A stretch of DNA of 64,000 nucleotides from Rugosibacter sp. Lineage in GTDB: Bacteria; Pseudomonadota; Gammaproteobacteria; Burkholderiales; Rhodocyclaceae. Both the position numbers and the translations under genes were made by a program. Where the stretch lies: the NCBI GenBank assembly GCA_030645365.1, contig JAUSMB010000064.1:23989-87988 (forward strand). The letters are read 5' to 3'. The notes under the pieces were generated by a model. It was given only the letters and a program-made list of their open reading frames with translations. It was not told the DNA's origin and made no database searches. Shown piece by piece: positions 1 to 64,000 of this stretch; position 1 is the stretch's first letter; each line of letters begins with the position of its first letter.

Positions 1-546
1 ATCAATGCCCTGGTTTTGCCAACTGCGCAGCCAGGGAAAAATCGCGATATCCGCAATCGAATACGTATTACCGGCAATGTAACGCTGCTGCGAGAACTGC
101 CGGTTCATCACCCCATACAGCCGCTTGGCCTCGTTGGTGTAGCGGTTGACCGCGTAGTCAATTTTCTCTGGCGCATACATGCGGAAGTGATGGGCTTGCC
201 CCAGCATCGGGCCCACGCCGCCCATTTGAAACATGAGCCATTGCAGAACCTCGAATTTCTGGCGGTCGCTCTTGGGCAAAAACTTGCCTGTTTTTGCGGC
301 CAGATACAGCAAGATGGCGCCCGACTCAAACAAGGCAATAGGCTTGCCATCCGGCCCGTCCGGATCAACCAGCGCCGGAATTTTATTGTTCGGGCTAATC
401 TTCAAAAATTCCGGTGTGAACTGATCCCCCGTCCCGATATTGATGGCATGCGCTTGCCAATCGCGCCCCAGCCTGAGCCCGCATTCTTCCAGCATGATGT
501 GAACCTTGTGCCCATTGGGCGTCGGCCAAGAATACACATTTATCAT
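1..546 (-). CDS. glutathione S-transferase, YfcG/YghU-like (Nu class); 3' end lies beyond the window edge
   Basis: Absent from the ORF track because no stop codon falls in the window. Reverse translation from ATG 546-544 reads MINVYSWPTPNGHKVHIMLEECGL...FLKISPNNKIPALVDPDG...LFESGAILLYLA...WLMFQMGGVGPMLGQAHHF, closely resembling E. coli YfcG as I remember it. GGAGG RBS (rc of 553-557). The + ORF 16..570 is its shadow. Confidence 0.8.
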   Translation of the reverse strand, partial: MINVYSWPTPNGHKVHIMLEECGLRLGRDWQAHAINIGTGDQFTPEFLKISPNNKIPALVDPDGPDGKPIALFESGAILLYLAAKTGKFLPKSDRQKFEVLQWLMFQMGGVGPMLGQAHHFRMYAPEKIDYAVNRYTNEAKRLYGVMNRQFSQQRYIAGNTYSIADIAIFPWLRSWQNQGID

Positions 547-653
547 AAGTTGCCTCCTAAGGTGTTCTGATTATTACCTGCATTAAAAATCGTATGCAAA
601 CTGCGGGAGCATCATGCCACAATTGCTTCATCCCATTTCAAGACCATGCCCTC

Positions 654-1904
654 ATGAAACGCCTCACACATCAACTTTACTTTTGGGTGCTGCTCGCCAC
701 GCTGGCTGGCGGATTGCTGGGTTATCTTGACCCGCAGGCAGGCACGAGCCTCAAACCTTTAGGCGATGGTTTTATTGCACTGGTCAAAATGCTCATTGCG
801 CCGGTTATTTTTTGCACTGTCGTGCTCGGGATTGCCGGGTCTGGCGACATGAAAAAATTTGGCCGCGTTGGCGGTAAAGCGCTGCTTTACTTTGAAGTGG
901 TGTCCACGCTAGCACTAGCTATCGGGTTGCTTGTCGTGCATCTCATTCGCCCCGGCGAGGGCTTTAACGTTGACCCGCAATCGCTGGATAGCTCGGCAAT
1001 TGCCACGTATGCCAAATCCGCCGCTGAACAAAGCACGGTCAGTTTTTTCCTGCATATCATTCCCAAAACATTTGCCGATGCCTTCACTAGCTCGGGCGAC
1101 TTGTTGCAAGTACTTTTTCTCGCCATCCTGTTTGGCTATGCCATCGTGCGACTGGGCAAAATCGGCCAGCCAGTCCATCGTTTCATCGAAGATGCGTCAC
1201 ATCTCTTTTTTGCCATGATGAATGTCATCATGAAATTAGCGCCACTGGGTGCGGGTGGCGCGATGGCATTCACCATGGGGAAATACGGTGTCGCTGCCCT
1301 AAAACCGCTGGCAGCACTCATGGGTAGTTTTTATCTCACCTGCATTCTTTTCGTGTTGATCGTGCTGGGCAGCATCGCCGCCGCCACCGGCTTTAATATT
1401 TTTCGCTTCATTCTGTATCTCAAAGATGAACTGCTCACCGTGTTGGGCACCTCGTCATCCGAATCCGCACTGGTTCCGCTGATGGAAAAACTCGAGCGCA
1501 TGGGTTGCTCGAAATCGGTAGTCGGCCTGGTCGTGCCCTCCGGCTATTCCTTCAATCTCGACGGCACCAATATCTACCTGAGCATGGCCGCGATATTCGT
1601 TGCGCAAGCGTTGAATATCGACTTAACCATAGGTCAGGAATTAACGCTGCTTGGCGTAGCGATGCTGACGTCAAAAGGCGCCTCTGGCGTCACGGGTGCC
1701 GGATTCATCACCCTAGCAGCGACGCTGGCGGTTGTCCCCGCCATCCCCGTTGCAGGCCTGGCACTCATTCTGGGCATCGACCGCTTTATGTCCGAAGCCC
1801 GCGCGCTAACCAACTTCATCGGCAATGGTGTCGCCACCGTCGTCATCGCAAAATGGGAAAACGAGCTCGACCAGGAAAAAATGAATAACGCCATAGCAGG
1901 CTGA
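654..1904 (+). CDS. dctA: C4-dicarboxylate/sodium:dicarboxylate symporter (DctA family)
   Basis: ORF 594..1904. The family-typical N-terminus [15 protein letters not shown] starts at ATG 654. Multi-TM protein with [10 protein letters not shown] and GYSFNLDGT motifs typical of DAACS transporters. Confidence 0.85.
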
Positions 1905-1920
1905 TTCAAACCTACGGCAC

Positions 1921-1944
1921 AAAAGTCGGCGCTGGTGAGACGGC
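1921..1944 (+). repeat. dispersed 24-nt word, copy 1 (intergenic)
   Basis: aaaagtcggcgctggtgagacggc, 16 nt after the dctA stop, same sense as dctA. Confidence 0.9.
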
Positions 1945-2030
1945 AACTTCAACTTCTACACCAAAGACAGGCATTCGACGCGTAAAGGTACATTTACAAT
2001 CGCTGGCGAGGCTCGGTAATGCAGCACACC

Positions 2031-2061
2031 AAAAACAAACGGCTCCCTATATGGGGAGCCG
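2031..2061 (-). terminator. rho-independent terminator downstream of tRNA-Met
   Basis: Stem 2040-2047 / 2054-2061 (cggctccc / gggagccg), followed on the minus strand by tttgttttt. Confidence 0.6.
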
Positions 2062-2070
2062 CATGAATTC

Positions 2071-2147
2071 TGGTGGTGATGGGGGGACTTGAACCCTCGA
2101 CCTACGGATTATGAATCCGTCGCTCTAACCAGCTGAGCTACATCACC
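2071..2147 (-). tRNA. tRNA-Met (anticodon CAT), elongator-type; tRNA-Ile2 (lysidine) cannot be excluded
   Basis: Reverse complement is GGTGATGTAGCTCAGCTGGTTAGAGCGACGGATTCATAATCCGTAGGTCGAGGGTTCAAGTCCCCCCATCACCACCA. Cloverleaf is evident, with anticodon loop TTCATAA, T-loop GGTTCAAGTCC and an encoded CCA end. It lacks the initiator features (G1 is paired; no GGG/CCC anticodon stem). Confidence 0.9.
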
Positions 2148-2231
2148 GTGCACAATGGTGCAAAGGGGCGAGATTATCCCTTTCGCACGTCCACCTTGTC
2201 AAGGAAGGCGTGCGTAGGAGACAATCGCGGT

Positions 2232-3413
2232 ATGGATTTTGATATCGTTATTGTTGGCGGCGGGCTCGCCGGGCTTGCATTGGCGGCGGCTTTGCGCCGA
2301 TCCTCGTTGTCTGTGGCACTGGTTGAAGGCACGGTGCCGGTTTTTCCTGCCAAGGGTCCGGGCGATTTTTCTACTATGTGGGATAGCCGGGTGTATGCCA
2401 TCAGCCCGGCGAATGCGCGCTTTCTTGAGCAGATTGGCATCTGGCAGCATCTTGACCACGCGCGCATGGAGCCCGTAAGCGCCATGCAAATTTTTGGTGA
2501 TGGCAAAGGCCGGCTCGATTTTTCAGCTTATGACAGCGGGGTTGACGAATTGGCGTGGATTCTTGAGTCGTCGCTCATGCAGGCCGAATTGTGGGAAATG
2601 CTCAAGCGGCAAGGCAACCTCACGATGTTTTGTCCTGCATCAGCCCAAGCGCTGACACTGGATGAGGCGGCAGCCGAACTCATACTGACCGACGGACGTA
2701 AACTGCGCGCACACCTGATTGTCGCGGCCGATGGTGCCGACTCTTGGACGCGCAGCGCAGCAGGCATTGAGGTGGAATGCAAAAACTACAATCAGCTCGG
2801 TGTCGTGGCCAATTTTGCCGCTGCGCTACCGCATCGCGGCACAGCTTTTCAGTGGTTTCGTCGGGATGGCATTTTGGCTTGGCTGCCTTTGCCTGGCCAA
2901 CATGTGTCGATGGTCTGGTCAACGGCCTCTGCGCATGGCGAGGAATTGTTATCGCTTTCGCCAAGCGCCTTGTGCGAGAAGGTGGCCGCAGCGGGAGGGC
3001 ATGCGCTGGGTGCCCTGGAATTGATCACCCCGCCGACGGCATTTCCGCTGCGCCTGATGCGTGCATCGCCCACGGTGTTGCCACGCCTGGCTTTAGTTGG
3101 CGATGCGGCGCACACGGTCCATCCGCTGTCTGGGCACGGTATCAATCTGGGCTTTCAGGATGTGCAGGCATTGGCGCACGCGCTACTTGCCTCGCCAACG
3201 CAGGACGATTGCGGCGACTTTTCGCTGTTGCGCAGATTTGAGCGCGCGCGTAAAGAAGAGGTTTTTATGCTACAAACCGCTACCGATCATTTGCAACGCT
3301 TGTTTGATGTTCGTCGCGGGCCGTTAGTTGGCTTGCGTAACGTGGGGTTGAGCCTCACTAACCATTTGCCAGTCGTAAAGGATGCGTTGGTCCGTTATGC
3401 TTTGGCATCCTGA
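2232..3413 (+). CDS. FAD-dependent ubiquinone-biosynthesis hydroxylase, UbiH/UbiF/VisC/COQ6 family
   Basis: ORF 2148..3413. The upstream part of the ORF overlaps the tRNA, so the start is taken at ATG 2232 (MDFDIVIVGGGLAGLALA, a GxGxxG FAD fold). DGADS and GDAAHTVHPLSGHGINLG motifs are present. Confidence 0.85.
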   Translation: MDFDIVIVGGGLAGLALAAALRRSSLSVALVEGTVPVFPAKGPGDFSTMWDSRVYAISPANARFLEQIGIWQHLDHARMEPVSAMQIFGDGKGRLDFSAYDSGVDELAWILESSLMQAELWEMLKRQGNLTMFCPASAQALTLDEAAAELILTDGRKLRAHLIVAADGADSWTRSAAGIEVECKNYNQLGVVANFAAALPHRGTAFQWFRRDGILAWLPLPGQHVSMVWSTASAHGEELLSLSPSALCEKVAAAGGHALGALELITPPTAFPLRLMRASPTVLPRLALVGDAAHTVHPLSGHGINLGFQDVQALAHALLASPTQDDCGDFSLLRRFERARKEEVFMLQTATDHLQRLFDVRRGPLVGLRNVGLSLTNHLPVVKDALVRYALAS

Positions 3414-3426
3414 TTTTTCTGGAGAA

Positions 3427-4116
3427 ATGATGAATAAAAAATTTATTGCAGCAACGGCTTTACTGGCCAGCTTTTCTATCGGCGCTTTGGCGGGTGAGGC
3501 CGAAGTTAAAAAGGCGCTTGAGGCCACTGTGGGCAAGGTTGAAAAAATCAGCAAAGCACCCATTCCAGGCATGTGGGAAGTCACGGTTGGTGGTCAGATT
3601 TTTTATGCGGATGACAAAGGCACTTATCTGCTCGCCGGAAATTTGATCGAGATCAAAACGGGTAAAAACTTGACATCAGAGCGCCAGTTCAATGCGCTGC
3701 CGCTTGAGCTGGCATTTAAACAAGTGCGCGGTAACGGCAAAAATGTATTAGTCACATTTGAAGATCCCAACTGCGGCTACTGCAAAAAACTGGCGAAAGA
3801 ATTGCAGTCTGTCCAAAACCTCACTTTGTACACTTTTCTTTACCCCGTGCTGGGAGAAGATTCCACCGAGAAATCCAAAATGATCTGGTGTGCCCCGGAT
3901 AAAGCCAAGGCCTGGAATGACTGGATGATTCGCAACAAAGCCTTGCCCGCATTACCCGCCAAATGTGATACCGCCGGGCTGGAAAAATCAGTGGAACTGG
4001 GTCAAAAATTGCGCATCAACGGCACGCCAGCGATGTTCTTCGCCACCGGCGAGCGGGTAGGCGGCTATATTCCAGCAACGGAAATTGAAAAACGTTTTAA
4101 CGCGAAAGGCGGTTAA
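3427..4116 (+). CDS. dsbC: periplasmic thiol:disulfide interchange protein DsbC/DsbG family
   Basis: Signal peptide MMNKKFIAATALLASFSIGALA from ATG 3427 with a GGAG RBS. Thioredoxin-fold CGYC active site (FEDPNCGYCKKL). Confidence 0.85.
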   Translation: MMNKKFIAATALLASFSIGALAGEAEVKKALEATVGKVEKISKAPIPGMWEVTVGGQIFYADDKGTYLLAGNLIEIKTGKNLTSERQFNALPLELAFKQVRGNGKNVLVTFEDPNCGYCKKLAKELQSVQNLTLYTFLYPVLGEDSTEKSKMIWCAPDKAKAWNDWMIRNKALPALPAKCDTAGLEKSVELGQKLRINGTPAMFFATGERVGGYIPATEIEKRFNAKGG

Positions 4117-4137
4117 TCCAGTCATCGCCATGCTGTA

Positions 4138-4161
4138 AAAAGTCGGCGTTGGTGATACGGC
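4138..4161 (+). repeat. dispersed 24-nt word, copy 2 (intergenic)
   Basis: aaaagtcggcgttggtgatacggc, 21 nt after the dsbC stop, same sense as dsbC. Confidence 0.9.
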
Positions 4162-4176
4162 GGTAATAGACGGTAA

Positions 4177-4220
4177 TAGAGAGTGACGCGACAATCAATC
4201 GCATCACTCTCTATTTTTTT
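4177..4220 (+). terminator. rho-independent terminator after dsbC
   Basis: Arms tagagagtgacgc (4177-4189) and gcatcactctcta (4201-4213) with one mismatch, followed by a T7 run. Confidence 0.7.
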
Positions 4221-4245
4221 GCCAAGGCCTCGCGTATTAACTACC

Positions 4246-5448
4246 TTAAAAAGAAGTTTCGCGTTCGGCAGATGCAGTAATTTTATGGATGGTCAAATCG
4301 GAGCCCTCAAATTCTTCTTCCGCATCAAGCCGGATGCCGACGAAGAATTTAAGTAGCCCATATACTAAAAAACCACCCGCTAGCGCGATCACAATACCCA
4401 TGAGCGTGCCAATCAGCTGACTGGGCAGTGCTACGCCGCCTCTGCCGCCCCAGGCGGTCGCACCAAAAATACCTGCAGCTATCCCGCCCCAGGCACCGCA
4501 AAGCCCATGAAGAGGCCAGACGCCCAGCACATCGTCAATTTTCCAACGATTCTGCGTGAGGGTGAACATCACCACAAACAACCCACCGGCGATACTGCCC
4601 GTGGCCAGCGCCCCGAGGGGATGCATCACATCCGAGCCAGCGCAAACAGCCACCAGCCCGGCCAAAGCCCCATTATGTACAAAGCCGGGGTCGTTCTTGC
4701 CGACCACTAAGGCTGCCAGCGTGCCGCCCACCATCGCCATCAGCGAATTGAGCGCGACCAGGCCAGACACTTTATCCAGCGTTTGCGCACTCATCACATT
4801 AAAACCGAACCAACCCACAATGAGAATCCATGCGCCCAAAGCTAAAAACGGCACGCTGGAAGGCGGATGCGCAGCAATTGCACCGTTTTTGTCATAGCGT
4901 CCACGCCGTGGGCCAAGCAATAGCACCGCCGCTAACGCCGCCCAGCCACCCACGGCATGCACCACAACTGAACCGGCAAAATCGTGAAATTCCGCGCCAA
5001 ACTGCTGGACAAGCCAAGGCTGAACGCCAAACGCACGGTTCCAGGCAATACCTTCAAAAAATGGGTAAACAAAACCTACCAGACAAAATGTCGCGGCGAG
5101 TTGCGGTTTAAATTTGGCACGCTCGGCAATGCCGCCAGAGATAATCGCCGGGACGGCGGCGGCAAAAGTCAGCAGAAAGAAAAATCGCGTGAGTTCAAAG
5201 CCGCTGTTTTTAGCAAGCACTTCGGCAGTGCTAAAAAAATGGACGCCATACGCGATGCCGTAGCCAATAAAAAAGTAAGCCAGCGTTGAAATTGAAAAAT
5301 CTGCCAGAATTTTAACCAGCGCATTGATCTGATTTTTTTTACGGACTGTTCCCAGCTCCAAAAAAGCGAAGCCGGCGTGCATCGCCAAAATCATGATGGC
5401 GCCCAGCAAAATAAATAAAACATCGGCAGAGGCTTTCAACGGTTCCAT
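4246..5448 (-). CDS. amtB: ammonium transporter (Amt family)
   Basis: 400-aa polytopic protein. Contains ILAMHAGFAFLELG, FAAAVPAIISGGIAER, DFAGSVVVHAVGGW and LGVWPLHGLCGAWGG, all classic Amt signatures. Confidence 0.9.
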   Translation of the reverse strand: MEPLKASADVLFILLGAIMILAMHAGFAFLELGTVRKKNQINALVKILADFSISTLAYFFIGYGIAYGVHFFSTAEVLAKNSGFELTRFFFLLTFAAAVPAIISGGIAERAKFKPQLAATFCLVGFVYPFFEGIAWNRAFGVQPWLVQQFGAEFHDFAGSVVVHAVGGWAALAAVLLLGPRRGRYDKNGAIAAHPPSSVPFLALGAWILIVGWFGFNVMSAQTLDKVSGLVALNSLMAMVGGTLAALVVGKNDPGFVHNGALAGLVAVCAGSDVMHPLGALATGSIAGGLFVVMFTLTQNRWKIDDVLGVWPLHGLCGAWGGIAAGIFGATAWGGRGGVALPSQLIGTLMGIVIALAGGFLVYGLLKFFVGIRLDAEEEFEGSDLTIHKITASAERETSF

Positions 5449-5559
5449 GCGGGTAATCCTTTCGTTAATGCACTAAAGTAAGGCGAAAAACGAAATTACA
5501 AAGCAAAAAACATTCCTATTTTAATATTTATATTTATCAAATAGTTATAAAAAATTTAC

Positions 5560-5611
5560 CTAAAATAATGCGCCAAAACAGTGCTCATAAAATAGATAAG
5601 CACTGTTTTGG
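5560..5611 (-). terminator. hairpin terminator downstream of mltA
   Basis: Perfect 13-bp stem ccaaaacagtgct (5573-5585) / agcactgttttgg (5599-5611), immediately 3' of the mltA stop, followed on the minus strand by a moderately U-rich stretch. Confidence 0.5.
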
Positions 5612-5623
5612 TGACAACCACAC

Positions 5624-6838
5624 TCACTTTGGTGCGGCGTCAGGAACATAGCCTTTGGGCATGAGCACCCATACCCGTCCCGTCTGGCGCATCTTGCCGG
5701 CAAGACTACCGGCATCAGGGCCGCTGCCCCAGTAATAATCGCCGCGTACAGCCCCGCGAATAGCGCCTCCCGTATCCTGCGCCAGCATCAGCCGGGTGAG
5801 TGCCTGCTCACTGTTTGGCCGCGTTGTAGCAAGCCAAACGGGGGCGCCCAAGGGGATATAGCGTGGATCAACCGCCAAAGAACGTTCTGGCGTCAACGGA
5901 ATGCCCAGAGCGCCTGGCGGGCCTTTGCCGATTAAAGGTAATTCTCGAAAAAACACCATGCTCGGATTTTGGTTCAGCAATTCTTCCAACCGCTGCGGAT
6001 TCAACTTCGCCCACGCCTTGATGCCTTGCATGGATGCCTGTTCCATGGTGATCTCGCCCTGATCAATTAACCAACGCCCGATGGATCGGTAAGGGTGCCC
6101 GTTTTGATCGGCATAGCCAAGGCGAATACGACTGCCATCATCCAGTGCCACCTGGCCTGAGCCCTGCACTTGCATGAAAAATAAATCCACGGCGTTTGCT
6201 ACCCAGGCAATCGCTTTTTGTGAGTGCTTGCTTTCTTTTTGACGCCACTCTGATCTAGCATAGTAAGGAACAACTTTTTTACCCTCGAGACGCCCGCGCA
6301 GCCGAAGATGTTTAAGCTCAGGATAAAGTTCAGACAAATCTACCGTGACCAGATCGTCTGGCGGGCCATATACCGGGTAAGGGTTTTGGCGAGAAGGCGT
6401 GCGACTGCCTTGCAACACAGGTTCAAAATAGCCGGTGATCATTCCCGTGCGAGAGCCATCGGCATTTACCATCACCCAGGGCTGAAACTGGGTTTTAAAC
6501 CATTGGCGCAAAGCGTCGGCGCTTTGTATATCGGCGGTACGCGCCGCCGCGCACACGGGTTGCCATAACGCTTGCTTTGCCAGCACGCGACAGCTATCAA
6601 GAAAAGCCGCCAACACCGGCGCAGGATCATCGGCTTCCCAGCCAGTGAGATCATCCCACTGTGCAACTTGCATTGGTGACGCAGGAGGCAGGGAAACATC
6701 GCTTGGCGGACTTGCCACGCAGGTAGGCAAAGCTGCGCACCGCTGTGGTGCATTTATTGGAGGAATGGGTGTTGTCATGCAACTGGCCAGCGCAAACGAC
6801 AGGCCCGTGAGGAGTAGATAGATAGGGATGCGTTTCAT
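5624..6838 (-). CDS. mltA: membrane-bound lytic murein transglycosylase A
   Basis: ORF 5624..7006. The lipoprotein signal MKRIPIYLLLTGLSFALASC begins at ATG 6838. MltA-like 3D/DPBB region present (DTGGAIRGAVRGDYYWG). Confidence 0.85.
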   Translation of the reverse strand: MKRIPIYLLLTGLSFALASCMTTPIPPINAPQRCAALPTCVASPPSDVSLPPASPMQVAQWDDLTGWEADDPAPVLAAFLDSCRVLAKQALWQPVCAAARTADIQSADALRQWFKTQFQPWVMVNADGSRTGMITGYFEPVLQGSRTPSRQNPYPVYGPPDDLVTVDLSELYPELKHLRLRGRLEGKKVVPYYARSEWRQKESKHSQKAIAWVANAVDLFFMQVQGSGQVALDDGSRIRLGYADQNGHPYRSIGRWLIDQGEITMEQASMQGIKAWAKLNPQRLEELLNQNPSMVFFRELPLIGKGPPGALGIPLTPERSLAVDPRYIPLGAPVWLATTRPNSEQALTRLMLAQDTGGAIRGAVRGDYYWGSGPDAGSLAGKMRQTGRVWVLMPKGYVPDAAPK

Positions 6839-6881
6839 GAATCTGCTAAAGTTCGCCGCGTTAAAACCCCAGAGTGTACCG

Positions 6882-7763
6882 ATGACTGACTTTTCTCGCT
6901 TTCTTCTTCGCGCCGAAACTTTAATTGACCGTCTTGAAGCAATCTTGCCGCCCACTTTGCCGGTGACCGACTGGTCGGCCTGTGCTTTTCGCTGGCGTAC
7001 GCGCAACGGTCGCGGCTGGCTCGAAGACGTGCGTCACCCGCATGCCATTCGCTTGACCGATTTGCAAGGCGTTGAGCCACAAAAAAAGCGCATCGAACAA
7101 AACACGCGGCAATTTGTACAAGGCAAAAGTGCCAACAATGTACTGCTCACCGGGGCGCGTGGCACGGGCAAAAGCTCGCTCGTGAAAGCGGTGCTAAACC
7201 AGTTTTCTCGGCGTGGATTGCGCTTGATTGAAGTGGATAAAGACGATCTGGTTTATTTACCTGACATTGTGGATCTGGTTTTTGGACGCCGCGAAAAATT
7301 CATTATTTTCTGCGACGATTTATCGTTCGAAGCGAACGAGCCGGGTTACAAAGCCATGAAGAGTCTGCTGGATGGTTCCATCACCGGCATGCCAGAAAAC
7401 CTGCTGGTCTATGCCACCTCCAACCGGCGCCACCTGATGCCGGAAAAAATGGCTGAAAATCTTGAAGCAACCTACACTGACGATGGTGACGTGCACCCCG
7501 GCGAAACGACTGAAGAAAAAATCTCGCTGTCTGAACGCTTTGGCTTATGGCTGTCTTTTTACGCCTTCACGCAAGATGAATATCTTGCCATTTGTGCCCA
7601 TTGGCTCACCGTTTTTGGCTACCCCATCGACACGCTGGCGCCAGGCAATCCCATCCGCAGCGAAGCCTTGCAATGGACGCAGATGCGCAGCTCGCGCAGC
7701 GGTCGCGTAGCCTGGCAATTTGCCCGGGATTACGCGGGTCGACATAGCCGTCCGAAAAAATGA
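6882..7763 (+). CDS. AAA-type ATP-binding protein, DUF815 family
   Basis: Walker A LLTGARGTGKSSLVKA and Walker B FIIFCDDLSF. The start is taken at ATG 6882 (MTDFSRFLLR) to avoid overlap with the divergent mltA. Confidence 0.7.
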   Translation: MTDFSRFLLRAETLIDRLEAILPPTLPVTDWSACAFRWRTRNGRGWLEDVRHPHAIRLTDLQGVEPQKKRIEQNTRQFVQGKSANNVLLTGARGTGKSSLVKAVLNQFSRRGLRLIEVDKDDLVYLPDIVDLVFGRREKFIIFCDDLSFEANEPGYKAMKSLLDGSITGMPENLLVYATSNRRHLMPEKMAENLEATYTDDGDVHPGETTEEKISLSERFGLWLSFYAFTQDEYLAICAHWLTVFGYPIDTLAPGNPIRSEALQWTQMRSSRSGRVAWQFARDYAGRHSRPKK

Positions 7764-8701
7764 AAGTCACGCATGTCGCCGCGGCCGTTATTGAACGCGC
7801 GAATGGACAATTTTTATTAGGCCAGCGCGCAGCCAATACGTTTTATCCCGGGTATTGGGAATTTCCCGGCGGCAAAGTCGAACCCGGGGAAACAGCGCGT
7901 GAAGCCCTGGTGAGGGAACTGCATGAAGAACTCGGCATCAAGGTTTTGCGTGCCGACCCGTGGTTACACCGTGAGCATGTTTATGCACATGCGCATGTGC
8001 ATCTTCATTTTTTTCGAGTACGTGCCTGGCAAAATGAGATTTGTCATCACGTACATAGCGCACTCACCTGGCAAACGCCGGGTGCGCTGACCGTTCAGCC
8101 GATGTTGCCGGCTAATGCGCCAGTATTGGCTGCGCTGGCCTTGCCTGCGTTTTACGCCATCACGCATGCCGCAGAAATCGGCGTTGCTGCTCAACTCGAA
8201 GCACTTGATCGCGCCTTGGAAAACGGGATCAAGCTTGTACAGCTGCGCGAGCCGACGCTTAGCCCTCAACAACGGGAAGCGTTTGTTCACGCAGCAGTCA
8301 AAAGCTGTCACACCTCGGGCGCTCGCGTGCTGGTCAACGGCGATCCGTTGCTGGCTTTGGCGGCTGGGGCTGATGGTTTCCACCTGACATCCGCGCAACT
8401 GGCCGCCTGCACAACACGCCCTGAGTTTCCGCTGGTGGCTGCGTCGTGCCACTCTCCTGCCGAGTTGCTGCACGCAACGCAGATTGGTTGTGATTTCGTG
8501 GTTTATGGACCCCTACGCGAAACCGCAACGCACCCTGGGCAAGCAGGTTTGGGATGGGCAGCTTTCGCAGCAGAGATTAATCACCCATTTGCCGTACCAC
8601 CAACGCCGACTTTTGCCTTGGGCGGATTATCACGCGATGATCTTGACACTGCCCGCGCTTGCGGAGCACATGGCATCGCTGCCATTCGTTCAGCCTGGTA
8701 A
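7760..8701 (+). CDS. Nudix (MutT-like 8-oxo-dGTP diphosphatase) fused to a thiamine-phosphate-synthase (ThiE/TenI)-like domain
   Basis: N-terminal Nudix box GYWEFPGGKVEPGETAREALVRELHEELG. The C-terminal 170 aa resemble the TMP-TENI fold (LVQLREP...VLVNGD...GFHLTS...). ATGA overlap with the upstream gene. Confidence 0.8.
   Translation: MKVTHVAAAVIERANGQFLLGQRAANTFYPGYWEFPGGKVEPGETAREALVRELHEELGIKVLRADPWLHREHVYAHAHVHLHFFRVRAWQNEICHHVHSALTWQTPGALTVQPMLPANAPVLAALALPAFYAITHAAEIGVAAQLEALDRALENGIKLVQLREPTLSPQQREAFVHAAVKSCHTSGARVLVNGDPLLALAAGADGFHLTSAQLAACTTRPEFPLVAASCHSPAELLHATQIGCDFVVYGPLRETATHPGQAGLGWAAFAAEINHPFAVPPTPTFALGGLSRDDLDTARACGAHGIAAIRSAW
8591..8614 (-). repeat. dispersed 24-nt word, copy 3 (inside the Nudix-ThiE CDS, antisense)
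   Basis: + strand reads gccgtaccaccaacgccgactttt, encoding AVPPTPTF. Confidence 0.85.
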
Positions 8702-8738
8702 AGACAATCGTATCGTTGAGCGACTGATTTCTACGTCG

Positions 8739-8945
8739 TTATTCTGATTCGTTACTCAGCGGCGCTTCTTCGCTGGCGGCAACGCGATAGGCTTCGCTTT
8801 CCCATGCGCCTAAATCATAGGTCTTGCAACGCGCAGAACAAAATGGTCGAAAGCGACTTGCTTCCACCCATTCGACTGGCGTCCGACAACGCGGACACAA
8901 TACGATACGTGGTGGTTTGGATAAATCAGAGTGATTAGGCGCCAT
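8739..8945 (-). CDS. yacG: DNA gyrase inhibitor YacG (zinc ribbon)
   Basis: CPRCRTPVEW...FCSARCKTYDLGAW matches the 4-Cys YacG signature. Sits in the canonical yacG-zapD-coaE context. Confidence 0.85.
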   Translation of the reverse strand: MAPNHSDLSKPPRIVLCPRCRTPVEWVEASRFRPFCSARCKTYDLGAWESEAYRVAASEEAPLSNESE

Positions 8946-8947
8946 GT

Positions 8948-9703
8948 TTACAGATTACAAAGCGTCATTTCAAACTCGACATCGGTCTCCATCTGGCGTG
9001 GCCGTTGCGTCATATCCGGTCGCAAAAAACGTACATTGATGGCGAGCTTGCCGGCGGAGATTTCCGGTATCACGGGGTTATCTTTTCTGATTTGCAAACG
9101 AACCAGTTGGTAATTGCGTCCACCCAGCATGACCTGATAAGCGCCTCGCTGAGCTATAAGTCGATCCGAGCGGCCAGATGCACGCAGCAGGCGCAACACA
9201 ATCGTCAACGCCTGTCGGATAGGCAACATGGGCGTCAACCAGGCCTCAATGTCTTTTTGTCGCACTGGCGCATCACTATTTAACCAATAGTGGTAGCCCG
9301 GCAGATCAAACTCACACACGCCACCCGGAATCGCGACTCGATTTTTAATGCTCATTAACCAATCGTTTTCGCGCAGATAATGGCCAATTTTTCCCTGCAC
9401 GGCAAGCAATTGCGTACTTGCCTGCTCAATTTCATAGAGTGCGCCCGAAAGTGCATCTTCAGAGATGTCCGGATTGTTGCGGAAAGACAGCAAAATCTGT
9501 CGCTGACGCTCCAGCTCCTGAACCAGATCAAATTTCAAATCGGCACGGCCAGCCACTTCAAGAATCTCAAACAACAACACCAGCGCTGCATGATGTTCAG
9601 CGGCACCTTTAGCGGAGGCGAAATGTATGATTTTTTCAAACAGATCTTCGAGCCGCAGCAAAGTGCGCACTCGCTCGCTAAGAGGATATTCGTAGGTAAT
9701 CAC
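8948..9703 (-). CDS. zapD: cell-division protein ZapD (YacF)
   Basis: MITYEYPLSERVRTLLRLEDLFEK is the typical ZapD N-terminus. 251 aa, located between coaE and yacG. Confidence 0.85.
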   Translation of the reverse strand: MITYEYPLSERVRTLLRLEDLFEKIIHFASAKGAAEHHAALVLLFEILEVAGRADLKFDLVQELERQRQILLSFRNNPDISEDALSGALYEIEQASTQLLAVQGKIGHYLRENDWLMSIKNRVAIPGGVCEFDLPGYHYWLNSDAPVRQKDIEAWLTPMLPIRQALTIVLRLLRASGRSDRLIAQRGAYQVMLGGRNYQLVRLQIRKDNPVIPEISAGKLAINVRFLRPDMTQRPRQMETDVEFEMTLCNL

Positions 9704-9757
9704 ACACGGGCCAAGTGAACAAAATGAATCGCATTGTCCCCGAAATTTAGCTAAATC

Positions 9758-10378
9758 TCAACCCACATGCCGGGCCAATGCGAGATATTTATCGTGCAAA
9801 CGCGCCACTTGCGGTGTTAATGCTGCCAGTTGGCCATCATTTTCTATGACATCATCAGCAACAGCCAAGCGCTCGGCGCGAGTCGCTTGCGCTTGCAAAA
9901 TTCGCTCAACCTCATTTTGGGACAAACCATTACGGGCCATGACACGGCGAACTTGGGTCGCTTCAGAGCAATCCACCACAGCGATACGTTGGACACGTCG
10001 GCGATAAGTCCCTGACTCAATTAAGAGTGGCACAACAAGAATAATGTAAGACGGATTGTTGCGCGAGTTCTCAACGTTAATACGCCGTTCAACCTCAGCA
10101 CGAATTAATGGATGCAAAATGGCTTCAAGTCGCTTGCGCTCTTCAGGCTGAGAAAATATATGTGCGCGCATCGCCGCACGATCAAGCGCACCATCGGGCA
10201 TGACCATGTTTTCGCCAAAACCGGCACGAATGCTCGGCATCGCTGCGCCGCTGGCAGCTGTCAGCATGTGGGAGACTGCGTCAGTATCGATCACAGGCAC
10301 CTGATGCGCAGCAAACAAATCTGCCACTGCGCTTTTTCCGCTACCAATCCCGCCGGTTAATCCGATGAGGTAACTCAC
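9758..10378 (-). CDS. coaE: dephospho-CoA kinase
   Basis: LIGLTGGIGSGKS P-loop at the N-terminus; 206 aa. Confidence 0.9.
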   Translation of the reverse strand: MSYLIGLTGGIGSGKSAVADLFAAHQVPVIDTDAVSHMLTAASGAAMPSIRAGFGENMVMPDGALDRAAMRAHIFSQPEERKRLEAILHPLIRAEVERRINVENSRNNPSYIILVVPLLIESGTYRRRVQRIAVVDCSEATQVRRVMARNGLSQNEVERILQAQATRAERLAVADDVIENDGQLAALTPQVARLHDKYLALARHVG

Positions 10379-10429
10379 GCTAGCGGTAGCGCTTGATGAG
10401 AAGCGTCGTACAGTTTATAGCCATCGAAT

Positions 10430-11083
10430 TCAGCGCACGCAACTCATTATCACTGCAGAAGGAAACGGCGCAATCCAGGTTTTTAGTTTTTCAGCAAACA
10501 TAACGTCTTTTGCCTGAATTTCTAACACGTCACGAGGCTCTGAAGCTTTTGGCTGTTCCCATTGAGCTGACATGAGGCCGCGTTTTCTCAGCGTGGCGAG
10601 ATAGTTTCGTGCAGTTATTTCGTCGGCAAATATCCCCACAACAATTTTATACCGTCCATTGGCAACGGCTTGAACTTGTATTTCAGCCAAAGAAGCAGGC
10701 TGCAACGGAGTGGGGTCTTGCTGGAGTTGCCCCAGTAATTCTGTTTTTTTCAATTCTGCTGCGGCCTTATCAGACAAACCGACAACGACCACCCGATGGA
10801 AAACCTGTGGTTGCAAACGCGCGGCTTTACTACCCCAAGCGGTTGCATCACGTTCAATCTGCTCAACTGCGGCCTGGGTAAGACCACTCACTCTGCTGCA
10901 AGCCGTGGCTGCTTCGCGCACTGGCTTTTCATCCACAATCCGCATTTTTTCCGCATTTAATTGTTGCGCCAGACGATGGGGTTCGTGAATTTCCACGGTC
11001 CCATCAAAATAGCCCAGGGACCAGGCTAAAAAGGCAACGTTAGCCAAAATCAGCAAGAAAAAACACACACGTAAAATTTTCAC
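10430..11083 (-). CDS. membrane-anchored SPOR-like domain protein
   Basis: N-terminal TM segment MKILRVCFFLLILANVAFLAW. The C-terminal YKIVVGIFADEITARNYLATLRKRG resembles a SPOR repeat. Its position after coaX is common in betaproteobacteria (from memory). Confidence 0.5.
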   Translation of the reverse strand: MKILRVCFFLLILANVAFLAWSLGYFDGTVEIHEPHRLAQQLNAEKMRIVDEKPVREAATACSRVSGLTQAAVEQIERDATAWGSKAARLQPQVFHRVVVVGLSDKAAAELKKTELLGQLQQDPTPLQPASLAEIQVQAVANGRYKIVVGIFADEITARNYLATLRKRGLMSAQWEQPKASEPRDVLEIQAKDVMFAEKLKTWIAPFPSAVIMSCVR

Positions 11084-11098
11084 CGGATTATTCTGGCC

Positions 11099-11398
11099 CT
11101 AGCAAGAAGATAGATCAGCGGGGCAACCACAAAACCCCGTACTGTCAGAATTAAAACTCGTATTCTGTTTGAAAACGCAAAGCTTGATCCGGCTGACCTT
11201 GTGAAACTGTGGAACACCGATCAACCAAGCTGCATTGTATTTAATCGCCTGATGATTTTCTAGCAGCAACTGACGTTTCGCAGCCTGGTTTAAACGGACC
11301 AGTGTAAATAGTAGTTTGCCCTTTGCCTGAGATAACTTTTCACGGTTTAACTCGTGGCTTTCAAATTCGTCCAGCGACGCATCCAGAAAAGCCCTCAA
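11099..11398 (-). CDS. hypothetical 99-aa protein (doubtful)
   Basis: Only a TTG start (overlapping the coaX stop as TTGA), no internal Met, no recognisable motif. Confidence 0.25.
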   Translation of the reverse strand: MRAFLDASLDEFESHELNREKLSQAKGKLLFTLVRLNQAAKRQLLLENHQAIKYNAAWLIGVPQFHKVSRIKLCVFKQNTSFNSDSTGFCGCPADLSSC

Positions 11399-12132
11399 AC
11401 AAGGGCAGACGCTTTAGCTACCCGTAGCAAGCCTTCCAGAACCAGATAATCTATCTGACGTATCGGCGCAGCAAGATGAGGCAGCAACTCAGCCGCAGCA
11501 CCACCCGATAGAATGCATTGGGCTGCGCTGTGCAAGGCCCGCATTTTCTCAATCGCCCCCACCGTGGCGTGCAGCGCCCCACTGGTAATTGCGTCACTTG
11601 TATTTTTTGGCAACTCGCTAAAGTGACCGCTTACATCGCTCAACTGATCTGTGTTTTTCGCTAGTGCTCGATGCATCAGCGCCAAACCTGGCAGAATAAG
11701 CCCGCCGCGAAACACACCCTCTGCGTCGAGTAAATCAATCGTCGTTGCCGTGCCTGCCTGCACCACGATTGATACCTGAGTTGATAACGCCCGCGTAGCA
11801 ATCAGCCCTGCCCAACGGTCAGCCCCAAGCTGAGTGGGAGAATCATAACCATTGCGCACACCACAGCAAATCGCTGTACTTTCCAACCAACTCAGGGGGG
11901 TCGCCAGTTGTTGCGCGCTCTGCTCAATTTGCAGCCGGACGGCTGCACCAGCAACATTACATGCAATTATTTGCCTGGGCACCGGGGCCTGCGATTCGGT
12001 AGATAGCAATAAAAGTAAGCTCGCCAACTCCGGCAAGGCGTCATAGCCAAAAGCCCGCTGCATGCGCCAGTTTTGACCATCATGCAGACCGCACTTTAGT
12101 CGCGTATTCCCTGCATCGAGACAAAGAATCAT
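11395..12132 (-). CDS. coaX: type III pantothenate kinase
   Basis: MILCLDAGNTRLKCGL is the N-terminal ASKHA motif typical of CoaX; 245 aa. Confidence 0.9.
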   Translation of the reverse strand: MILCLDAGNTRLKCGLHDGQNWRMQRAFGYDALPELASLLLLLSTESQAPVPRQIIACNVAGAAVRLQIEQSAQQLATPLSWLESTAICCGVRNGYDSPTQLGADRWAGLIATRALSTQVSIVVQAGTATTIDLLDAEGVFRGGLILPGLALMHRALAKNTDQLSDVSGHFSELPKNTSDAITSGALHATVGAIEKMRALHSAAQCILSGGAAAELLPHLAAPIRQIDYLVLEGLLRVAKASALV

Positions 12133-12252
12133 GATCTTCTTTTTAAGTCGGGATAAGGCAGGGTAGAAGAAAGGATATCACCGCGACCCCCGATCAATCT
12201 GCGCTAACGCTTTAACAAACACCAGACAAACCTCGAAAATATCGATGGTGAT

Positions 12253-12329
12253 TGGTGCGCCTGACACGATTCGAACGTGCGACCCCTGCCTTCGGAGGGC
12301 AGTACTCTATCCATCTGAGCTACAGGCGC
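12253..12329 (-). tRNA. tRNA-Arg (anticodon CCG)
   Basis: Reverse complement is GCGCCTGTAGCTCAGATGGATAGAGTACTGCCCTCCGAAGGCAGGGGTCGCACGTTCGAATCGTGTCAGGCGCACCA. Anticodon stem CTGCC/GGCAG, loop CTCCGAA, T-loop GTTCGAATC. Confidence 0.9.
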
Positions 12330-12429
12330 AGGGAGCGTAGGATAGCGCGTTCGCGTGTTGGCGTCCATCGTCAGGCACAGTATCCATTATAATTCGCGCC
12401 TCGCACTCATCATTTTTGAAAGTTTACCC

Positions 12430-12885
12430 ATGGAAAACGATACGCTTCGCGGCTTTATTTATCTTATCGTGACGACGATCGTCACCGTAGCGATTGCCCT
12501 TATCACGGCGCTTAGCATTACGCATCGGCAAGAAGTAGTTGACGAAGAGGCTGTGAATCAGCGCATCATGCCGGTGGCTCAAATGAGCATTGCTGCGGCG
12601 TCTGGCGGCACTGGTGTTGAGCGTACCGGCGAGCAGCTATATCAAGCCGCCTGTATCGCTTGCCATTCAACAGGCGCGGCGGGTGCGCCAAAATTTGGCG
12701 ACAATACGGCATGGGCCCCTCGTTTGAAGCTTGGGCTGAGCGAACTACTCAAGTCAACTCTCTTGGGTAAAAATGCCATGCCGCCCAAGGGTGGCTCTGA
12801 TGCGACCGAAACCGAGCTCGCACGTGCGATTGTCTATATGGCAAACAAATCAGGTGGCAGCTTGAAAGAGCCTGCGGCGAAGTAA
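12430..12885 (+). CDS. membrane-anchored class I cytochrome c (c5 family)
   Basis: Start at ATG 12430 (MENDTLRGFIYLIVTTIVTVAIALI is the TM anchor). Haem motif CIACHSTG and distal NAMPPKG. Confidence 0.8.
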   Translation: MENDTLRGFIYLIVTTIVTVAIALITALSITHRQEVVDEEAVNQRIMPVAQMSIAAASGGTGVERTGEQLYQAACIACHSTGAAGAPKFGDNTAWAPRLKLGLSELLKSTLLGKNAMPPKGGSDATETELARAIVYMANKSGGSLKEPAAK

Positions 12886-12927
12886 CTTACCCAGCCCCAA
12901 AAGCAATCAGTCCAGCAGTGTTTGGAT

Positions 12928-12964
12928 AAATAATAAAGGCCGAAGTTCATGGCCTTTATTATTT
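12928..12964. terminator. bidirectional terminator between cytochrome c and rep
   Basis: Perfect 14-bp stem aaataataaaggcc / ggcctttattattt with A and T tails on both sides. The right arm overlaps the rep stop codon. Confidence 0.65.
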
Positions 12965-14935
12965 TCCGGCCAGCATCGCGCGCAACCCCGCAGCACGTGC
13001 GATGGCTGTCGTTGTATCGGGCACTAATACACCCTGCGCTGCAGTGCTCAGCGCAATCGAGCCCATCTCGGCGATAAACCTTGAGGGCTCGCGCATCATC
13101 CATGTCTTGCCTTGTTTGCGACGCTCACACCAGCTAATGGTCAAGCTGGCTTGGGCACGCGTCAGGCCGACATACATCAGGCGTCGCTCCTCTTCCAGTC
13201 GCGCGGGGTCGAGCGAATCACGATGCGGTAACAAGCCCTCTTCAATACCTGCGAGAAACACGTGCCGAAATTCCAGCCCTTTGACGGCATGTAGTGTGGC
13301 GAGTTGAACGGCGTTACTTTCTTCTGCCCCATTATCCAACATGGATAACAGTGCGACACTTTGCGCTAATTCAAGCAAAGTTTTATTTTCTTCCTCGCCC
13401 TTCTTCGCGATCCACTGTACAAAGTCACACACATTCGCCCAGCGGGTTTCAGCATCGCGTACATCGAGTGAGCCAAACAACCACGTTTCATACCCGATGG
13501 CATCGATAATTGCGGTGAGCAGGGCGCCCGCAGGCTCGTTTTTCGCGCGTTCTTCCATGCGCTGAATGAACCCGGAAAACTCACGTAACGCGGTGTGTTG
13601 ACGCACCGGCAGATCATCGCCCAACATTGGTGAAAGCAGCGTTGCAAACAGGCTTTGACGTCGTCTGCCGGCGGCAAGGCCCAAGGCTTCCAGCGTTGAG
13701 CCGCCAATGCCACGCTTAGGCGTTGTCACCGCGCGAATAAACGCGGGATCATCCTCCTGATTGGTGAGCAGGCGTAAATAGGCAATGATGTCTTTGATCT
13801 CGGTGCGCTCAAAAAAAGACTGTCCGCCAGAAATGACATACGGAATACGTTGCGCACGCAGCTGTTGTTCAAAAGCACGTGCCTGATAATTGCCCCGATA
13901 TAAAATCGCGTAATCAGAAAACTGGGTGCGTCGTTCAAAGCGATGTGCGGAGAGACGAGAAACAACCCATTCGGCTTCATGGTCGCCATCACGGCAGGTT
14001 TGAATGTGGATGGCTTCGCCCTGCCCATGTTCTGACCACAGTTTTTTTTCGAATACTTTCGGATTGTGCGAAATCAGCTGATTGGCCGCATCCAGGATGC
14101 GCGATGTCGAACGATAATTTTGTTCCAGCATCACCACTTTCAGGCGCGGATAATCGGCTTTTAACAAGCGCAGATTTTCACTATCGGCACCGCGCCATGC
14201 ATAGATGGACTGATCATCATCACCCACCGCGGTGAATGCGTCGCGCCCCTGCGTGAGTAATTGCACCAGCCGATACTGGCCACGATTGGTATCTTGATAT
14301 TCATCAATGAGCAGATGCCATAGCCGCTTTCGCCAACGCTCAGCCACCTCTTCTTGCGTGGAAAACAACGCGACAGGCAAGCGAATCAGATCATCAAAAT
14401 CAACTGCCTGATACGCCCGCAAAGCACGTTCATAATCAACGTACAACTGCGCCGCGCTACTTTCCAGCCCATCCGTGGCAAGCGCTATGGCGGCATCAGG
14501 ATCAATGAGTGCATTTTTCCATAACGAAATACGCGACTGCAACAAGCGCAATTGCGCTTTATCCACACCGCCTGACAACTCTTGCAATAATCCGGTGGCA
14601 TCCGCGCCGTCAAGAATGGAAAAGCCTGGCTTTAGCCCGAGTGCATTGGCTTCTTGCCGCAAAATACGCACACCCAGCGAGTGAAACGTGCTGATGATTA
14701 CCCCTTTGCCGCGCTCGCCTAGCAGATTTTTAGCGCGCGCCTGCATTTCTTTTGCGGCCTTGTTGGTGAAAGTAATCGCCGTGATGTGTGATGGCGCAAT
14801 GCCGTAATCGCGGATGAGGTAGGCAATTTTCTGCGTGATGACACGTGTCTTGCCCGAGCCCGCACCGGCTAATACCAAGAGCGGGCCATCGACATACGAT
14901 ACAGCGGCTTGTTGCGCGGCGTTCAGCGTGTGCAT
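12959..14935 (-). CDS. rep: ATP-dependent DNA helicase Rep (UvrD/Rep SF1 family)
   Basis: LVLAGAGSGKTRVI (motif I), LLIDEYQDTN (motif II), VMLEQNYRS, TLHAVKGLEF and VGLTRA motifs; 658 aa. Confidence 0.85.
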   Translation of the reverse strand: MHTLNAAQQAAVSYVDGPLLVLAGAGSGKTRVITQKIAYLIRDYGIAPSHITAITFTNKAAKEMQARAKNLLGERGKGVIISTFHSLGVRILRQEANALGLKPGFSILDGADATGLLQELSGGVDKAQLRLLQSRISLWKNALIDPDAAIALATDGLESSAAQLYVDYERALRAYQAVDFDDLIRLPVALFSTQEEVAERWRKRLWHLLIDEYQDTNRGQYRLVQLLTQGRDAFTAVGDDDQSIYAWRGADSENLRLLKADYPRLKVVMLEQNYRSTSRILDAANQLISHNPKVFEKKLWSEHGQGEAIHIQTCRDGDHEAEWVVSRLSAHRFERRTQFSDYAILYRGNYQARAFEQQLRAQRIPYVISGGQSFFERTEIKDIIAYLRLLTNQEDDPAFIRAVTTPKRGIGGSTLEALGLAAGRRRQSLFATLLSPMLGDDLPVRQHTALREFSGFIQRMEERAKNEPAGALLTAIIDAIGYETWLFGSLDVRDAETRWANVCDFVQWIAKKGEEENKTLLELAQSVALLSMLDNGAEESNAVQLATLHAVKGLEFRHVFLAGIEEGLLPHRDSLDPARLEEERRLMYVGLTRAQASLTISWCERRKQGKTWMMREPSRFIAEMGSIALSTAAQGVLVPDTTTAIARAAGLRAMLAGK

Positions 14936-14956
14936 GACAAAAGCCGCAGCGGAGTT

Positions 14957-14980
14957 ACCGTATCACCAGCGCCGACTTTT
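14957..14980 (-). repeat. dispersed 24-nt word, copy 4 (lipA-rep spacer)
   Basis: + strand reads accgtatcaccagcgccgactttt. In the sense of lipA it starts on the last base of the lipA stop codon. It fills most of the 44-nt spacer and ends 21 nt before the rep ATG. Confidence 0.9.
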
Positions 14981-15915
14981 TAAATCGCGCCAGCAGCGTG
15001 AGCCTGGCTGTCGGCGTGATAGCTAGAGCGCACCATCGGCCCGCAAGCAGCATGTGTAAAACCCATGGCTGTCGCGGCCTGCTCGAATAAGGTGAAGGTA
15101 TCGGGATGCACATAGCGCATGACGGGCAAGTGATGGCCTGAAGGCGCGAGGTATTGACCAAGCGTGAGCATCTCGACACCGTGGTCGCGCATGTCGCGCA
15201 TCGTGGCGAGAATTTCTTCGTCACTCTCGCCCAGGCCCACCATGAGACCGGATTTGGAGGGAACATGCGGATGACGTTGTTTGAATTCCTGCAGCAGGCG
15301 CAGCGAATGCGCATAGTCGGCACCGGGCCTGGCTTGCTTGTACAGACGCGGCACAGTTTCCATGTTGTGATTCATGATGTCCGGCGGTTGGGTGCCGAGG
15401 ATGTTGATGGCGAGATCGAGCCGACCACGAAAATCCGGCACCAGTACTTCTATTCTGGTGCGCGGCGACAGCGCGCGAATCTGCGTGATGCAATCAACAA
15501 AATGCTGTGCGCCGCCATCGCGTAAATCATCACGGTCGACACTGGTAATCACCACATAATTCAACTTCATCGCGGCGATGGTCTGGGCGAGTTTTAGCGG
15601 CTCGTCAACCTCCGGCGGAAGCGGTTTACCGTGCCCGACATCGCAAAACGGGCAACGCCGTGTGCATAAATCGCCGAGGATCATGAAGGTCGCTGTGCCA
15701 TTGCCAAAGCACTCGCCGATGTTGGGGCAGGACGCTTCTTCACACACAGTATGCAATTGATGTTCACGCAAAATCTGTTTGATCTCGCCAAAGCGCGTGG
15801 CTGAATTACCTGCCTTGACGCGAATCCAGTCGGGTTTTTTCAGCGCCGTGGCGACCGGAATAATCTTGATCGGGATGCGAGCGGTTTTCGCTGCGCCTTT
15901 TTGTTTAACAGTCAT
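14980..15915 (-). CDS. lipA: lipoyl synthase
   Basis: Radical-SAM [12 protein letters not shown] and CTRRCPFC clusters; 311 aa. Confidence 0.95.
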
Positions 15916-16534
15916 GGGTTTCCAAGTTTTCCAATTGCTGCATCAACGCCTGGGCCAGCTGTGTGCCGACCTGCGTGATAGTGAGAGTATCGCCTGTCTT
16001 GACCAGATCACTCAAGCGCGTCACCCGCATGCCCGCATAACCGCAAGGGTTGATTGCCTGATAGGGCACCAAATCCACATTCACGTTCAGCGCCACACCA
16101 TGATAACTGCAACCGCCTTTGATCCGCAAACCCAAGGCGGCAATCTTCGCCCCCTGGACGTACACCCCAGGCGCACCCGCCAAACGTGCGGCATGAACGC
16201 CATAACCAGCCAACACCTCGATCACTGCCTGCTCGATACGCTGCACGAATTCACGCACCTTGAATTGCCGACGACGCAGATCGAACAGCAGATAGGCCAC
16301 CACCTGGCCAGGACCATGATAGGTAACCTGTCCACCTCGATCAATCTGCACTACCGGAATGCCAATGTCTTGTAACAGATGTTCAGCCTTGCCTGACAGC
16401 CCTTGGGTGAATACTGGCGGATGCTCGCACAGCCAGATTTCATCGGATGTATCGGGCAGGCGCGCAGCGGTAAACGCTTGCATGGCGGCGAATGTGGGTG
16501 CATACGCCACACGGCCCAGAGTGCGCACAATCAC
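15905..16534 (-). CDS. lipB: octanoyltransferase (lipoyl(octanoyl) transferase)
   Basis: ORF 15905..16618. The probable real start is GTG 16534, overlapping the ybeD stop as GTGA ([21 protein letters not shown]...). HPPVFTQG and [12 protein letters not shown] motifs present. Confidence 0.85.
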
Positions 16535-16794
16535 AACACCACCTTGACCATCGAATGCGCACTGAGTTCGAGATATAACGCATCCAGTTGGGCTTGCGAT
16601 GTGGCGCGCACGGTACAAGTGAGCGCAAGATAATTGCCCGCGCGCGAAGGGCGCAGCGTCATCGTGGCAGCGTCAAATTCGGGTGCATGTTTGATCACCA
16701 CAGAAGCGATGGTCTGCGCAAAATCATCCACGTGTGCACCCATGATCTTGAGTGGAAAATCACAGGGAAAATCGATCAATGTTGGCTTATCCAT
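16531..16794 (-). CDS. ybeD: YbeD-family protein (DUF493)
   Basis: 87 aa. [11 protein letters not shown] is the signature N-terminus. Canonical position upstream of lipB. Confidence 0.8.
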
Positions 16795-17662
16795 GTCGCA
16801 TCACTCGCGTTTTGTATTCTTGATACCAGCCATACATGGCAACAAACAATGGCCCCGGGGCGCCGGTTGCCGTATCGCCAGCGCCGACTTTTACCCCATC
16901 CAGCTGAACAATCGGCAGCACTTCGCGCGTTGATGAAGCCAGCCATAATTCATCCGCCGTGCGCGTCTCGGCTTCGGTAATATCGCGTACTTCAACCGGC
17001 ACCCCGTTTGCTGCGGCAAGCTCCAGCAGCACGTCATAGGTAATGCCCGGCAGCATGAGATGATTTTTCATCGGGACGAGCAGCACACCGTTGCGCACCA
17101 CAAAAATCGATGAAGCAGCACCTTCGGTCAAAAATCCATCGCGAAATAACACGGTCTCGGCACAGCCTGCCATCACGGATTGCTGGCGCAACAGGCAATT
17201 TGCCAGCAATGAGGTTGACTTGATATCACATCGCAACCAGCGGATATCCGCCGCAGAAACCGCGGCCACACCTGCGCTGACTTGCGCTGCGCTGGGCATA
17301 TTCATCGGCTCGGCGAACAGTAATACCGTCGGCACAGGGGCCTGGGGAAAGACGTGATTACGTACCGCCATCGGCCCGCGCGTGACTTGAATATAAATTG
17401 ACTGGTCATCCCATTCCGCAGTGGCGACAAGGCGACTCACCAATACCGTCCACTCGGCCTGAGTGTGCGGGTTATCTAGCTGTATCGCAGCAAGGCTGCG
17501 GCCGAGACGGCCTAAATGCTCGTCAAGACGGAATGGATGGCGCGAATACACCGGAATGACTTCATACACGCCATCGCCGAACAGAAAACCGCGGTCCATC
17601 ACCGAAACCTGCGCATCTTCCGGTGCCAACCACTGGCCGTTCAGGTACAGCAGAGTGCTCAC
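16787..17662 (-). CDS. class IV aminotransferase (D-amino-acid transaminase-like)
   Basis: ORF 16787..17752. The likely start is GTG 17662, overlapping the PBP stop as GTGA (VSTLLYLNGQWLAPEDAQVSVMDRGFLFGDGVYEVIP). Confidence 0.8.
   Translation of the reverse strand: MSTLLYLNGQWLAPEDAQVSVMDRGFLFGDGVYEVIPVYSRHPFRLDEHLGRLGRSLAAIQLDNPHTQAEWTVLVSRLVATAEWDDQSIYIQVTRGPMAVRNHVFPQAPVPTVLLFAEPMNMPSAAQVSAGVAAVSAADIRWLRCDIKSTSLLANCLLRQQSVMAGCAETVLFRDGFLTEGAASSIFVVRNGVLLVPMKNHLMLPGITYDVLLELAAANGVPVEVRDITEAETRTADELWLASSTREVLPIVQLDGVKVGAGDTATGAPGPLFVAMYGWYQEYKTRVMRHG
16869..16892 (-). repeat. dispersed 24-nt word, copy 5 (inside the aminotransferase CDS, sense)
   Basis: + strand reads gccgtatcgccagcgccgactttt. 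In gene sense it encodes KVGAGDT. Identical 24-mer to the copies at 50200 and 63700. Confidence 0.9.
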
Positions 17663-18816
17663 CGGAACCAGAGCACCAAGGTGTCCCACAATCGGCCAAA
17701 GAAGCCTGCTACCGGGACTTCTTCCAACGCGACCACGGGATACTCGCCCCACGCTTGCCCACCCAAGGCGAGCTTGAGCGTGCCGACTTTTGTTCCAAGA
17801 TGTACCGGGCCCAGCAAAGGCTGGCGGCTCTCAAGCCGCGTGGTGAGCTTAGCCGCCATCCCGCGTGGCAAAGAAATAATCAAGTCTTCCGTGACGCCTA
17901 CCTTAACCGTATTTTGCGCGCCCTTGAATACTTTGAACTGCGAGACCGTCTGGCCTTTGCCATACACTTTGATTGCATCAAACGCCATGTAACCCCAACT
18001 CAACAAATTGAGCGAATCACGCGCACGGGCTTCATCCGAAGGCGCGCCTAACACGACCGATATCAATCGGCGCGGCGCGCGCAACGAAGTGGCGACCAAA
18101 CAATAACCCGCCGCATTCGAATGACCTGTTTTCAAACCATCAACCGTGGGATCGGCCCATAACAGGCGATTCCGGTTGTACTGACGGATACCCGCGTAGG
18201 TATATTCCTTTGTCGCGTGCAGGCGATGTATTTCAGGGTGCTCTCGCACCAGCGCTGCGGCTAGCCGCGCCATATCGTGAGCGGTAGAGTAGTGTGTGGG
18301 CTGGGCGCCGTCAAAAAAACCGCTGGCATTCAGGAAATTCGTGTCTTTCAAGCCTAACCGCTGCGCTGTCTGATTCATCATGATGGCGAATGCCGGCTCA
18401 CTGCCGCCAACAGCTTCCGCCAAGGCAACAGATGCATCGTTGCCTGACTGAATCACCATACCTTTGAGCAGATCATCCACCAATACCTGTCCATTGACGG
18501 GCACAAAGCTACGTGAGCCTTGCGTGCGCCAGGCCCGTTCGGAAACAACCACGGGTTGCTGGAGTGACAACCGCTTGTCCGCCAGTGCTTCGGCGACCAG
18601 ATACGTGGTCATCATCTTGGTCAACGAGGCAGGCTCAAGCCGCTGCTTCGAATTATGTTCAGCCAACACCTGTCCGGTAGCGTAGTCAACCAGTATCCAT
18701 GCACGTGCGCTCAAGGTAGGTACGGGAATAGTAACCGGAGCGGCTGGCACCACAGGCGTTTGTGCCAAGCTGGCAACCCAAGGCAGGCAGGCAAGCAGAA
18801 GGGTAAGGTAGCGCAT
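17659..18816 (-). CDS. D-alanyl-D-alanine carboxypeptidase (PBP5/6 family)
   Basis: Signal peptide MRYLTLLLACLPWVASLAQ. SLTKMMT (SxxK), SGND (SxN) and KTGH (KTG) active-site motifs. Confidence 0.9.
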   Translation of the reverse strand: MRYLTLLLACLPWVASLAQTPVVPAAPVTIPVPTLSARAWILVDYATGQVLAEHNSKQRLEPASLTKMMTTYLVAEALADKRLSLQQPVVVSERAWRTQGSRSFVPVNGQVLVDDLLKGMVIQSGNDASVALAEAVGGSEPAFAIMMNQTAQRLGLKDTNFLNASGFFDGAQPTHYSTAHDMARLAAALVREHPEIHRLHATKEYTYAGIRQYNRNRLLWADPTVDGLKTGHSNAAGYCLVATSLRAPRRLISVVLGAPSDEARARDSLNLLSWGYMAFDAIKVYGKGQTVSQFKVFKGAQNTVKVGVTEDLIISLPRGMAAKLTTRLESRQPLLGPVHLGTKVGTLKLALGGQAWGEYPVVALEEVPVAGFFGRLWDTLVLWFR

Positions 18817-18938
18817 AGCAGAATCACCGACTCAAAGACAAAATCGAATTATAGTTGTCTGCCGAGACGTATAGGATGGCTGAATTGCACGATACAGGCT
18901 ACAAGCCTGAGCAAATCTAGTACTGCCGGGTGCCGAGA

Positions 18939-20111
18939 TCAGCCGAGTGGGTGACCACTCAACCCATACTGCGCACGGCCGTAGAACATCATGTGATCTT
19001 CATAGGCTTGACCTACTTGTAGTGACACCATGACCAAGTCGCGTGAAAACACCTCAACAATATCGCCTTTATATGTTGCGGCACCACCAAGCAATTCCAA
19101 CGTGCGAAAGCCGATTTGCATACCTGTTCTGGCAACCATCGATCGCCACGCACCTAGGCGATTTTCTTCTTGCGGAGTGCAAGCAGTTTTACCTTCGGCA
19201 CACCAATCTTCCAGCTGCTTTATATACCGTTCGTGCAAGGCTTCTGCCTGCTCGATTTGAGTTACTACTTCGCCAAAATTGCGCTGTGCTACTGGCGACT
19301 CCCATTCTTGTCCGCCAAGCAGGACACGCTGACGCGCTCGAATACGTGTATGCAACTCTTTTTGCAAACGCTGCATGCCACCCAGACTGATGGCACCAAA
19401 CCCCAGAGTAAACGCCGGCATAAAAGGGACACGATAAACGGGTTCTTGCGGATCATATTCGCCCCCGATCGGGGTGTTATTTTTCTTTGCGGCAGCAACC
19501 GGCAACACCCTGTGCCATGGCACAAAAACATCGTTAACTTTAATTCCTTTGCTCCCGCTGCCGCGCAACCCATAGGTATCCCAGTTCTGAATGATTTCCC
19601 CTTCAGCAACCTTGATAGTCACCAAACAGGGCTGTGGGCCGCTACCCGGCACATCAACAATCGCACCCAAGCCTATCCATTCGCAAAAATCAATGCCACT
19701 TCCCCAGTTCCACTGACCGCTTAAGCGCACACCGCCTTCAACATACGTCACCGTACCGATAGGAAAAAATATATCCGCCACAAACTTGTCGGCAGAAAAA
19801 ATTTCCTCACGACCTTGCGGTGGTAACAAGGCTACCCAGTTTTCATGCAACGGCATGAAGTAAGTCACCCAACCGCCAGAAACACTGTGTTGCGACACGG
19901 TGCGCACCACTTCAGAAAATGTCCGGTGCCCTAGGCCATGACCACCATAGCGTTTAGGACGCAACAAACGGTGCAGCTGCGTCTCGTGAATGGCGTCTTT
20001 GAGCTTGGTCGAGTACCCCCCGTTGCGATCCGCTTCGAAGAGTTCAGCTTCAGCCACTTGGCCAACATATTCCGCCCGTTTTATCGCTTCTTCATGAGTT
20101 AATTGCGCCAT
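18939..20111 (-). CDS. flavin-dependent monooxygenase, acyl-CoA-dehydrogenase fold (two-component oxygenase-like), paralogue 2
   Basis: ORF 18939..20120. ATG 20111 lies 8 nt after GAGGAG. About 390 aa with ACAD-like architecture (GQWNWGSGIDFCEW, LGGAATYKGDIVEVFSRD), resembling the HsaA/DszC/HpaH-C2 type oxygenases. Confidence 0.65.
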   Translation of the reverse strand: MAQLTHEEAIKRAEYVGQVAEAELFEADRNGGYSTKLKDAIHETQLHRLLRPKRYGGHGLGHRTFSEVVRTVSQHSVSGGWVTYFMPLHENWVALLPPQGREEIFSADKFVADIFFPIGTVTYVEGGVRLSGQWNWGSGIDFCEWIGLGAIVDVPGSGPQPCLVTIKVAEGEIIQNWDTYGLRGSGSKGIKVNDVFVPWHRVLPVAAAKKNNTPIGGEYDPQEPVYRVPFMPAFTLGFGAISLGGMQRLQKELHTRIRARQRVLLGGQEWESPVAQRNFGEVVTQIEQAEALHERYIKQLEDWCAEGKTACTPQEENRLGAWRSMVARTGMQIGFRTLELLGGAATYKGDIVEVFSRDLVMVSLQVGQAYEDHMMFYGRAQYGLSGHPLG

Positions 20112-20140
20112 GACCTTCACTCCTCATTCATTATTTTATT

Positions 20141-20170
20141 AAGCCAAAAAAGCGGGGGTCTGCGCCCCCC
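20141..20170 (-). terminator. rho-independent terminator between the monooxygenase paralogues
   Basis: Minus strand reads ggggggcgcagacccccgc followed by tttttt. Confidence 0.5.
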
Positions 20171-20221
20171 TGAATGCTTTTAATCACTCCATTTTCGTAG
20201 CGACTTGCGCAACAGTTTGAC

Positions 20222-21400
20222 TTAACCCAGTGGATGTCCGCTCAAACCATATTGCGTACGGCCGTAATACATCATGTGGTCTTCATAAATTTGCGTCACA
20301 TGAATGGAAACCATCATCAGATCACGGGCAAAGACTTCCACGATATCGCCTTTGTAAGTCGCCGCTCCACCCAATAACTCCAGGGTGCGAAAACCCACCT
20401 GAGCCGCTGTTTTAGCGATGGATGAACGCCAGGCAGACAGACGGTTTTCTTCTAAAGGCGAGACGGATGTCGTACCTGCGATGCGCCAGTCTTCAAGCTG
20501 CTGCACATAACGGTCATTTAACGCTTCTGCTTGCTCGATCCAGGTAGTCACCTCGCCCAGATTGCGCTGTGCCACGGGGGATTCCCATTCTTGCCCACCC
20601 AATACCACGCGCTGGCGCGCCTTGATGCGGCTATGCAACTCTTTATGCAAGCGCTGCATGGCGCCAATACACACCGAATTAAAACCCAGTGCGAAGGCTG
20701 GCATGAAAGGCACGCGATAAACTGGCTCATCGGCGTCGTATTCGCCACCGATCGGCGTCACGCTGCCTTTGGCACTGCCCACCGGCAATACCCGATGCCA
20801 GGGTACGAACACATCTTGCACCTTGATGCCTTTGCTACCTGTGCCACGCAGGCCAAACGTATCCCAGTTTTGAATGACTTCGCCTTCGGAAACACGCACA
20901 GTCACCAGGCAAGGTTGCGGGCCGCAATCAGTGCCCGGCACATCCACAATGGCACCCAGACCGATCCATTCACAAAAATCAATGCCGCTGCCCCAGTTCC
21001 ACTGGCCACTCAAGCGCACGCCGCCGTCGACATAGTCAACCTTGCCAATGGGGAAAAAAATATCCGCAACAAATTTATCTTCGCTGAAAATCTCTTCGCG
21101 GCCCTTCGGGGGCAATAGCGCAACCCAGGTTTCATGCAAGGGCATGAAATATGTCACCCATGCACCGGAAACGCTGTGCTGGCCAATGGTGCGCACCACC
21201 TCTGAAAAAGTGCGGTGTGTCATACCAAAGCCGCCATAACGCTTGGGGCGCATCAAACGATGCAATTGCATTTCGTGAATCGCGTCTTTCAATTTTGTCG
21301 AATAGCCGCCTCGACGGTCTGCTTCGAACAATTCGGCTTCAGCGATCTGGCCGACATATTCCGCACGTTTGATGGCTTCCTCATGGGTTAATTGCGTCAC
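20222..21400 (-). CDS. flavin-dependent monooxygenase, acyl-CoA-dehydrogenase fold, paralogue 1
   Basis: ORF 20222..21454. By alignment with the paralogue, the start is GTG 21400 (VTQLTHEEAIKRAEYVGQ), 8 nt after AGAGAGGA. About four-fifths of residues are identical to 18939..20111 by eye. Confidence 0.65.
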   Translation of the reverse strand: MTQLTHEEAIKRAEYVGQIAEAELFEADRRGGYSTKLKDAIHEMQLHRLMRPKRYGGFGMTHRTFSEVVRTIGQHSVSGAWVTYFMPLHETWVALLPPKGREEIFSEDKFVADIFFPIGKVDYVDGGVRLSGQWNWGSGIDFCEWIGLGAIVDVPGTDCGPQPCLVTVRVSEGEVIQNWDTFGLRGTGSKGIKVQDVFVPWHRVLPVGSAKGSVTPIGGEYDADEPVYRVPFMPAFALGFNSVCIGAMQRLHKELHSRIKARQRVVLGGQEWESPVAQRNLGEVTTWIEQAEALNDRYVQQLEDWRIAGTTSVSPLEENRLSAWRSSIAKTAAQVGFRTLELLGGAATYKGDIVEVFARDLMMVSIHVTQIYEDHMMYYGRTQYGLSGHPLG

Positions 21401-21433
21401 GATCAATGTCCTCTCTAACTTTCTGGTTTTGTA

Positions 21434-21464
21434 TAAGAAAAAACGGGAGCTCACGCTCCCGTTT
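21434..21464 (-). terminator. rho-independent terminator after the DUF1329 gene
   Basis: aaacgggagc / gctcccgttt 10-bp stem with a 4-nt loop, followed on the minus strand by tttttt. Confidence 0.6.
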
Positions 21465-21484
21465 GAATTCAGCTTCTTGAACGA

Positions 21485-22801
21485 TTAGTCTCCGCCGCGC
21501 AAATTCTGCACTTGGAAAATAGTTGCCGGATTTTTGGCCGGATCAATCTCACCGCGGAAAGTAATTGCTGTACAGTGATTTGACTGCAAATCTATCACCG
21601 AGCCCGAGTCATCCAGCGGAATACCTGAGTCTTTGTTGATTGATAGATGAAAATCAGGATGTGCTTTACCAATTTGGAAGGACTTCCAGATTTCGCCTTT
21701 ACGATCATAGATAGTCGACATGGAAGGCGTCATGATCTGAGCATCCAGATAAATCAAGCGCTTGCTGATAGGATGACCAGCATCTACCGGGCGGCCTTCA
21801 AGCACATGGACTTTACGTAATTGCCAGGTGATATCCGGCGTGCAATTTGCCTTACCAGTGAAACCAATAAATTTATATCCGTCAGCTTCCTTGAAATCAG
21901 GATGGAATTTTTTCATCTCATTATGCTTGTAGTAAGGCATCAGCGCATTTTTGGTTTCGATGAACTTCCATTTGTAGTCAGATACTCGACCGTTGTAGCC
22001 TTCAAAATCTTCGATCATCAAGTCGGAGCCTAGGAAGGAATCCGTTGTCTGGCCCGTAGCCAAGCGACGCACGCGACGCTGAAACCCAAGGTATAGATAC
22101 GCATCACTACGTTTTAAATCATCCTCATAGGCCTGAATCAGCAGTTGGGTGTTTTTCAGATCCAGTGGCTCATGTACCTTGACATAAGTACCGCGATAAA
22201 GCTGCGATGGATTCGGCGTGATATTGGGCTTTGGGTCATTTACGATGCGATGCATGAAGTTCAGGAAGTGAAACTCAAACTTCATGGTGCGCTCAATCGC
22301 GCCAGTATTGGCATTGATATAACGCCAATAGAACGGGTAAATAATAGCGCCGTCACCCCAGTTCAAACCATATTTGAAGTTCCAGGCCAGCTTTTCACCC
22401 GCACGCGGGTCGGAGGCAGAGGGTTGTTGCGGGAAAGGGCGGCCAGAGACAAAGCCCTCAATCGTCGTGCCCAGCTTGACCTTATCAGCATGTTGCTTCG
22501 TAGCTTCAATATACGGCTTGGGCAGCGGCATATCAAATGTGGCAGCTACAGGAATTTCCATCCAGCCGTCTTTAATTAACTTGAAGTGACCCGGGATAAT
22601 AATATCCTTGAACTGGTCGACGTTGCTTTTGTTGATCACCATGCCGGCTTTTAGGCCAGGTGCGGTAGGAAAGCCTTTTTTGTAAGGAAAGAACGCTTCT
22701 TCCAGCTCGGCATCGGTCACAGCATGCGCTGCCTGGGCTAGAAATGCTGCGGCACACGCAGCAACAATTTTCAGGGTACGGGTGTTTGCCTTGATATTCA
22801 T
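21485..22801 (-). CDS. DUF1329 family periplasmic/outer-membrane-associated protein (LolA-like fold)
   Basis: ORF 21485..22897. The start is taken at ATG 22801 (MNIKANTRTLKIVAACAAAFLAQAAHA signal peptide) after GAGAGG. Sequence and size match my recollection of DUF1329 proteins that pair with DUF1302. Confidence 0.6.
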   Translation of the reverse strand: MNIKANTRTLKIVAACAAAFLAQAAHAVTDAELEEAFFPYKKGFPTAPGLKAGMVINKSNVDQFKDIIIPGHFKLIKDGWMEIPVAATFDMPLPKPYIEATKQHADKVKLGTTIEGFVSGRPFPQQPSASDPRAGEKLAWNFKYGLNWGDGAIIYPFYWRYINANTGAIERTMKFEFHFLNFMHRIVNDPKPNITPNPSQLYRGTYVKVHEPLDLKNTQLLIQAYEDDLKRSDAYLYLGFQRRVRRLATGQTTDSFLGSDLMIEDFEGYNGRVSDYKWKFIETKNALMPYYKHNEMKKFHPDFKEADGYKFIGFTGKANCTPDITWQLRKVHVLEGRPVDAGHPISKRLIYLDAQIMTPSMSTIYDRKGEIWKSFQIGKAHPDFHLSINKDSGIPLDDSGSVIDLQSNHCTAITFRGEIDPAKNPATIFQVQNLRGGD

Positions 22802-22870
22802 TGCAGTAACCTCTCTCGTGGTGTATTTGAAATAGTTCGTTATTGACTGGTGGTTGGTCGGCGCTGTTTT

Positions 22871-22894
22871 ACCGTATTGCCAGCGCCGACTTTT
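22871..22894 (-). repeat. dispersed 24-nt word, copy 6 (DUF1302-DUF1329 spacer)
   Basis: + strand reads accgtattgccagcgccgactttt. In gene sense it begins 9 nt after the DUF1302 stop. Confidence 0.9.
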
Positions 22895-22903
22895 CACCTG
22901 CGA

Positions 22904-25012
22904 TCAGAACTTGTATTTCATGCTGAATTGAATTTCGTCTTCTCTCCATGCGGCGCCAATCGGACCAGCTCGGAAAGCGCCGAGGGGTACTAAACCGCTA
23001 AGACCCCATGCGCCAGGGCCTGTTTGCGTATTGCCATTAGCATCGGTGTATGCGCCAAAGGGAGCAAATGAACCGGAATCTCGTTGATCTGCAAAATGCA
23101 AGCGCTTGTCATCATCAAGGAACTTGAAGTTTGCGCCCACATTAAATGACAGGTTGTCAGAATAGCGATATGACACGGATGGTGCCACAGCAAATGCGTG
23201 CGCTTTAAAGTCACGTGCCAGCACTACTTGTGGGTTCAACCGGGCATTCAGCAAGGAGGCACGGATCAGCAAAGTACCGGTGAAGTTATTTTCCCAATCC
23301 ACCATACCTACTTTTCCAAATGGACGGTCATATAACTCATGGTCAAAAATATGCTGATAGAAAAGCTGCGCTGAGAACAGCGTGGCTTCGGCTTCGTTGA
23401 TCCAGGGAATGATCGTGGGTCGATCCAAACCGATCACTGAACGAAACACTCGGTTTTTAGAATAGCCCGAAGCTTGCGCCGAATTACCAAACTCTTCACC
23501 GTGGGTCAATGCGGCTTCTAGGCGAACAGCTAGATTGGCATCTGGAATCTGAAAGTCAGCCGAACCCCCAATCAAACTGACACGAGGGTAGACCAGATCA
23601 AAAGCTATCAGGTCGGATGTATTTACTATCGCCCCAGTAAAGGGGTTCAGTGCACCCACATTAAACATGTGCAGACTGGGCAGCTGTGAGCGATAGGTCA
23701 GGCCATTAAGCGAGAAACTGAAACCCCCTGCTGTAACGCCTTCCCATTTGATACCTAGTTGGGTGTTTTTAAACGACCAATCGGGCAGCTCGACATTACG
23801 AATACCAATGGTGTGCGGACCAAAATCAGTGGATAGATGGGGGCCATTTCCTGGTGTGCCAGGAGGAAGAGCACTGGCAAAGTTAGCAATCGTACCCCCG
23901 TTATCCCAAAGCGACTTGAACGCACGGAGGATACACGCCGCATCGAGAATCGAATTCGGCGTGCCGCACTGGCCCAGATTATTTGGCCGGAACTGATCAA
24001 AGTTCCACACTACCGAGACGTTACGATCCTGGAAGGTATCGCTTGCACCCATGCGATATTCAGCTTGCAATATCCACATCGGAATACGGATGTCTTGCAG
24101 CTCATCGTAGATGTTGTTGCGCGAATAGTCGACCGGGTTGATCACATCCAGCACGCGGAACAAATCGGTACGGCCCCAGACTACCTGCTGTTTACCGAGC
24201 TTGACAAACACTTGTTTGCCATCATCCAGGTTGAAATTTTTCTTGACGTAGAACTCGCGAATAAAATCCAGCTTGCTGTTAAATTCCGGCGACTCTAACT
24301 CGCTACGCTTTTTATCCCCATAGCCACCAAAATCAGTACAGCCGCGGTTATCCACATCGCATGGGCGTACCGGCACAGCAACTTGCACCCCACCGGGATT
24401 GTTGCCCCAGCGATCAAACAGTACACGCAAACCCTGGTTAGGGTTATATGGCAAATTGGCTACCGCCGCAGGACTTGTGGAGGGATTAACCTGCCCACCA
24501 GGAATCGTTGAGTTAAAACCAAAAGCATTTGAAGGCGGAAGTCCTATCCCTTGCGCTGTAGCCCAATTGACAACACCTTGCCCAAAAGGTAAATAATGAC
24601 CAGGGGTACCTGCGAGAGCAGAGCTTTCCAGCGCTACTGCACCACCCGCATTCCTGCCATACTCATCCTTATTCAGCTGATATACGCCGTCATAAGTGCC
24701 ACGGAAAATACCGTGAAAGGCCCAGCCGTTCGAAAGATCTTTATCAGCTTCTGCCTGCAAGGTATTGCGGAATTTGGATAGCCCGACACTGTTGCCCGTG
24801 TTGTCTTTGCCACGAAAGTAGGTGGCGTTCTCATAAAAAACATCCACTTTCCACGGGCTGGAACCTTCGCCCAGCGCGGGCAAGCTCTCTTGCCCAAAAG
24901 CTTGTGGTGTCAATGTGACAGCGGCCAAGCCTAGCGACACTATGGTCGCGAATTTAGTTGTGTATTTGGTCGCGTAACTGCGGAAGTTATTATTCCGTTT
25001 GTGCTTGTACAT
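22904..25012 (-). CDS. DUF1302 family outer-membrane protein (predicted large beta-barrel)
   Basis: 702 aa. Signal peptide ...LGLAAVTLTPQAFGQE, alternating beta-strand-like pattern, C-terminal ...IQFSMKYKF (aromatic terminal residue typical of OMPs). Confidence 0.6.
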   Translation of the reverse strand: MYKHKRNNNFRSYATKYTTKFATIVSLGLAAVTLTPQAFGQESLPALGEGSSPWKVDVFYENATYFRGKDNTGNSVGLSKFRNTLQAEADKDLSNGWAFHGIFRGTYDGVYQLNKDEYGRNAGGAVALESSALAGTPGHYLPFGQGVVNWATAQGIGLPPSNAFGFNSTIPGGQVNPSTSPAAVANLPYNPNQGLRVLFDRWGNNPGGVQVAVPVRPCDVDNRGCTDFGGYGDKKRSELESPEFNSKLDFIREFYVKKNFNLDDGKQVFVKLGKQQVVWGRTDLFRVLDVINPVDYSRNNIYDELQDIRIPMWILQAEYRMGASDTFQDRNVSVVWNFDQFRPNNLGQCGTPNSILDAACILRAFKSLWDNGGTIANFASALPPGTPGNGPHLSTDFGPHTIGIRNVELPDWSFKNTQLGIKWEGVTAGGFSFSLNGLTYRSQLPSLHMFNVGALNPFTGAIVNTSDLIAFDLVYPRVSLIGGSADFQIPDANLAVRLEAALTHGEEFGNSAQASGYSKNRVFRSVIGLDRPTIIPWINEAEATLFSAQLFYQHIFDHELYDRPFGKVGMVDWENNFTGTLLIRASLLNARLNPQVVLARDFKAHAFAVAPSVSYRYSDNLSFNVGANFKFLDDDKRLHFADQRDSGSFAPFGAYTDANGNTQTGPGAWGLSGLVPLGAFRAGPIGAAWREDEIQFSMKYKF

Positions 25013-25136
25013 TGCTTACCCCCTATAAGTTAAACACTTCGCCAGCCTGCTCTACCAACATGTTGCTGGCAAAACCACTTCACGCCGCTAAATCCTGCGG
25101 AAAATAACTTACGACTCCACCTGCTTTTTATTGTTT

Positions 25137-25173
25137 CTGCCAACGCCAATATTTTCTATATTGGCGTTGGCAG
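25137..25173. repeat. perfect 15-bp inverted repeat (hairpin) between the RND and DUF1302 genes
   Basis: ctgccaacgccaata (25137-25151) / tattggcgttggcag (25159-25173). The T-run follows it on the + strand, although both neighbouring genes are on the minus strand. Confidence 0.8.
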
Positions 25174-25185
25174 AGTTTTTCTTTT

Positions 25186-27591
25186 TTAAACTTTTTCTTG
25201 AATCACGCCATCCGCATCAACTTCAGTAGCTGTAACGAAATGCGGTTTAAATACAACACACCAGGCAGGAACAATAAACATGGCCGCAATAGCGTTCACA
25301 ATCAGCATGAACGAGAGCAGCATGGCGGTATCTGACTGAAAACGCAGACTCGACATGAATATCCACAAAACCACACCTGCAATGAGCGTGGCAGCCGTAA
25401 AACTCACCGCATAACCGGTGGTGGCCACAGCGTTGATCACGGCTTTGTGCATATTGCGCGTATGGGCAAACTCTTCACGGATGCGGTCCATAAAGTACAC
25501 CGCGTAGTCAATACCCACTCCAACGCCCACGGTAATCACCGGCACTGTATTTACGTTGATGCCGATATTTTTCCAGCCCATATAGGCATAGGTCATGGCA
25601 GTAGCAAACAACATGGGGAAGATCATTAGCCAGCCAGCGTGCAGCGACTGGTAATACACAGCAACCAGCAAGAAAGACAACACCAGCACAGCGGGAATAA
25701 TAATCATGTGATCACGGTGCAATGCTTCGTTACCTGCTGCGTTTACCCCAATGATGCCGCCCGCAAGCTCCACATGCACACCTGGCACTTCGGCTTCGAT
25801 CATCTTCTTGCCTTCGAGCGCCATGGCGGTGGCACGAGTGATGGTTGTAGCCTGATGATCTTTGTAATAAAAGACGAGGTTAGCTTCGGTATCTTCTGGC
25901 GTGATGAATTCTTTTAGCGCGCCAGGAATCGGACTTGAAGCCATGAAGGCAAACATGAGGCCACCACTTTCTGCGGCTGTCGATGGTGTTTGCATCCAGC
26001 GTGGATCATCACTGTGTGTCAGCCGGTTGAAAACACGCACGACAATGGGCAGCGCCCTGGTGCCACCAACGGCGGGGTCACTCATCATGTGCGCTTGAAA
26101 GCGCTCAACCGCCGCCATAACAGCCGGCTTTTTAATGCCGCCGGGCTCATCGGTGCGAATGATAATGTTGAGTTCTTCCGAGCCAGGGAAGCGTTCGTTA
26201 ATTGCCTTGGTCGACAAGTTGAAGTCGTGATCACGGGCCAAGAGTGGTGAACCGGGCTCAGATTCACCAATCTGAACGTGACGGATAAGGGTGAAAGATC
26301 CTGCCATAAGCAAGAAAGTTATCAGCAGAATCACACGTGCGCCGGTGGTGGTGCCACCCGTGTAACGCATGAATGCGCCTAGAGCATCACGAACCGCCAC
26401 ATTACCATTCATGGTTTTCTTGGGTTGCGGTAGTACACTCAAAGCCAGCGGAATCATGAAATGCACGGTGAAAATAACCGAGAAGCCCCAGAAGCCAGCC
26501 GCCGCACCCAACTTGGTGTTAAACGGCGCAGTACCGAGCATCAGTACGGTAATCCCGATGGCGTCTACAATAATCGCCAGTGAGCCAGGACGGAACAGCG
26601 CTTCCAATGTTTTACGTGCGGAAATAGCTGCATTTTTATGCACATCAAGCTCTTCGTAGTATCGCGAAACGAGCTGTGTGCCGTGCGACATGGCACGAGC
26701 GGCAATCAAGAATGGAATCGGCAAGCTCAAAGGCTCAAGATTGATACCCATTGCCGCCATGAAACCTAACCCCCACAGCGTAGAAAGCGCAATGCCCAAT
26801 ATTGGCAGTGCAATCCCGTACAGTCGGCGATAATAAAGAATCAATAGCGTGGCTAACAAAACTGCCGTCCAGGCAAGAATTGAAACCATCTCCGGCAAAT
26901 AGGTGTATACCCAAGCTGTCAGTACCGGGTTACCTGTGACATGAACTTTATGTCCAGAACTCGCTAACGAATCACGCAGTGTTTTTAGCTCATTGAAAAA
27001 CTTAGGATAATCAACATTTCCTTCGTTAAGCTGGGCGCGGATTAGTGCAGCTTTGAGGTCAGGCGAGACTAAAAGACCATATACCGCTGGGTCAGCCAGA
27101 ATATCCGCTTGTAATTTAGCCAAGCGCTCTGGTGTGTATTTTGGCTCTTGGCTATCGTAGTAAAGCTCGGAAACAAACCCACCTTCAGGAGAGAGCGATA
27201 CTTTACGCACCGTGCGATGGGCAAGTGAGCTAACCAAATTGTGATTAACGCTAGGCAGGTTATCAACGCCTTGCGTCGCCTTGTGAATCAAGGCCAACGT
27301 TTGCTCGTTAAAAATGGTGCCTTTTTCAACCTCAATGGCCATGATGACGGAATTAGCGCCACCAAAGTTCTCTTTCATCCGATTGTACACTTGGATGTAG
27401 GCATGCTTTTGTGGCAGCAGATCATTAAAGTCACTGAAAATCTGCAATTTCGGCACTTGCCAGGCAAACGCTGCCGTCATAATCCCGACGATTGCAAGAA
27501 CAATTTTGGGGTTGGCAAACAGCCAATCCTCGCCGCGATGAAGGAAATGGGTCATTTTGTCGCGGAAACCTACGAACGCTCGTGTAACCAT
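25186..27591 (-). CDS. RND-superfamily exporter (MMPL/HpnN-like, 12 TM with two periplasmic loops)
   Basis: 801 aa. Two blocks of 5-6 hydrophobic helices, each preceded by a large soluble loop. This is the typical partner of DUF1302/DUF1329/BNR genes. Confidence 0.7.
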   Translation of the reverse strand: MVTRAFVGFRDKMTHFLHRGEDWLFANPKIVLAIVGIMTAAFAWQVPKLQIFSDFNDLLPQKHAYIQVYNRMKENFGGANSVIMAIEVEKGTIFNEQTLALIHKATQGVDNLPSVNHNLVSSLAHRTVRKVSLSPEGGFVSELYYDSQEPKYTPERLAKLQADILADPAVYGLLVSPDLKAALIRAQLNEGNVDYPKFFNELKTLRDSLASSGHKVHVTGNPVLTAWVYTYLPEMVSILAWTAVLLATLLILYYRRLYGIALPILGIALSTLWGLGFMAAMGINLEPLSLPIPFLIAARAMSHGTQLVSRYYEELDVHKNAAISARKTLEALFRPGSLAIIVDAIGITVLMLGTAPFNTKLGAAAGFWGFSVIFTVHFMIPLALSVLPQPKKTMNGNVAVRDALGAFMRYTGGTTTGARVILLITFLLMAGSFTLIRHVQIGESEPGSPLLARDHDFNLSTKAINERFPGSEELNIIIRTDEPGGIKKPAVMAAVERFQAHMMSDPAVGGTRALPIVVRVFNRLTHSDDPRWMQTPSTAAESGGLMFAFMASSPIPGALKEFITPEDTEANLVFYYKDHQATTITRATAMALEGKKMIEAEVPGVHVELAGGIIGVNAAGNEALHRDHMIIIPAVLVLSFLLVAVYYQSLHAGWLMIFPMLFATAMTYAYMGWKNIGINVNTVPVITVGVGVGIDYAVYFMDRIREEFAHTRNMHKAVINAVATTGYAVSFTAATLIAGVVLWIFMSSLRFQSDTAMLLSFMLIVNAIAAMFIVPAWCVVFKPHFVTATEVDADGVIQEKV

Positions 27592-27639
27592 AATCTTTGG
27601 TGACTCCGGTTAATTACTTTGTTGATTAATTAGTGATGA

Positions 27640-28599
27640 TCACTTTATTAGCACAGAACGCAGCAATCCAGCCGGACCGCCAATCAGAAGATTGTCACTT
27701 CCTTCAAGTGATGCGCCGCTACCCAGAAACACAGGAATCGCATCGGGATAAGTGACTGGCTGCCAAACTTCGCCTTCCAGCCGCGCTACCGTACCGCGAG
27801 CACCAACGCCATAGGGTGTGCCTTTATGCAGGAACAATCGATACAATGGAGCGCCTGCTTTGCTCTCCTTGATCTCCCAAGTTTTACCACCATCCTTGGT
27901 TAGCCGCATCTGACCTGCAACACCTGAAACCCAGGCGGTGTTCTCGTCAATGAACAAAACATCGTAAGCATAAAAATCTTCGGATACCGGGGTTAGCTTC
28001 TGCCAGGTCTCACCACCGTCGTCTGTTCTTAGCACAAGACCAAATTCACCCATCGCAATCGCGCGTTGTTCATTGACCCAACGCAAAGTGGTAATTTGTG
28101 CATCCTGCTGGTTATCAATGACACGCCACGTTTTCCCCTGGTCGCTGCTTTTGGCAATAGTGGCATAAGTGCCCGCAACCCACCATGCGCCAGACTTGTC
28201 GCAGGAAATGGTTAAGCCTGTTTGGGGGGCTTCAAGTTTGTGCGCAACCCATTTTTGGCCTTTGACATCACTGCCCCAGACTCGGCCATAAAAATCGAGG
28301 CCAATAAAACTCCCATCGGAACAAGACGCCATGTCAATGATGGAAGCCAGGAACGGTTTATCGAGCTCTTGACGAGTCCAGGTTTTACCCGAGTCAACAG
28401 AGGTAATGACCGCGCCGCTTTGCGTCCCCACAACAACGTGGGTGCCATGTGTTGCCATGGCCTGCATGATATCGCTGCGCTGTATGGGCTTGGCGCGCTC
28501 GGTTTGCACTGCGGTGAGATCCGCTTCGCCGCTGCAGCCACTCAAGCCGACAAGCAATGCAGCACATGCCAGGCTAATCGTAGAGGTTTTGATTTTCAT
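27640..28599 (-). CDS. Ycf48-like BNR/Asp-box beta-propeller lipoprotein
   Basis: Lipobox LVGLSGC. Four Asp-boxes: SVDSGKTW, SSDQGKTW, TDDGGETW, TKDGGKTW. Confidence 0.75.
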   Translation of the reverse strand: MKIKTSTISLACAALLVGLSGCSGEADLTAVQTERAKPIQRSDIMQAMATHGTHVVVGTQSGAVITSVDSGKTWTRQELDKPFLASIIDMASCSDGSFIGLDFYGRVWGSDVKGQKWVAHKLEAPQTGLTISCDKSGAWWVAGTYATIAKSSDQGKTWRVIDNQQDAQITTLRWVNEQRAIAMGEFGLVLRTDDGGETWQKLTPVSEDFYAYDVLFIDENTAWVSGVAGQMRLTKDGGKTWEIKESKAGAPLYRLFLHKGTPYGVGARGTVARLEGEVWQPVTYPDAIPVFLGSGASLEGSDNLLIGGPAGLLRSVLIK

Positions 28600-29026
28600 A
28601 GACGGTTTGTTTGGTTGATAAATGATTCAGATAAAAAATCGACTCAGGCAACTCACGAAGAAATTTACTCGCGGCCACACTAATTCGGATGGTAAGCGAA
28701 CACTGAATAAGCGGTTCTCATATCAGATCAGAGTCAAGAAACGACAAACTACTCCCCCTGTTTTGGGCTTATATTTTTTACACCCTTATACATTTTTTGG
28801 AACTCGCAACACAACGCAAAAACGCTAATAAAAAAACTATTCGCCATTGTTGCCGCTGCGACACAACTTACGCTACACACTTGTAGAAGACTGGCTGCAG
28901 GTTAACATGATCAAGCGCCTTAAGACAAGGCATTGCGCCCAGTTTTTTTACAAATTCATGAAACAAATGTCATGCGTTTCAATATGCTGCAAAGCAATAT
29001 TTGTAATGCTCATGAATTTTCATTCG

Positions 29027-29992
29027 CTACCGATGAACAATAATAGCAGTCAAGCCGAAGTTCTCGCGCACTTGATTTCTCGCTTGCTCTGCAGCAGAAG
29101 AATCCGCCCATGGTCCTAACTGCACACGAAAAGAGCCACCGGTGCTGTCAATTACTAGCTTATCCCCTAGCGAGCCTAATTCTCTTGCTAATCTACCCCT
29201 TAGCGCTTCAGCGTTATCACGATTGCCAAAGGCACCGACTTGAATGAAATGTCCTTGCAGGCGACTTACTTCGGGTAGCGAGGTGGATACGGCCTTCGAC
29301 GACCCACCAAAAATTATCGGCTGCCTACTTGACCGACTGCCAGACAAAATGCTTTCCACCTCAACCTGGGTGCTGCCTTGTTCAAGGTAGCCCAGCTTAT
29401 ATGCGGCCACCCAAGAAAGATCAATCACGCGGTTCGCGTGGAACGGGCCACGATCATTGACGCGCAGAACTACGGATTTTCCATTGCGTTGATTAGTCAC
29501 TCGCACATACGAAGGAATCGGCAGCGTGGGGTGGGCGGCTGTCATGCCATACATATCGTAAATCTCGCCGCTAGAAGTTTTCTGGCCATGAAATTTACGA
29601 CCATACCAACTCGCGATACCCGTTTCTTTGTAGGTAGTACGTTCATCAAGCGGCACATAGTCTTTACCGAATACAGAATATTTGTTATTGGCAAAACGGT
29701 TCAGTAGTTCATCACGCGGTACGGCATCAGGTATAGCCTCAATATTTTCGGGTGGGTTATCACCCGGACCATCATCCTTGTAATAGCCGCCAGGCCTCTG
29801 GGACCTGTCGCCAGGTAGTTCTTCTGGAGCCCCAGCTTTAAAAGTCGGCGCTGGTAATACGCCGCGAAGCGAGTCCCCTTTTCGGACGGTAGGAACCTTG
29901 TTTGCACTGTGATCAATCACAGGCCTGGGGGGTTGCGATCCACAAGCGGCGAAAAACAATGGCCACAGCGCTAGAAAAAATATTCGTTTCAT
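29027..29992 (-). CDS. rlpA: septal ring lytic transglycosylase RlpA (DPBB + SPOR)
   Basis: Lipobox FFAACG. DPBB core ASWYGRKFHGQKTSSGEIYDMYGMTAAHPTLPIPSYVRVTN...VLRVNDRGPF. C-terminal SPOR (FIQVGAFGNRDNAEALRGRL). Downstream of rodA. Confidence 0.9.
   Translation of the reverse strand: MKRIFFLALWPLFFAACGSQPPRPVIDHSANKVPTVRKGDSLRGVLPAPTFKAGAPEELPGDRSQRPGGYYKDDGPGDNPPENIEAIPDAVPRDELLNRFANNKYSVFGKDYVPLDERTTYKETGIASWYGRKFHGQKTSSGEIYDMYGMTAAHPTLPIPSYVRVTNQRNGKSVVLRVNDRGPFHANRVIDLSWVAAYKLGYLEQGSTQVEVESILSGSRSSRQPIIFGGSSKAVSTSLPEVSRLQGHFIQVGAFGNRDNAEALRGRLARELGSLGDKLVIDSTGGSFRVQLGPWADSSAAEQARNQVRENFGLTAIIVHR
29840..29863 (+). repeat. dispersed 24-nt word, copy 7 (inside the rlpA CDS, antisense)
   Basis: aaaagtcggcgctggtaatacgcc. 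The gene strand encodes GVLPAPTF in the low-complexity linker. Confidence 0.9.
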
Positions 29993-31095
29993 TTTTGTAC
30001 CAGCATGCGACCTTTATGGATTGACATCAACATACCAATACCAATAAATAGTGTCACCAACGAAGTGCCACCGTAACTCACTAGCGGCAGCGGCACACCA
30101 ACCACCGGCAAAAAGCCGGATACCATGCCGATATTAACAAACGCATAAGTGAAAAAAATCATCGTGATCGACCCAGCCAGCAGACGACCAAAAAGCGATG
30201 TCGCTTGCGCCGCGATCACGAACCCGCGGCCAATCAATATGCCGTACAAAGTCAGGAGCGCAACATTGCCCACGAAGCCAAATTCTTCGGCAAAAACAGC
30301 GAAGATAAAATCCGTATGGTGCTCGGGTATGAATTCAAGTTGCGATTGCGTTCCTTCTCGCCAACCCTTACCAAATATGCCCCCCGAGCCAATGGCGATA
30401 GTGGATTGAATAATGTGGAAACCTTTGCCGAGCGGGTCTTTTTCTGGATCGAGCAGTGTCAAGATACGATTGCGTTGATAGTCATGCAAAAAACTCCAAG
30501 CCACAGGTGCTGTGGCCAGCGCAATAAGCGCCATCCCCCCAAGAATTTTCCATGACAGACCAGCAAAGAAAATCACATAAAACCCGGCCGCCAAAACCAA
30601 CAAGGCCGTACCCAAATCCGGCTGGCGCATAATCAAGCCCACAGGTACCAACAGCAGCAAAGCCGCAATAAAGAAATCAACCAGCCGGAGACGCGTTGTG
30701 CGCTGATGAAAAAACCAGGCGAGTAACAACGGCATGGAAATTTTCATGATTTCGGACGGCTGCGAGCGCATGAATCCTAAATTCAGCCAACGCCGGGCAC
30801 CTTTGGAGATGTCACCGAACAAGGCCACACCAATCAGCAAACCAATGCCCACTAGATAAACCAGCACAGCCATGCTGGCTAATCGTTGGGGCGATAGCCC
30901 AGCCACCACTCGCATGATGACTAATGCCAGCGCCATATTTGTCAATTGAGCGCCAATGCGTTCAGGCGAAGCGCTCCCCATAACGCCTACCGCGACTAAC
31001 AAAAGCAATCCGCAGATACCTAGCAGCGGTAAATCCAGCGGGGAGATCAATCGTTGCCACCAAGCACGTACAACAAGAGGAAAGGCTTGCCTCAT
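29989..31095 (-). CDS. mrdB: peptidoglycan glycosyltransferase RodA (SEDS family)
   Basis: 368-aa polytopic FtsW/RodA/SpoVE protein (HTDFIFAVFAEEFGF, PLPLVSYGGTS). ATGA overlaps with both neighbours. Confidence 0.9.
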   Translation of the reverse strand: MRQAFPLVVRAWWQRLISPLDLPLLGICGLLLLVAVGVMGSASPERIGAQLTNMALALVIMRVVAGLSPQRLASMAVLVYLVGIGLLIGVALFGDISKGARRWLNLGFMRSQPSEIMKISMPLLLAWFFHQRTTRLRLVDFFIAALLLLVPVGLIMRQPDLGTALLVLAAGFYVIFFAGLSWKILGGMALIALATAPVAWSFLHDYQRNRILTLLDPEKDPLGKGFHIIQSTIAIGSGGIFGKGWREGTQSQLEFIPEHHTDFIFAVFAEEFGFVGNVALLTLYGILIGRGFVIAAQATSLFGRLLAGSITMIFFTYAFVNIGMVSGFLPVVGVPLPLVSYGGTSLVTLFIGIGMLMSIHKGRMLVQK

Positions 31096-32984
31096 TCGTC
31101 ATCTCTCTCGACTGCGGCTTCATCAACAGCCGCAGGCGCTTTTGGCCGTTTGCCTAAAAGATAGTAATCAAATATCTGCCGCGCAATAGGTGCAGCAGCC
31201 TGGGCGCCAAAGCCCCCATTTTCGACCACCACAGCCAGCGCAATTTTTGGCGCATTCGCTGGCGCAAAAGCGATGAACAAAGCATGGTCGCGCAACTCCT
31301 GTTTAATGGAATGATGTTTGTATTCTGCGCCTTTGAGTGAGAAAACCTGAGACGTACCAGTCTTGCCCGCAGACACATATTCCGCGCCCGCAAACGCACG
31401 TGCACCCGTGCCTTCTTTATTAACACCGATCATTGCCTGCTTGATCACTTCGATATGCTCAGGGTTCAAATCGATTTTTTTCAATGGTTGCGGTTCGACC
31501 AATTTACGCACACCCGTGCGGCTATCAGTAATAAATTTGACCAAATGCGGGCGAAACATAGTGCCATTGTTTGCCAATGTCGCCACCGCTTGCGCAAGCT
31601 GAATAGGTGTGTAAGCGTTATAGCCTTGGCCGATACTGATAGAGATGGTTTCACCGGCATACCATTTCTTTTGTGCGGGACTTTTGAAACGTTTTTTCTT
31701 CCAATCGGTCGAGGGCAAAACTCCTTTTGATTCTCCTTGGATGTCAATACCGGTGAAATTTCCGAATCCGAATTCAGCCATAAACCGCGCAATATTATCG
31801 ATACCCAAGTCATTGGCCAGCACGTAGTAATAGGTATCGCACGATTCGACAATGGACTTATACATATCTACCATGCCATGACCACCTTTTTTGTCATCCC
31901 GAAACGTATGGTTGCCAAATATGTAGAAGCCCGGATCAAAAATGGCTTGATGTGGCGTACGCTTGCCAGATGCAAGTGCAGCCAACGCCATGAACGGTTT
32001 AAAAGTTGATCCCGGGGGATATACCCCGTTAAGCGCCCGGTTCACCATGGGTTTATCCGGCGACTCATTCAACACCTTCCAGCTTTGCGTATCTATACCG
32101 TCGACAAACAAATTCGGATCGTAATTGGGCATGGAAACCAGCGCGAGAACACCCCCGGTTGAAGGTTCTATCGCAACCAGTGCACCTTTTCTATCACCAA
32201 ATGCTTGCTCTGCAATACTCTGCAATTCTGCATCCAGCGTGAGTGTCAAATTGTTTCCTGGCACAGGCGCTGTCCGCGCCAGCGTGCGCACCGCGCGGCC
32301 GCCCGCATCCACTTCTACTTGCTCAAAACCAGTTGTACCATGCAACTCGAATTCATAATGCTGCTCCAGCCCGGTTTTGCCAAAGTGGTCAGTGCCCCGG
32401 TAATTTGCTTCTTGACCAATAGCTTCAATTTTATCCAGGTCACGATCCGTAATGCGCCCGATATAACCCAGCGTACTAGAAGCAAAAGCCTCTTTAGGAT
32501 AATGGCGAAATAGCCGCGCTTTAAGATCCACACCGGGAAACCGATAGCGTTGGGCAACAAATTTTGCAACCTCCTCATCCGTCAAACGGGAACGAATGGG
32601 CAAAGACTCAAAATTCTTGCTCTCTTCCAGCAATTTCTTAAACCGCTTTCGATCTTTAGGCTGAATATCGATCACCGTGGCCAAGTCGTCAATCGTGCGC
32701 TCAAGATGATCAATCTGGGCAGGTGTAATTTCCAGCGTGTACGCCGAATAGTTGTTTGCCAGTTGCAGATTATTGCGATCAACGATCAGACCACGGCTGG
32801 GCGCAATAGGCACCAAAGAAATACGGTTGTCTTCTGCCCGCGTTTGGTAGTACCCATATTGAATAATTTGCAGCCAAGCAAAACGCAACACAAGCAAAAC
32901 AAAACAGAGCAAAACAAAACCACCAGCGACTGCCAGACGCGAATGAAATTTACCTAGTGCATCATCATCGTGAGTAATTTTCAT
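31092..32984 (-). CDS. mrdA: penicillin-binding protein 2 (elongasome transpeptidase)
   Basis: 630 aa. STFKP (SxxK) and KTGTSQV (KTG) motifs. Located between mreD and rodA. Confidence 0.9.
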   Translation of the reverse strand: MKITHDDDALGKFHSRLAVAGGFVLLCFVLLVLRFAWLQIIQYGYYQTRAEDNRISLVPIAPSRGLIVDRNNLQLANNYSAYTLEITPAQIDHLERTIDDLATVIDIQPKDRKRFKKLLEESKNFESLPIRSRLTDEEVAKFVAQRYRFPGVDLKARLFRHYPKEAFASSTLGYIGRITDRDLDKIEAIGQEANYRGTDHFGKTGLEQHYEFELHGTTGFEQVEVDAGGRAVRTLARTAPVPGNNLTLTLDAELQSIAEQAFGDRKGALVAIEPSTGGVLALVSMPNYDPNLFVDGIDTQSWKVLNESPDKPMVNRALNGVYPPGSTFKPFMALAALASGKRTPHQAIFDPGFYIFGNHTFRDDKKGGHGMVDMYKSIVESCDTYYYVLANDLGIDNIARFMAEFGFGNFTGIDIQGESKGVLPSTDWKKKRFKSPAQKKWYAGETISISIGQGYNAYTPIQLAQAVATLANNGTMFRPHLVKFITDSRTGVRKLVEPQPLKKIDLNPEHIEVIKQAMIGVNKEGTGARAFAGAEYVSAGKTGTSQVFSLKGAEYKHHSIKQELRDHALFIAFAPANAPKIALAVVVENGGFGAQAAAPIARQIFDYYLLGKRPKAPAAVDEAAVERDDE

Positions 32985-32990
32985 CGCAAA

Positions 32991-33515
32991 TTAAATTGGC
33001 CGATGAAAATCTTTTTCTTGTGGCTGAAACTGGGGTGCAAGTAATAAATAAGTCAGCGGATACCAAAGCAGTGCGCCCGTGAAGCTGGAAAGAAACCAAC
33101 TAAGGCCAGGAAAATCAGCGCCACTCAACATCCGGGCGATCAACATAATAAGTTGCCCACCCAAGCAGAGCAACAGAACATGCAATGCCTGTTGCCACAA
33201 TGGAAACCACAAAACGCGCCGCGATAACGCAGCCGCTGCATAGGCGAGAAACACATATGCCAAGGCATGTTGGCCCATCACGCTCGCATCGACTACATCC
33301 ATCAGCAACCCAAGAATGAATCCTGCACTCATGCCCACCTTCAAAGGCTGATGCAAACACCAAAAAACCAACACCAGGGCGATCCAGTCAGGAATGCCCA
33401 GAAAATAGCCAAAAGGGATCATGTTCAGCAACAAAGCCGCACATAAGGTCATCACAATAAACCAGTTTTTGGCGGGCAAAAGGATGCGGCGCATGGAATG
33501 CGGTGACTCCATCAT
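32991..33515 (-). CDS. mreD: rod shape-determining protein MreD
   Basis: 174-aa hydrophobic protein immediately after mreC. Confidence 0.8.
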   Translation of the reverse strand: MMESPHSMRRILLPAKNWFIVMTLCAALLLNMIPFGYFLGIPDWIALVLVFWCLHQPLKVGMSAGFILGLLMDVVDASVMGQHALAYVFLAYAAAALSRRVLWFPLWQQALHVLLLCLGGQLIMLIARMLSGADFPGLSWFLSSFTGALLWYPLTYLLLAPQFQPQEKDFHRPI

Positions 33516-34420
33516 CTTTTCTCCTTTCTGCCATGCTTCAATTTTTCAGGTGAGAGTTCTTCGATCGGCGGCAAAACCAGCGGTTTACGCGAATCAAGAA
33601 CCAGCACCAAGCCGTGATGCTCAATTCCCGCTACCGGATCACAGGTAATACGGGCGAAAAAATAGGTATTGTCGTGATCAATCTTGGTCACTTTCGCCAC
33701 AGGCAACCCTGCGAGATAAATACCATCAAGGCCTGATGTCACCAAAATATCACCCACCTGAACATCCGTATCGGCACTCAAAAATCGGAGTTCCATGCGA
33801 CCGTTCCCTGCACCGAAGAGTACTGATCGCAAACCATTGCGTTGCACCTGGACAGGGATAGCCTGTCGCTTATCCGTCAGTAATGACACTTCTGCCGTGC
33901 GCGCAAAGCTACGTATCACTTGCCCTATGACGCCATGCTCATCCACGATAACCTGGCCGGCTTGTATACCTTGCTGCAACCCTTTGTCGATAATGACATG
34001 ACGCGAAAATGGGTCACGTGCGGCATAAATAATCTCGGCAATCTGTCCATTGGTCGATTGGCGCATTTTCATATCGAGCAAAACCCGCAGACGCTGATTT
34101 TCGTCTTCCAGATGCCGCTGTCGCAGCAGTAGCCTGGCGGCCTTCATGCGTTCCTGCTGCAAAGACTCAGTTTCTGCTTGCAGATCGGACTGCCGAATAA
34201 AGTAGTGCCCGATATTATCTGCTGCTTGAATGGGCAACCAGGCCGCACGTTGAATCGGCCAGACTAGGTTCGTTGCGGTGAGGCGCGTCCATTCCAGCGT
34301 GTGGAAGCGCAAATCCGCCACCATAAGAGTGATAGACGCCGCGACAAAAAATAATAGGCGCACAAGCGGTGCCGGACCCCTATTGAAAAATGGTGGCGGC
34401 TCGTGGCCTATTGCGGACAT
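33512..34420 (-). CDS. mreC: rod shape-determining protein MreC
   Basis: N-terminal TM segment, coiled-coil LQAETESLQQERMKAARLLLRQRHLEDENQRLR, beta-rich C-terminus; follows mreB. Confidence 0.85.
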   Translation of the reverse strand: MSAIGHEPPPFFNRGPAPLVRLLFFVAASITLMVADLRFHTLEWTRLTATNLVWPIQRAAWLPIQAADNIGHYFIRQSDLQAETESLQQERMKAARLLLRQRHLEDENQRLRVLLDMKMRQSTNGQIAEIIYAARDPFSRHVIIDKGLQQGIQAGQVIVDEHGVIGQVIRSFARTAEVSLLTDKRQAIPVQVQRNGLRSVLFGAGNGRMELRFLSADTDVQVGDILVTSGLDGIYLAGLPVAKVTKIDHDNTYFFARITCDPVAGIEHHGLVLVLDSRKPLVLPPIEELSPEKLKHGRKEKR

Positions 34421-34499
34421 CAGGCAGGTGGTGTTCCCGAAAATAAATAATCGAGTGCACCAAGTGGTGCACCGTGAAACAAGCTATACGAAAAGCGAC

Positions 34500-35609
<1,110 letters not shown>

Positions 35610-35689
35610 TTATAATACCTTAACTTGACGCCGGGCTTAACTGAATGGCCCTGCTCAATTCTTAAATTTAAATCTTAACTATCGCCATT

Positions 35690-35977
35690 ATGTCATTGAA
35701 TCAAGAAGGTGTCGGCCGTATCGCACGACTCGCCCGAATTGAGCTTTCTGCGGATGAATCCGTTGCTACACAGGATCAGCTAAACGATATTCTCGGCTTT
35801 ATTGCGCGCTTGCAGGCTGTGAATACCACGGGCATCGAACCGATGGCGCATGCGGTGGATGTAGTGCAACGCCTGCGTCCCGACTGCATAACCGAAACAG
35901 ATCGCCGTGCTGATTTTCAGGCGATTGCGCCAGAAGTTGATGGCGGTCTTTATTTAGTCCCGAAAGTCATTGAATGA
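35690..35977 (+). CDS. gatC: Asp/Glu-tRNA amidotransferase subunit C
   Basis: 95 aa. [13 protein letters not shown]...[22 protein letters not shown] is typical GatC. ATGA overlap with gatA. Confidence 0.9.
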
Positions 35978-37455
35978 TCAACGCCAGCCTGAAAGAATTG
36001 TCTGCCGCACTGGCGCAGAGGAAAATTTCTGCGGTTGAACTTGCCACGCTGTTTCTGAATCGCATCGAGCGCCTGAACCCGGCGCTGAATGCGTTTATCA
36101 CCACCGACCGTGAAAAAACGCTGGCGCAAGCGCAACGTTCGGATGATGCCCGAAAAGTCGGCGCTGGCGACACGGTGGCATTTCAGTCAAAAGCGCCATT
36201 GAGCGGCATTCCTCTCGCCCACAAGGACATCTTCTGCACGCAAGGCTGGCGCACCACCTGCGGCTCGAAGATGCTGGCCAATTTTGTCTCGCCTTACGAT
36301 GCGCACGTGGTGGAGCGCATGGCCACTGCCGGCATGGTCACACTGGGCAAGCTCAACATGGACGAATTCGCCATGGGCTCATCGAACGAAACCTCGTTCT
36401 TCGGCGCGGTCAAAAACCCCTGGGATGTATCGCGTGTCCCGGGTGGCTCCTCCGGCGGTTCGGCTGCGGCGATTGCGGCGCGGCTGGCACCGGCTGCAAC
36501 CGGCACCGATACCGGCGGCTCGATTCGCCAGCCCGCCGCCTTGTGCGGCTTGACCGGCATAAAACCCACCTATGGCGTGGTGTCGCGCTATGGCATGATC
36601 GCCTTCGCTTCCAGCCTCGATCAAGCCGGGCCCATGGCCAAGAGCGCCGAAGATTGTGCGCTGCTGCTCACCGCAATGGCTGGGTTCGATACGCGAGATT
36701 CCACCTCGCTGGAGCGCCCCGCTGAAGACTACAGCCGCGATCTAAATCAGCCGCTGACCGGTTTGAAAATTGGCTTGCCGAAAGAATTCTTCGGCGACGG
36801 CATGGACGCCGACGTGCGCTCCGCCGTGGAGGCCGCGCTGGATGAATACCGCAAGCTCGGCGCAACCACCGTTGAGGTCAGCTTGCCCAATTCGGCCTTG
36901 TCCGTGCCCGCGTATTATGTGATCGCGCCCGCTGAAGCCAGCTCGAATCTTTCGCGCTTCGACGGCGTGCGCTATGGCTATCGCGCACCGGAATACACGG
37001 ATCTCGCCGACATGTACGCCAAAACCCGGGCGCAGGGTTTCGGCGCCGAAGTCAAACGCCGCATCCTGATCGGCACCTATGTGCTCTCGCATGGTTATTA
37101 CGATGCGTATTACCTGCAAGCGCAAAAAATCCGCCGTCTCATCGCCGCCGACTTTTCCGCAGCATTCGAACAATGTGATGTGATCATGGGTCCCACCTCG
37201 CCTTCCGTCGCTTTCGCCTTTGGCGCGAAAAATGCCGACCCAGTGCAAATGTATCTCTCCGACATTTACACCATCTCGACGAATCTCGCCGGACTGCCGG
37301 GCATGTCCTTGCCCTGCGGTTTTGGCAATAACAACATGCCCGTCGGCCTGCAAATCATCGGCCATTGGTTTGACGAAGCCAAAATGCTCAATACCGCCCA
37401 TCAATACCAACAAGTCACAGATTGGCATAGCCGCATGCCGGAGGGCTTGGCATGA
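35974..37455 (+). CDS. gatA: Asp/Glu-tRNA amidotransferase subunit A (amidase signature)
   Basis: [20 protein letters not shown] and [13 protein letters not shown]...[12 protein letters not shown] amidase signature; 493 aa. Confidence 0.95.
36153..36176 (+). repeat. dispersed 24-nt word, copy 8 (inside the gatA CDS, sense)
   Basis: aaaagtcggcgctggcgacacggt, encoding KVGAGDT just upstream of the conserved GIPLAHKD segment. Confidence 0.9.
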
Positions 37456-38909
37456 GTGCAACGAAATGGGAAGTCGTTATCGGCTTGGAAACGCACACCC
37501 AGCTTAAAACCCAATCGAAAATTTTTTCCGGCAGTAGTGTTGCGTTCGGCGCATCGCCGAATGTGCAGTCGAGCGCCGTCGACATCGCGCTGCCTGGCGT
37601 GTTGCCGGTGCTGAACCGTGAAGCCGTGGTCTGCGCCATCAAGTTCGGCCTCGCCGTCGGCGCCACCATCGCGCCGCGTTCGATCTTCGCGCGCAAGAAC
37701 TATTTCTATCCTGATCTGCCTAAAGGCTACCAGATCAGCCAATTTGAGATTCCGGTGGTGCAGGGTGGCGGGCTGGCGATTCGCGTCGGCGAGGTAGAGA
37801 AGTACGTGCATCTGACCCGCGCCCACCTCGAAGAAGATGCCGGCAAATCGTTGCATGAAGATTTCCAGGGCAAGACTGGCATCGACCTGAACCGCGCCGG
37901 CACACCGCTCTTGGAAATCGTTTCCGAACCCGACATGCGTTCTTCTGCCGAAGCGGTTGCCTATGCCAAGGCCTTGCACGCACTGGTGCAATGGATCGGC
38001 ATTTGCGACGGCAACATGCAGGAAGGCTCGTTCCGCTGCGACGCCAACGTGTCTGTGCGCCCGGTCGGGCAAAAGGAATTCGGCACACGGCGCGAAATCA
38101 AGAACCTCAATTCCTTCCGCTTCATGCAGCAAGCGATAGATTTTGAAGTCCAGTGGCAGATCAACGAAATTGAAGAAGGCCGTGCCATTCAACAAGCCAC
38201 GGTGTTATTCAACTCGGATACCGGCGAGACACGCGCCATGCGCAGCAAGGAAGACGCCCACGATTACCGTTATTTCCCTGATCCCGATTTGTTGCCGCTG
38301 GAAATTACACCCGCCTGGATTGCTGAAGTCAAAGCGTCTTTGCCAGAATTACCAGAGGCGATGAAGGCGCGTTTTGAGTCGGACTATGGGCTGTCTGCTT
38401 ATGACGCCGCCACGCTCTCTGCGTCGCGCGAGATGGCAAATTATTTCGAGGAAACACTCACCGCTGCCGGACGCGAAAACGCCAAACTTTGCGCTAACTG
38501 GGTGATGGGCGAAGTAGCGGGGCGCCTGAACAAGGACGGCATGGAAATATCTGCCGGGCACGCCGTACCACTAGCGCCGACTTTACTCGCTGGCATCATT
38601 CGCCGCATTACCGACAACACGCTCTCAAACAAAATGGCGCGCGAAGTATTCGATGCCTTATGGGTAGGTGAGGAAAAAGATGCCGACGCCGTCATCGCTG
38701 CGCGTGGCTTAACGCAAGTCACGGATAGCGGCGCTATTGAGTCAGTGATTGATGAAGTGCTTGCTACCAACGCAAAATCCGTTGAAGAATTTCACGCTGG
38801 TAAAGATAAAGCCTTCAATTCGCTAGTCGGCCAAGTGATGAAAGCCACCAAAGGTAAAGCCGACCCGCAGCAAGTCAATGACTTGCTGCGTAAAAAACTC
38901 GCCACTTAA
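37452..38909 (+). CDS. gatB: Asp/Glu-tRNA amidotransferase subunit B
   Basis: [30 protein letters not shown] and [17 protein letters not shown] motifs; 485 aa. Confidence 0.95.
38562..38585 (-). repeat. dispersed 24-nt word, copy 9 (inside the gatB CDS, antisense; 3 mismatches)
   Basis: + strand reads gccgtaccactagcgccgacttta, encoding AVPLAPTL. Confidence 0.75.
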
Positions 38910-38934
38910 TGACTGCGCGCTGATTGCGCGGTAA

Positions 38935-39609
38935 TTACTTTTTTACCGAGGCAGCCCCTGGCACTGCTGCAGGCGCATCGGTAGCGGCGGTTTCTGGCTT
39001 TTTTCCGGTCAATGCCAGATACTGCTGTTTTTCTGCAGCGAAGCGTGCGCGAACATCATCCATCTCTTTTGTTTGCGTCTCTATCGCTACCTGCTGTGCA
39101 CGTAGCTCACTTTCGTTATCACGAATCAAGGATTTGATCTGTGCTGGCAAGGGTTGATTTTTATAGGAAGCCTTTTCGCCATCCAGCTTTTTCTTCGCTT
39201 TATTCGCCTCATCCAGTTTGGACCGGGACTGCTGAAGGTTTTTTTCGATCGCCGCTAACGCACGGTCTCGTGCAGAATCAATTTCCTTTTCGTTTGCATA
39301 GTTCGCTAACAACGCAGCCGACTGTCGTTGCTCTTCCAGCGCTTTGCGTTTTTCTGCGTCTGCTTTGGCCAGCTCCACCGTGCGTAGTGCTTGCTGTTCG
39401 GCGGTAAGCGGCGCATTATATTTTTTAACTATTCTGCCCTGACCGTCACGTTCCTCATAAGCGCGATTTGCACACTCAGGCGGAACAAAATCCGCGCACA
39501 CTTTGCGGCTTTTGGCATCATCACAACAAAAAATTCGGGCCTGTGCGGCAGCCTCGCCAGCTGCCCATAAGAAGGTGGTTGTCATTAACAAAGCAGAAAG
39601 CGGACGCAT
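38935..39609 (-). CDS. secreted coiled-coil protein of unknown function (Cys-rich N-terminal module)
   Basis: Signal peptide MRPLSALLMTTTFLWAAGEAAAQA, then CCDD..C..C, then a long Lys/Glu/Ala-rich heptad-like region. No enzymatic motif seen. Confidence 0.5.
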   Translation of the reverse strand: MRPLSALLMTTTFLWAAGEAAAQARIFCCDDAKSRKVCADFVPPECANRAYEERDGQGRIVKKYNAPLTAEQQALRTVELAKADAEKRKALEEQRQSAALLANYANEKEIDSARDRALAAIEKNLQQSRSKLDEANKAKKKLDGEKASYKNQPLPAQIKSLIRDNESELRAQQVAIETQTKEMDDVRARFAAEKQQYLALTGKKPETAATDAPAAVPGAASVKK

Positions 39610-39630
39610 TGCGGTCTCCTTGAGGAAATA

Positions 39631-40299
39631 TCATTCACTACCGTAACGTAACCGGTAATCACTTACTGCAGAAAAATATTGGGTTAGCTCCGGCTGGCCG
39701 GACAAATAATGAATAAGATCAGTTAGCCGAGCAATGCTTAACACCGAGAGGCCATATGATTGCTCAACTTCCTGAACAGCAGATAGCACGCCTTCGCCAC
39801 GCTCCTGGCGATCAAGCGCAATCACCACAGCAGCGGGCGTCGCGCCAGCTTGACGAATTATTTCAACGGATTCACGCACCGAGGTGCCAGCGGAGATCAC
39901 ATCATCAATAATCAACACCCGGCCTCTTAGCGGGGCGCCGACCAACACGCCGCCCTCGCCATGATCTTTGGCTTCTTTACGATTGTATGCATAAGGCGTG
40001 TCGTAGCCCAACCGCGACAACGCAATCGCCGTTCCCGCAGCCAAGGGAATGCCCTTATAGGCTGGCCCAAACAGAATATCGAACGATATGCCTGAAGCGA
40101 TAATCCGCTGCGCATAAAAATCACACAGACGGGCTAGTGCCGCACCGTGATAGAAGAGCCCGGCGTTAAAAAAGTAGGGGGAAAGACGCCCCGCCTTGGT
40201 TTTAAATTCACCAAACCGCAGCACACCTAGCTCACAGGCAAAAGCTATAAACTCTTGGCTTTGGCTCGTATTAATGGCATTTGCATTCATTTGAGGCAT
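39631..40299 (-). CDS. pyrE: orotate phosphoribosyltransferase
   Basis: [23 protein letters not shown] and PRPP-binding [13 protein letters not shown] motifs. Confidence 0.9.
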
Positions 40300-40323
40300 T
40301 CTACATCGACAGGGAAGCGTTAT

Positions 40324-41118
40324 ATGTTGCGAGTTATCAGCTTGAATTTAAATGGGATTCGTTCTGCGTTACAAAAAGGTGTTTTTGACTGGTTGGTAAA
40401 AGAAGCCGCAGACATTATTTGCGTTCAGGAACTAAAAGCCCATGTCGCGGATATTCCCGCCGTAGTGCGAGCGCCGAATTTTTATAATAGCTACTTTCAT
40501 GCTGCAGAAAAAAAAGGTTATAGCGGTGTCGGTATTTTTTCTCGTCAACAGCCAAACCACCTTGTCGAAGGTTTTGGTAATCCCGAGTTTGATGCTGAAG
40601 GGCGTTACATTCAAGCAGATTTTGGCCGCTTGACTGTTGTATCACTGTATCTGCCATCGGGCTCCAGTTCTGAAGAGCGTCAGCTAGCCAAGTTTCGTTT
40701 TTTAGAGCAATTTAAACCGAAACTTAAACAACTCGCGCTAGAAGCAAAAGCTGGCCAGCGGGAAGTTTTGCTGTGCGGTGACTGGAACATTGCACATCAG
40801 GAAATTGATCTTAAAAACTGGAAGTCCAACCAAAAAAACTCGGGCTTTTTGCCTGAGGAACGTGCCTGGTTAAGTAAAGTATTTGACGACCTTGGCTGGG
40901 TGGATGTTTATCGACAGCTGTATCCCACAACAACAGGTGAAGCCTATACGTGGTGGTCTAACCGCGGTCAGGCGTGGGCAAATAACGTAGGTTGGCGCAT
41001 TGATTATCAAATCGCAACCCCTGGCTTAGCTAAGCTCGCACGCAGCGCCTCGGTTTATAAAGCACAGCGGTTTTCTGACCATGCACCGCTAAGCATAGAC
41101 TACGATTGGCCTCTGTAA
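40324..41118 (+). CDS. xthA: exodeoxyribonuclease III
   Basis: ORF 40255..41118. The family N-terminus [15 protein letters not shown] begins at ATG 40324. CVQELK, GDWNIAH and SDHAPL motifs present. Confidence 0.9.
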
Positions 41119-41194
41119 TACGCCCAATAACCTGCCCTTAGCCAATCACCAGAGATACGGGGCAACTCCGGTGAGTTGCAGAGAACTTGCTGTA

Positions 41195-43672
<2,478 letters not shown>

Positions 43673-44776
43673 TTATATGCGCATTGGCATAACAACATAT
43701 TTGAAGTTTTCATTACCTGGTAATATAAACAATGCACTGGAATTCGCGTCCGCTAAATGCAATTCAATTATTTCCTCAGAAACATTATTCAAAATATCTA
43801 GAAGATAAGTAACATTGAAACCAACATCTAACAGCTCACCGCTGTAATCAATCTCAATTTCCTCTTGAGCTTCTTCTTGTTCTGCATTATTGGAAATAAT
43901 TTTCAGACTTCCCGAGTCAAGCAATAAACGAACACCGCGAAACTTTTCGTTCGTTAAAATCGCAACTCTTTGTAAAGCTTGTATGAGCTGACTACGTGAA
44001 AGCTTGATTATTTTTCCATGATGTTGCGGAATAACACGCTCGTAATCAGGAAACTTTCCATCGATTAATTTTGATATAAATTCAATATTATTGAATTTAA
44101 AGCGCGCTTGACTTGGTGTTAATATAATTTCAATTAAATCTTCTGAATCAACCAGCTGCCGAGATAACTCTAATACCGTTTTTCTTGGCAGAATAACTTC
44201 AATTGGTGATGGCGTATCACTCAGTAGCCCCATAGCATAAGCAAGCCGATGTCCATCTGTGGTTACTACGCGCAACTCATTTCCTTTTGTAATTAACAAA
44301 AGTCCATTGAGATAATAACGAATATCTTGTTGCGCCATTGAATATTGGACTAGCGCAAGTAATTTTTTTAATTGCTTTTGAGTAACGGAGAATCTCGTTG
44401 GTTGATCATCCGTTATTACCATCCTCGGAAAATCTTCCGCTGGTAGTGTTTGTAAGTTAAACCGACCTTTACCAGCTTTAAGTTGTAATCGTTTATCCGT
44501 AAGCGTCAAACTCACTTCCGCTGCCTCTGGCAAAGAACGTAATATATCTTGCAATTTTCTTGCACCAACAGTTATCGCGACTTTTTCAGCACCCGTCGTT
44601 TTACTTTGCGTTGTAATTTGAACTTCGATATCTGTTGCCAGTAAAGTTAAATTTTCACCATTTTTTTCTATAAGAACATTAGAAAGGATTGGTAGCGTAT
44701 GTCGCTTTTCCACAATGCCGCAAACTGATTGTAGAGGGGAAAGTAATTGGTCTCGTAAGCCTTTATATAAGAGCAT
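43673..44776 (-). CDS. dnaN: DNA polymerase III beta sliding clamp
   Basis: 367 aa. Typical three-domain clamp, ending ...FKYVVMPMRI. Confidence 0.95.
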   Translation of the reverse strand: MLLYKGLRDQLLSPLQSVCGIVEKRHTLPILSNVLIEKNGENLTLLATDIEVQITTQSKTTGAEKVAITVGARKLQDILRSLPEAAEVSLTLTDKRLQLKAGKGRFNLQTLPAEDFPRMVITDDQPTRFSVTQKQLKKLLALVQYSMAQQDIRYYLNGLLLITKGNELRVVTTDGHRLAYAMGLLSDTPSPIEVILPRKTVLELSRQLVDSEDLIEIILTPSQARFKFNNIEFISKLIDGKFPDYERVIPQHHGKIIKLSRSQLIQALQRVAILTNEKFRGVRLLLDSGSLKIISNNAEQEEAQEEIEIDYSGELLDVGFNVTYLLDILNNVSEEIIELHLADANSSALFILPGNENFKYVVMPMRI

Positions 44777-44901
44777 ATAAACCTTTTTATATCTATTAAG
44801 GAAGAGTTAAATCTGGTGGTAAGTTGTTATTTTTTATAAAAATCAATTACTTGTGGTATTAGTAACACTGTTGATTAGTTATATTTTTTACTGTTAATTT
44901 T

Positions 44902-44946
44902 TGTGGATTAAATTTCACAATCCACTTATTTTGGTATTTATTCACA
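44902..44946. promoter_or_regulatory. DnaA-box-like cluster in the AT-rich dnaA-dnaN spacer
   Basis: tgtggatta (44902-44910; rc TAATCCACA, 1 mismatch to TTATCCACA) and ttattcaca (44938-44946; fits TTATNCACA), within a 196-nt very AT-rich spacer. Confidence 0.35.
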
Positions 44947-44972
44947 AATAACTAATACTTTAAATTTAACAT

Positions 44973-46349
44973 TTAAGTTTTTAATGTTTGAATTAAAACA
45001 TGTAGATTGTTGCTTATTTCCAAGTCATTAATCTTAATTTCTGTAATTGTACGGCAGGCATGTATCACGGTTGTATGATCGCGGCCGCCGAAAAAATCAC
45101 CAATTTCTGGCAGGCTATGTGATGTTAATTCCCTTGCTAGCCACATGGCAATTTGACGGGGACGTGCTATTGCTCTAGTCCGTTTTTTTGAATGAAGCTC
45201 TGAAACCTTGATTTTATAAAAATCTGATACTGTTTTTTGTATCTGTTCCAGTGAAATTTGTCGGTTAGTTGCGCTGATAATGTCTCGCAATGCATCTTTT
45301 GCGACCTCTAAACTAATTTCTTTACCATGAAACCCAGCATAAGCTATTACCCTGTTAAGAGCGCCTTCAAGTTCTCTTACATTAGACCGAAGATTTTTAG
45401 CAATTAAAAAACAAACCTCATCTGGAATAGAAACTCTCTCTGCCTCCGCCTTTTTTTTCAGAATTGCTATTCGCATTTCAAGTTCAGGTGGATCAATTGT
45501 GACGGTTAAACCCCAGTCAAATCGTGAAATCAATCGCTCTTCTAATCCTTGGACATCTTTAGGATAAGTATCTGAAGTGATGATAATTTGTTTTTTAGCC
45601 TCAATTAAGGCATTAAAAGCATAAAAAAATTCTTCCTGTGTTCTATCTTTTCGATTAAAAAACTGAATATCGTCTATTAGTAGTAGATCAAGCGATCGAT
45701 AATATTGCTTAAAGCTATCCCTGCTATTTTGTTGAAAAGCACGAACCATGTCAGAAAAATAATCCTCTGCATGGACATAACGAATTTCCATTGCTGGATT
45801 AGCAGCGTATATCGAGTTGCCAATTGCATGAATAAGGTGGGTTTTACCTAAACCAACACCACCATAAATAAATAGTGGATTGTAGGATGTTCCGGGATTC
45901 ATCGCTACCTGTTGTGCTGCAGCTCGAGCGAGATCGTTTGCTCGTCCGGTAACTAGGGTATCGAATGTAAACTCATGGTTTAAATGAGTTTTTGTGTAAT
46001 CTACCCCTATGTTTTTTAGGGGGGAAGCTGTGTTTTTGGTTGTTTTTTGAAATGTATCGGTAATACTTTCCAGTTCGGGGCTAGGAGGTAAGCTTTCTGG
46101 AATGGATTCATTGACAGAAAGCTCAATATTAATTGGATGTGTAAAAAAATCATTTCCCAATGTTTCAATTTGCGTTAAATATCGCTCACGAACCCATTGC
46201 ATAATAAATCGGTTGGGAGCGATCAACTGGTATCGGGCGCTATCGGTCGGATCAACTTCTAAACGTAATCCCTTAATCCAAGTGTTGAACTGCTGTGCAG
46301 GAAGCTCCTGTTCAAACCGGCTTAAGCAGATAGACCAAAATTCACGCAT
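44973..46349 (-). CDS. dnaA: chromosomal replication initiator DnaA
   Basis: 458 aa. NPLFIYGGVGLGKTHL Walker A, LLIDDIQF, SRFDWGL, and C-terminal DNA-binding GGRDHTTVIHACR. Confidence 0.97.
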   Translation of the reverse strand: MREFWSICLSRFEQELPAQQFNTWIKGLRLEVDPTDSARYQLIAPNRFIMQWVRERYLTQIETLGNDFFTHPINIELSVNESIPESLPPSPELESITDTFQKTTKNTASPLKNIGVDYTKTHLNHEFTFDTLVTGRANDLARAAAQQVAMNPGTSYNPLFIYGGVGLGKTHLIHAIGNSIYAANPAMEIRYVHAEDYFSDMVRAFQQNSRDSFKQYYRSLDLLLIDDIQFFNRKDRTQEEFFYAFNALIEAKKQIIITSDTYPKDVQGLEERLISRFDWGLTVTIDPPELEMRIAILKKKAEAERVSIPDEVCFLIAKNLRSNVRELEGALNRVIAYAGFHGKEISLEVAKDALRDIISATNRQISLEQIQKTVSDFYKIKVSELHSKKRTRAIARPRQIAMWLARELTSHSLPEIGDFFGGRDHTTVIHACRTITEIKINDLEISNNLHVLIQTLKT

Positions 46350-46446
46350 TAAGAATAATTAAAGAAACGTAAAGCAACCAGATTGGATTAGCTTAAGTTT
46401 AATTGAAGAAATTTACGATTGTGAATTCTAGCTGTTTCGATGCGAG

Positions 46447-46455
46447 TTATCCACA
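46447..46455 (+). promoter_or_regulatory. perfect DnaA box TTATCCACA upstream of dnaA
   Basis: Exact 9-mer in the dnaA-rpmH divergent spacer, about 100 nt upstream of the dnaA ATG. Confidence 0.55.
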
Positions 46456-46544
46456 GATATTCTATTGGCAAGGTTGATTGATTTACTTGACTAAGTTTTT
46501 ATAAGGTGTTCTAATCAATGGTTTTATTTGTCTAGAGGTTTTTC

Positions 46545-46679
46545 ATGAAACGTACATACCAACCATCCGTTATACGCCGTAAACGCACCCATGGTTTTCT
46601 TGTTCGCATGCGCACTCGCGGTGGTCGTGCTGTTATCCGCGCACGTCGTGCTAAGGGTCGCCATAGTCTTGCGGTTTGA
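46545..46679 (+). CDS. rpmH: 50S ribosomal protein L34
   Basis: Too short for the ORF track. Reading 46545 onward gives [44 protein letters not shown] followed by a stop. Confidence 0.95.
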
Positions 46680-47056
46680 CATCAATTTCATTCAATTTTG
46701 GTCCTGAAAGGCGATTACATACCCCGCATGAGTTTTCGGGTGTTTTTTCATCTCGACGAGTAGTTCGGGGTGGTTTGGATTGTCCCTTCATCTTGCATTT
46801 TCGGTTACTTGAAAAACAGAATTTTTCGCGTTTAGGGGTTGTTGTCCCCAAGAGACTTGTCAAGCATGCTTTTTTGAGAAATGTGGTTAAAAGACAAGGT
46901 CGTGAATCTTTTCGTTTGCTGGCAAATGAGCTTCCACCATGTGATGTGGTATTAAGGGTCCATCGTCCTTTGGGTTCTGCAAAGCAACTTTCGCACAAGG
47001 ATTGGCGGCTGCTAATCGACGATCTTTTGAAGCGCTTGGCCGTTGAGTCAACTTAA
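46676..47056 (+). CDS. rnpA: RNase P protein component
   Basis: Follows rpmH. ...[18 protein letters not shown]...[25 protein letters not shown] is the RnpA core. The TTG start overlapping the rpmH stop is uncertain. Confidence 0.8.
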
Positions 47057-47059
47057 AAA

Positions 47060-47281
47060 ATGACCTCTTGGCTTGTCAAACTACTTCTATTTATGGTCCG
47101 CTCCTATCAATGGGCCATTAGCCCTTTGATAGGACGTCATTGCCGCTTTGAGCCTAGTTGCTCTGATTACGCGATATTAGCGCTGCGTAAGCATGGTTTA
47201 ATTGTTGGAGTATGGCTAACCATGCGCCGCGTGATCCGTTGTCATCCGTGGCAGCCTGGCGGTTATGACCCCATACCCTAG
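47060..47281 (+). CDS. yidD: membrane protein insertion efficiency factor YidD
   Basis: 73 aa. YQWAISPLIGRHCRFEPSCSDYA is the YidD signature. Confidence 0.9.
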   Translation: MTSWLVKLLLFMVRSYQWAISPLIGRHCRFEPSCSDYAILALRKHGLIVGVWLTMRRVIRCHPWQPGGYDPIP

Positions 47282-47314
47282 AATATTTATAAGCACTTAA
47301 CAGCTGAGATAGTT

Positions 47315-48940
47315 ATGGATAACCGCCGATTAGTATTAATTCTTGTATTCAGCTTCTCGCTTGTCATGCTATGGGATGGCTGGCAGAAGCATGTTCAATC
47401 AAAAAACGCGCTGGTAACCCGGGCGGCTCCTGCGAGTGATTTGCCTTCACGAGGAATTGCCTCGCCTGTTGCTAGTATTTCCTCCGCTGGAGGAGGTGTT
47501 GAGTTAGCTGCTGCTAAAGAGATTGCCAAGGCTGAAGTAATCAAAGTGGAAACTGACTTACTTTTAGCCGAAATATCATCTCAAGGGGGTGATATTGTTC
47601 GTTTGGAATTAAAAGCCCATACAGGTGCTAAAGATAAAAAACGTCCATTTATCCTTTTTGATAATGGTGAGCATCATTTGTATAGTGCTCAATCAGGTGC
47701 AATAGGTGAGGGGTTGCCAAATCACCGCGGTATGTGGCGTGTGGTTAGTGATGCACGTCTTTTAAAAGCTGGGGAAAATACTCTAAATGTTCAACTTGTT
47801 GCTGATTTAGCGGGAGGTGGGCAAGTAGTAAAGACTTACATTTTCCATCGTGGAAGCTATCAAATTGACGTTCGTCATGAAGGTCTTCCTGTGGGTGCTT
47901 TTGCTTATTATCAATTTACCCGCGACGGGAAACCTGCAGAAGATAGTAATACTTCGATGATGATGGGTGTTGCGACCTTTACTGGGCCGGCTGTATTTAC
48001 TGAAGCCGAAAAATTCCAAAAAGTCAGTTTTTCTGATCTGACTAAAAACAAAGCTAAATTTGCGACTAAAGCAGATAACGGCTGGTTGGCTATGGTGCAG
48101 CATTATTTTGTTAGCGCTTGGTTGCCGCCTCAGGGTGTTGATCGCGAGTTTTATATGCGATCGGTTGGCGAAGATCTTTATTCTACGGGTGTCATTTTGC
48201 CTGTGGGTGCTGATGGTAAAAGTTCGTTATCACTTTATGCTGGTCCCCAGGAGTTGCAGAATTTAAAGGGTATTGCACCGGAGCTTGATCTGGTTGTTGA
48301 TTATGGTTGGTTGACAGTGATTGCTGCGCCTCTGTTTTGGGTGTTGGGTGTGATTCATAAGCTGACAGGCAATTGGGGGTGGGCAATTATTCTACTCACC
48401 GTCCTGATCAAGCTAGTATTTTTCCCCCTATCCGCAGCCAGCTATAAATCTATGGCCAAGATGCGTTTGGTTACTCCAAAATTACTTAAGCTGAAAGAGA
48501 TTCATGGGGACGATAAGATGCGGCTTAACCAGGAAATGATGGCGCTCTATAAAAAAGAGAACATTAATCCGCTCGGTGGTTGCTTGCCCGTCCTTGTTCA
48601 AATTCCTGTTTTTATCTCTTTGTACTGGGTTCTACAAGGCACGGTAGAGATGCGCAATGCACCCTGGATTGGGTGGATACGTGATTTATCTGCGCAGGAT
48701 CCATACTATGTCTTGCCGTTGCTCATGGGCGCAACGATGTTTATTCAAACCAAACTTAATCCTGCGCCACCAGATCCCTTGCAGGCGAAAGTGATGTTAA
48801 TGATGCCAATTTTATTCACCGGAATGTTTTTATTTTTCCCGGCGGGTCTGGTGCTGTACTGGACTGTCAATAATCTGCTATCCATTGCCCAGCAGTGGCA
48901 AATTACCCGGGCAATTGAGTCGGCAAGTAAGTCAGCCTGA
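47315..48940 (+). CDS. yidC: membrane protein insertase YidC
   Basis: 541 aa. N-terminal TM segment, large periplasmic P1 domain, and a C-terminal 60-kDa IMP core (GWAIILLTVLIKLVFFPL, NPLGGCLP). Confidence 0.95.
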   Translation: MDNRRLVLILVFSFSLVMLWDGWQKHVQSKNALVTRAAPASDLPSRGIASPVASISSAGGGVELAAAKEIAKAEVIKVETDLLLAEISSQGGDIVRLELKAHTGAKDKKRPFILFDNGEHHLYSAQSGAIGEGLPNHRGMWRVVSDARLLKAGENTLNVQLVADLAGGGQVVKTYIFHRGSYQIDVRHEGLPVGAFAYYQFTRDGKPAEDSNTSMMMGVATFTGPAVFTEAEKFQKVSFSDLTKNKAKFATKADNGWLAMVQHYFVSAWLPPQGVDREFYMRSVGEDLYSTGVILPVGADGKSSLSLYAGPQELQNLKGIAPELDLVVDYGWLTVIAAPLFWVLGVIHKLTGNWGWAIILLTVLIKLVFFPLSAASYKSMAKMRLVTPKLLKLKEIHGDDKMRLNQEMMALYKKENINPLGGCLPVLVQIPVFISLYWVLQGTVEMRNAPWIGWIRDLSAQDPYYVLPLLMGATMFIQTKLNPAPPDPLQAKVMLMMPILFTGMFLFFPAGLVLYWTVNNLLSIAQQWQITRAIESASKSA

Positions 48941-49010
48941 TTAGGTTGAGCAGATGCTGGATTAGCAAGGAACCAGGCTGGCATTTGCCACATCGGTTTG
49001 TGAGGCTTTC

Positions 49011-50354
49011 ATGGCGAGTAGCGTAGACACAATTGCTGCAATTGCTACGGCCGCCGGTCGTGGTGGTATCGGTATTGTTCGCATCTCCGGACGTGATTTA
49101 TTGCCGTTCGCGCGTCAATTATGTCAAAAAATACCCATACCGCGCCGTGTTACCATCGCCGATTTTTTTGCGGGGGATGGCTCTGCTATTGACCGCGGTG
49201 TTTTGCTCTATTTTTCTGCGCCACACTCTTTCACGGGTGAGGATGTGATTGAGTTGCAGGGCCATGGTGGTTCAGTTGTGATGCAGATGTTATTGGCGCG
49301 ATGTGTTGAGCTTGGTGCGCGCATTGCCCAACCAGGTGAATTTACCCAACGTGCTTTTTTGAATGACAAAATCGATCTCGCCCAAGCTGAGGCAGTCGCC
49401 GATCTGATTGATGCCGGCACGGTTGCTGCTGCACGCTCGGCATTACGCTCCCTGTCTGGTGAGTTTTCTCGCGAAGTGCAGGCGCTGGTGGCGCGGTTAA
49501 TCGAGTTGCGCATGCTGGTTGAAGCAACGTTGGATTTCCCTGAAGAAGACATTGATTTGCTTCAGCATACCGATGTAGCTGAGCGATTGAATAATTTACG
49601 CCTTGATCTGGATAAGCTCCTATTGCGTGCTCGTGCTGGTAGCTTGCTGCGTACAGGTTTGCATGTGGTGTTGACGGGTTTGCCTAATGTAGGTAAATCG
49701 TCTTTGCTGAATTTTTTATCAGGCGAAGACCGTGCAATTGTGACTGAACATGCAGGAACCACACGCGACGTATTGCGTGAAACGATACAGATTGATGGCA
49801 TTCCATTGCATATTATTGATACAGCCGGATTACGTGCCACTGAAGATCCGGTTGAAAAGATGGGAATTAGCCGTGCCTGGCAAGAGTTAGAGCGTGCCGA
49901 TGTTATTCTTCAACTGGTTGATGCAAGGGCAGGGATTACAGATGCCGACCGAATGATTTCTGCGCAACTACCCTCCGGTATAGAGCGACTTGTTATCGAG
50001 AATAAATGTGACTTGGCCGATAAATCGGCACAACGCTTCGAACTTGATGGGCAGGTGCACTTATGCTTATCTGCCCGCAGTGGTGAGGGCGTCAGCTTGC
50101 TACGCGATGAGTTATTGCGCGTGGCAGGGTGGGTTGGTACTGGTGAGGATGTTGTTCTTGCTCGTGCGAGGCACATTGAAGCACTTGCGCATGCGGCTGA
50201 AAAGTCGGCGCTGGCGATACGGCGGTTAGGCCAAACTGAGCTTTGTGCAGAAGAACTGCGATTAGCACAAGGGGCTTTATCCAGCATTACAGGGGAATTC
50301 TCATCAGATGACTTGCTGGGCGAAATATTTTCTCGTTTTTGCATAGGAAAATAA
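49011..50354 (+). CDS. mnmE: tRNA modification GTPase MnmE
   Basis: TIAAIATAAGRGGIGIVRISG, G-domain GLPNVGKSSLLN and DTAGLR, C-terminal FCIGK. Confidence 0.95.
   Translation: MASSVDTIAAIATAAGRGGIGIVRISGRDLLPFARQLCQKIPIPRRVTIADFFAGDGSAIDRGVLLYFSAPHSFTGEDVIELQGHGGSVVMQMLLARCVELGARIAQPGEFTQRAFLNDKIDLAQAEAVADLIDAGTVAAARSALRSLSGEFSREVQALVARLIELRMLVEATLDFPEEDIDLLQHTDVAERLNNLRLDLDKLLLRARAGSLLRTGLHVVLTGLPNVGKSSLLNFLSGEDRAIVTEHAGTTRDVLRETIQIDGIPLHIIDTAGLRATEDPVEKMGISRAWQELERADVILQLVDARAGITDADRMISAQLPSGIERLVIENKCDLADKSAQRFELDGQVHLCLSARSGEGVSLLRDELLRVAGWVGTGEDVVLARARHIEALAHAAEKSALAIRRLGQTELCAEELRLAQGALSSITGEFSSDDLLGEIFSRFCIGK
50200..50223 (+). repeat. dispersed 24-nt word, copy 10 (inside the mnmE CDS, sense)
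   Basis: aaaagtcggcgctggcgatacggc, read as (E)KSALAIRR. Identical to the copies at 16869 and 63700. Confidence 0.9.
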
Positions 50355-50358
50355 TATA

Positions 50359-50374
50359 CGTTTCACGTGAAACA
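50359..50374. promoter_or_regulatory. parS centromere-like site 1
   Basis: cGTTTCACGTGAAACa. The 14-bp perfect palindrome matches the ParB-binding consensus TGTTNCACGTGAAACA. Confidence 0.8.
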
Positions 50375-50384
50375 AAATCCTCAA

Positions 50385-50400
50385 TGTTTCACGTGAAACT
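50385..50400. promoter_or_regulatory. parS centromere-like site 2
   Basis: TGTTTCACGTGAAACt, the same 14-bp palindrome, 26 nt downstream of site 1. parAB lie 2.6 kb away. Confidence 0.8.
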
Positions 50401-50456
50401 GTTTTGGGGTTTATGTTTTAGAGTGCAGGGGCGTATCATTGCGCCTCGAGATTGGG

Positions 50457-52343
50457 ATGATAAAAGTGGAATTTCCAGCTACATTTGATGTGATTGTTGT
50501 TGGTGGCGGGCACGCCGGAACAGAGGCTGCACTAGCGTCAGCGCGAGCCGGTGCTCAAACATTGTTGCTTACGCACAATATTGAGACGCTGGGTGCTATG
50601 TCTTGCAATCCTTCTATTGGGGGCATAGGAAAGGGGCATTTAGTAAAGGAAATTGATGCACTGGGCGGTGTAATGGCTCTAGCTGCAGATGAGGCGGGTA
50701 TCCAGTTTCGTATTCTCAATGCATCAAAAGGCCCGGCTGTTCGAGCAACGCGTGCCCAGGCAGATCGCCAATTGTATAAGCGTGCAATCCGTTCATCTCT
50801 TGAAAACCAGAAAAATCTAACCTTGTTTCAACAGGCGGTTGATGACTTTATTGTGGTGGGTGATCGTATTACGGGCGTGGTTACTCAACTCGGGGTTCGG
50901 TTCCATGCACCTGCAGTCGTTTTGACGGCGGGTACATTTCTCAATGGATTGGTTCACGTTGGTCTGGAGAATTACCGTGCCGGCCGATTCGGTGATCCGG
51001 CGGCTATTTTCCTGAGCCAGCGCTTAAAGGAATTGAATCTTCCTGTGGGTCGTTTGAAAACTGGCACCCCACCCCGACTTGATGGGCGCTCGATTGATTT
51101 TTCAGTCATGACGCGTCAACCGGGCGATGATCCGGTGCCGATTTTTTCTTTTTTGGGTTCGGCCAGTATGCATCCGCGCCAGATACCTTGCTGGATTACC
51201 CATACAAACGAAAATACACACGAAATTATTCGACGTGGCTTGGATCGTTCGCCCATGTTTACGGGGGTGATTGAAGGGATAGGGCCGCGATATTGTCCAT
51301 CAATAGAAGACAAAATTCATCGTTTTTCGGGTAAAGATAGCCATCAGGTTTTTATGGAACCTGAAGGTCTTGAGACTTACGAGATTTATCCGCAAGGTGT
51401 ATCTACCAGTTTGCCATTTGATGTGCAGTTAAATCTCATCCGGTCTATTCGTGGCCTTGAAAAGGCGCACATCACCCGGCCTGGCTATGCCATTGAATAC
51501 GATTACTTTGATCCGAGAAACTTGAAAAGCAGTCTGGAAACCAAATCGATTACCGGTTTGTTTTTCGCAGGCCAGATCAATGGGACAACGGGTTATGAAG
51601 AGGCGGCAGCTCAGGGCTTGTTAGCAGGTGTTAATGCCGCTCGGTTCGCAAAAGATTTGCCGGCATGGGCGCCTCGGCGGGATCAGGCCTACATGGGTGT
51701 GTTGGTCGATGATTTGATAACGCGCGGGGTATCTGAACCTTACCGCATGTTTACCAGTCGGGCTGAGTACCGCTTGTCATTACGTGAAGATAACGCCGAT
51801 TTAAGATTAACCGAGGAGGGGCGCATGTTGGGGTTGGTCGACGATGTGCGCTGGGATCGATTTAATCGCAAGCGTGATGCTATTGCGCGCGAAGTTGAGC
51901 GCACTCGGGCAACCTGGGTGAATCCCCGGATCATCAGCGAGGCAGAGGCGATACGCGTGCTTGGTCAACCAATGGAACATGAATATAGTTTGTTTGAGCT
52001 ACTCCGTCGACCAGAAGTCAGCTATGTCAATTTAATGACTTTGTCGAATTCCGGGGGGGCGGTGACAGATACTGAGGTTATCGAGCAAGTGGAGATTCAA
52101 GCGAAATATCAAGGGTACATCGAGCGGCAAAAAGAAGAAGTCGCCAAAAGTTTGGCGCATGAATCAACCACTATTCCCGCTAGCATGGATTACGCAACGG
52201 TCCATGGCTTGTCATTTGAGGCACGCCAAAAGCTGGATCAGGCGCGCCCGGAAACACTGGGCCAGGCATCGCGAGTTCAAGGAGTAACGCCAGCAACCAT
52301 CTCCTTGCTTTTAGTTCATCTCAAGCGGCGGAAGGCGGCATGA
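50457..52343 (+). CDS. mnmG: tRNA uridine 5-carboxymethylaminomethyl modification enzyme MnmG (GidA)
   Basis: ORF 50439..52343. ATG 50457 gives [36 protein letters not shown] motif present. Confidence 0.95.
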
Positions 52344-52978
52344 CCCTGGACGTTCAGTTGCAGCAAGGTCTGATGGCCTTGGGGCTGATGTTGCCAGAAA
52401 GTGCACAGGCGCAGCTCCTTGGTTACTTGGTGCTGCTAAAGAAATGGAATGCCACTTATAACCTGACATCCATACGTGAAGAATCTGCCATGTTAACGCA
52501 GCACCTATTGGATTCCTTGAGCATACTGCCGCACCTGGAAAAGTCGGCACTGGCGGCACGGCGCTGGATTGATGTGGGAAGTGGCGCTGGATTGCCAGGC
52601 ATTCCCCTAGCAATTGCCTGCCCGGAAGTACAGATGGCGCTGATTGATTCGGTGGATAAAAAGACGGCATTTCAGCGCCAAGTAAAAATCGAGCTTGGGC
52701 TGGCGAATTTAATGGTGATGGGCGGACGAGTTGAAAACCAGCCTGCGGCGCAGTGCGATGCCGTGATATCGCGCGCATTTGCTGAATTGGCGGATTTTGT
52801 ATCATTGTCAGGCCACCTTCTGGCAGAAGGCGGTGCGCTTTACGCCATGAAAGGACAGATGCCTCACGAGGAAATTGCTCGACTTCCTGCAGGGTGGCAC
52901 GTCGCCCGGTGCTTACCACTAGAAGTTCCCGGGATGACGGCTGAGCGTCATTTGATTGTTTTACAGAAAGATCACTGA
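52340..52978 (+). CDS. rsmG: 16S rRNA (guanine527-N7)-methyltransferase RsmG (GidB)
   Basis: [17 protein letters not shown] and [19 protein letters not shown] motifs. ATGA overlap with mnmG. Confidence 0.9.
52539..52562 (+). repeat. dispersed 24-nt word, copy 11 (inside the rsmG CDS, sense; 3 mismatches)
   Basis: aaaagtcggcactggcggcacggc, read as (E)KSALAARR between the HLLDSL and IDVGSG motifs. Confidence 0.8.
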
Positions 52979-52981
52979 CCG

Positions 52982-53755
52982 ATGCATATATTTGCCATAG
53001 CCAATCAGAAGGGCGGGGTAGGAAAAACCACGACTACGGTCAATCTGGCCGCTGCCCTGGCTGCGCAAGGGCAGCGTACCCTGTTGATAGATCTTGATCC
53101 ACAGGGTAATGCCACCATGGGTTGCGGCATAGATAAGCGGGGTTTGCAACTTTCGGTTTATCAGTTGCTTTTAGAGTCAGCGACGCTTGCGCAAGCGAGA
53201 GTAACATCGCCCAGCGGGAAATTTGATGTGCTGCCCGCAAATCGCGATCTGGCAGGTGCTGAGGTAGATCTGGTCGCTCTGGAGCATAGAGAGCTGCGTC
53301 TTAAAAATGCGCTGATGCTGCACAAGGATGATTATGATTTTGTCTTGATTGACTGTCCGCCGTCCCTGTCCATGCTGACACTCAATGGTTTATGTTCGGC
53401 GCATGGCGTGATTATTCCTATGCAATGTGAATATTATGCGCTGGAAGGGCTGTCCGACCTGGTCAATACGATTAAAAAAGTTCATGCGAATCTGAATCGT
53501 GAATTGAAAATCATTGGTCTTTTGCGAGTCATGTTCGATACTCGCAGCACCTTGTCAAATCAGGTTTCGGCACAGCTGGAACAACATTTCGGGGATAAGG
53601 TTTTCAAGACCATCGTGCCGCGTAACGTGCGCTTGGCGGAGGCGCCAAGTTATGGTGTACCCGGCATTTTGTTTGATAAAGCGGCCAAGGGTTCGCAGGC
53701 TTACCTAGCCTTTGCCGTTGAAATGATCGAACGCGTTAAAACCTGGAAGGAATGA
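52982..53755 (+). CDS. parA: chromosome partitioning ATPase ParA (Soj)
   Basis: Deviant Walker A IANQKGGVGKTTT; 257 aa. Confidence 0.95.
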   Translation: MHIFAIANQKGGVGKTTTTVNLAAALAAQGQRTLLIDLDPQGNATMGCGIDKRGLQLSVYQLLLESATLAQARVTSPSGKFDVLPANRDLAGAEVDLVALEHRELRLKNALMLHKDDYDFVLIDCPPSLSMLTLNGLCSAHGVIIPMQCEYYALEGLSDLVNTIKKVHANLNRELKIIGLLRVMFDTRSTLSNQVSAQLEQHFGDKVFKTIVPRNVRLAEAPSYGVPGILFDKAAKGSQAYLAFAVEMIERVKTWKE

Positions 53756-53756
53756 A

Positions 53757-54620
53757 ATGAATGCCACACGATTAAAAGGCTTAGGCCGAGGTCTGGATAC
53801 ACTACTTGATCCAGAAACCAGCGGCAACCAAGGGCAGCGGCAGGATGTGTTGTCAGTTAGCGCGTTGCGTCCCGGTAAATATCAGCCACGCACGCGAATG
53901 GACCCTGGCTCGCTGGAAGAGCTTGCCGCCTCGATCAAAGCCCAAGGCTTGATTCAGCCCATTTCGGTACGCCCGGTAGTTTATGAAGGCCAAGCATGCT
54001 ACGAAATTATTGCTGGTGAGCGGCGTTGGCGTGCGGCCCAAATTGCAGGGTTGAACGAAGTTCCCGTGCTCATACGGGATATTCCGGATGACGCAGCGCT
54101 GGCTATGTCGCTGATCGAAAATATTCAGCGGGAAGACCTTAATCCACTTGAAGAAGCGGCAGGCATTCAGCGCTTGATTGACGAGTTTGAGATGACGCAT
54201 CAACAGGCGGCGGATGCCTTGGGCCGCTCTCGCTCAGCCGCAACGAATTTGCTGCGGCTGTTGCAGTTGGCAAAGCCTGTGCAGGATATGTTAATGGCAG
54301 GCGATATTGAAATGGGACATGCGCGGGCATTGCTTGCACTACCCAAACTTGAGCAAAGTCGAATTGCTGCCACGCTGGTAGAAAAACGGCTATCGGTTCG
54401 TGATACGGAACGGTTGGTTGCGCGTGAGCTTAATCCGCCCCAGAAGGCAGAAGGTGCTCTGCAAGACAATCGTGATCTGCAGAGACTAGAAGAGGAATTA
54501 TCAGACAGAATAGGTGCTACAGTCAAAGTGAGTGCTAACAGAAAAGGTGTGGGTACATTGACAATTCGTTTTGCAAGTCTGGATCAGTTGGACGGTTTAC
54601 TGAGCACGCATTTCGGTTGA
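53757..54620 (+). CDS. parB: chromosome partitioning protein ParB (Spo0J)
   Basis: GLGRGLDTLL N-terminus, ParB box IIAGERRWRAAQIAGL, HTH LTHQQAADALGRSRSAATNLLRLL. Confidence 0.95.
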   Translation: MNATRLKGLGRGLDTLLDPETSGNQGQRQDVLSVSALRPGKYQPRTRMDPGSLEELAASIKAQGLIQPISVRPVVYEGQACYEIIAGERRWRAAQIAGLNEVPVLIRDIPDDAALAMSLIENIQREDLNPLEEAAGIQRLIDEFEMTHQQAADALGRSRSAATNLLRLLQLAKPVQDMLMAGDIEMGHARALLALPKLEQSRIAATLVEKRLSVRDTERLVARELNPPQKAEGALQDNRDLQRLEEELSDRIGATVKVSANRKGVGTLTIRFASLDQLDGLLSTHFG

Positions 54621-54623
54621 AGT

Positions 54624-54647
54624 GGCGTATCACCAGCGCCGACTTTT
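54624..54647 (-). repeat. dispersed 24-nt word, copy 12 (intergenic, after parB)
   Basis: + strand reads ggcgtatcaccagcgccgactttt. Starts 3 nt after the parB stop, antisense to parB. Confidence 0.9.
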
Positions 54648-54730
54648 TAAAGGATGGGCGCTGCATGGCGGTAAATTGAGTCAAATGAGCCAGGTAAAAC
54701 AAATTAATCGGTCCTGCCACGGCAATTTCA

Positions 54731-54759
54731 TTGACACTTATTCTGCAAGCATTTAAAAT
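54731..54759 (+). promoter_or_regulatory. candidate sigma-70 promoter of the atp operon
   Basis: TTGACA (54731-54736), 17-nt spacer, TAAAAT (54754-54759), about 50 nt upstream of atpI. Confidence 0.5.
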
Positions 54760-54810
54760 CAGGCGGCTTTGAATTGTATGGCAATTGTGCGGCCTTGGAA
54801 GGTTTAACCG

Positions 54811-55146
54811 ATGTATAGGGTTGTAATTCTTCAGTTTGTCGGGGTGCTGGTTGCGGCAGGATTAGCTAGCATATGGTTAGGGCAACAAGGTGCGCTGTCG
54901 GTTCTGCTTGGTGGGATGGCATACGCTATTCCCAACCTGTTGTTTGTAGCGAGATTGACTGTTTCTGCAGCAAAAAAACAGACGAATGCAGTTACTTTTT
55001 TTGTTGGCGAGCTGGTTAAAGTCCTCGCCACAGTAGTACTTTTGGTCGTTGCTCAGCGGTTCTACCCTGTGCACTGGTTGGCATTGTTGGTGGGGCTTTT
55101 TGTCGCTTTAAAAGCTAATTTGTTTGCGCTATTGTTAAAAAACTGA
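54811..55146 (+). CDS. atpI: ATP synthase protein I
   Basis: 111-aa hydrophobic protein, first in the atp operon. Confidence 0.75.
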
Positions 55147-55148
55147 TT

Positions 55149-55973
55149 ATGTCATCAAGCACTGAAAACGCGCCTGTCGCAGGCGACTATATCGTCCATC
55201 ACCTGACCCATTTGACCAATACTGGTCATAAGCAGACGGCGGTTATTGATTGGACAATAATCAATGTGGATACTCTTTTCTGGTCTGTCAGTATGGGTGT
55301 GCTGGCGATCATTTTCATGGTTGTTGCCGCACGGCGAGCTACGTCGGGCGTGCCTGGTCGTCTTCAAGGCGCTGTTGAAATGCTGGTTGAAATGGTTGAG
55401 ACCCAGTCAAAAGCCATCGTTCATGGAGATCGCCGGTTTATAGCGCCGGTTGCGCTGACCGTGTTTATTTGGATTTTGTTCATGAATGCTCTCGACTTTC
55501 TGCCGGTGGATCTCTTGCCCAGAATCGCGGAATTATTTGGGGTGCATTATCAGCGCATCGTACCCACTGCCGATCTGAATGGCGCGCTTGGCATGTCGCT
55601 TGGGGTGTTGCTACTTTGTCTTTACTACAATATCAAAATTAAAGGGTTTGGTGGCTGGGTGCATGAGCTATTTACCGCGCCTTTCGGTAATCATCCCTTG
55701 CTGTACCCTGTGAACTTTGCCATGCAGATGATTGAGTTTATTGCTAAAACCGTATCTCACGGCATGCGACTCTTTGGCAATATGTATGCGGGTGAGTTGG
55801 TGTTCATGCTCATCGCTTTGATGGGTAGTACTGCTACCGCCTTGGGTTTTTTTGGTCATGTGGTGGCGGGTTCGATCTGGGCAATTTTTCACATATTGAT
55901 TGTTGTGTTGCAGGCATTTATCTTCATGATGCTGACGCTGGTGTACATCGGCCAGGCACATGAAAGTCACTAG
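55149..55973 (+). CDS. atpB: F0F1 ATP synthase subunit a
   Basis: 274 aa. Contains the [14 protein letters not shown] motif with the essential Arg. Confidence 0.95.
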
Positions 55974-56016
55974 TTGCAGTAATTAGTAGTTTTTTAAAGT
56001 TGTATATTTTATATAA

Positions 56017-56274
<258 letters not shown>

Positions 56275-56301
56275 GCGCGTCTTTTCTAAAGGACCAATAA
56301 C

Positions 56302-56772
56302 GTGAATCTGAACGCAACGCTGTTTGCCCAGCTGGCTGTGTTCTTTGTTTTGGCGTGGTTTACGATGAGATTCGTATGGCCGCCCATCATGAAGGCATTA
56401 GACGAGCGTGCGGGTAAAATCGCTGACGGACTTGCGGCGGCTGACAAGGCAAAGGCTGATTTGGTGCATGCTGAGAAAAAGGCTGCTGAAGAATTGCGTC
56501 ATGCACGCGAGTCGGCTGCTGAGTTTCGCAGTGGGGCGGAGAAGCAGGCCGCTCAATTGCTTGAAGAAGCTCGCACTGAGGCTGCTCGAGTGATTTCGGT
56601 TGCCCGTGATGCCGCTCAAGCCGAAGCAGGTGTCGCTGCTCAACGCGCCAAAGAGGCGTTGCGTGAACAAGTCGCGCTGCTGGCTGTTGCAGGCGCCGAG
56701 AAAATTCTTCGCAAGGAAATTAACCCTCAGGCGCATGCCGAGCTGCTTTCTCAGCTGAAGTCGGAGCTTTGA
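56302..56772 (+). CDS. atpF: F0F1 ATP synthase subunit b
   Basis: GTG start. N-terminal TM segment [20 protein letters not shown], then a long charged helix. Confidence 0.9.
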
Positions 56773-56778
56773 TTAGAC

Positions 56779-57318
56779 ATGGCTGAAAACGTTACGCTCG
56801 CCCGGCCTTATGCGGAAGCTGCATTCCAGTTAGCTAAAAATAATCCTGCCGATTTGCTCTCATGGGCTGAAACCCTTGGATGCTTGTCAGGCATTACGGC
56901 CGATCCAGCGATGGCAGCGTGTATTGGTAATCCGCGATTTAGTCCTGCGCAGTTGGCTCAGCTTTATTTTGAGGCGGCTGGCGGCAAGCTTGATGCGGAT
57001 CAGCAAAATTTTGTTCGTGTGCTGGTTGATAACGATCGCCTGACAGTTCTGCCAGAAATTGCTGCATTGTTTGACAAACTCAAAGCTGATGCCCAAGGTA
57101 TTAAACACGCCGAGATTACTTCGGCTTTTCCTCTCGATGATGCCGCGTTAAAAAAACTGGTAGCTGAACTTGAACATAAGTTTGCATGCCAGATACAAGC
57201 AACGATTAAGCTTGATCCCGAGCTTATCGGTGGTGTGCGTATGGCTGTTGGCGACGAGGTGATTGATGCCTCGGTTCGCGGCAAACTTGCTGCTATGGCG
57301 ATTGCCCTAAAGAACTAG
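56779..57318 (+). CDS. atpH: F0F1 ATP synthase subunit delta
   Basis: 179 aa. [11 protein letters not shown]-terminus and ...[21 protein letters not shown]-terminus. Confidence 0.9.
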
Positions 57319-57328
57319 GAGTTATTTG

Positions 57329-58867
57329 ATGAATTTAAATCCATCCGAAATTAGTGAGCTGATTAAAACGCGGATTCAGGCCATGCAGCTGCCCGCAACA
57401 GCGCGTAATGAAGGTACCGTGGTTTCAGTGACCGACGGCATATGTCGTGTGCATGGTCTGGCGGACGTTATGCAGGGCGAAATGCTGGAGTTTCCCGGCA
57501 ATACGTTTGGTTTAGCCCTTAACCTGGAGCGCGATTCAGTGGGCGCCGTGGTGTTGGGCGATTACGAGCATATTTCCGAGGGCGATACTGTTAAATGTAC
57601 AGGCCGTATTCTCGAAGTGCCTATCGGCCCTGAACTTCTGGGCCGTGTAGTGAATGCTCTGGGCGAGCCGATTGATGGGAAAGGTCCCATCAACGCAAAA
57701 CTCACCGACAAGCTTGAAAAAGTAGCTCCTGGCGTTATTTGGCGTAAATCGGTATCGCAGCCTGTGCAAACTGGTCTTAAGGCGATTGATTCGATGGTGC
57801 CGGTAGGGCGTGGGCAGCGCGAATTGATCATTGGCGATCGTCAAACAGGCAAGACGGCTGTTGCGGTTGACGCCATCATCAATCAAAAAGGCCAGAACGT
57901 GTTCTGCGTCTATGTGGCGATTGGCCAAAAAGCATCCACCGTGGCCAACGTCGTGCGTAAGCTCGAAGAGCATGGTGCAATGGAGTACACGGTTGTCGTT
58001 GCTGCTACCGCATCCGATTCAGCCGCGATGCAGTTTCTTGCACCTTACGCAGGCTGCACCATGGGCGAGTATTTCCGTGATCGCGGCATGGATGCGCTGA
58101 TTGTTTACGATGATTTAACAAAGCAGGCATGGGCCTACCGTCAAATATCCCTCTTATTGCGCCGTCCCCCAGGCCGTGAAGCTTATCCAGGTGATGTGTT
58201 CTACCTGCATTCGCGTTTGCTTGAGCGTGCCGCACGTGTCTCCGAGGCTTGGGTTGAAAGGCTGACCAACGGCGAAGTTAAGGGGAAAACGGGCTCATTG
58301 ACGGCTTTGCCCATCATTGAAACCCAAGCTGGTGACGTTTCTGCTTTTGTGCCAACAAACGTGATTTCGATTACAGACGGTCAGATTTTCCTTGAGACTG
58401 ATTTGTTTAATGCCGGTATCCGTCCCGCCATGAATGCCGGTATCTCGGTATCGCGTGTGGGTGGTGCAGCGCAGACCAAAGTCATCAAGAAACTTGGTGG
58501 TGGCGTTCGCTTATCGCTTGCCCAGTACCGCGAACTGGCGGCATTTGCTCAATTTGCTTCAGATCTGGACGAGGTAACGCGTAAGCAGCTTGAGCGTGGT
58601 CGTCGTGTGACTGAATTGATGAAACAGTTGCAGTATTCGCCTTTGTCGGTTGCTGATATGGCAATTTCATTGTTCGCTTCGAATGAAGGCTTCATGGATG
58701 ACATCGATGTGCCACGCATTCTGGCATTTGAGGCGGCGCTGCATCAGGCCATGCACCAGAAGCATGCTGATCTGGTAGCCAAGATCGAAACAACGAAAGA
58801 CCTGGACAAAGATGCCGAAGTGCAACTCAAGGCAGCTATTGCTGATTTCAAGAAATCTTGGGCTTGA
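57329..58867 (+). CDS. atpA: F0F1 ATP synthase subunit alpha
   Basis: ORF starts at TTG 57326. ATG 57329 lies 7 nt after [14 protein letters not shown]-loop. Confidence 0.97.
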
Positions 58868-58901
58868 TTTACGGCACCTGACTGGTTAATAAAGGGCGAT
58901 C

Positions 58902-59777
58902 ATGGCAGGTAGTAAAGAGATACGTAGCAAAATCAAGAGCGTGCAAAACACGCGCAAGATTACCAAGGCTATGGAGATGGTGGCCGCATCGAAAATGCGC
59001 AAGGCGCAGGAAAGGATGCGTGCTGCACGCCCCTACAGTGAAAAAATCCGTCGCTTGGCGGCCAATCTTTCACATGCCTTGATGACCGATTATCGGCATC
59101 CTTTTCTGACGAAGCAGGCCTCGGTCAAGCGTGTTGGTTTAATTGTTATTACTACTGATAAAGGTTTGTGTGGTGGGTTAAATACCAATGTACTGCGCTT
59201 GTCGTTAAGTTCCATGCGACAGTGGGAGGCACAAGGTATTAAAGATATCAACATCACCTGTATTGGTAATAAGGGCTTGGGCTTTATGCAGCGTTTCGGT
59301 GCCAAGGTTGTGTCACAAATCACTCATATCGGGGATACTCCGCATATGGAAAAGCTGATAGGCCCGATCAAGGTTATGCTCGACGCCTATCAGTCGGGTG
59401 AGTTGGACGAAGTGCATATTGCTTACACGCGCTTCATCAACACCATGTCGCAACAAGCAATAGTTGAACCCCTATTACCACTGACGGGTGAGCGTCTTGG
59501 CACGCCGGAAACCGGTTGGGATTATCTGTATGAGCCTGATGCGCAAACAGTGGTTGATGATTTGCTGCTGCGCTATGTCGAAGCTTTGATTTATGAAGGT
59601 GTGACAGAAAATATGGCCTCCGAGCAATCGGCGCGTATGGTTGCCATGAAAGCTGCAACGGATAATGCAGGGAGCGTCATCAAAGAGTTGCAGCTTGTTT
59701 ATAACAAAGCCCGTCAAGCAGCAATTACCAAAGAAATCTCGGAAATAGTTGGTGGCGCAGCGGCAATTGCTGGCTGA
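58902..59777 (+). CDS. atpG: F0F1 ATP synthase subunit gamma
   Basis: [36 protein letters not shown] is the canonical gamma N-terminus. Confidence 0.95.
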
Positions 59778-59790
59778 GCCCGATTTATAA

Positions 59791-61221
<1,431 letters not shown>

Positions 61222-61248
61222 TTATTGCGGCGAAAAGAAAGATAAAAT

Positions 61249-61671
61249 ATGGCTATGACAGTTCATGTAGATGTAGTCAGTGCAGAAGCCTCCATTTTCT
61301 CCGGCTTGGCTGAGTTTGTTGCTTTGCCGGGTGAAAATGGCGAGTTGGGGATTTTGCCAGGCCATATGCCGCTGATGACCCGCATCAAACCGGGCGCAGT
61401 ACGCATCAAGCTGCCGCAGGGCAAAGAAGAGCTTATTTTTGTTGCTGGTGGTTTGCTTGAAGTACAGCCTGGATTAGTGACGGTGCTGGCAGATACAGCA
61501 ATTCGTGGCGCGGACCTTGATCAAGCTAAAGCGCTGGAAGCCAAGAAGCGTGCTGAGGAAGCTTTGGCAAGCCGCAGCGCTGAAGTAGATTATGCCCGTG
61601 CGCAGGCTGAGTTGAGTGAAGCGATTGCACAGCTATCCGCAATTGAGCGCTTACGCAAGCATGGCCATTAA
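61249..61671 (+). CDS. atpC: F0F1 ATP synthase subunit epsilon
   Basis: 140 aa. [13 protein letters not shown]...LPGHMPLMT is typical epsilon. Confidence 0.9.
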
Positions 61672-61693
61672 AATCGAGTAATAGGAATGAAAT

Positions 61694-61721
61694 AAAAAAG
61701 GCAGCGTAAGCTGCCTTTTTT
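61694..61721. terminator. bidirectional rho-independent terminator (atpC / sodB)
   Basis: aaaaaa-ggcagc-gtaa-gctgcc-tttttt. Confidence 0.8.
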
Positions 61722-61739
61722 ATGCCTCAGGTGTTTTGA

Positions 61740-62324
61740 TTATGCAAAGTTTTTTTCTGCAAAATTCCAATTAGCGAGCGAAGCGAGGAAGGTTTCCACG
61801 AATTTTGGCCGCGCATTGCGATAATCAATGTAGTAAGCATGTTCCCATACATCAATGGTCAGCAACGCCTTATCGCCAGAAGTTAGTGGTGTGCCTGCAG
61901 CGCTGGTGTTGACGATATCTACTGAACCGTCAGCCTTTTTTACCAGCCATGTCCAGCCTGAGCCGAAATTGCCAACAGCGGACGTCTGAAACGCTTTTTT
62001 GAACTCTTCAAAACCACCCCATTTGGCAGTGATTGCAGCTGCCAATGCACCGCTTGGTAGACCACCACCAGCGACTTTCATGCTGTTCCAGAAAAATGTG
62101 TGGTTCCAGACTTGCGCCGCGTTATTGAAGATACCGCCAGCAGGTGCTTTTTTGACGATGGCTTCAAGCTCAAGGTTTTCGTACTCTGTATTTTTGATCA
62201 GATTATTAAGATTGGTCACGTAGGCTTGATGATGCTTACCGTAATGATATTCAAAGGTTTCTTTTGAAATATGGGGTGCAAGTGCATCCATTGCGTACGG
62301 CAGGGTTGGCAGAGTGTGTTCCAT
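61740..62324 (-). CDS. sodB: Fe/Mn superoxide dismutase (Fe-type)
   Basis: [36 protein letters not shown] and [13 protein letters not shown] motifs; 194 aa. Confidence 0.95.
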
Positions 62325-62693
62325 AGTAACTTCCTTTAAAAATGAGCGAATAGTAAGACGAAATAGAGCCGGTGATTTTAGCTAGCAATACGCCAAGTAA
62401 CAACGTTTCCACTGCAGAATCTAACATATTTACTTTCACGAAAAGATAAGCTTGGAGTATTTTTCTGCACTTGCTAGTTGTTGAAAATTATAAAAATACA
62501 AGGAGATAAGGTCGAGGCATAAATCTTATTTTCTCGACCCGCAGGTGTTAATTTTTCTGCTTATCTTTATCAGTGCGATGTATTAGTTTTATCCGCTATG
62601 TGGCTTGGATTTGCTCTTGGTGCGATATCACCATAATTTTTTTTGCAAAGACTTTTAGCCAGTTGGCCATCTGCCAGCGACTTACTGCCGGGG

Positions 62694-63287
62694 TTAACTC
62701 AGGCGCTGTAGTCTTTTTTCCAGCCGCGCCATGTCGTTGCGCAGCTTATCCACATCGGCTGAAAAGTCGGCGATGGTGTTACGGCGAACTAAAGTTGGTT
62801 GTTCTTCGATGAGATATTCACTGACATTTTCTGCCAGATTCATGGCGCGCTTTTTTTGATTAGCCAAAAAAATGTGAGCGCCCGCTACCAGCCGATGCGA
62901 GACAATATCACCAAAAACTTTGGAAAGATCTTCTTCCACATCCCAGCGCAGGTGTTGCAAAACATAACCCAGACTTTGTGCAAACTCTGCGGAACCGTTG
63001 ATGCGTGCCGCACGCATTATTGCTGCTTGGCCTTGCAGTGCCAAAAAAGGCGTGCTGGCCGGTAAGTCGATCGATACCTCAGGTTCGGTATCGGGTGTTG
63101 TTGCGGCGATCAAGCCTTCTGGTGTCACGCTGAATGTAGCGGAAAAAGGCGGGAGAGACATTTTTGCGCATTGGCCCGTAAACGGCTGCAATTTCATCCG
63201 CGCCCAAGCGGTCTGACCCAACAGATGATTAACCGCCGCTGCCAGTGTTGTTACGGCAACCATCCTGGGGTCAGACAGAGAAGGCAT
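62694..63287 (-). CDS. ubiJ: SCP2-domain ubiquinone biosynthesis accessory factor UbiJ-like
   Basis: 197 aa. SCP2-like N-terminal part and a C-terminal amphipathic helix DVDKLRNDMARLEKRLQRL. Lies downstream of a Tim44-like gene, as in other betaproteobacteria (from memory). Confidence 0.6.
   Translation of the reverse strand: MPSLSDPRMVAVTTLAAAVNHLLGQTAWARMKLQPFTGQCAKMSLPPFSATFSVTPEGLIAATTPDTEPEVSIDLPASTPFLALQGQAAIMRAARINGSAEFAQSLGYVLQHLRWDVEEDLSKVFGDIVSHRLVAGAHIFLANQKKRAMNLAENVSEYLIEEQPTLVRRNTIADFSADVDKLRNDMARLEKRLQRLS
62762..62785 (+). repeat. dispersed 24-nt word, copy 13 (inside the ubiJ CDS, antisense; 2 mismatches)
   Basis: aaaagtcggcgatggtgttacggc. The gene strand encodes RRNTIADFS. 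Confidence 0.8.
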
Positions 63288-63293
63288 ACGCGG

Positions 63294-63992
63294 TTAGTCT
63301 TGCTGAATGCCGGCCACTTGCCAGCCGCTGGCGCCGCTTAGCGGCTTTACGAGATGCCACACCTCGGAAAAAGCTTCGGGCGCATTCTGCGCGTCTTCAC
63401 GCAATTGTCCATGAAACCGCACGCTCGCTACATAGCGTGAGGCTTCAGTGGAGACATCTAGCAAGTCTGCTGCTAACTGAACAACATCGGTTTGCTGCGT
63501 AGCGCGTTGCCGCTCCTGAAACTGAAGCTGTATTTCGGCAGCCACTTCTGGTGTAGAAAACAGACGGATGTCTTCCATATCGCCACGATCATTGGCAGCT
63601 TGCAAACGCACGAAGCTGAGTTTGGCCTGGCGTAAAAAGCCTTCCGCATCGAAGTCAGCCGGAATATTCCCGGCGGTGCCTTGGGCAGCAATAGATGCCG
63701 CCGTATCGCCAGCGCCGACTTTTTGCGCATCAAAAGCCATGGGCTCTTGGCGACCGGCAGGGTTTGCTGCAACAGGCTGAGGATACAGAAGGGTATTCCC
63801 TGTGGGGCGGCTACCCAAAAAGCGCCGCAGGAGGAAAATAGCGCCCATGGCTAACAAGGCGATCAGCAAGAAATTAGCCACGCCCTCGCCCATGCCAAAA
63901 TGCGACAGCATGGCGGCTAAGCCTATGCCTGCAGCAAGACCGGCAATTGGTCCCAGCCAGCGGCTCATTCCTGTACGTGGCGGGGTACCCAC
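63294..63992 (-). CDS. Tim44-like domain membrane protein
   Basis: N-terminal TM helices (WLGPIAGLAAGIGLAAML, LLIALLAMGAIFLL), a low-complexity linker, and a C-terminal Tim44-like fold (FDAEGFLRQAKLSFVRLQAAND...WQVAGIQQ). The start is uncertain: GTG 63992, ATG 63968, or beyond the window. Confidence 0.65.
   Translation of the reverse strand: MGTPPRTGMSRWLGPIAGLAAGIGLAAMLSHFGMGEGVANFLLIALLAMGAIFLLRRFLGSRPTGNTLLYPQPVAANPAGRQEPMAFDAQKVGAGDTAASIAAQGTAGNIPADFDAEGFLRQAKLSFVRLQAANDRGDMEDIRLFSTPEVAAEIQLQFQERQRATQQTDVVQLAADLLDVSTEASRYVASVRFHGQLREDAQNAPEAFSEVWHLVKPLSGASGWQVAGIQQD
63700..63723 (-). repeat. dispersed 24-nt word, copy 14 (inside the Tim44-like CDS, sense)
   Basis: + strand reads gccgtatcgccagcgccgactttt. 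In gene sense it encodes KVGAGDT. Identical to the copies at 16869 and 50200. Confidence 0.9.
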
Positions 63993-64000
63993 TGCAGGTG

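Follow-up and report, generated by a model that had tools for sequence, protein, structure and literature searches.

Uptake sequences, by which bacteria recognise their own DNA, are so far known from two bacterial families only. In the Neisseriaceae the DNA uptake sequence (DUS) is AT-GCCGTCTGAA with its dialects, a word of 10-12 nt with a CTG core common to all of them, and its receptor is the minor pilin ComP. The uptake signal sequence (USS) of the Pasteurellaceae has, in its Hin type, the 9-nt core AAGTGCGGT inside an extended motif of about 29 nt with AT-rich tracts. Other recognition words serve chromosomes in different ways. The crossover hotspot instigator (Chi) of E. coli, GCTGGTGG, is an octamer strongly co-oriented with replication; the centromere sites bound by ParB (parS) are 16-bp palindromes present in few copies.

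The stretch of DNA analysed here (the window, 64 kb) comes from Rugosibacter, a member of the Sterolibacteriaceae (Betaproteobacteria). The original prediction placed 14 copies of a single word in it. A search with AAAAGTCGGCGCTGGYGATACGGC at up to 3 mismatches returned exactly 14 matches, with every site and strand as predicted; there were 0 in 100 shuffles, and chance predicts none. The 12-mer AGTCGGCGCTGG, said to be shared by nine copies, occurs 9 times where 0 are expected; AAAGTCGGCGCTGG likewise has 9 occurrences, where a third-order Markov model predicts 0.003. In an unbiased k-mer census, the top 9-, 10- and 12-mers of the window are sub-strings of the word. A weight-matrix scan adds three to four degenerate copies, at 37133(-), 40459(-), 49144(-) and, doubtfully, 1673(+), for a total of 17-18 matches with scores of at least 16-18; simulated windows give at most 0.1. 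The density in the window is about 1 per 4.6 kb (Table 1).

The unit is 24-25 nt long with sharp edges, AAAAGTCGGCGCTGG-N4-ACGGC(R), and has an information content of about 35 bits, whereas the flanks of the copies are unrelated and carry zero information. It consists of a long invariant block and a second, short one, with four tolerant nucleotides between them, and NCGGC may form a direct repeat at a distance of 14 bp. All 14 copies agree at positions 2-10 and 20-22, as first described, and also at 13 and 15; those at 16869, 50200 and 63700 indeed match one another at every one of the 24 nt. Copies that are degenerate or decaying are frequent, and their degeneracy is graded, forming a continuum. 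No Rfam family was found for the word and no meaningful dyad or fold within it. Around the copies we saw no target-site duplication, terminal repeats or extended similarity, and no associated enzyme, guide locus or flanking signature. The earlier rejection of a MITE, REP, CRISPR or terminator identity holds, and we likewise found no known match, in keeping with the claim that no described element has this sequence.

Table 1. Copies of the word in the window
Feature	Position	Strand	Context	Remarks
Word copy	1921..1944	+	Intergenic, 17 nt past stop of SDF symporter gene (594-1904)	Convergent spacer, ahead of terminator and tRNA gene
Word copy	4138..4161	+	Intergenic, 22 nt past dsbC-like stop (3382-4116)	Hairpin and T-run downstream
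Word copy	8591..8614	-	In NUDIX-ThiE gene (7760-8701, +), antisense, encodes AVPPTPTF	Orthologous copy in R. aromaticivorans-type contig L335, 22/24
Word copy	14957..14980	-	Fills lipA-rep/uvrD spacer; first base is last base of lipA stop codon	23/24 identical in L335; downstream flank unrelated
Word copy	16869..16892	-	In class IV aminotransferase gene (16787-17752, -), sense, encodes KVGAGDT	Orthologous site occupied in Sulfurisoma sediminicola (L336); absent in L335
Word copy	22871..22894	-	DUF1302-DUF1329 spacer, 9 nt past DUF1302 stop	Degenerate form conserved in L335
Word copy	29840..29863	+	In rlpA (29027-29992, -), antisense, encodes GVLPAPTF	Weak orthologous copy in Sulfurisoma (L336)
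Word copy	36153..36176	+	In gatA (35974-37455, +), sense, encodes KVGAGDT	
Degenerate word copy	37133..37156	-	In gatA, antisense	Weight-matrix score 24.4
Word copy, 3 mismatches	38562..38585	-	In gatB (37452-38909, +), antisense, encodes AVPLAPTL	
Degenerate word copy	40459..40482	-	In xth (exonuclease III), antisense	Score 24.9; L207 and L209 have better matches at the orthologous position
Degenerate word copy	49144..49167	-	In mnmE, antisense, encodes RRVTIADF	Score 29.3; orthologues stronger (L207 36.5, L209 34.9)
Perfect word copy	50200..50223	+	In mnmE (49011-50354, +), sense, encodes EKSALAIRR	
Word copy	52539..52562	+	In rsmG (52340-52978, +), sense, encodes EKSALAARR	In variable-length loop
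Word copy	54624..54647	-	parB-atpI spacer, 3 nt past parB stop, opposite orientation	24/24 identical in L207, flanks diverged
Word copy	62762..62785	+	In UbiJ-like 197-aa gene (62694-63287, -), antisense, encodes RRNTIADF	
Perfect word copy	63700..63723	-	In Tim44-like-domain gene (63294-63992, -), sense, encodes KVGAGDT	

The division of the copies into nine within CDSs and five in spacers was reproduced, with the qualifications that the copy at 14957 overlaps a stop codon by one base and that the copy at 22871 would not be intergenic if the DUF1329 gene really started at its upstream-most GTG. Placement just after stop codons had been proposed, and four of the five spacer copies start within 25 nt of one. 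The proposed tolerance of the word inside genes was likewise borne out, with a frame bias: coding copies in the window use four reading frames, and all six are used among 139 unique sites from metagenomes, unevenly (chi-square p = 7e-8), with the KVGAGDT frame taking 36 of 90. These metagenome sites fall outside CDSs in 35% of cases, compared with 11% of the sequence being non-coding (p = 2e-13), an enrichment of about threefold, and about half of the non-CDS sites lie within 40 nt of the 3' end of a gene. Among the 139 sites there was no gene-orientation bias, and strand clustering in the metagenome sites (40:26) was not significant. In the window the leading strand carries 10 of 17 copies, with the GC-skew minimum at about 45-46 kb, beside dnaA, and the lack of replication polarity seen at the outset is upheld. 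No opposite-strand pairs less than 87 nt apart and no inverted-repeat pairs occur among 356 sites, and no association of the word with terminators was found. The word is a DNA-level signal, not a protein motif.

Alignment of orthologues had been suggested as a way to distinguish insertion from point mutation. Fourteen orthologues align gap-free with the mnmE copy (50200..50223), which lies in a segment hypervariable outside the clade and is set apart from its relatives by scattered substitutions; to judge from this alignment, the copy arose by point substitution and not by insertion. Identity at silent sites is 0.69 in word codons and 0.42 elsewhere, and among 1201 blocks ranked by third-codon-position identity the rsmG copy (52539) is 4th and the mnmE copy (50200) 5th. 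Rugosibacter, Sulfuritalea-like genomes and Sulfurisoma have the word at the same orthologous positions, despite divergence great enough to scramble silent sites. For example, word identity in Sulfurisoma is 0.83 at the aminotransferase copy and 0.67 at the rlpA copy, against 0.51 and 0.37 in the respective flanks. Turnover of sites is also seen between relatives, and orthologous copies drift independently. The word is maintained as DNA beyond protein constraint, and distant taxa do not share its positions as they would if protein constraint alone were at work.

The word is essentially limited to one clade, consisting of Rugosibacter, Sulfuritalea-like genomes and Sulfurisoma. The 80 named betaproteobacterial parB loci, 1.38 Mb in all, gave 4 weak matches, 3 of them in two degraded Sulfuritalea MAGs and 1 in the other 78 species, and searches of PLSDB plasmids and INPHARED phages found nothing real. 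The word is not confined to the window: 120 metagenome stretches, with GC contents of 0.47-0.69, hold extra copies at 1 per 6.7 kb, and it is spread genome-wide and clade-wide. The variable positions 16-19 track genome GC, with GAT in Rugosibacter and GAG, GGG or GGC in high-GC relatives. Contigs of uncultured phages or mobile elements contain the word, but more thinly than chromosomes, at 1 copy per 13.7 kb in word-bearing viral contigs; integron cassettes also carry the word more sparsely, and the inserted blocks in three contigs (L212-L214) are without it. Some phage or mobile-element contigs match or exceed the chromosomal density (6 copies in 8.6 kb in L065; 5 in 5.9 kb in L081).

The features seen for the word are those that the literature lists for DUS and USS, and the reading we favour is that it is most likely a new self-recognition tag of the DNA-uptake type, belonging to the Sterolibacteriaceae clade. 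We put the probability of this reading at about 0.5. A DNA receptor exposed on the cell surface, belonging to the machinery for competence or type IV pili, would bind the asymmetric two-block site, and fragments bearing the word would preferentially be taken up and recombined. Point mutations that create or improve the word would be driven to fixation where the genome tolerates them, in variable protein segments in permissive frames and in the first few tens of bases past genes, and mutations that damage it would be replaced. We suspect that an uptake receptor reads the word, that the hosts in this clade have natural competence, and that the word is kept in place by biased uptake and not by selection site by site. 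No competence genes lie within the 64-kb window, and we found no report in the literature of natural transformation in Sterolibacteriaceae. The likeness to uptake sequences that was first suggested stands in every behavioural respect open to computation: over-representation, occurrence in both orientations, lack of replication polarity, a frame-biased tolerance inside genes, enrichment just past genes, point-mutation origin, and clade restriction along with dialect-like drift. Length, density and the absence of inverted-repeat terminators set the word apart from DUS and USS. Certain observations sit less easily with uptake. The word, at 24-25 nt, is long for a single minor pilin, its density in some phage or mobile-element contigs equals or exceeds that of the chromosome, and conservation at orthologous positions fits purifying selection on individual binding sites equally well.

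Such site-by-site selection would be expected if, in line with the alternative named at the outset, the word were bound inside the cell by a clade-specific protein with a chromosome-wide role, for example one that structures the nucleoid, loads condensin or topoisomerase, or controls replication or repair. We consider this possible, if rather unlikely. The sites keep their orthologous positions across genera, the long asymmetric two-block motif with its possible NCGGC repeat would suit a large or multi-domain binder, the word's density, about 1 per 4-7 kb, is like that of certain signals of chromosomal architecture, and phages of the clade carry the word too. However, selection acting separately on hundreds of sites of about 35 bits would be costly, and known chromosome-structuring sites (parS, matS and those of SlmA and Noc) come in tens per genome, usually as palindromes and within restricted regions. 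The window has two canonical parS sites of its own, at 50359 and 50385, and these are unrelated to the word. The placement of the word follows tolerance, not regular spacing or position relative to genes, and degenerate or decaying copies are frequent.

The word contains GCTGGTG/GCTGGCG, which accounts for 7 of the 8 bases that make up Chi in E. coli, and the density of the word in the window is much like that of Chi in the E. coli genome. The word could be a self marker for a nuclease or recombination system, either Chi-like or an anti-defence tag that protects or marks resident DNA; on this view selection would favour its acquisition by the clade's phages and mobile elements. It is indeed carried, in some cases densely, by several contigs of phage-like or mobile-element-like character and by integron cassettes, but mobile DNA has on average fewer copies than chromosomes. 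Chi-type signals are strongly co-oriented with replication, whereas the word shows neither leading-strand preference in the window nor clustering among the 139 sites, and known Chi sites are 5-8 nt long, not 25. We regard this explanation as improbable.

Selfish copying, through guide-templated short-patch gene conversion (by RNA or DNA) or homing by a site-specific enzyme, seems very improbable. The razor-sharp edges of the copies, and a 24-25-nt unit built of an invariant block, a tolerant 4-nt centre and a short block, do recall guide-target pairing, but no enzyme, guide locus, target-site duplication or flanking signature accompanies them. The gap-free mnmE site with its scattered substitutions speaks against copying, and the continuum of degeneracy and the independent drift are expected of point mutation with biased retention, not of repeated rewriting. 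Lastly, although three CDS copies encode KVGAGDT and two EKSALAxRR, and a longer repeat encloses the word in two metagenome contigs, a by-product of some other element is scarcely credible: a conserved protein motif is rejected by the six frames, both gene orientations, a third of sites non-coding and third positions conserved above background, an RNA element by the want of an Rfam family or meaningful fold, a miniature transposable element by the want of terminal repeats, duplications or extended similarity, and the longer repeats around the word proved to be integron cassettes that are duplicated and have attC sites of their own.

Among described systems, parS resembles the word in being a conserved DNA-protein recognition word near the origin, a role that is putative for the word, and differs in its palindromic form, few copies and sequence. 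Chi is likewise over-represented, non-palindromic, tolerated in genes and similarly spaced, but is a third as long and has a polarity that the word lacks. USS is closer. Like USS, the word is non-palindromic, occurs far in excess of expectation and is found in both orientations, with no replication polarity. Both sit in genes at permissive positions with a strong frame bias and are enriched in spacers; both arise by point mutation, are clade-specific and share orthologous positions between related species; and both have a conserved core followed a few bases off by a second conserved element. Their sequences and host classes differ, and a 6/10 ungapped match at the 5' end (AAAGTCGGCG against AAAGTGCGGT) is a superficial likeness that we do not regard as significant. 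The word is specified at all of its 24-25 positions, unlike a 9-nt core with AT-rich tracts. It is also about 4-6 times sparser than DUS and USS: Neisseria and Haemophilus have about 1 copy per 1 kb, the present clade about 1 per 4-7 kb. Its copies never pair up as inverted-repeat terminators, whereas about half of DUS and USS copies are reported to lie in terminators. The word is about twice as long as DUS or the USS core, and it lacks the CTG of the DUS dialects. As with DUS, however, the host is betaproteobacterial, the word is limited to one family and varies between genera in the manner of dialects, and it is enriched just downstream of genes, with a lower density in mobile DNA than conserved genes of the chromosome show.

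A search of the window with AAAAGTCGGCGCTGGYGATACGGC, allowing up to 3 mismatches, returns precisely the 14 copies of the original prediction, at the same positions and on the same strands, and none in 100 dinucleotide-preserving shuffles. The 12-mer that many of these copies were said to share, AGTCGGCGCTGG, occurs 9 times in the window where 0 occurrences are expected. In a k-mer census made without prior assumption, the most frequent 9-, 10- and 12-mers of the window are sub-strings of the word, and AAAGTCGGCGCTGG is present 9 times, whereas a third-order Markov model predicts 0.003 occurrences. Word positions 2-10 and 20-22 are invariant in the 14 copies, as had been described, and positions 13 and 15 are likewise invariant. 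When the flanks of the 14 copies are aligned together with the word, similarity is confined to the word. A weight matrix derived from these 14 copies adds three degenerate copies and a doubtful fourth (see table), for a total of 17-18 matches at scores of at least 16-18, compared to at most 0.1 per simulated window.

The edges of the word are sharp. In 237 independent contexts, obtained with the 9-mer AAGTCGGCG alone as seed, information starts abruptly at position 1 and stops at 25-26, and the flanks hold at most 0.1 bit; about half of these contexts were ascertained by a 22-mer pattern, which inflates positions 12-23 and leaves the flank result unbiased. The motif consists of AAAAGTCGGCGCTGG, four weakly constrained bases, ACGGC and a purine. 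A direct repeat is formed by the two most conserved blocks, TCGGC at positions 6-10 and ACGGC at positions 20-24, which are 14 bp apart. Judging from this arrangement, two similar DNA-binding modules could read the word in tandem.

The window is a betaproteobacterial replication-origin region (see table). The reported division of the strong copies holds: nine are in coding sequences and five in spacers. Four of the five spacer copies start no more than 25 nt from a stop codon, and one has a base in common with the lipA stop codon. The coding copies use four reading frames and both orientations, and the peptides that they encode are KVGAGDT (three copies), AVPPxPTF-like (three), EKSALAxRR (two) and RRNTIADF (one). 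The absence of replication polarity is also borne out, because the leading strand holds 10 of 17 copies around the skew minimum. No competence genes were found among the genes of the 64-kb window; a comF candidate, a gene with a phosphoribosyltransferase domain, is pyrE. The word is also not parS, as genuine parS sites of different sequence lie elsewhere in the window. These two near-perfect sites are separated by 10 nt within the mnmE-mnmG spacer, and many other Betaproteobacteria have the same 11-mers in their parB neighbourhoods.

Coordinates of features in the window and on other contigs (word copies are named by their start)
Feature	Sequence	Position	Strand	Remarks
gyrB-dnaN-dnaA	window		minus	
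rpmH-rnpA-yidC-mnmE-mnmG-rsmG-parA-parB, then atp operon	window		plus	
mreBCD, gatCAB, lipAB and other housekeeping genes	window	left part		
GC-skew minimum	window	~45-46 kb		
AT-rich trough	window	43000-46000		GC 0.34-0.38 vs ~0.50 elsewhere; covers dnaN-dnaA and presumed oriC
Stretch lacking strong word copies	window	38585-50200		only degenerate copies 40459 and 49144
Stretch lacking strong word copies	window	54647-62762		atp operon
Degenerate word copies	window	37133, 40459, 49144	minus	
Doubtful word copy	window	1673	plus	
Terminator-like hairpin	window	2039-2062		strong
tRNA gene	window	2074-2147	minus	just past the hairpin; shares a convergent spacer with word copy 1921
tRNA gene	window	12256-12329	minus	
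NUDIX-ThiE gene	window	7760-8701		single ORF: N-terminal NUDIX (MutT-like), C-terminal thiamine-phosphate synthase (TMP-TENI); fusion also in L335 (R. aromaticivorans-type contig)
pyrE	window	39631-40299		
parS site, CGTTTCACGTGAAACA	window	50359-50374		
parS site, TGTTTCACGTGAAACT	window	50385-50400		
Decayed word at orthologous rsmG, mnmE	L127; L128 (Sulfuritalea MAGs)	5811; 1173		
Phage- or mobile-element-like region	L062 (IMG/VR)	5353-12873		
Integron gene-cassette array	L286 (LNAQ01000518.1)	1-9505		
Integron gene-cassette array	L249 (Ga0209066_10006990)	1-11336		

Placement was also analyzed in a larger sample of 139 unique sites from 74 metagenome stretches, with crude ORF calls. Outside coding sequences lie 35% of these sites, compared to 11% of the sequence that is non-coding (p = 2e-13), and roughly half of the sites outside coding sequences are within 40 nt of the 3' end of a gene. 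All six reading frames are used, but to very different extents (p = 7e-8): 36 of the 90 coding sites are in the KVGAGDT frame, and the fewest are in the two Arg/Trp-rich frames. The 139 sites show no bias in orientation relative to genes. Neighbours share a strand in 40 cases and are on different strands in 26, a difference that is not significant. Among 356 sites, no opposite-strand pair is closer than 87 nt, and therefore no two copies in this set pair into a hairpin.

From homologues of its MnmE and LipA, the organism is assigned to the genus Rugosibacter (Sterolibacteriaceae, Betaproteobacteria), with identities to the cultured R. aromaticivorans of 86% and 96%, respectively. The AtpD of the window is also encoded by near-identical metagenome contigs and one NCBI MAG, which have the same word copies and one further copy past the right edge of the window. 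Nor is the word confined to the window: among the matches listed from a stringent scan of metagenome contigs, it is present in at least 120 metagenome stretches, including three from one 1.03-Mb contig. These stretches (693 kb, GC 0.47-0.69) have extra copies at about one per 6.7 kb. By extrapolation, there would be approximately 400-800 copies per 2.9-Mb genome.

The word is general within a clade of Rugosibacter, Sulfuritalea-like bacteria and Sulfurisoma. Contigs of the R. aromaticivorans type, whose proteins are identical to those of R. aromaticivorans, have the word at the same sites in xth, mnmE (two sites), rsmG and the parB-atpI spacer, and also at the lipA stop codon, in the DUF1302-DUF1329 spacer and in the NUDIX-ThiE gene. 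Most of these sites are retained in more distant Rugosibacter genomes (MnmE identity 82% and 75%). The yidC, mnmE and rsmG sites are retained in Sulfuritalea-like genomes with a GC content of 0.59-0.62, and the aminotransferase and rlpA sites in the cultured Sulfurisoma sediminicola, with a GC content of 0.66. The word-encoded AAEKSALAxRR is kept in nearly all of 120 MnmE homologues, down to 73% identity, and the stretch of MnmE that contains it is hypervariable outside the clade. Word positions 1 and 16-19 differ according to lineage and GC. Applied to the orthologous parB neighbourhoods from 80 named betaproteobacterial species (1.38 Mb), the matrix gives only four weak matches. Three of them are in two Sulfuritalea MAGs, where the word is degraded, and from the other 78 species the word is essentially absent. 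The Sulfuritalea MAGs L127 and L128 have only a decayed word at orthologous rsmG and mnmE positions where other Sulfuritalea-like genomes have good copies, and may represent a lineage that lost whatever maintains the word.

The original prediction knew of no described element with this sequence, and the literature agrees: searches on the word, its sub-strings and Rugosibacter gave nothing relevant, and no paper was found with any mention of the word or of a repeat in these organisms. Searches on natural transformation in Sterolibacteriaceae found no report, and those on uptake sequences outside Neisseriaceae and Pasteurellaceae gave nothing relevant.

The word is held at the DNA level. Eight genomes were compared in which third codon positions are otherwise near saturation (mean identity 0.44). 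In same-amino-acid comparisons, identity at silent sites is 69% in word codons versus 42% elsewhere in the same genes. Ranked by third-position identity among 1,201 nine-codon blocks, the two strong sites in mnmE and rsmG are 5th and 4th, and the weak copy 49144 is at rank 150 and is not distinguished. We used these tests because invariance over the whole alignment (0.54 in word columns, 0.54 elsewhere) mixes in constrained codon positions and is hence uninformative. Between the window and an R. aromaticivorans-type contig, the parB-atpI copy is identical at 24 of 24 positions with diverged flanks, and the lipA copy is identical at 23 of 24 with no similarity downstream. At the two sites shared by the window and Sulfurisoma, identity is ~0.83 in the word versus 0.51 in the flank, and 0.67 versus 0.37. 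Sites also turn over: the R. aromaticivorans-type contig has no aminotransferase site, and the match to the consensus varies among orthologous copies. Alignment of orthologues had been proposed as a way to decide between insertion and point mutation as the origin of the copies. The mnmE copy is gap-free against 14 orthologues and therefore arose by substitution and not by insertion; the rsmG copy, in a loop of varying length, gives no information on this question.

Matches in PLSDB plasmids and INPHARED phages are only at chance level (E >= 0.2). The 14-mer core is found in 120 IMG/VR contigs and is part of the full word in 49 of them. These 49 contigs have further copies at about one per 13.7 kb versus one per 4-7 kb in chromosomes, and on average the word may be sparser in mobile DNA. 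The other 71, with a chance 14-mer alone, serve as an internal control and carry 0 further copies in 685 kb. Genes for ParB-like, C5-methylase, RNA-ligase and GIY-YIG proteins, along with many ORFans, make the densest viral contigs look like real phage or mobile DNA. In four phage- or mobile-element-like contigs (L062, L065, L081 and L088), the density of the word is at or above that of chromosomes, with six copies in 8.6 kb of L065, five in 5.9 kb of L081, and five within 3.6 kb of L062, beside a ParB-like gene and a C5 DNA methylase gene. Inserted blocks in contigs L212-L214 and L335 are without the word.

Two metagenome contigs, L286 and L249, are integron gene-cassette arrays with canonical, recurrent attC cores, GCCCAAC ... 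GTTRGGY (R'' GCCCAAC; R' GTTAGGC or GTTGGGT). They contain several copies of a paralogous ~300-nt cassette with an ORF that ends in the word-encoded AVSPAPTF, and the word lies ~45 nt upstream of attC within this duplicated cassette. The same-strand runs of the word in these arrays reflect duplication of the cassette and are not a property of the word. The word is also not an integron attC, as it is without the R'' (RYYYAAC) and R' (GTTRRRY) cores.

Based on this analysis, we suspect that the word is a self-recognition tag of the type represented by the DNA uptake sequence (DUS) of Neisseriaceae and the uptake signal sequence (USS) of Pasteurellaceae, and we give this reading a probability of about one half. 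We rank it best because the behavior of the word corresponds to the signature described for DNA uptake sequences: the word is long and asymmetric, accrues through point mutation wherever the genome tolerates it, is kept as DNA across a family, disregards strand and direction of replication, may on average be sparser in mobile DNA, and is missing from neighbouring families. We postulate that the uptake machinery would read it, and that biased uptake and recombination would spread it. The length of the word and its two-block form suggest a reader that is larger than a single minor pilin or has multiple parts.

The main rival is that the word is the site of a clade-specific intracellular DNA-binding protein and is kept site by site. 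A protein of this kind is equally compatible with the strong conservation at orthologous positions. It accounts less well for placement driven by tolerance, for the graded degeneracy and for so large a number of high-information sites, and we consider it a serious but unlikely explanation. A Chi-like or anti-defence self marker is improbable: the absence of polarity disfavours it and, in contrast to Chi, the word is not co-oriented with replication and is longer than 5-8 nt. We give very little weight to a templated copying process, as orthologous copies differ in a substitution-type manner. A protein motif, an RNA element and a transposon are refuted, the first by the use of several frames and both orientations, the third of sites that are non-coding and the conservation of third codon positions, and the second by the word's sole fold, a weak 4-bp stem, and the absence of a match to any Rfam family at any word site. 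The same weak stem, together with a scan of window positions 1-20000 in which no predicted terminator stem includes a word copy, agrees with the original view that the word is neither a REP element nor a terminator. Its exclusion of a MITE or other miniature mobile repeat also stands, given unrelated flanks, sharp edges and the gap-free mnmE copy.

As of late 2025, uptake-enhancing sequences are recognised only in Neisseriaceae and Pasteurellaceae, both of which are animal-associated, and sequence-specific DNA uptake has been limited to these two families for about four decades. Whether the two systems are convergent or have deep shared roots is still debated. We speculate, somewhat tentatively, that the Sterolibacteriaceae could have a third DNA-uptake specificity system, with a 25-bp two-block word that is unrelated to DUS and USS. 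The Sterolibacteriaceae are environmental, hydrocarbon-degrading and sulfur-oxidising Betaproteobacteria. If they have such a system, then recognition of self DNA before uptake is no peculiarity of two host-associated families and recurs in free-living bacteria, and a third family with an independent and much longer word would be a new data point for the debate on convergence. The system could then be studied in the cultured R. aromaticivorans Ca6, for which there is a complete genome (CP010554), and a word that drives uptake could render these bioremediation-relevant bacteria genetically tractable. Should the reader be something other than an uptake receptor, the retention of a 25-bp word at hundreds of orthologous sites throughout a bacterial family would still indicate a genome-wide recognition system that has yet to be described. 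For metagenomes, the word has practical use as a highly specific marker for the clade and for its phages, its cassettes and its recently exchanged DNA.

The known uptake words raise uptake and transformation of a naturally competent host through a specific receptor (ComP; predicted PpdA/ComN). The word described here is a member of neither family and differs from both in three defining habits: it is 24-25 nt long versus 9-12 nt for DUS and USS, it is four to six times sparser, and it never forms inverted-repeat terminators, either among the 356 sites or in the terminator scan of the first 20,000 nt. However, like DUS and USS, it is far more abundant than composition predicts (14-18 copies versus 0-0.1 in 64 kb), occurs in both orientations without replication-strand polarity, and is enriched between genes. 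Its genic copies, like theirs, are found in permissive, poorly conserved protein segments, such as the variable stretches of mnmE and rsmG, with biased use of reading frames. Lastly, like DUS and USS, it belongs to one family only and has dialects that differ between genera.
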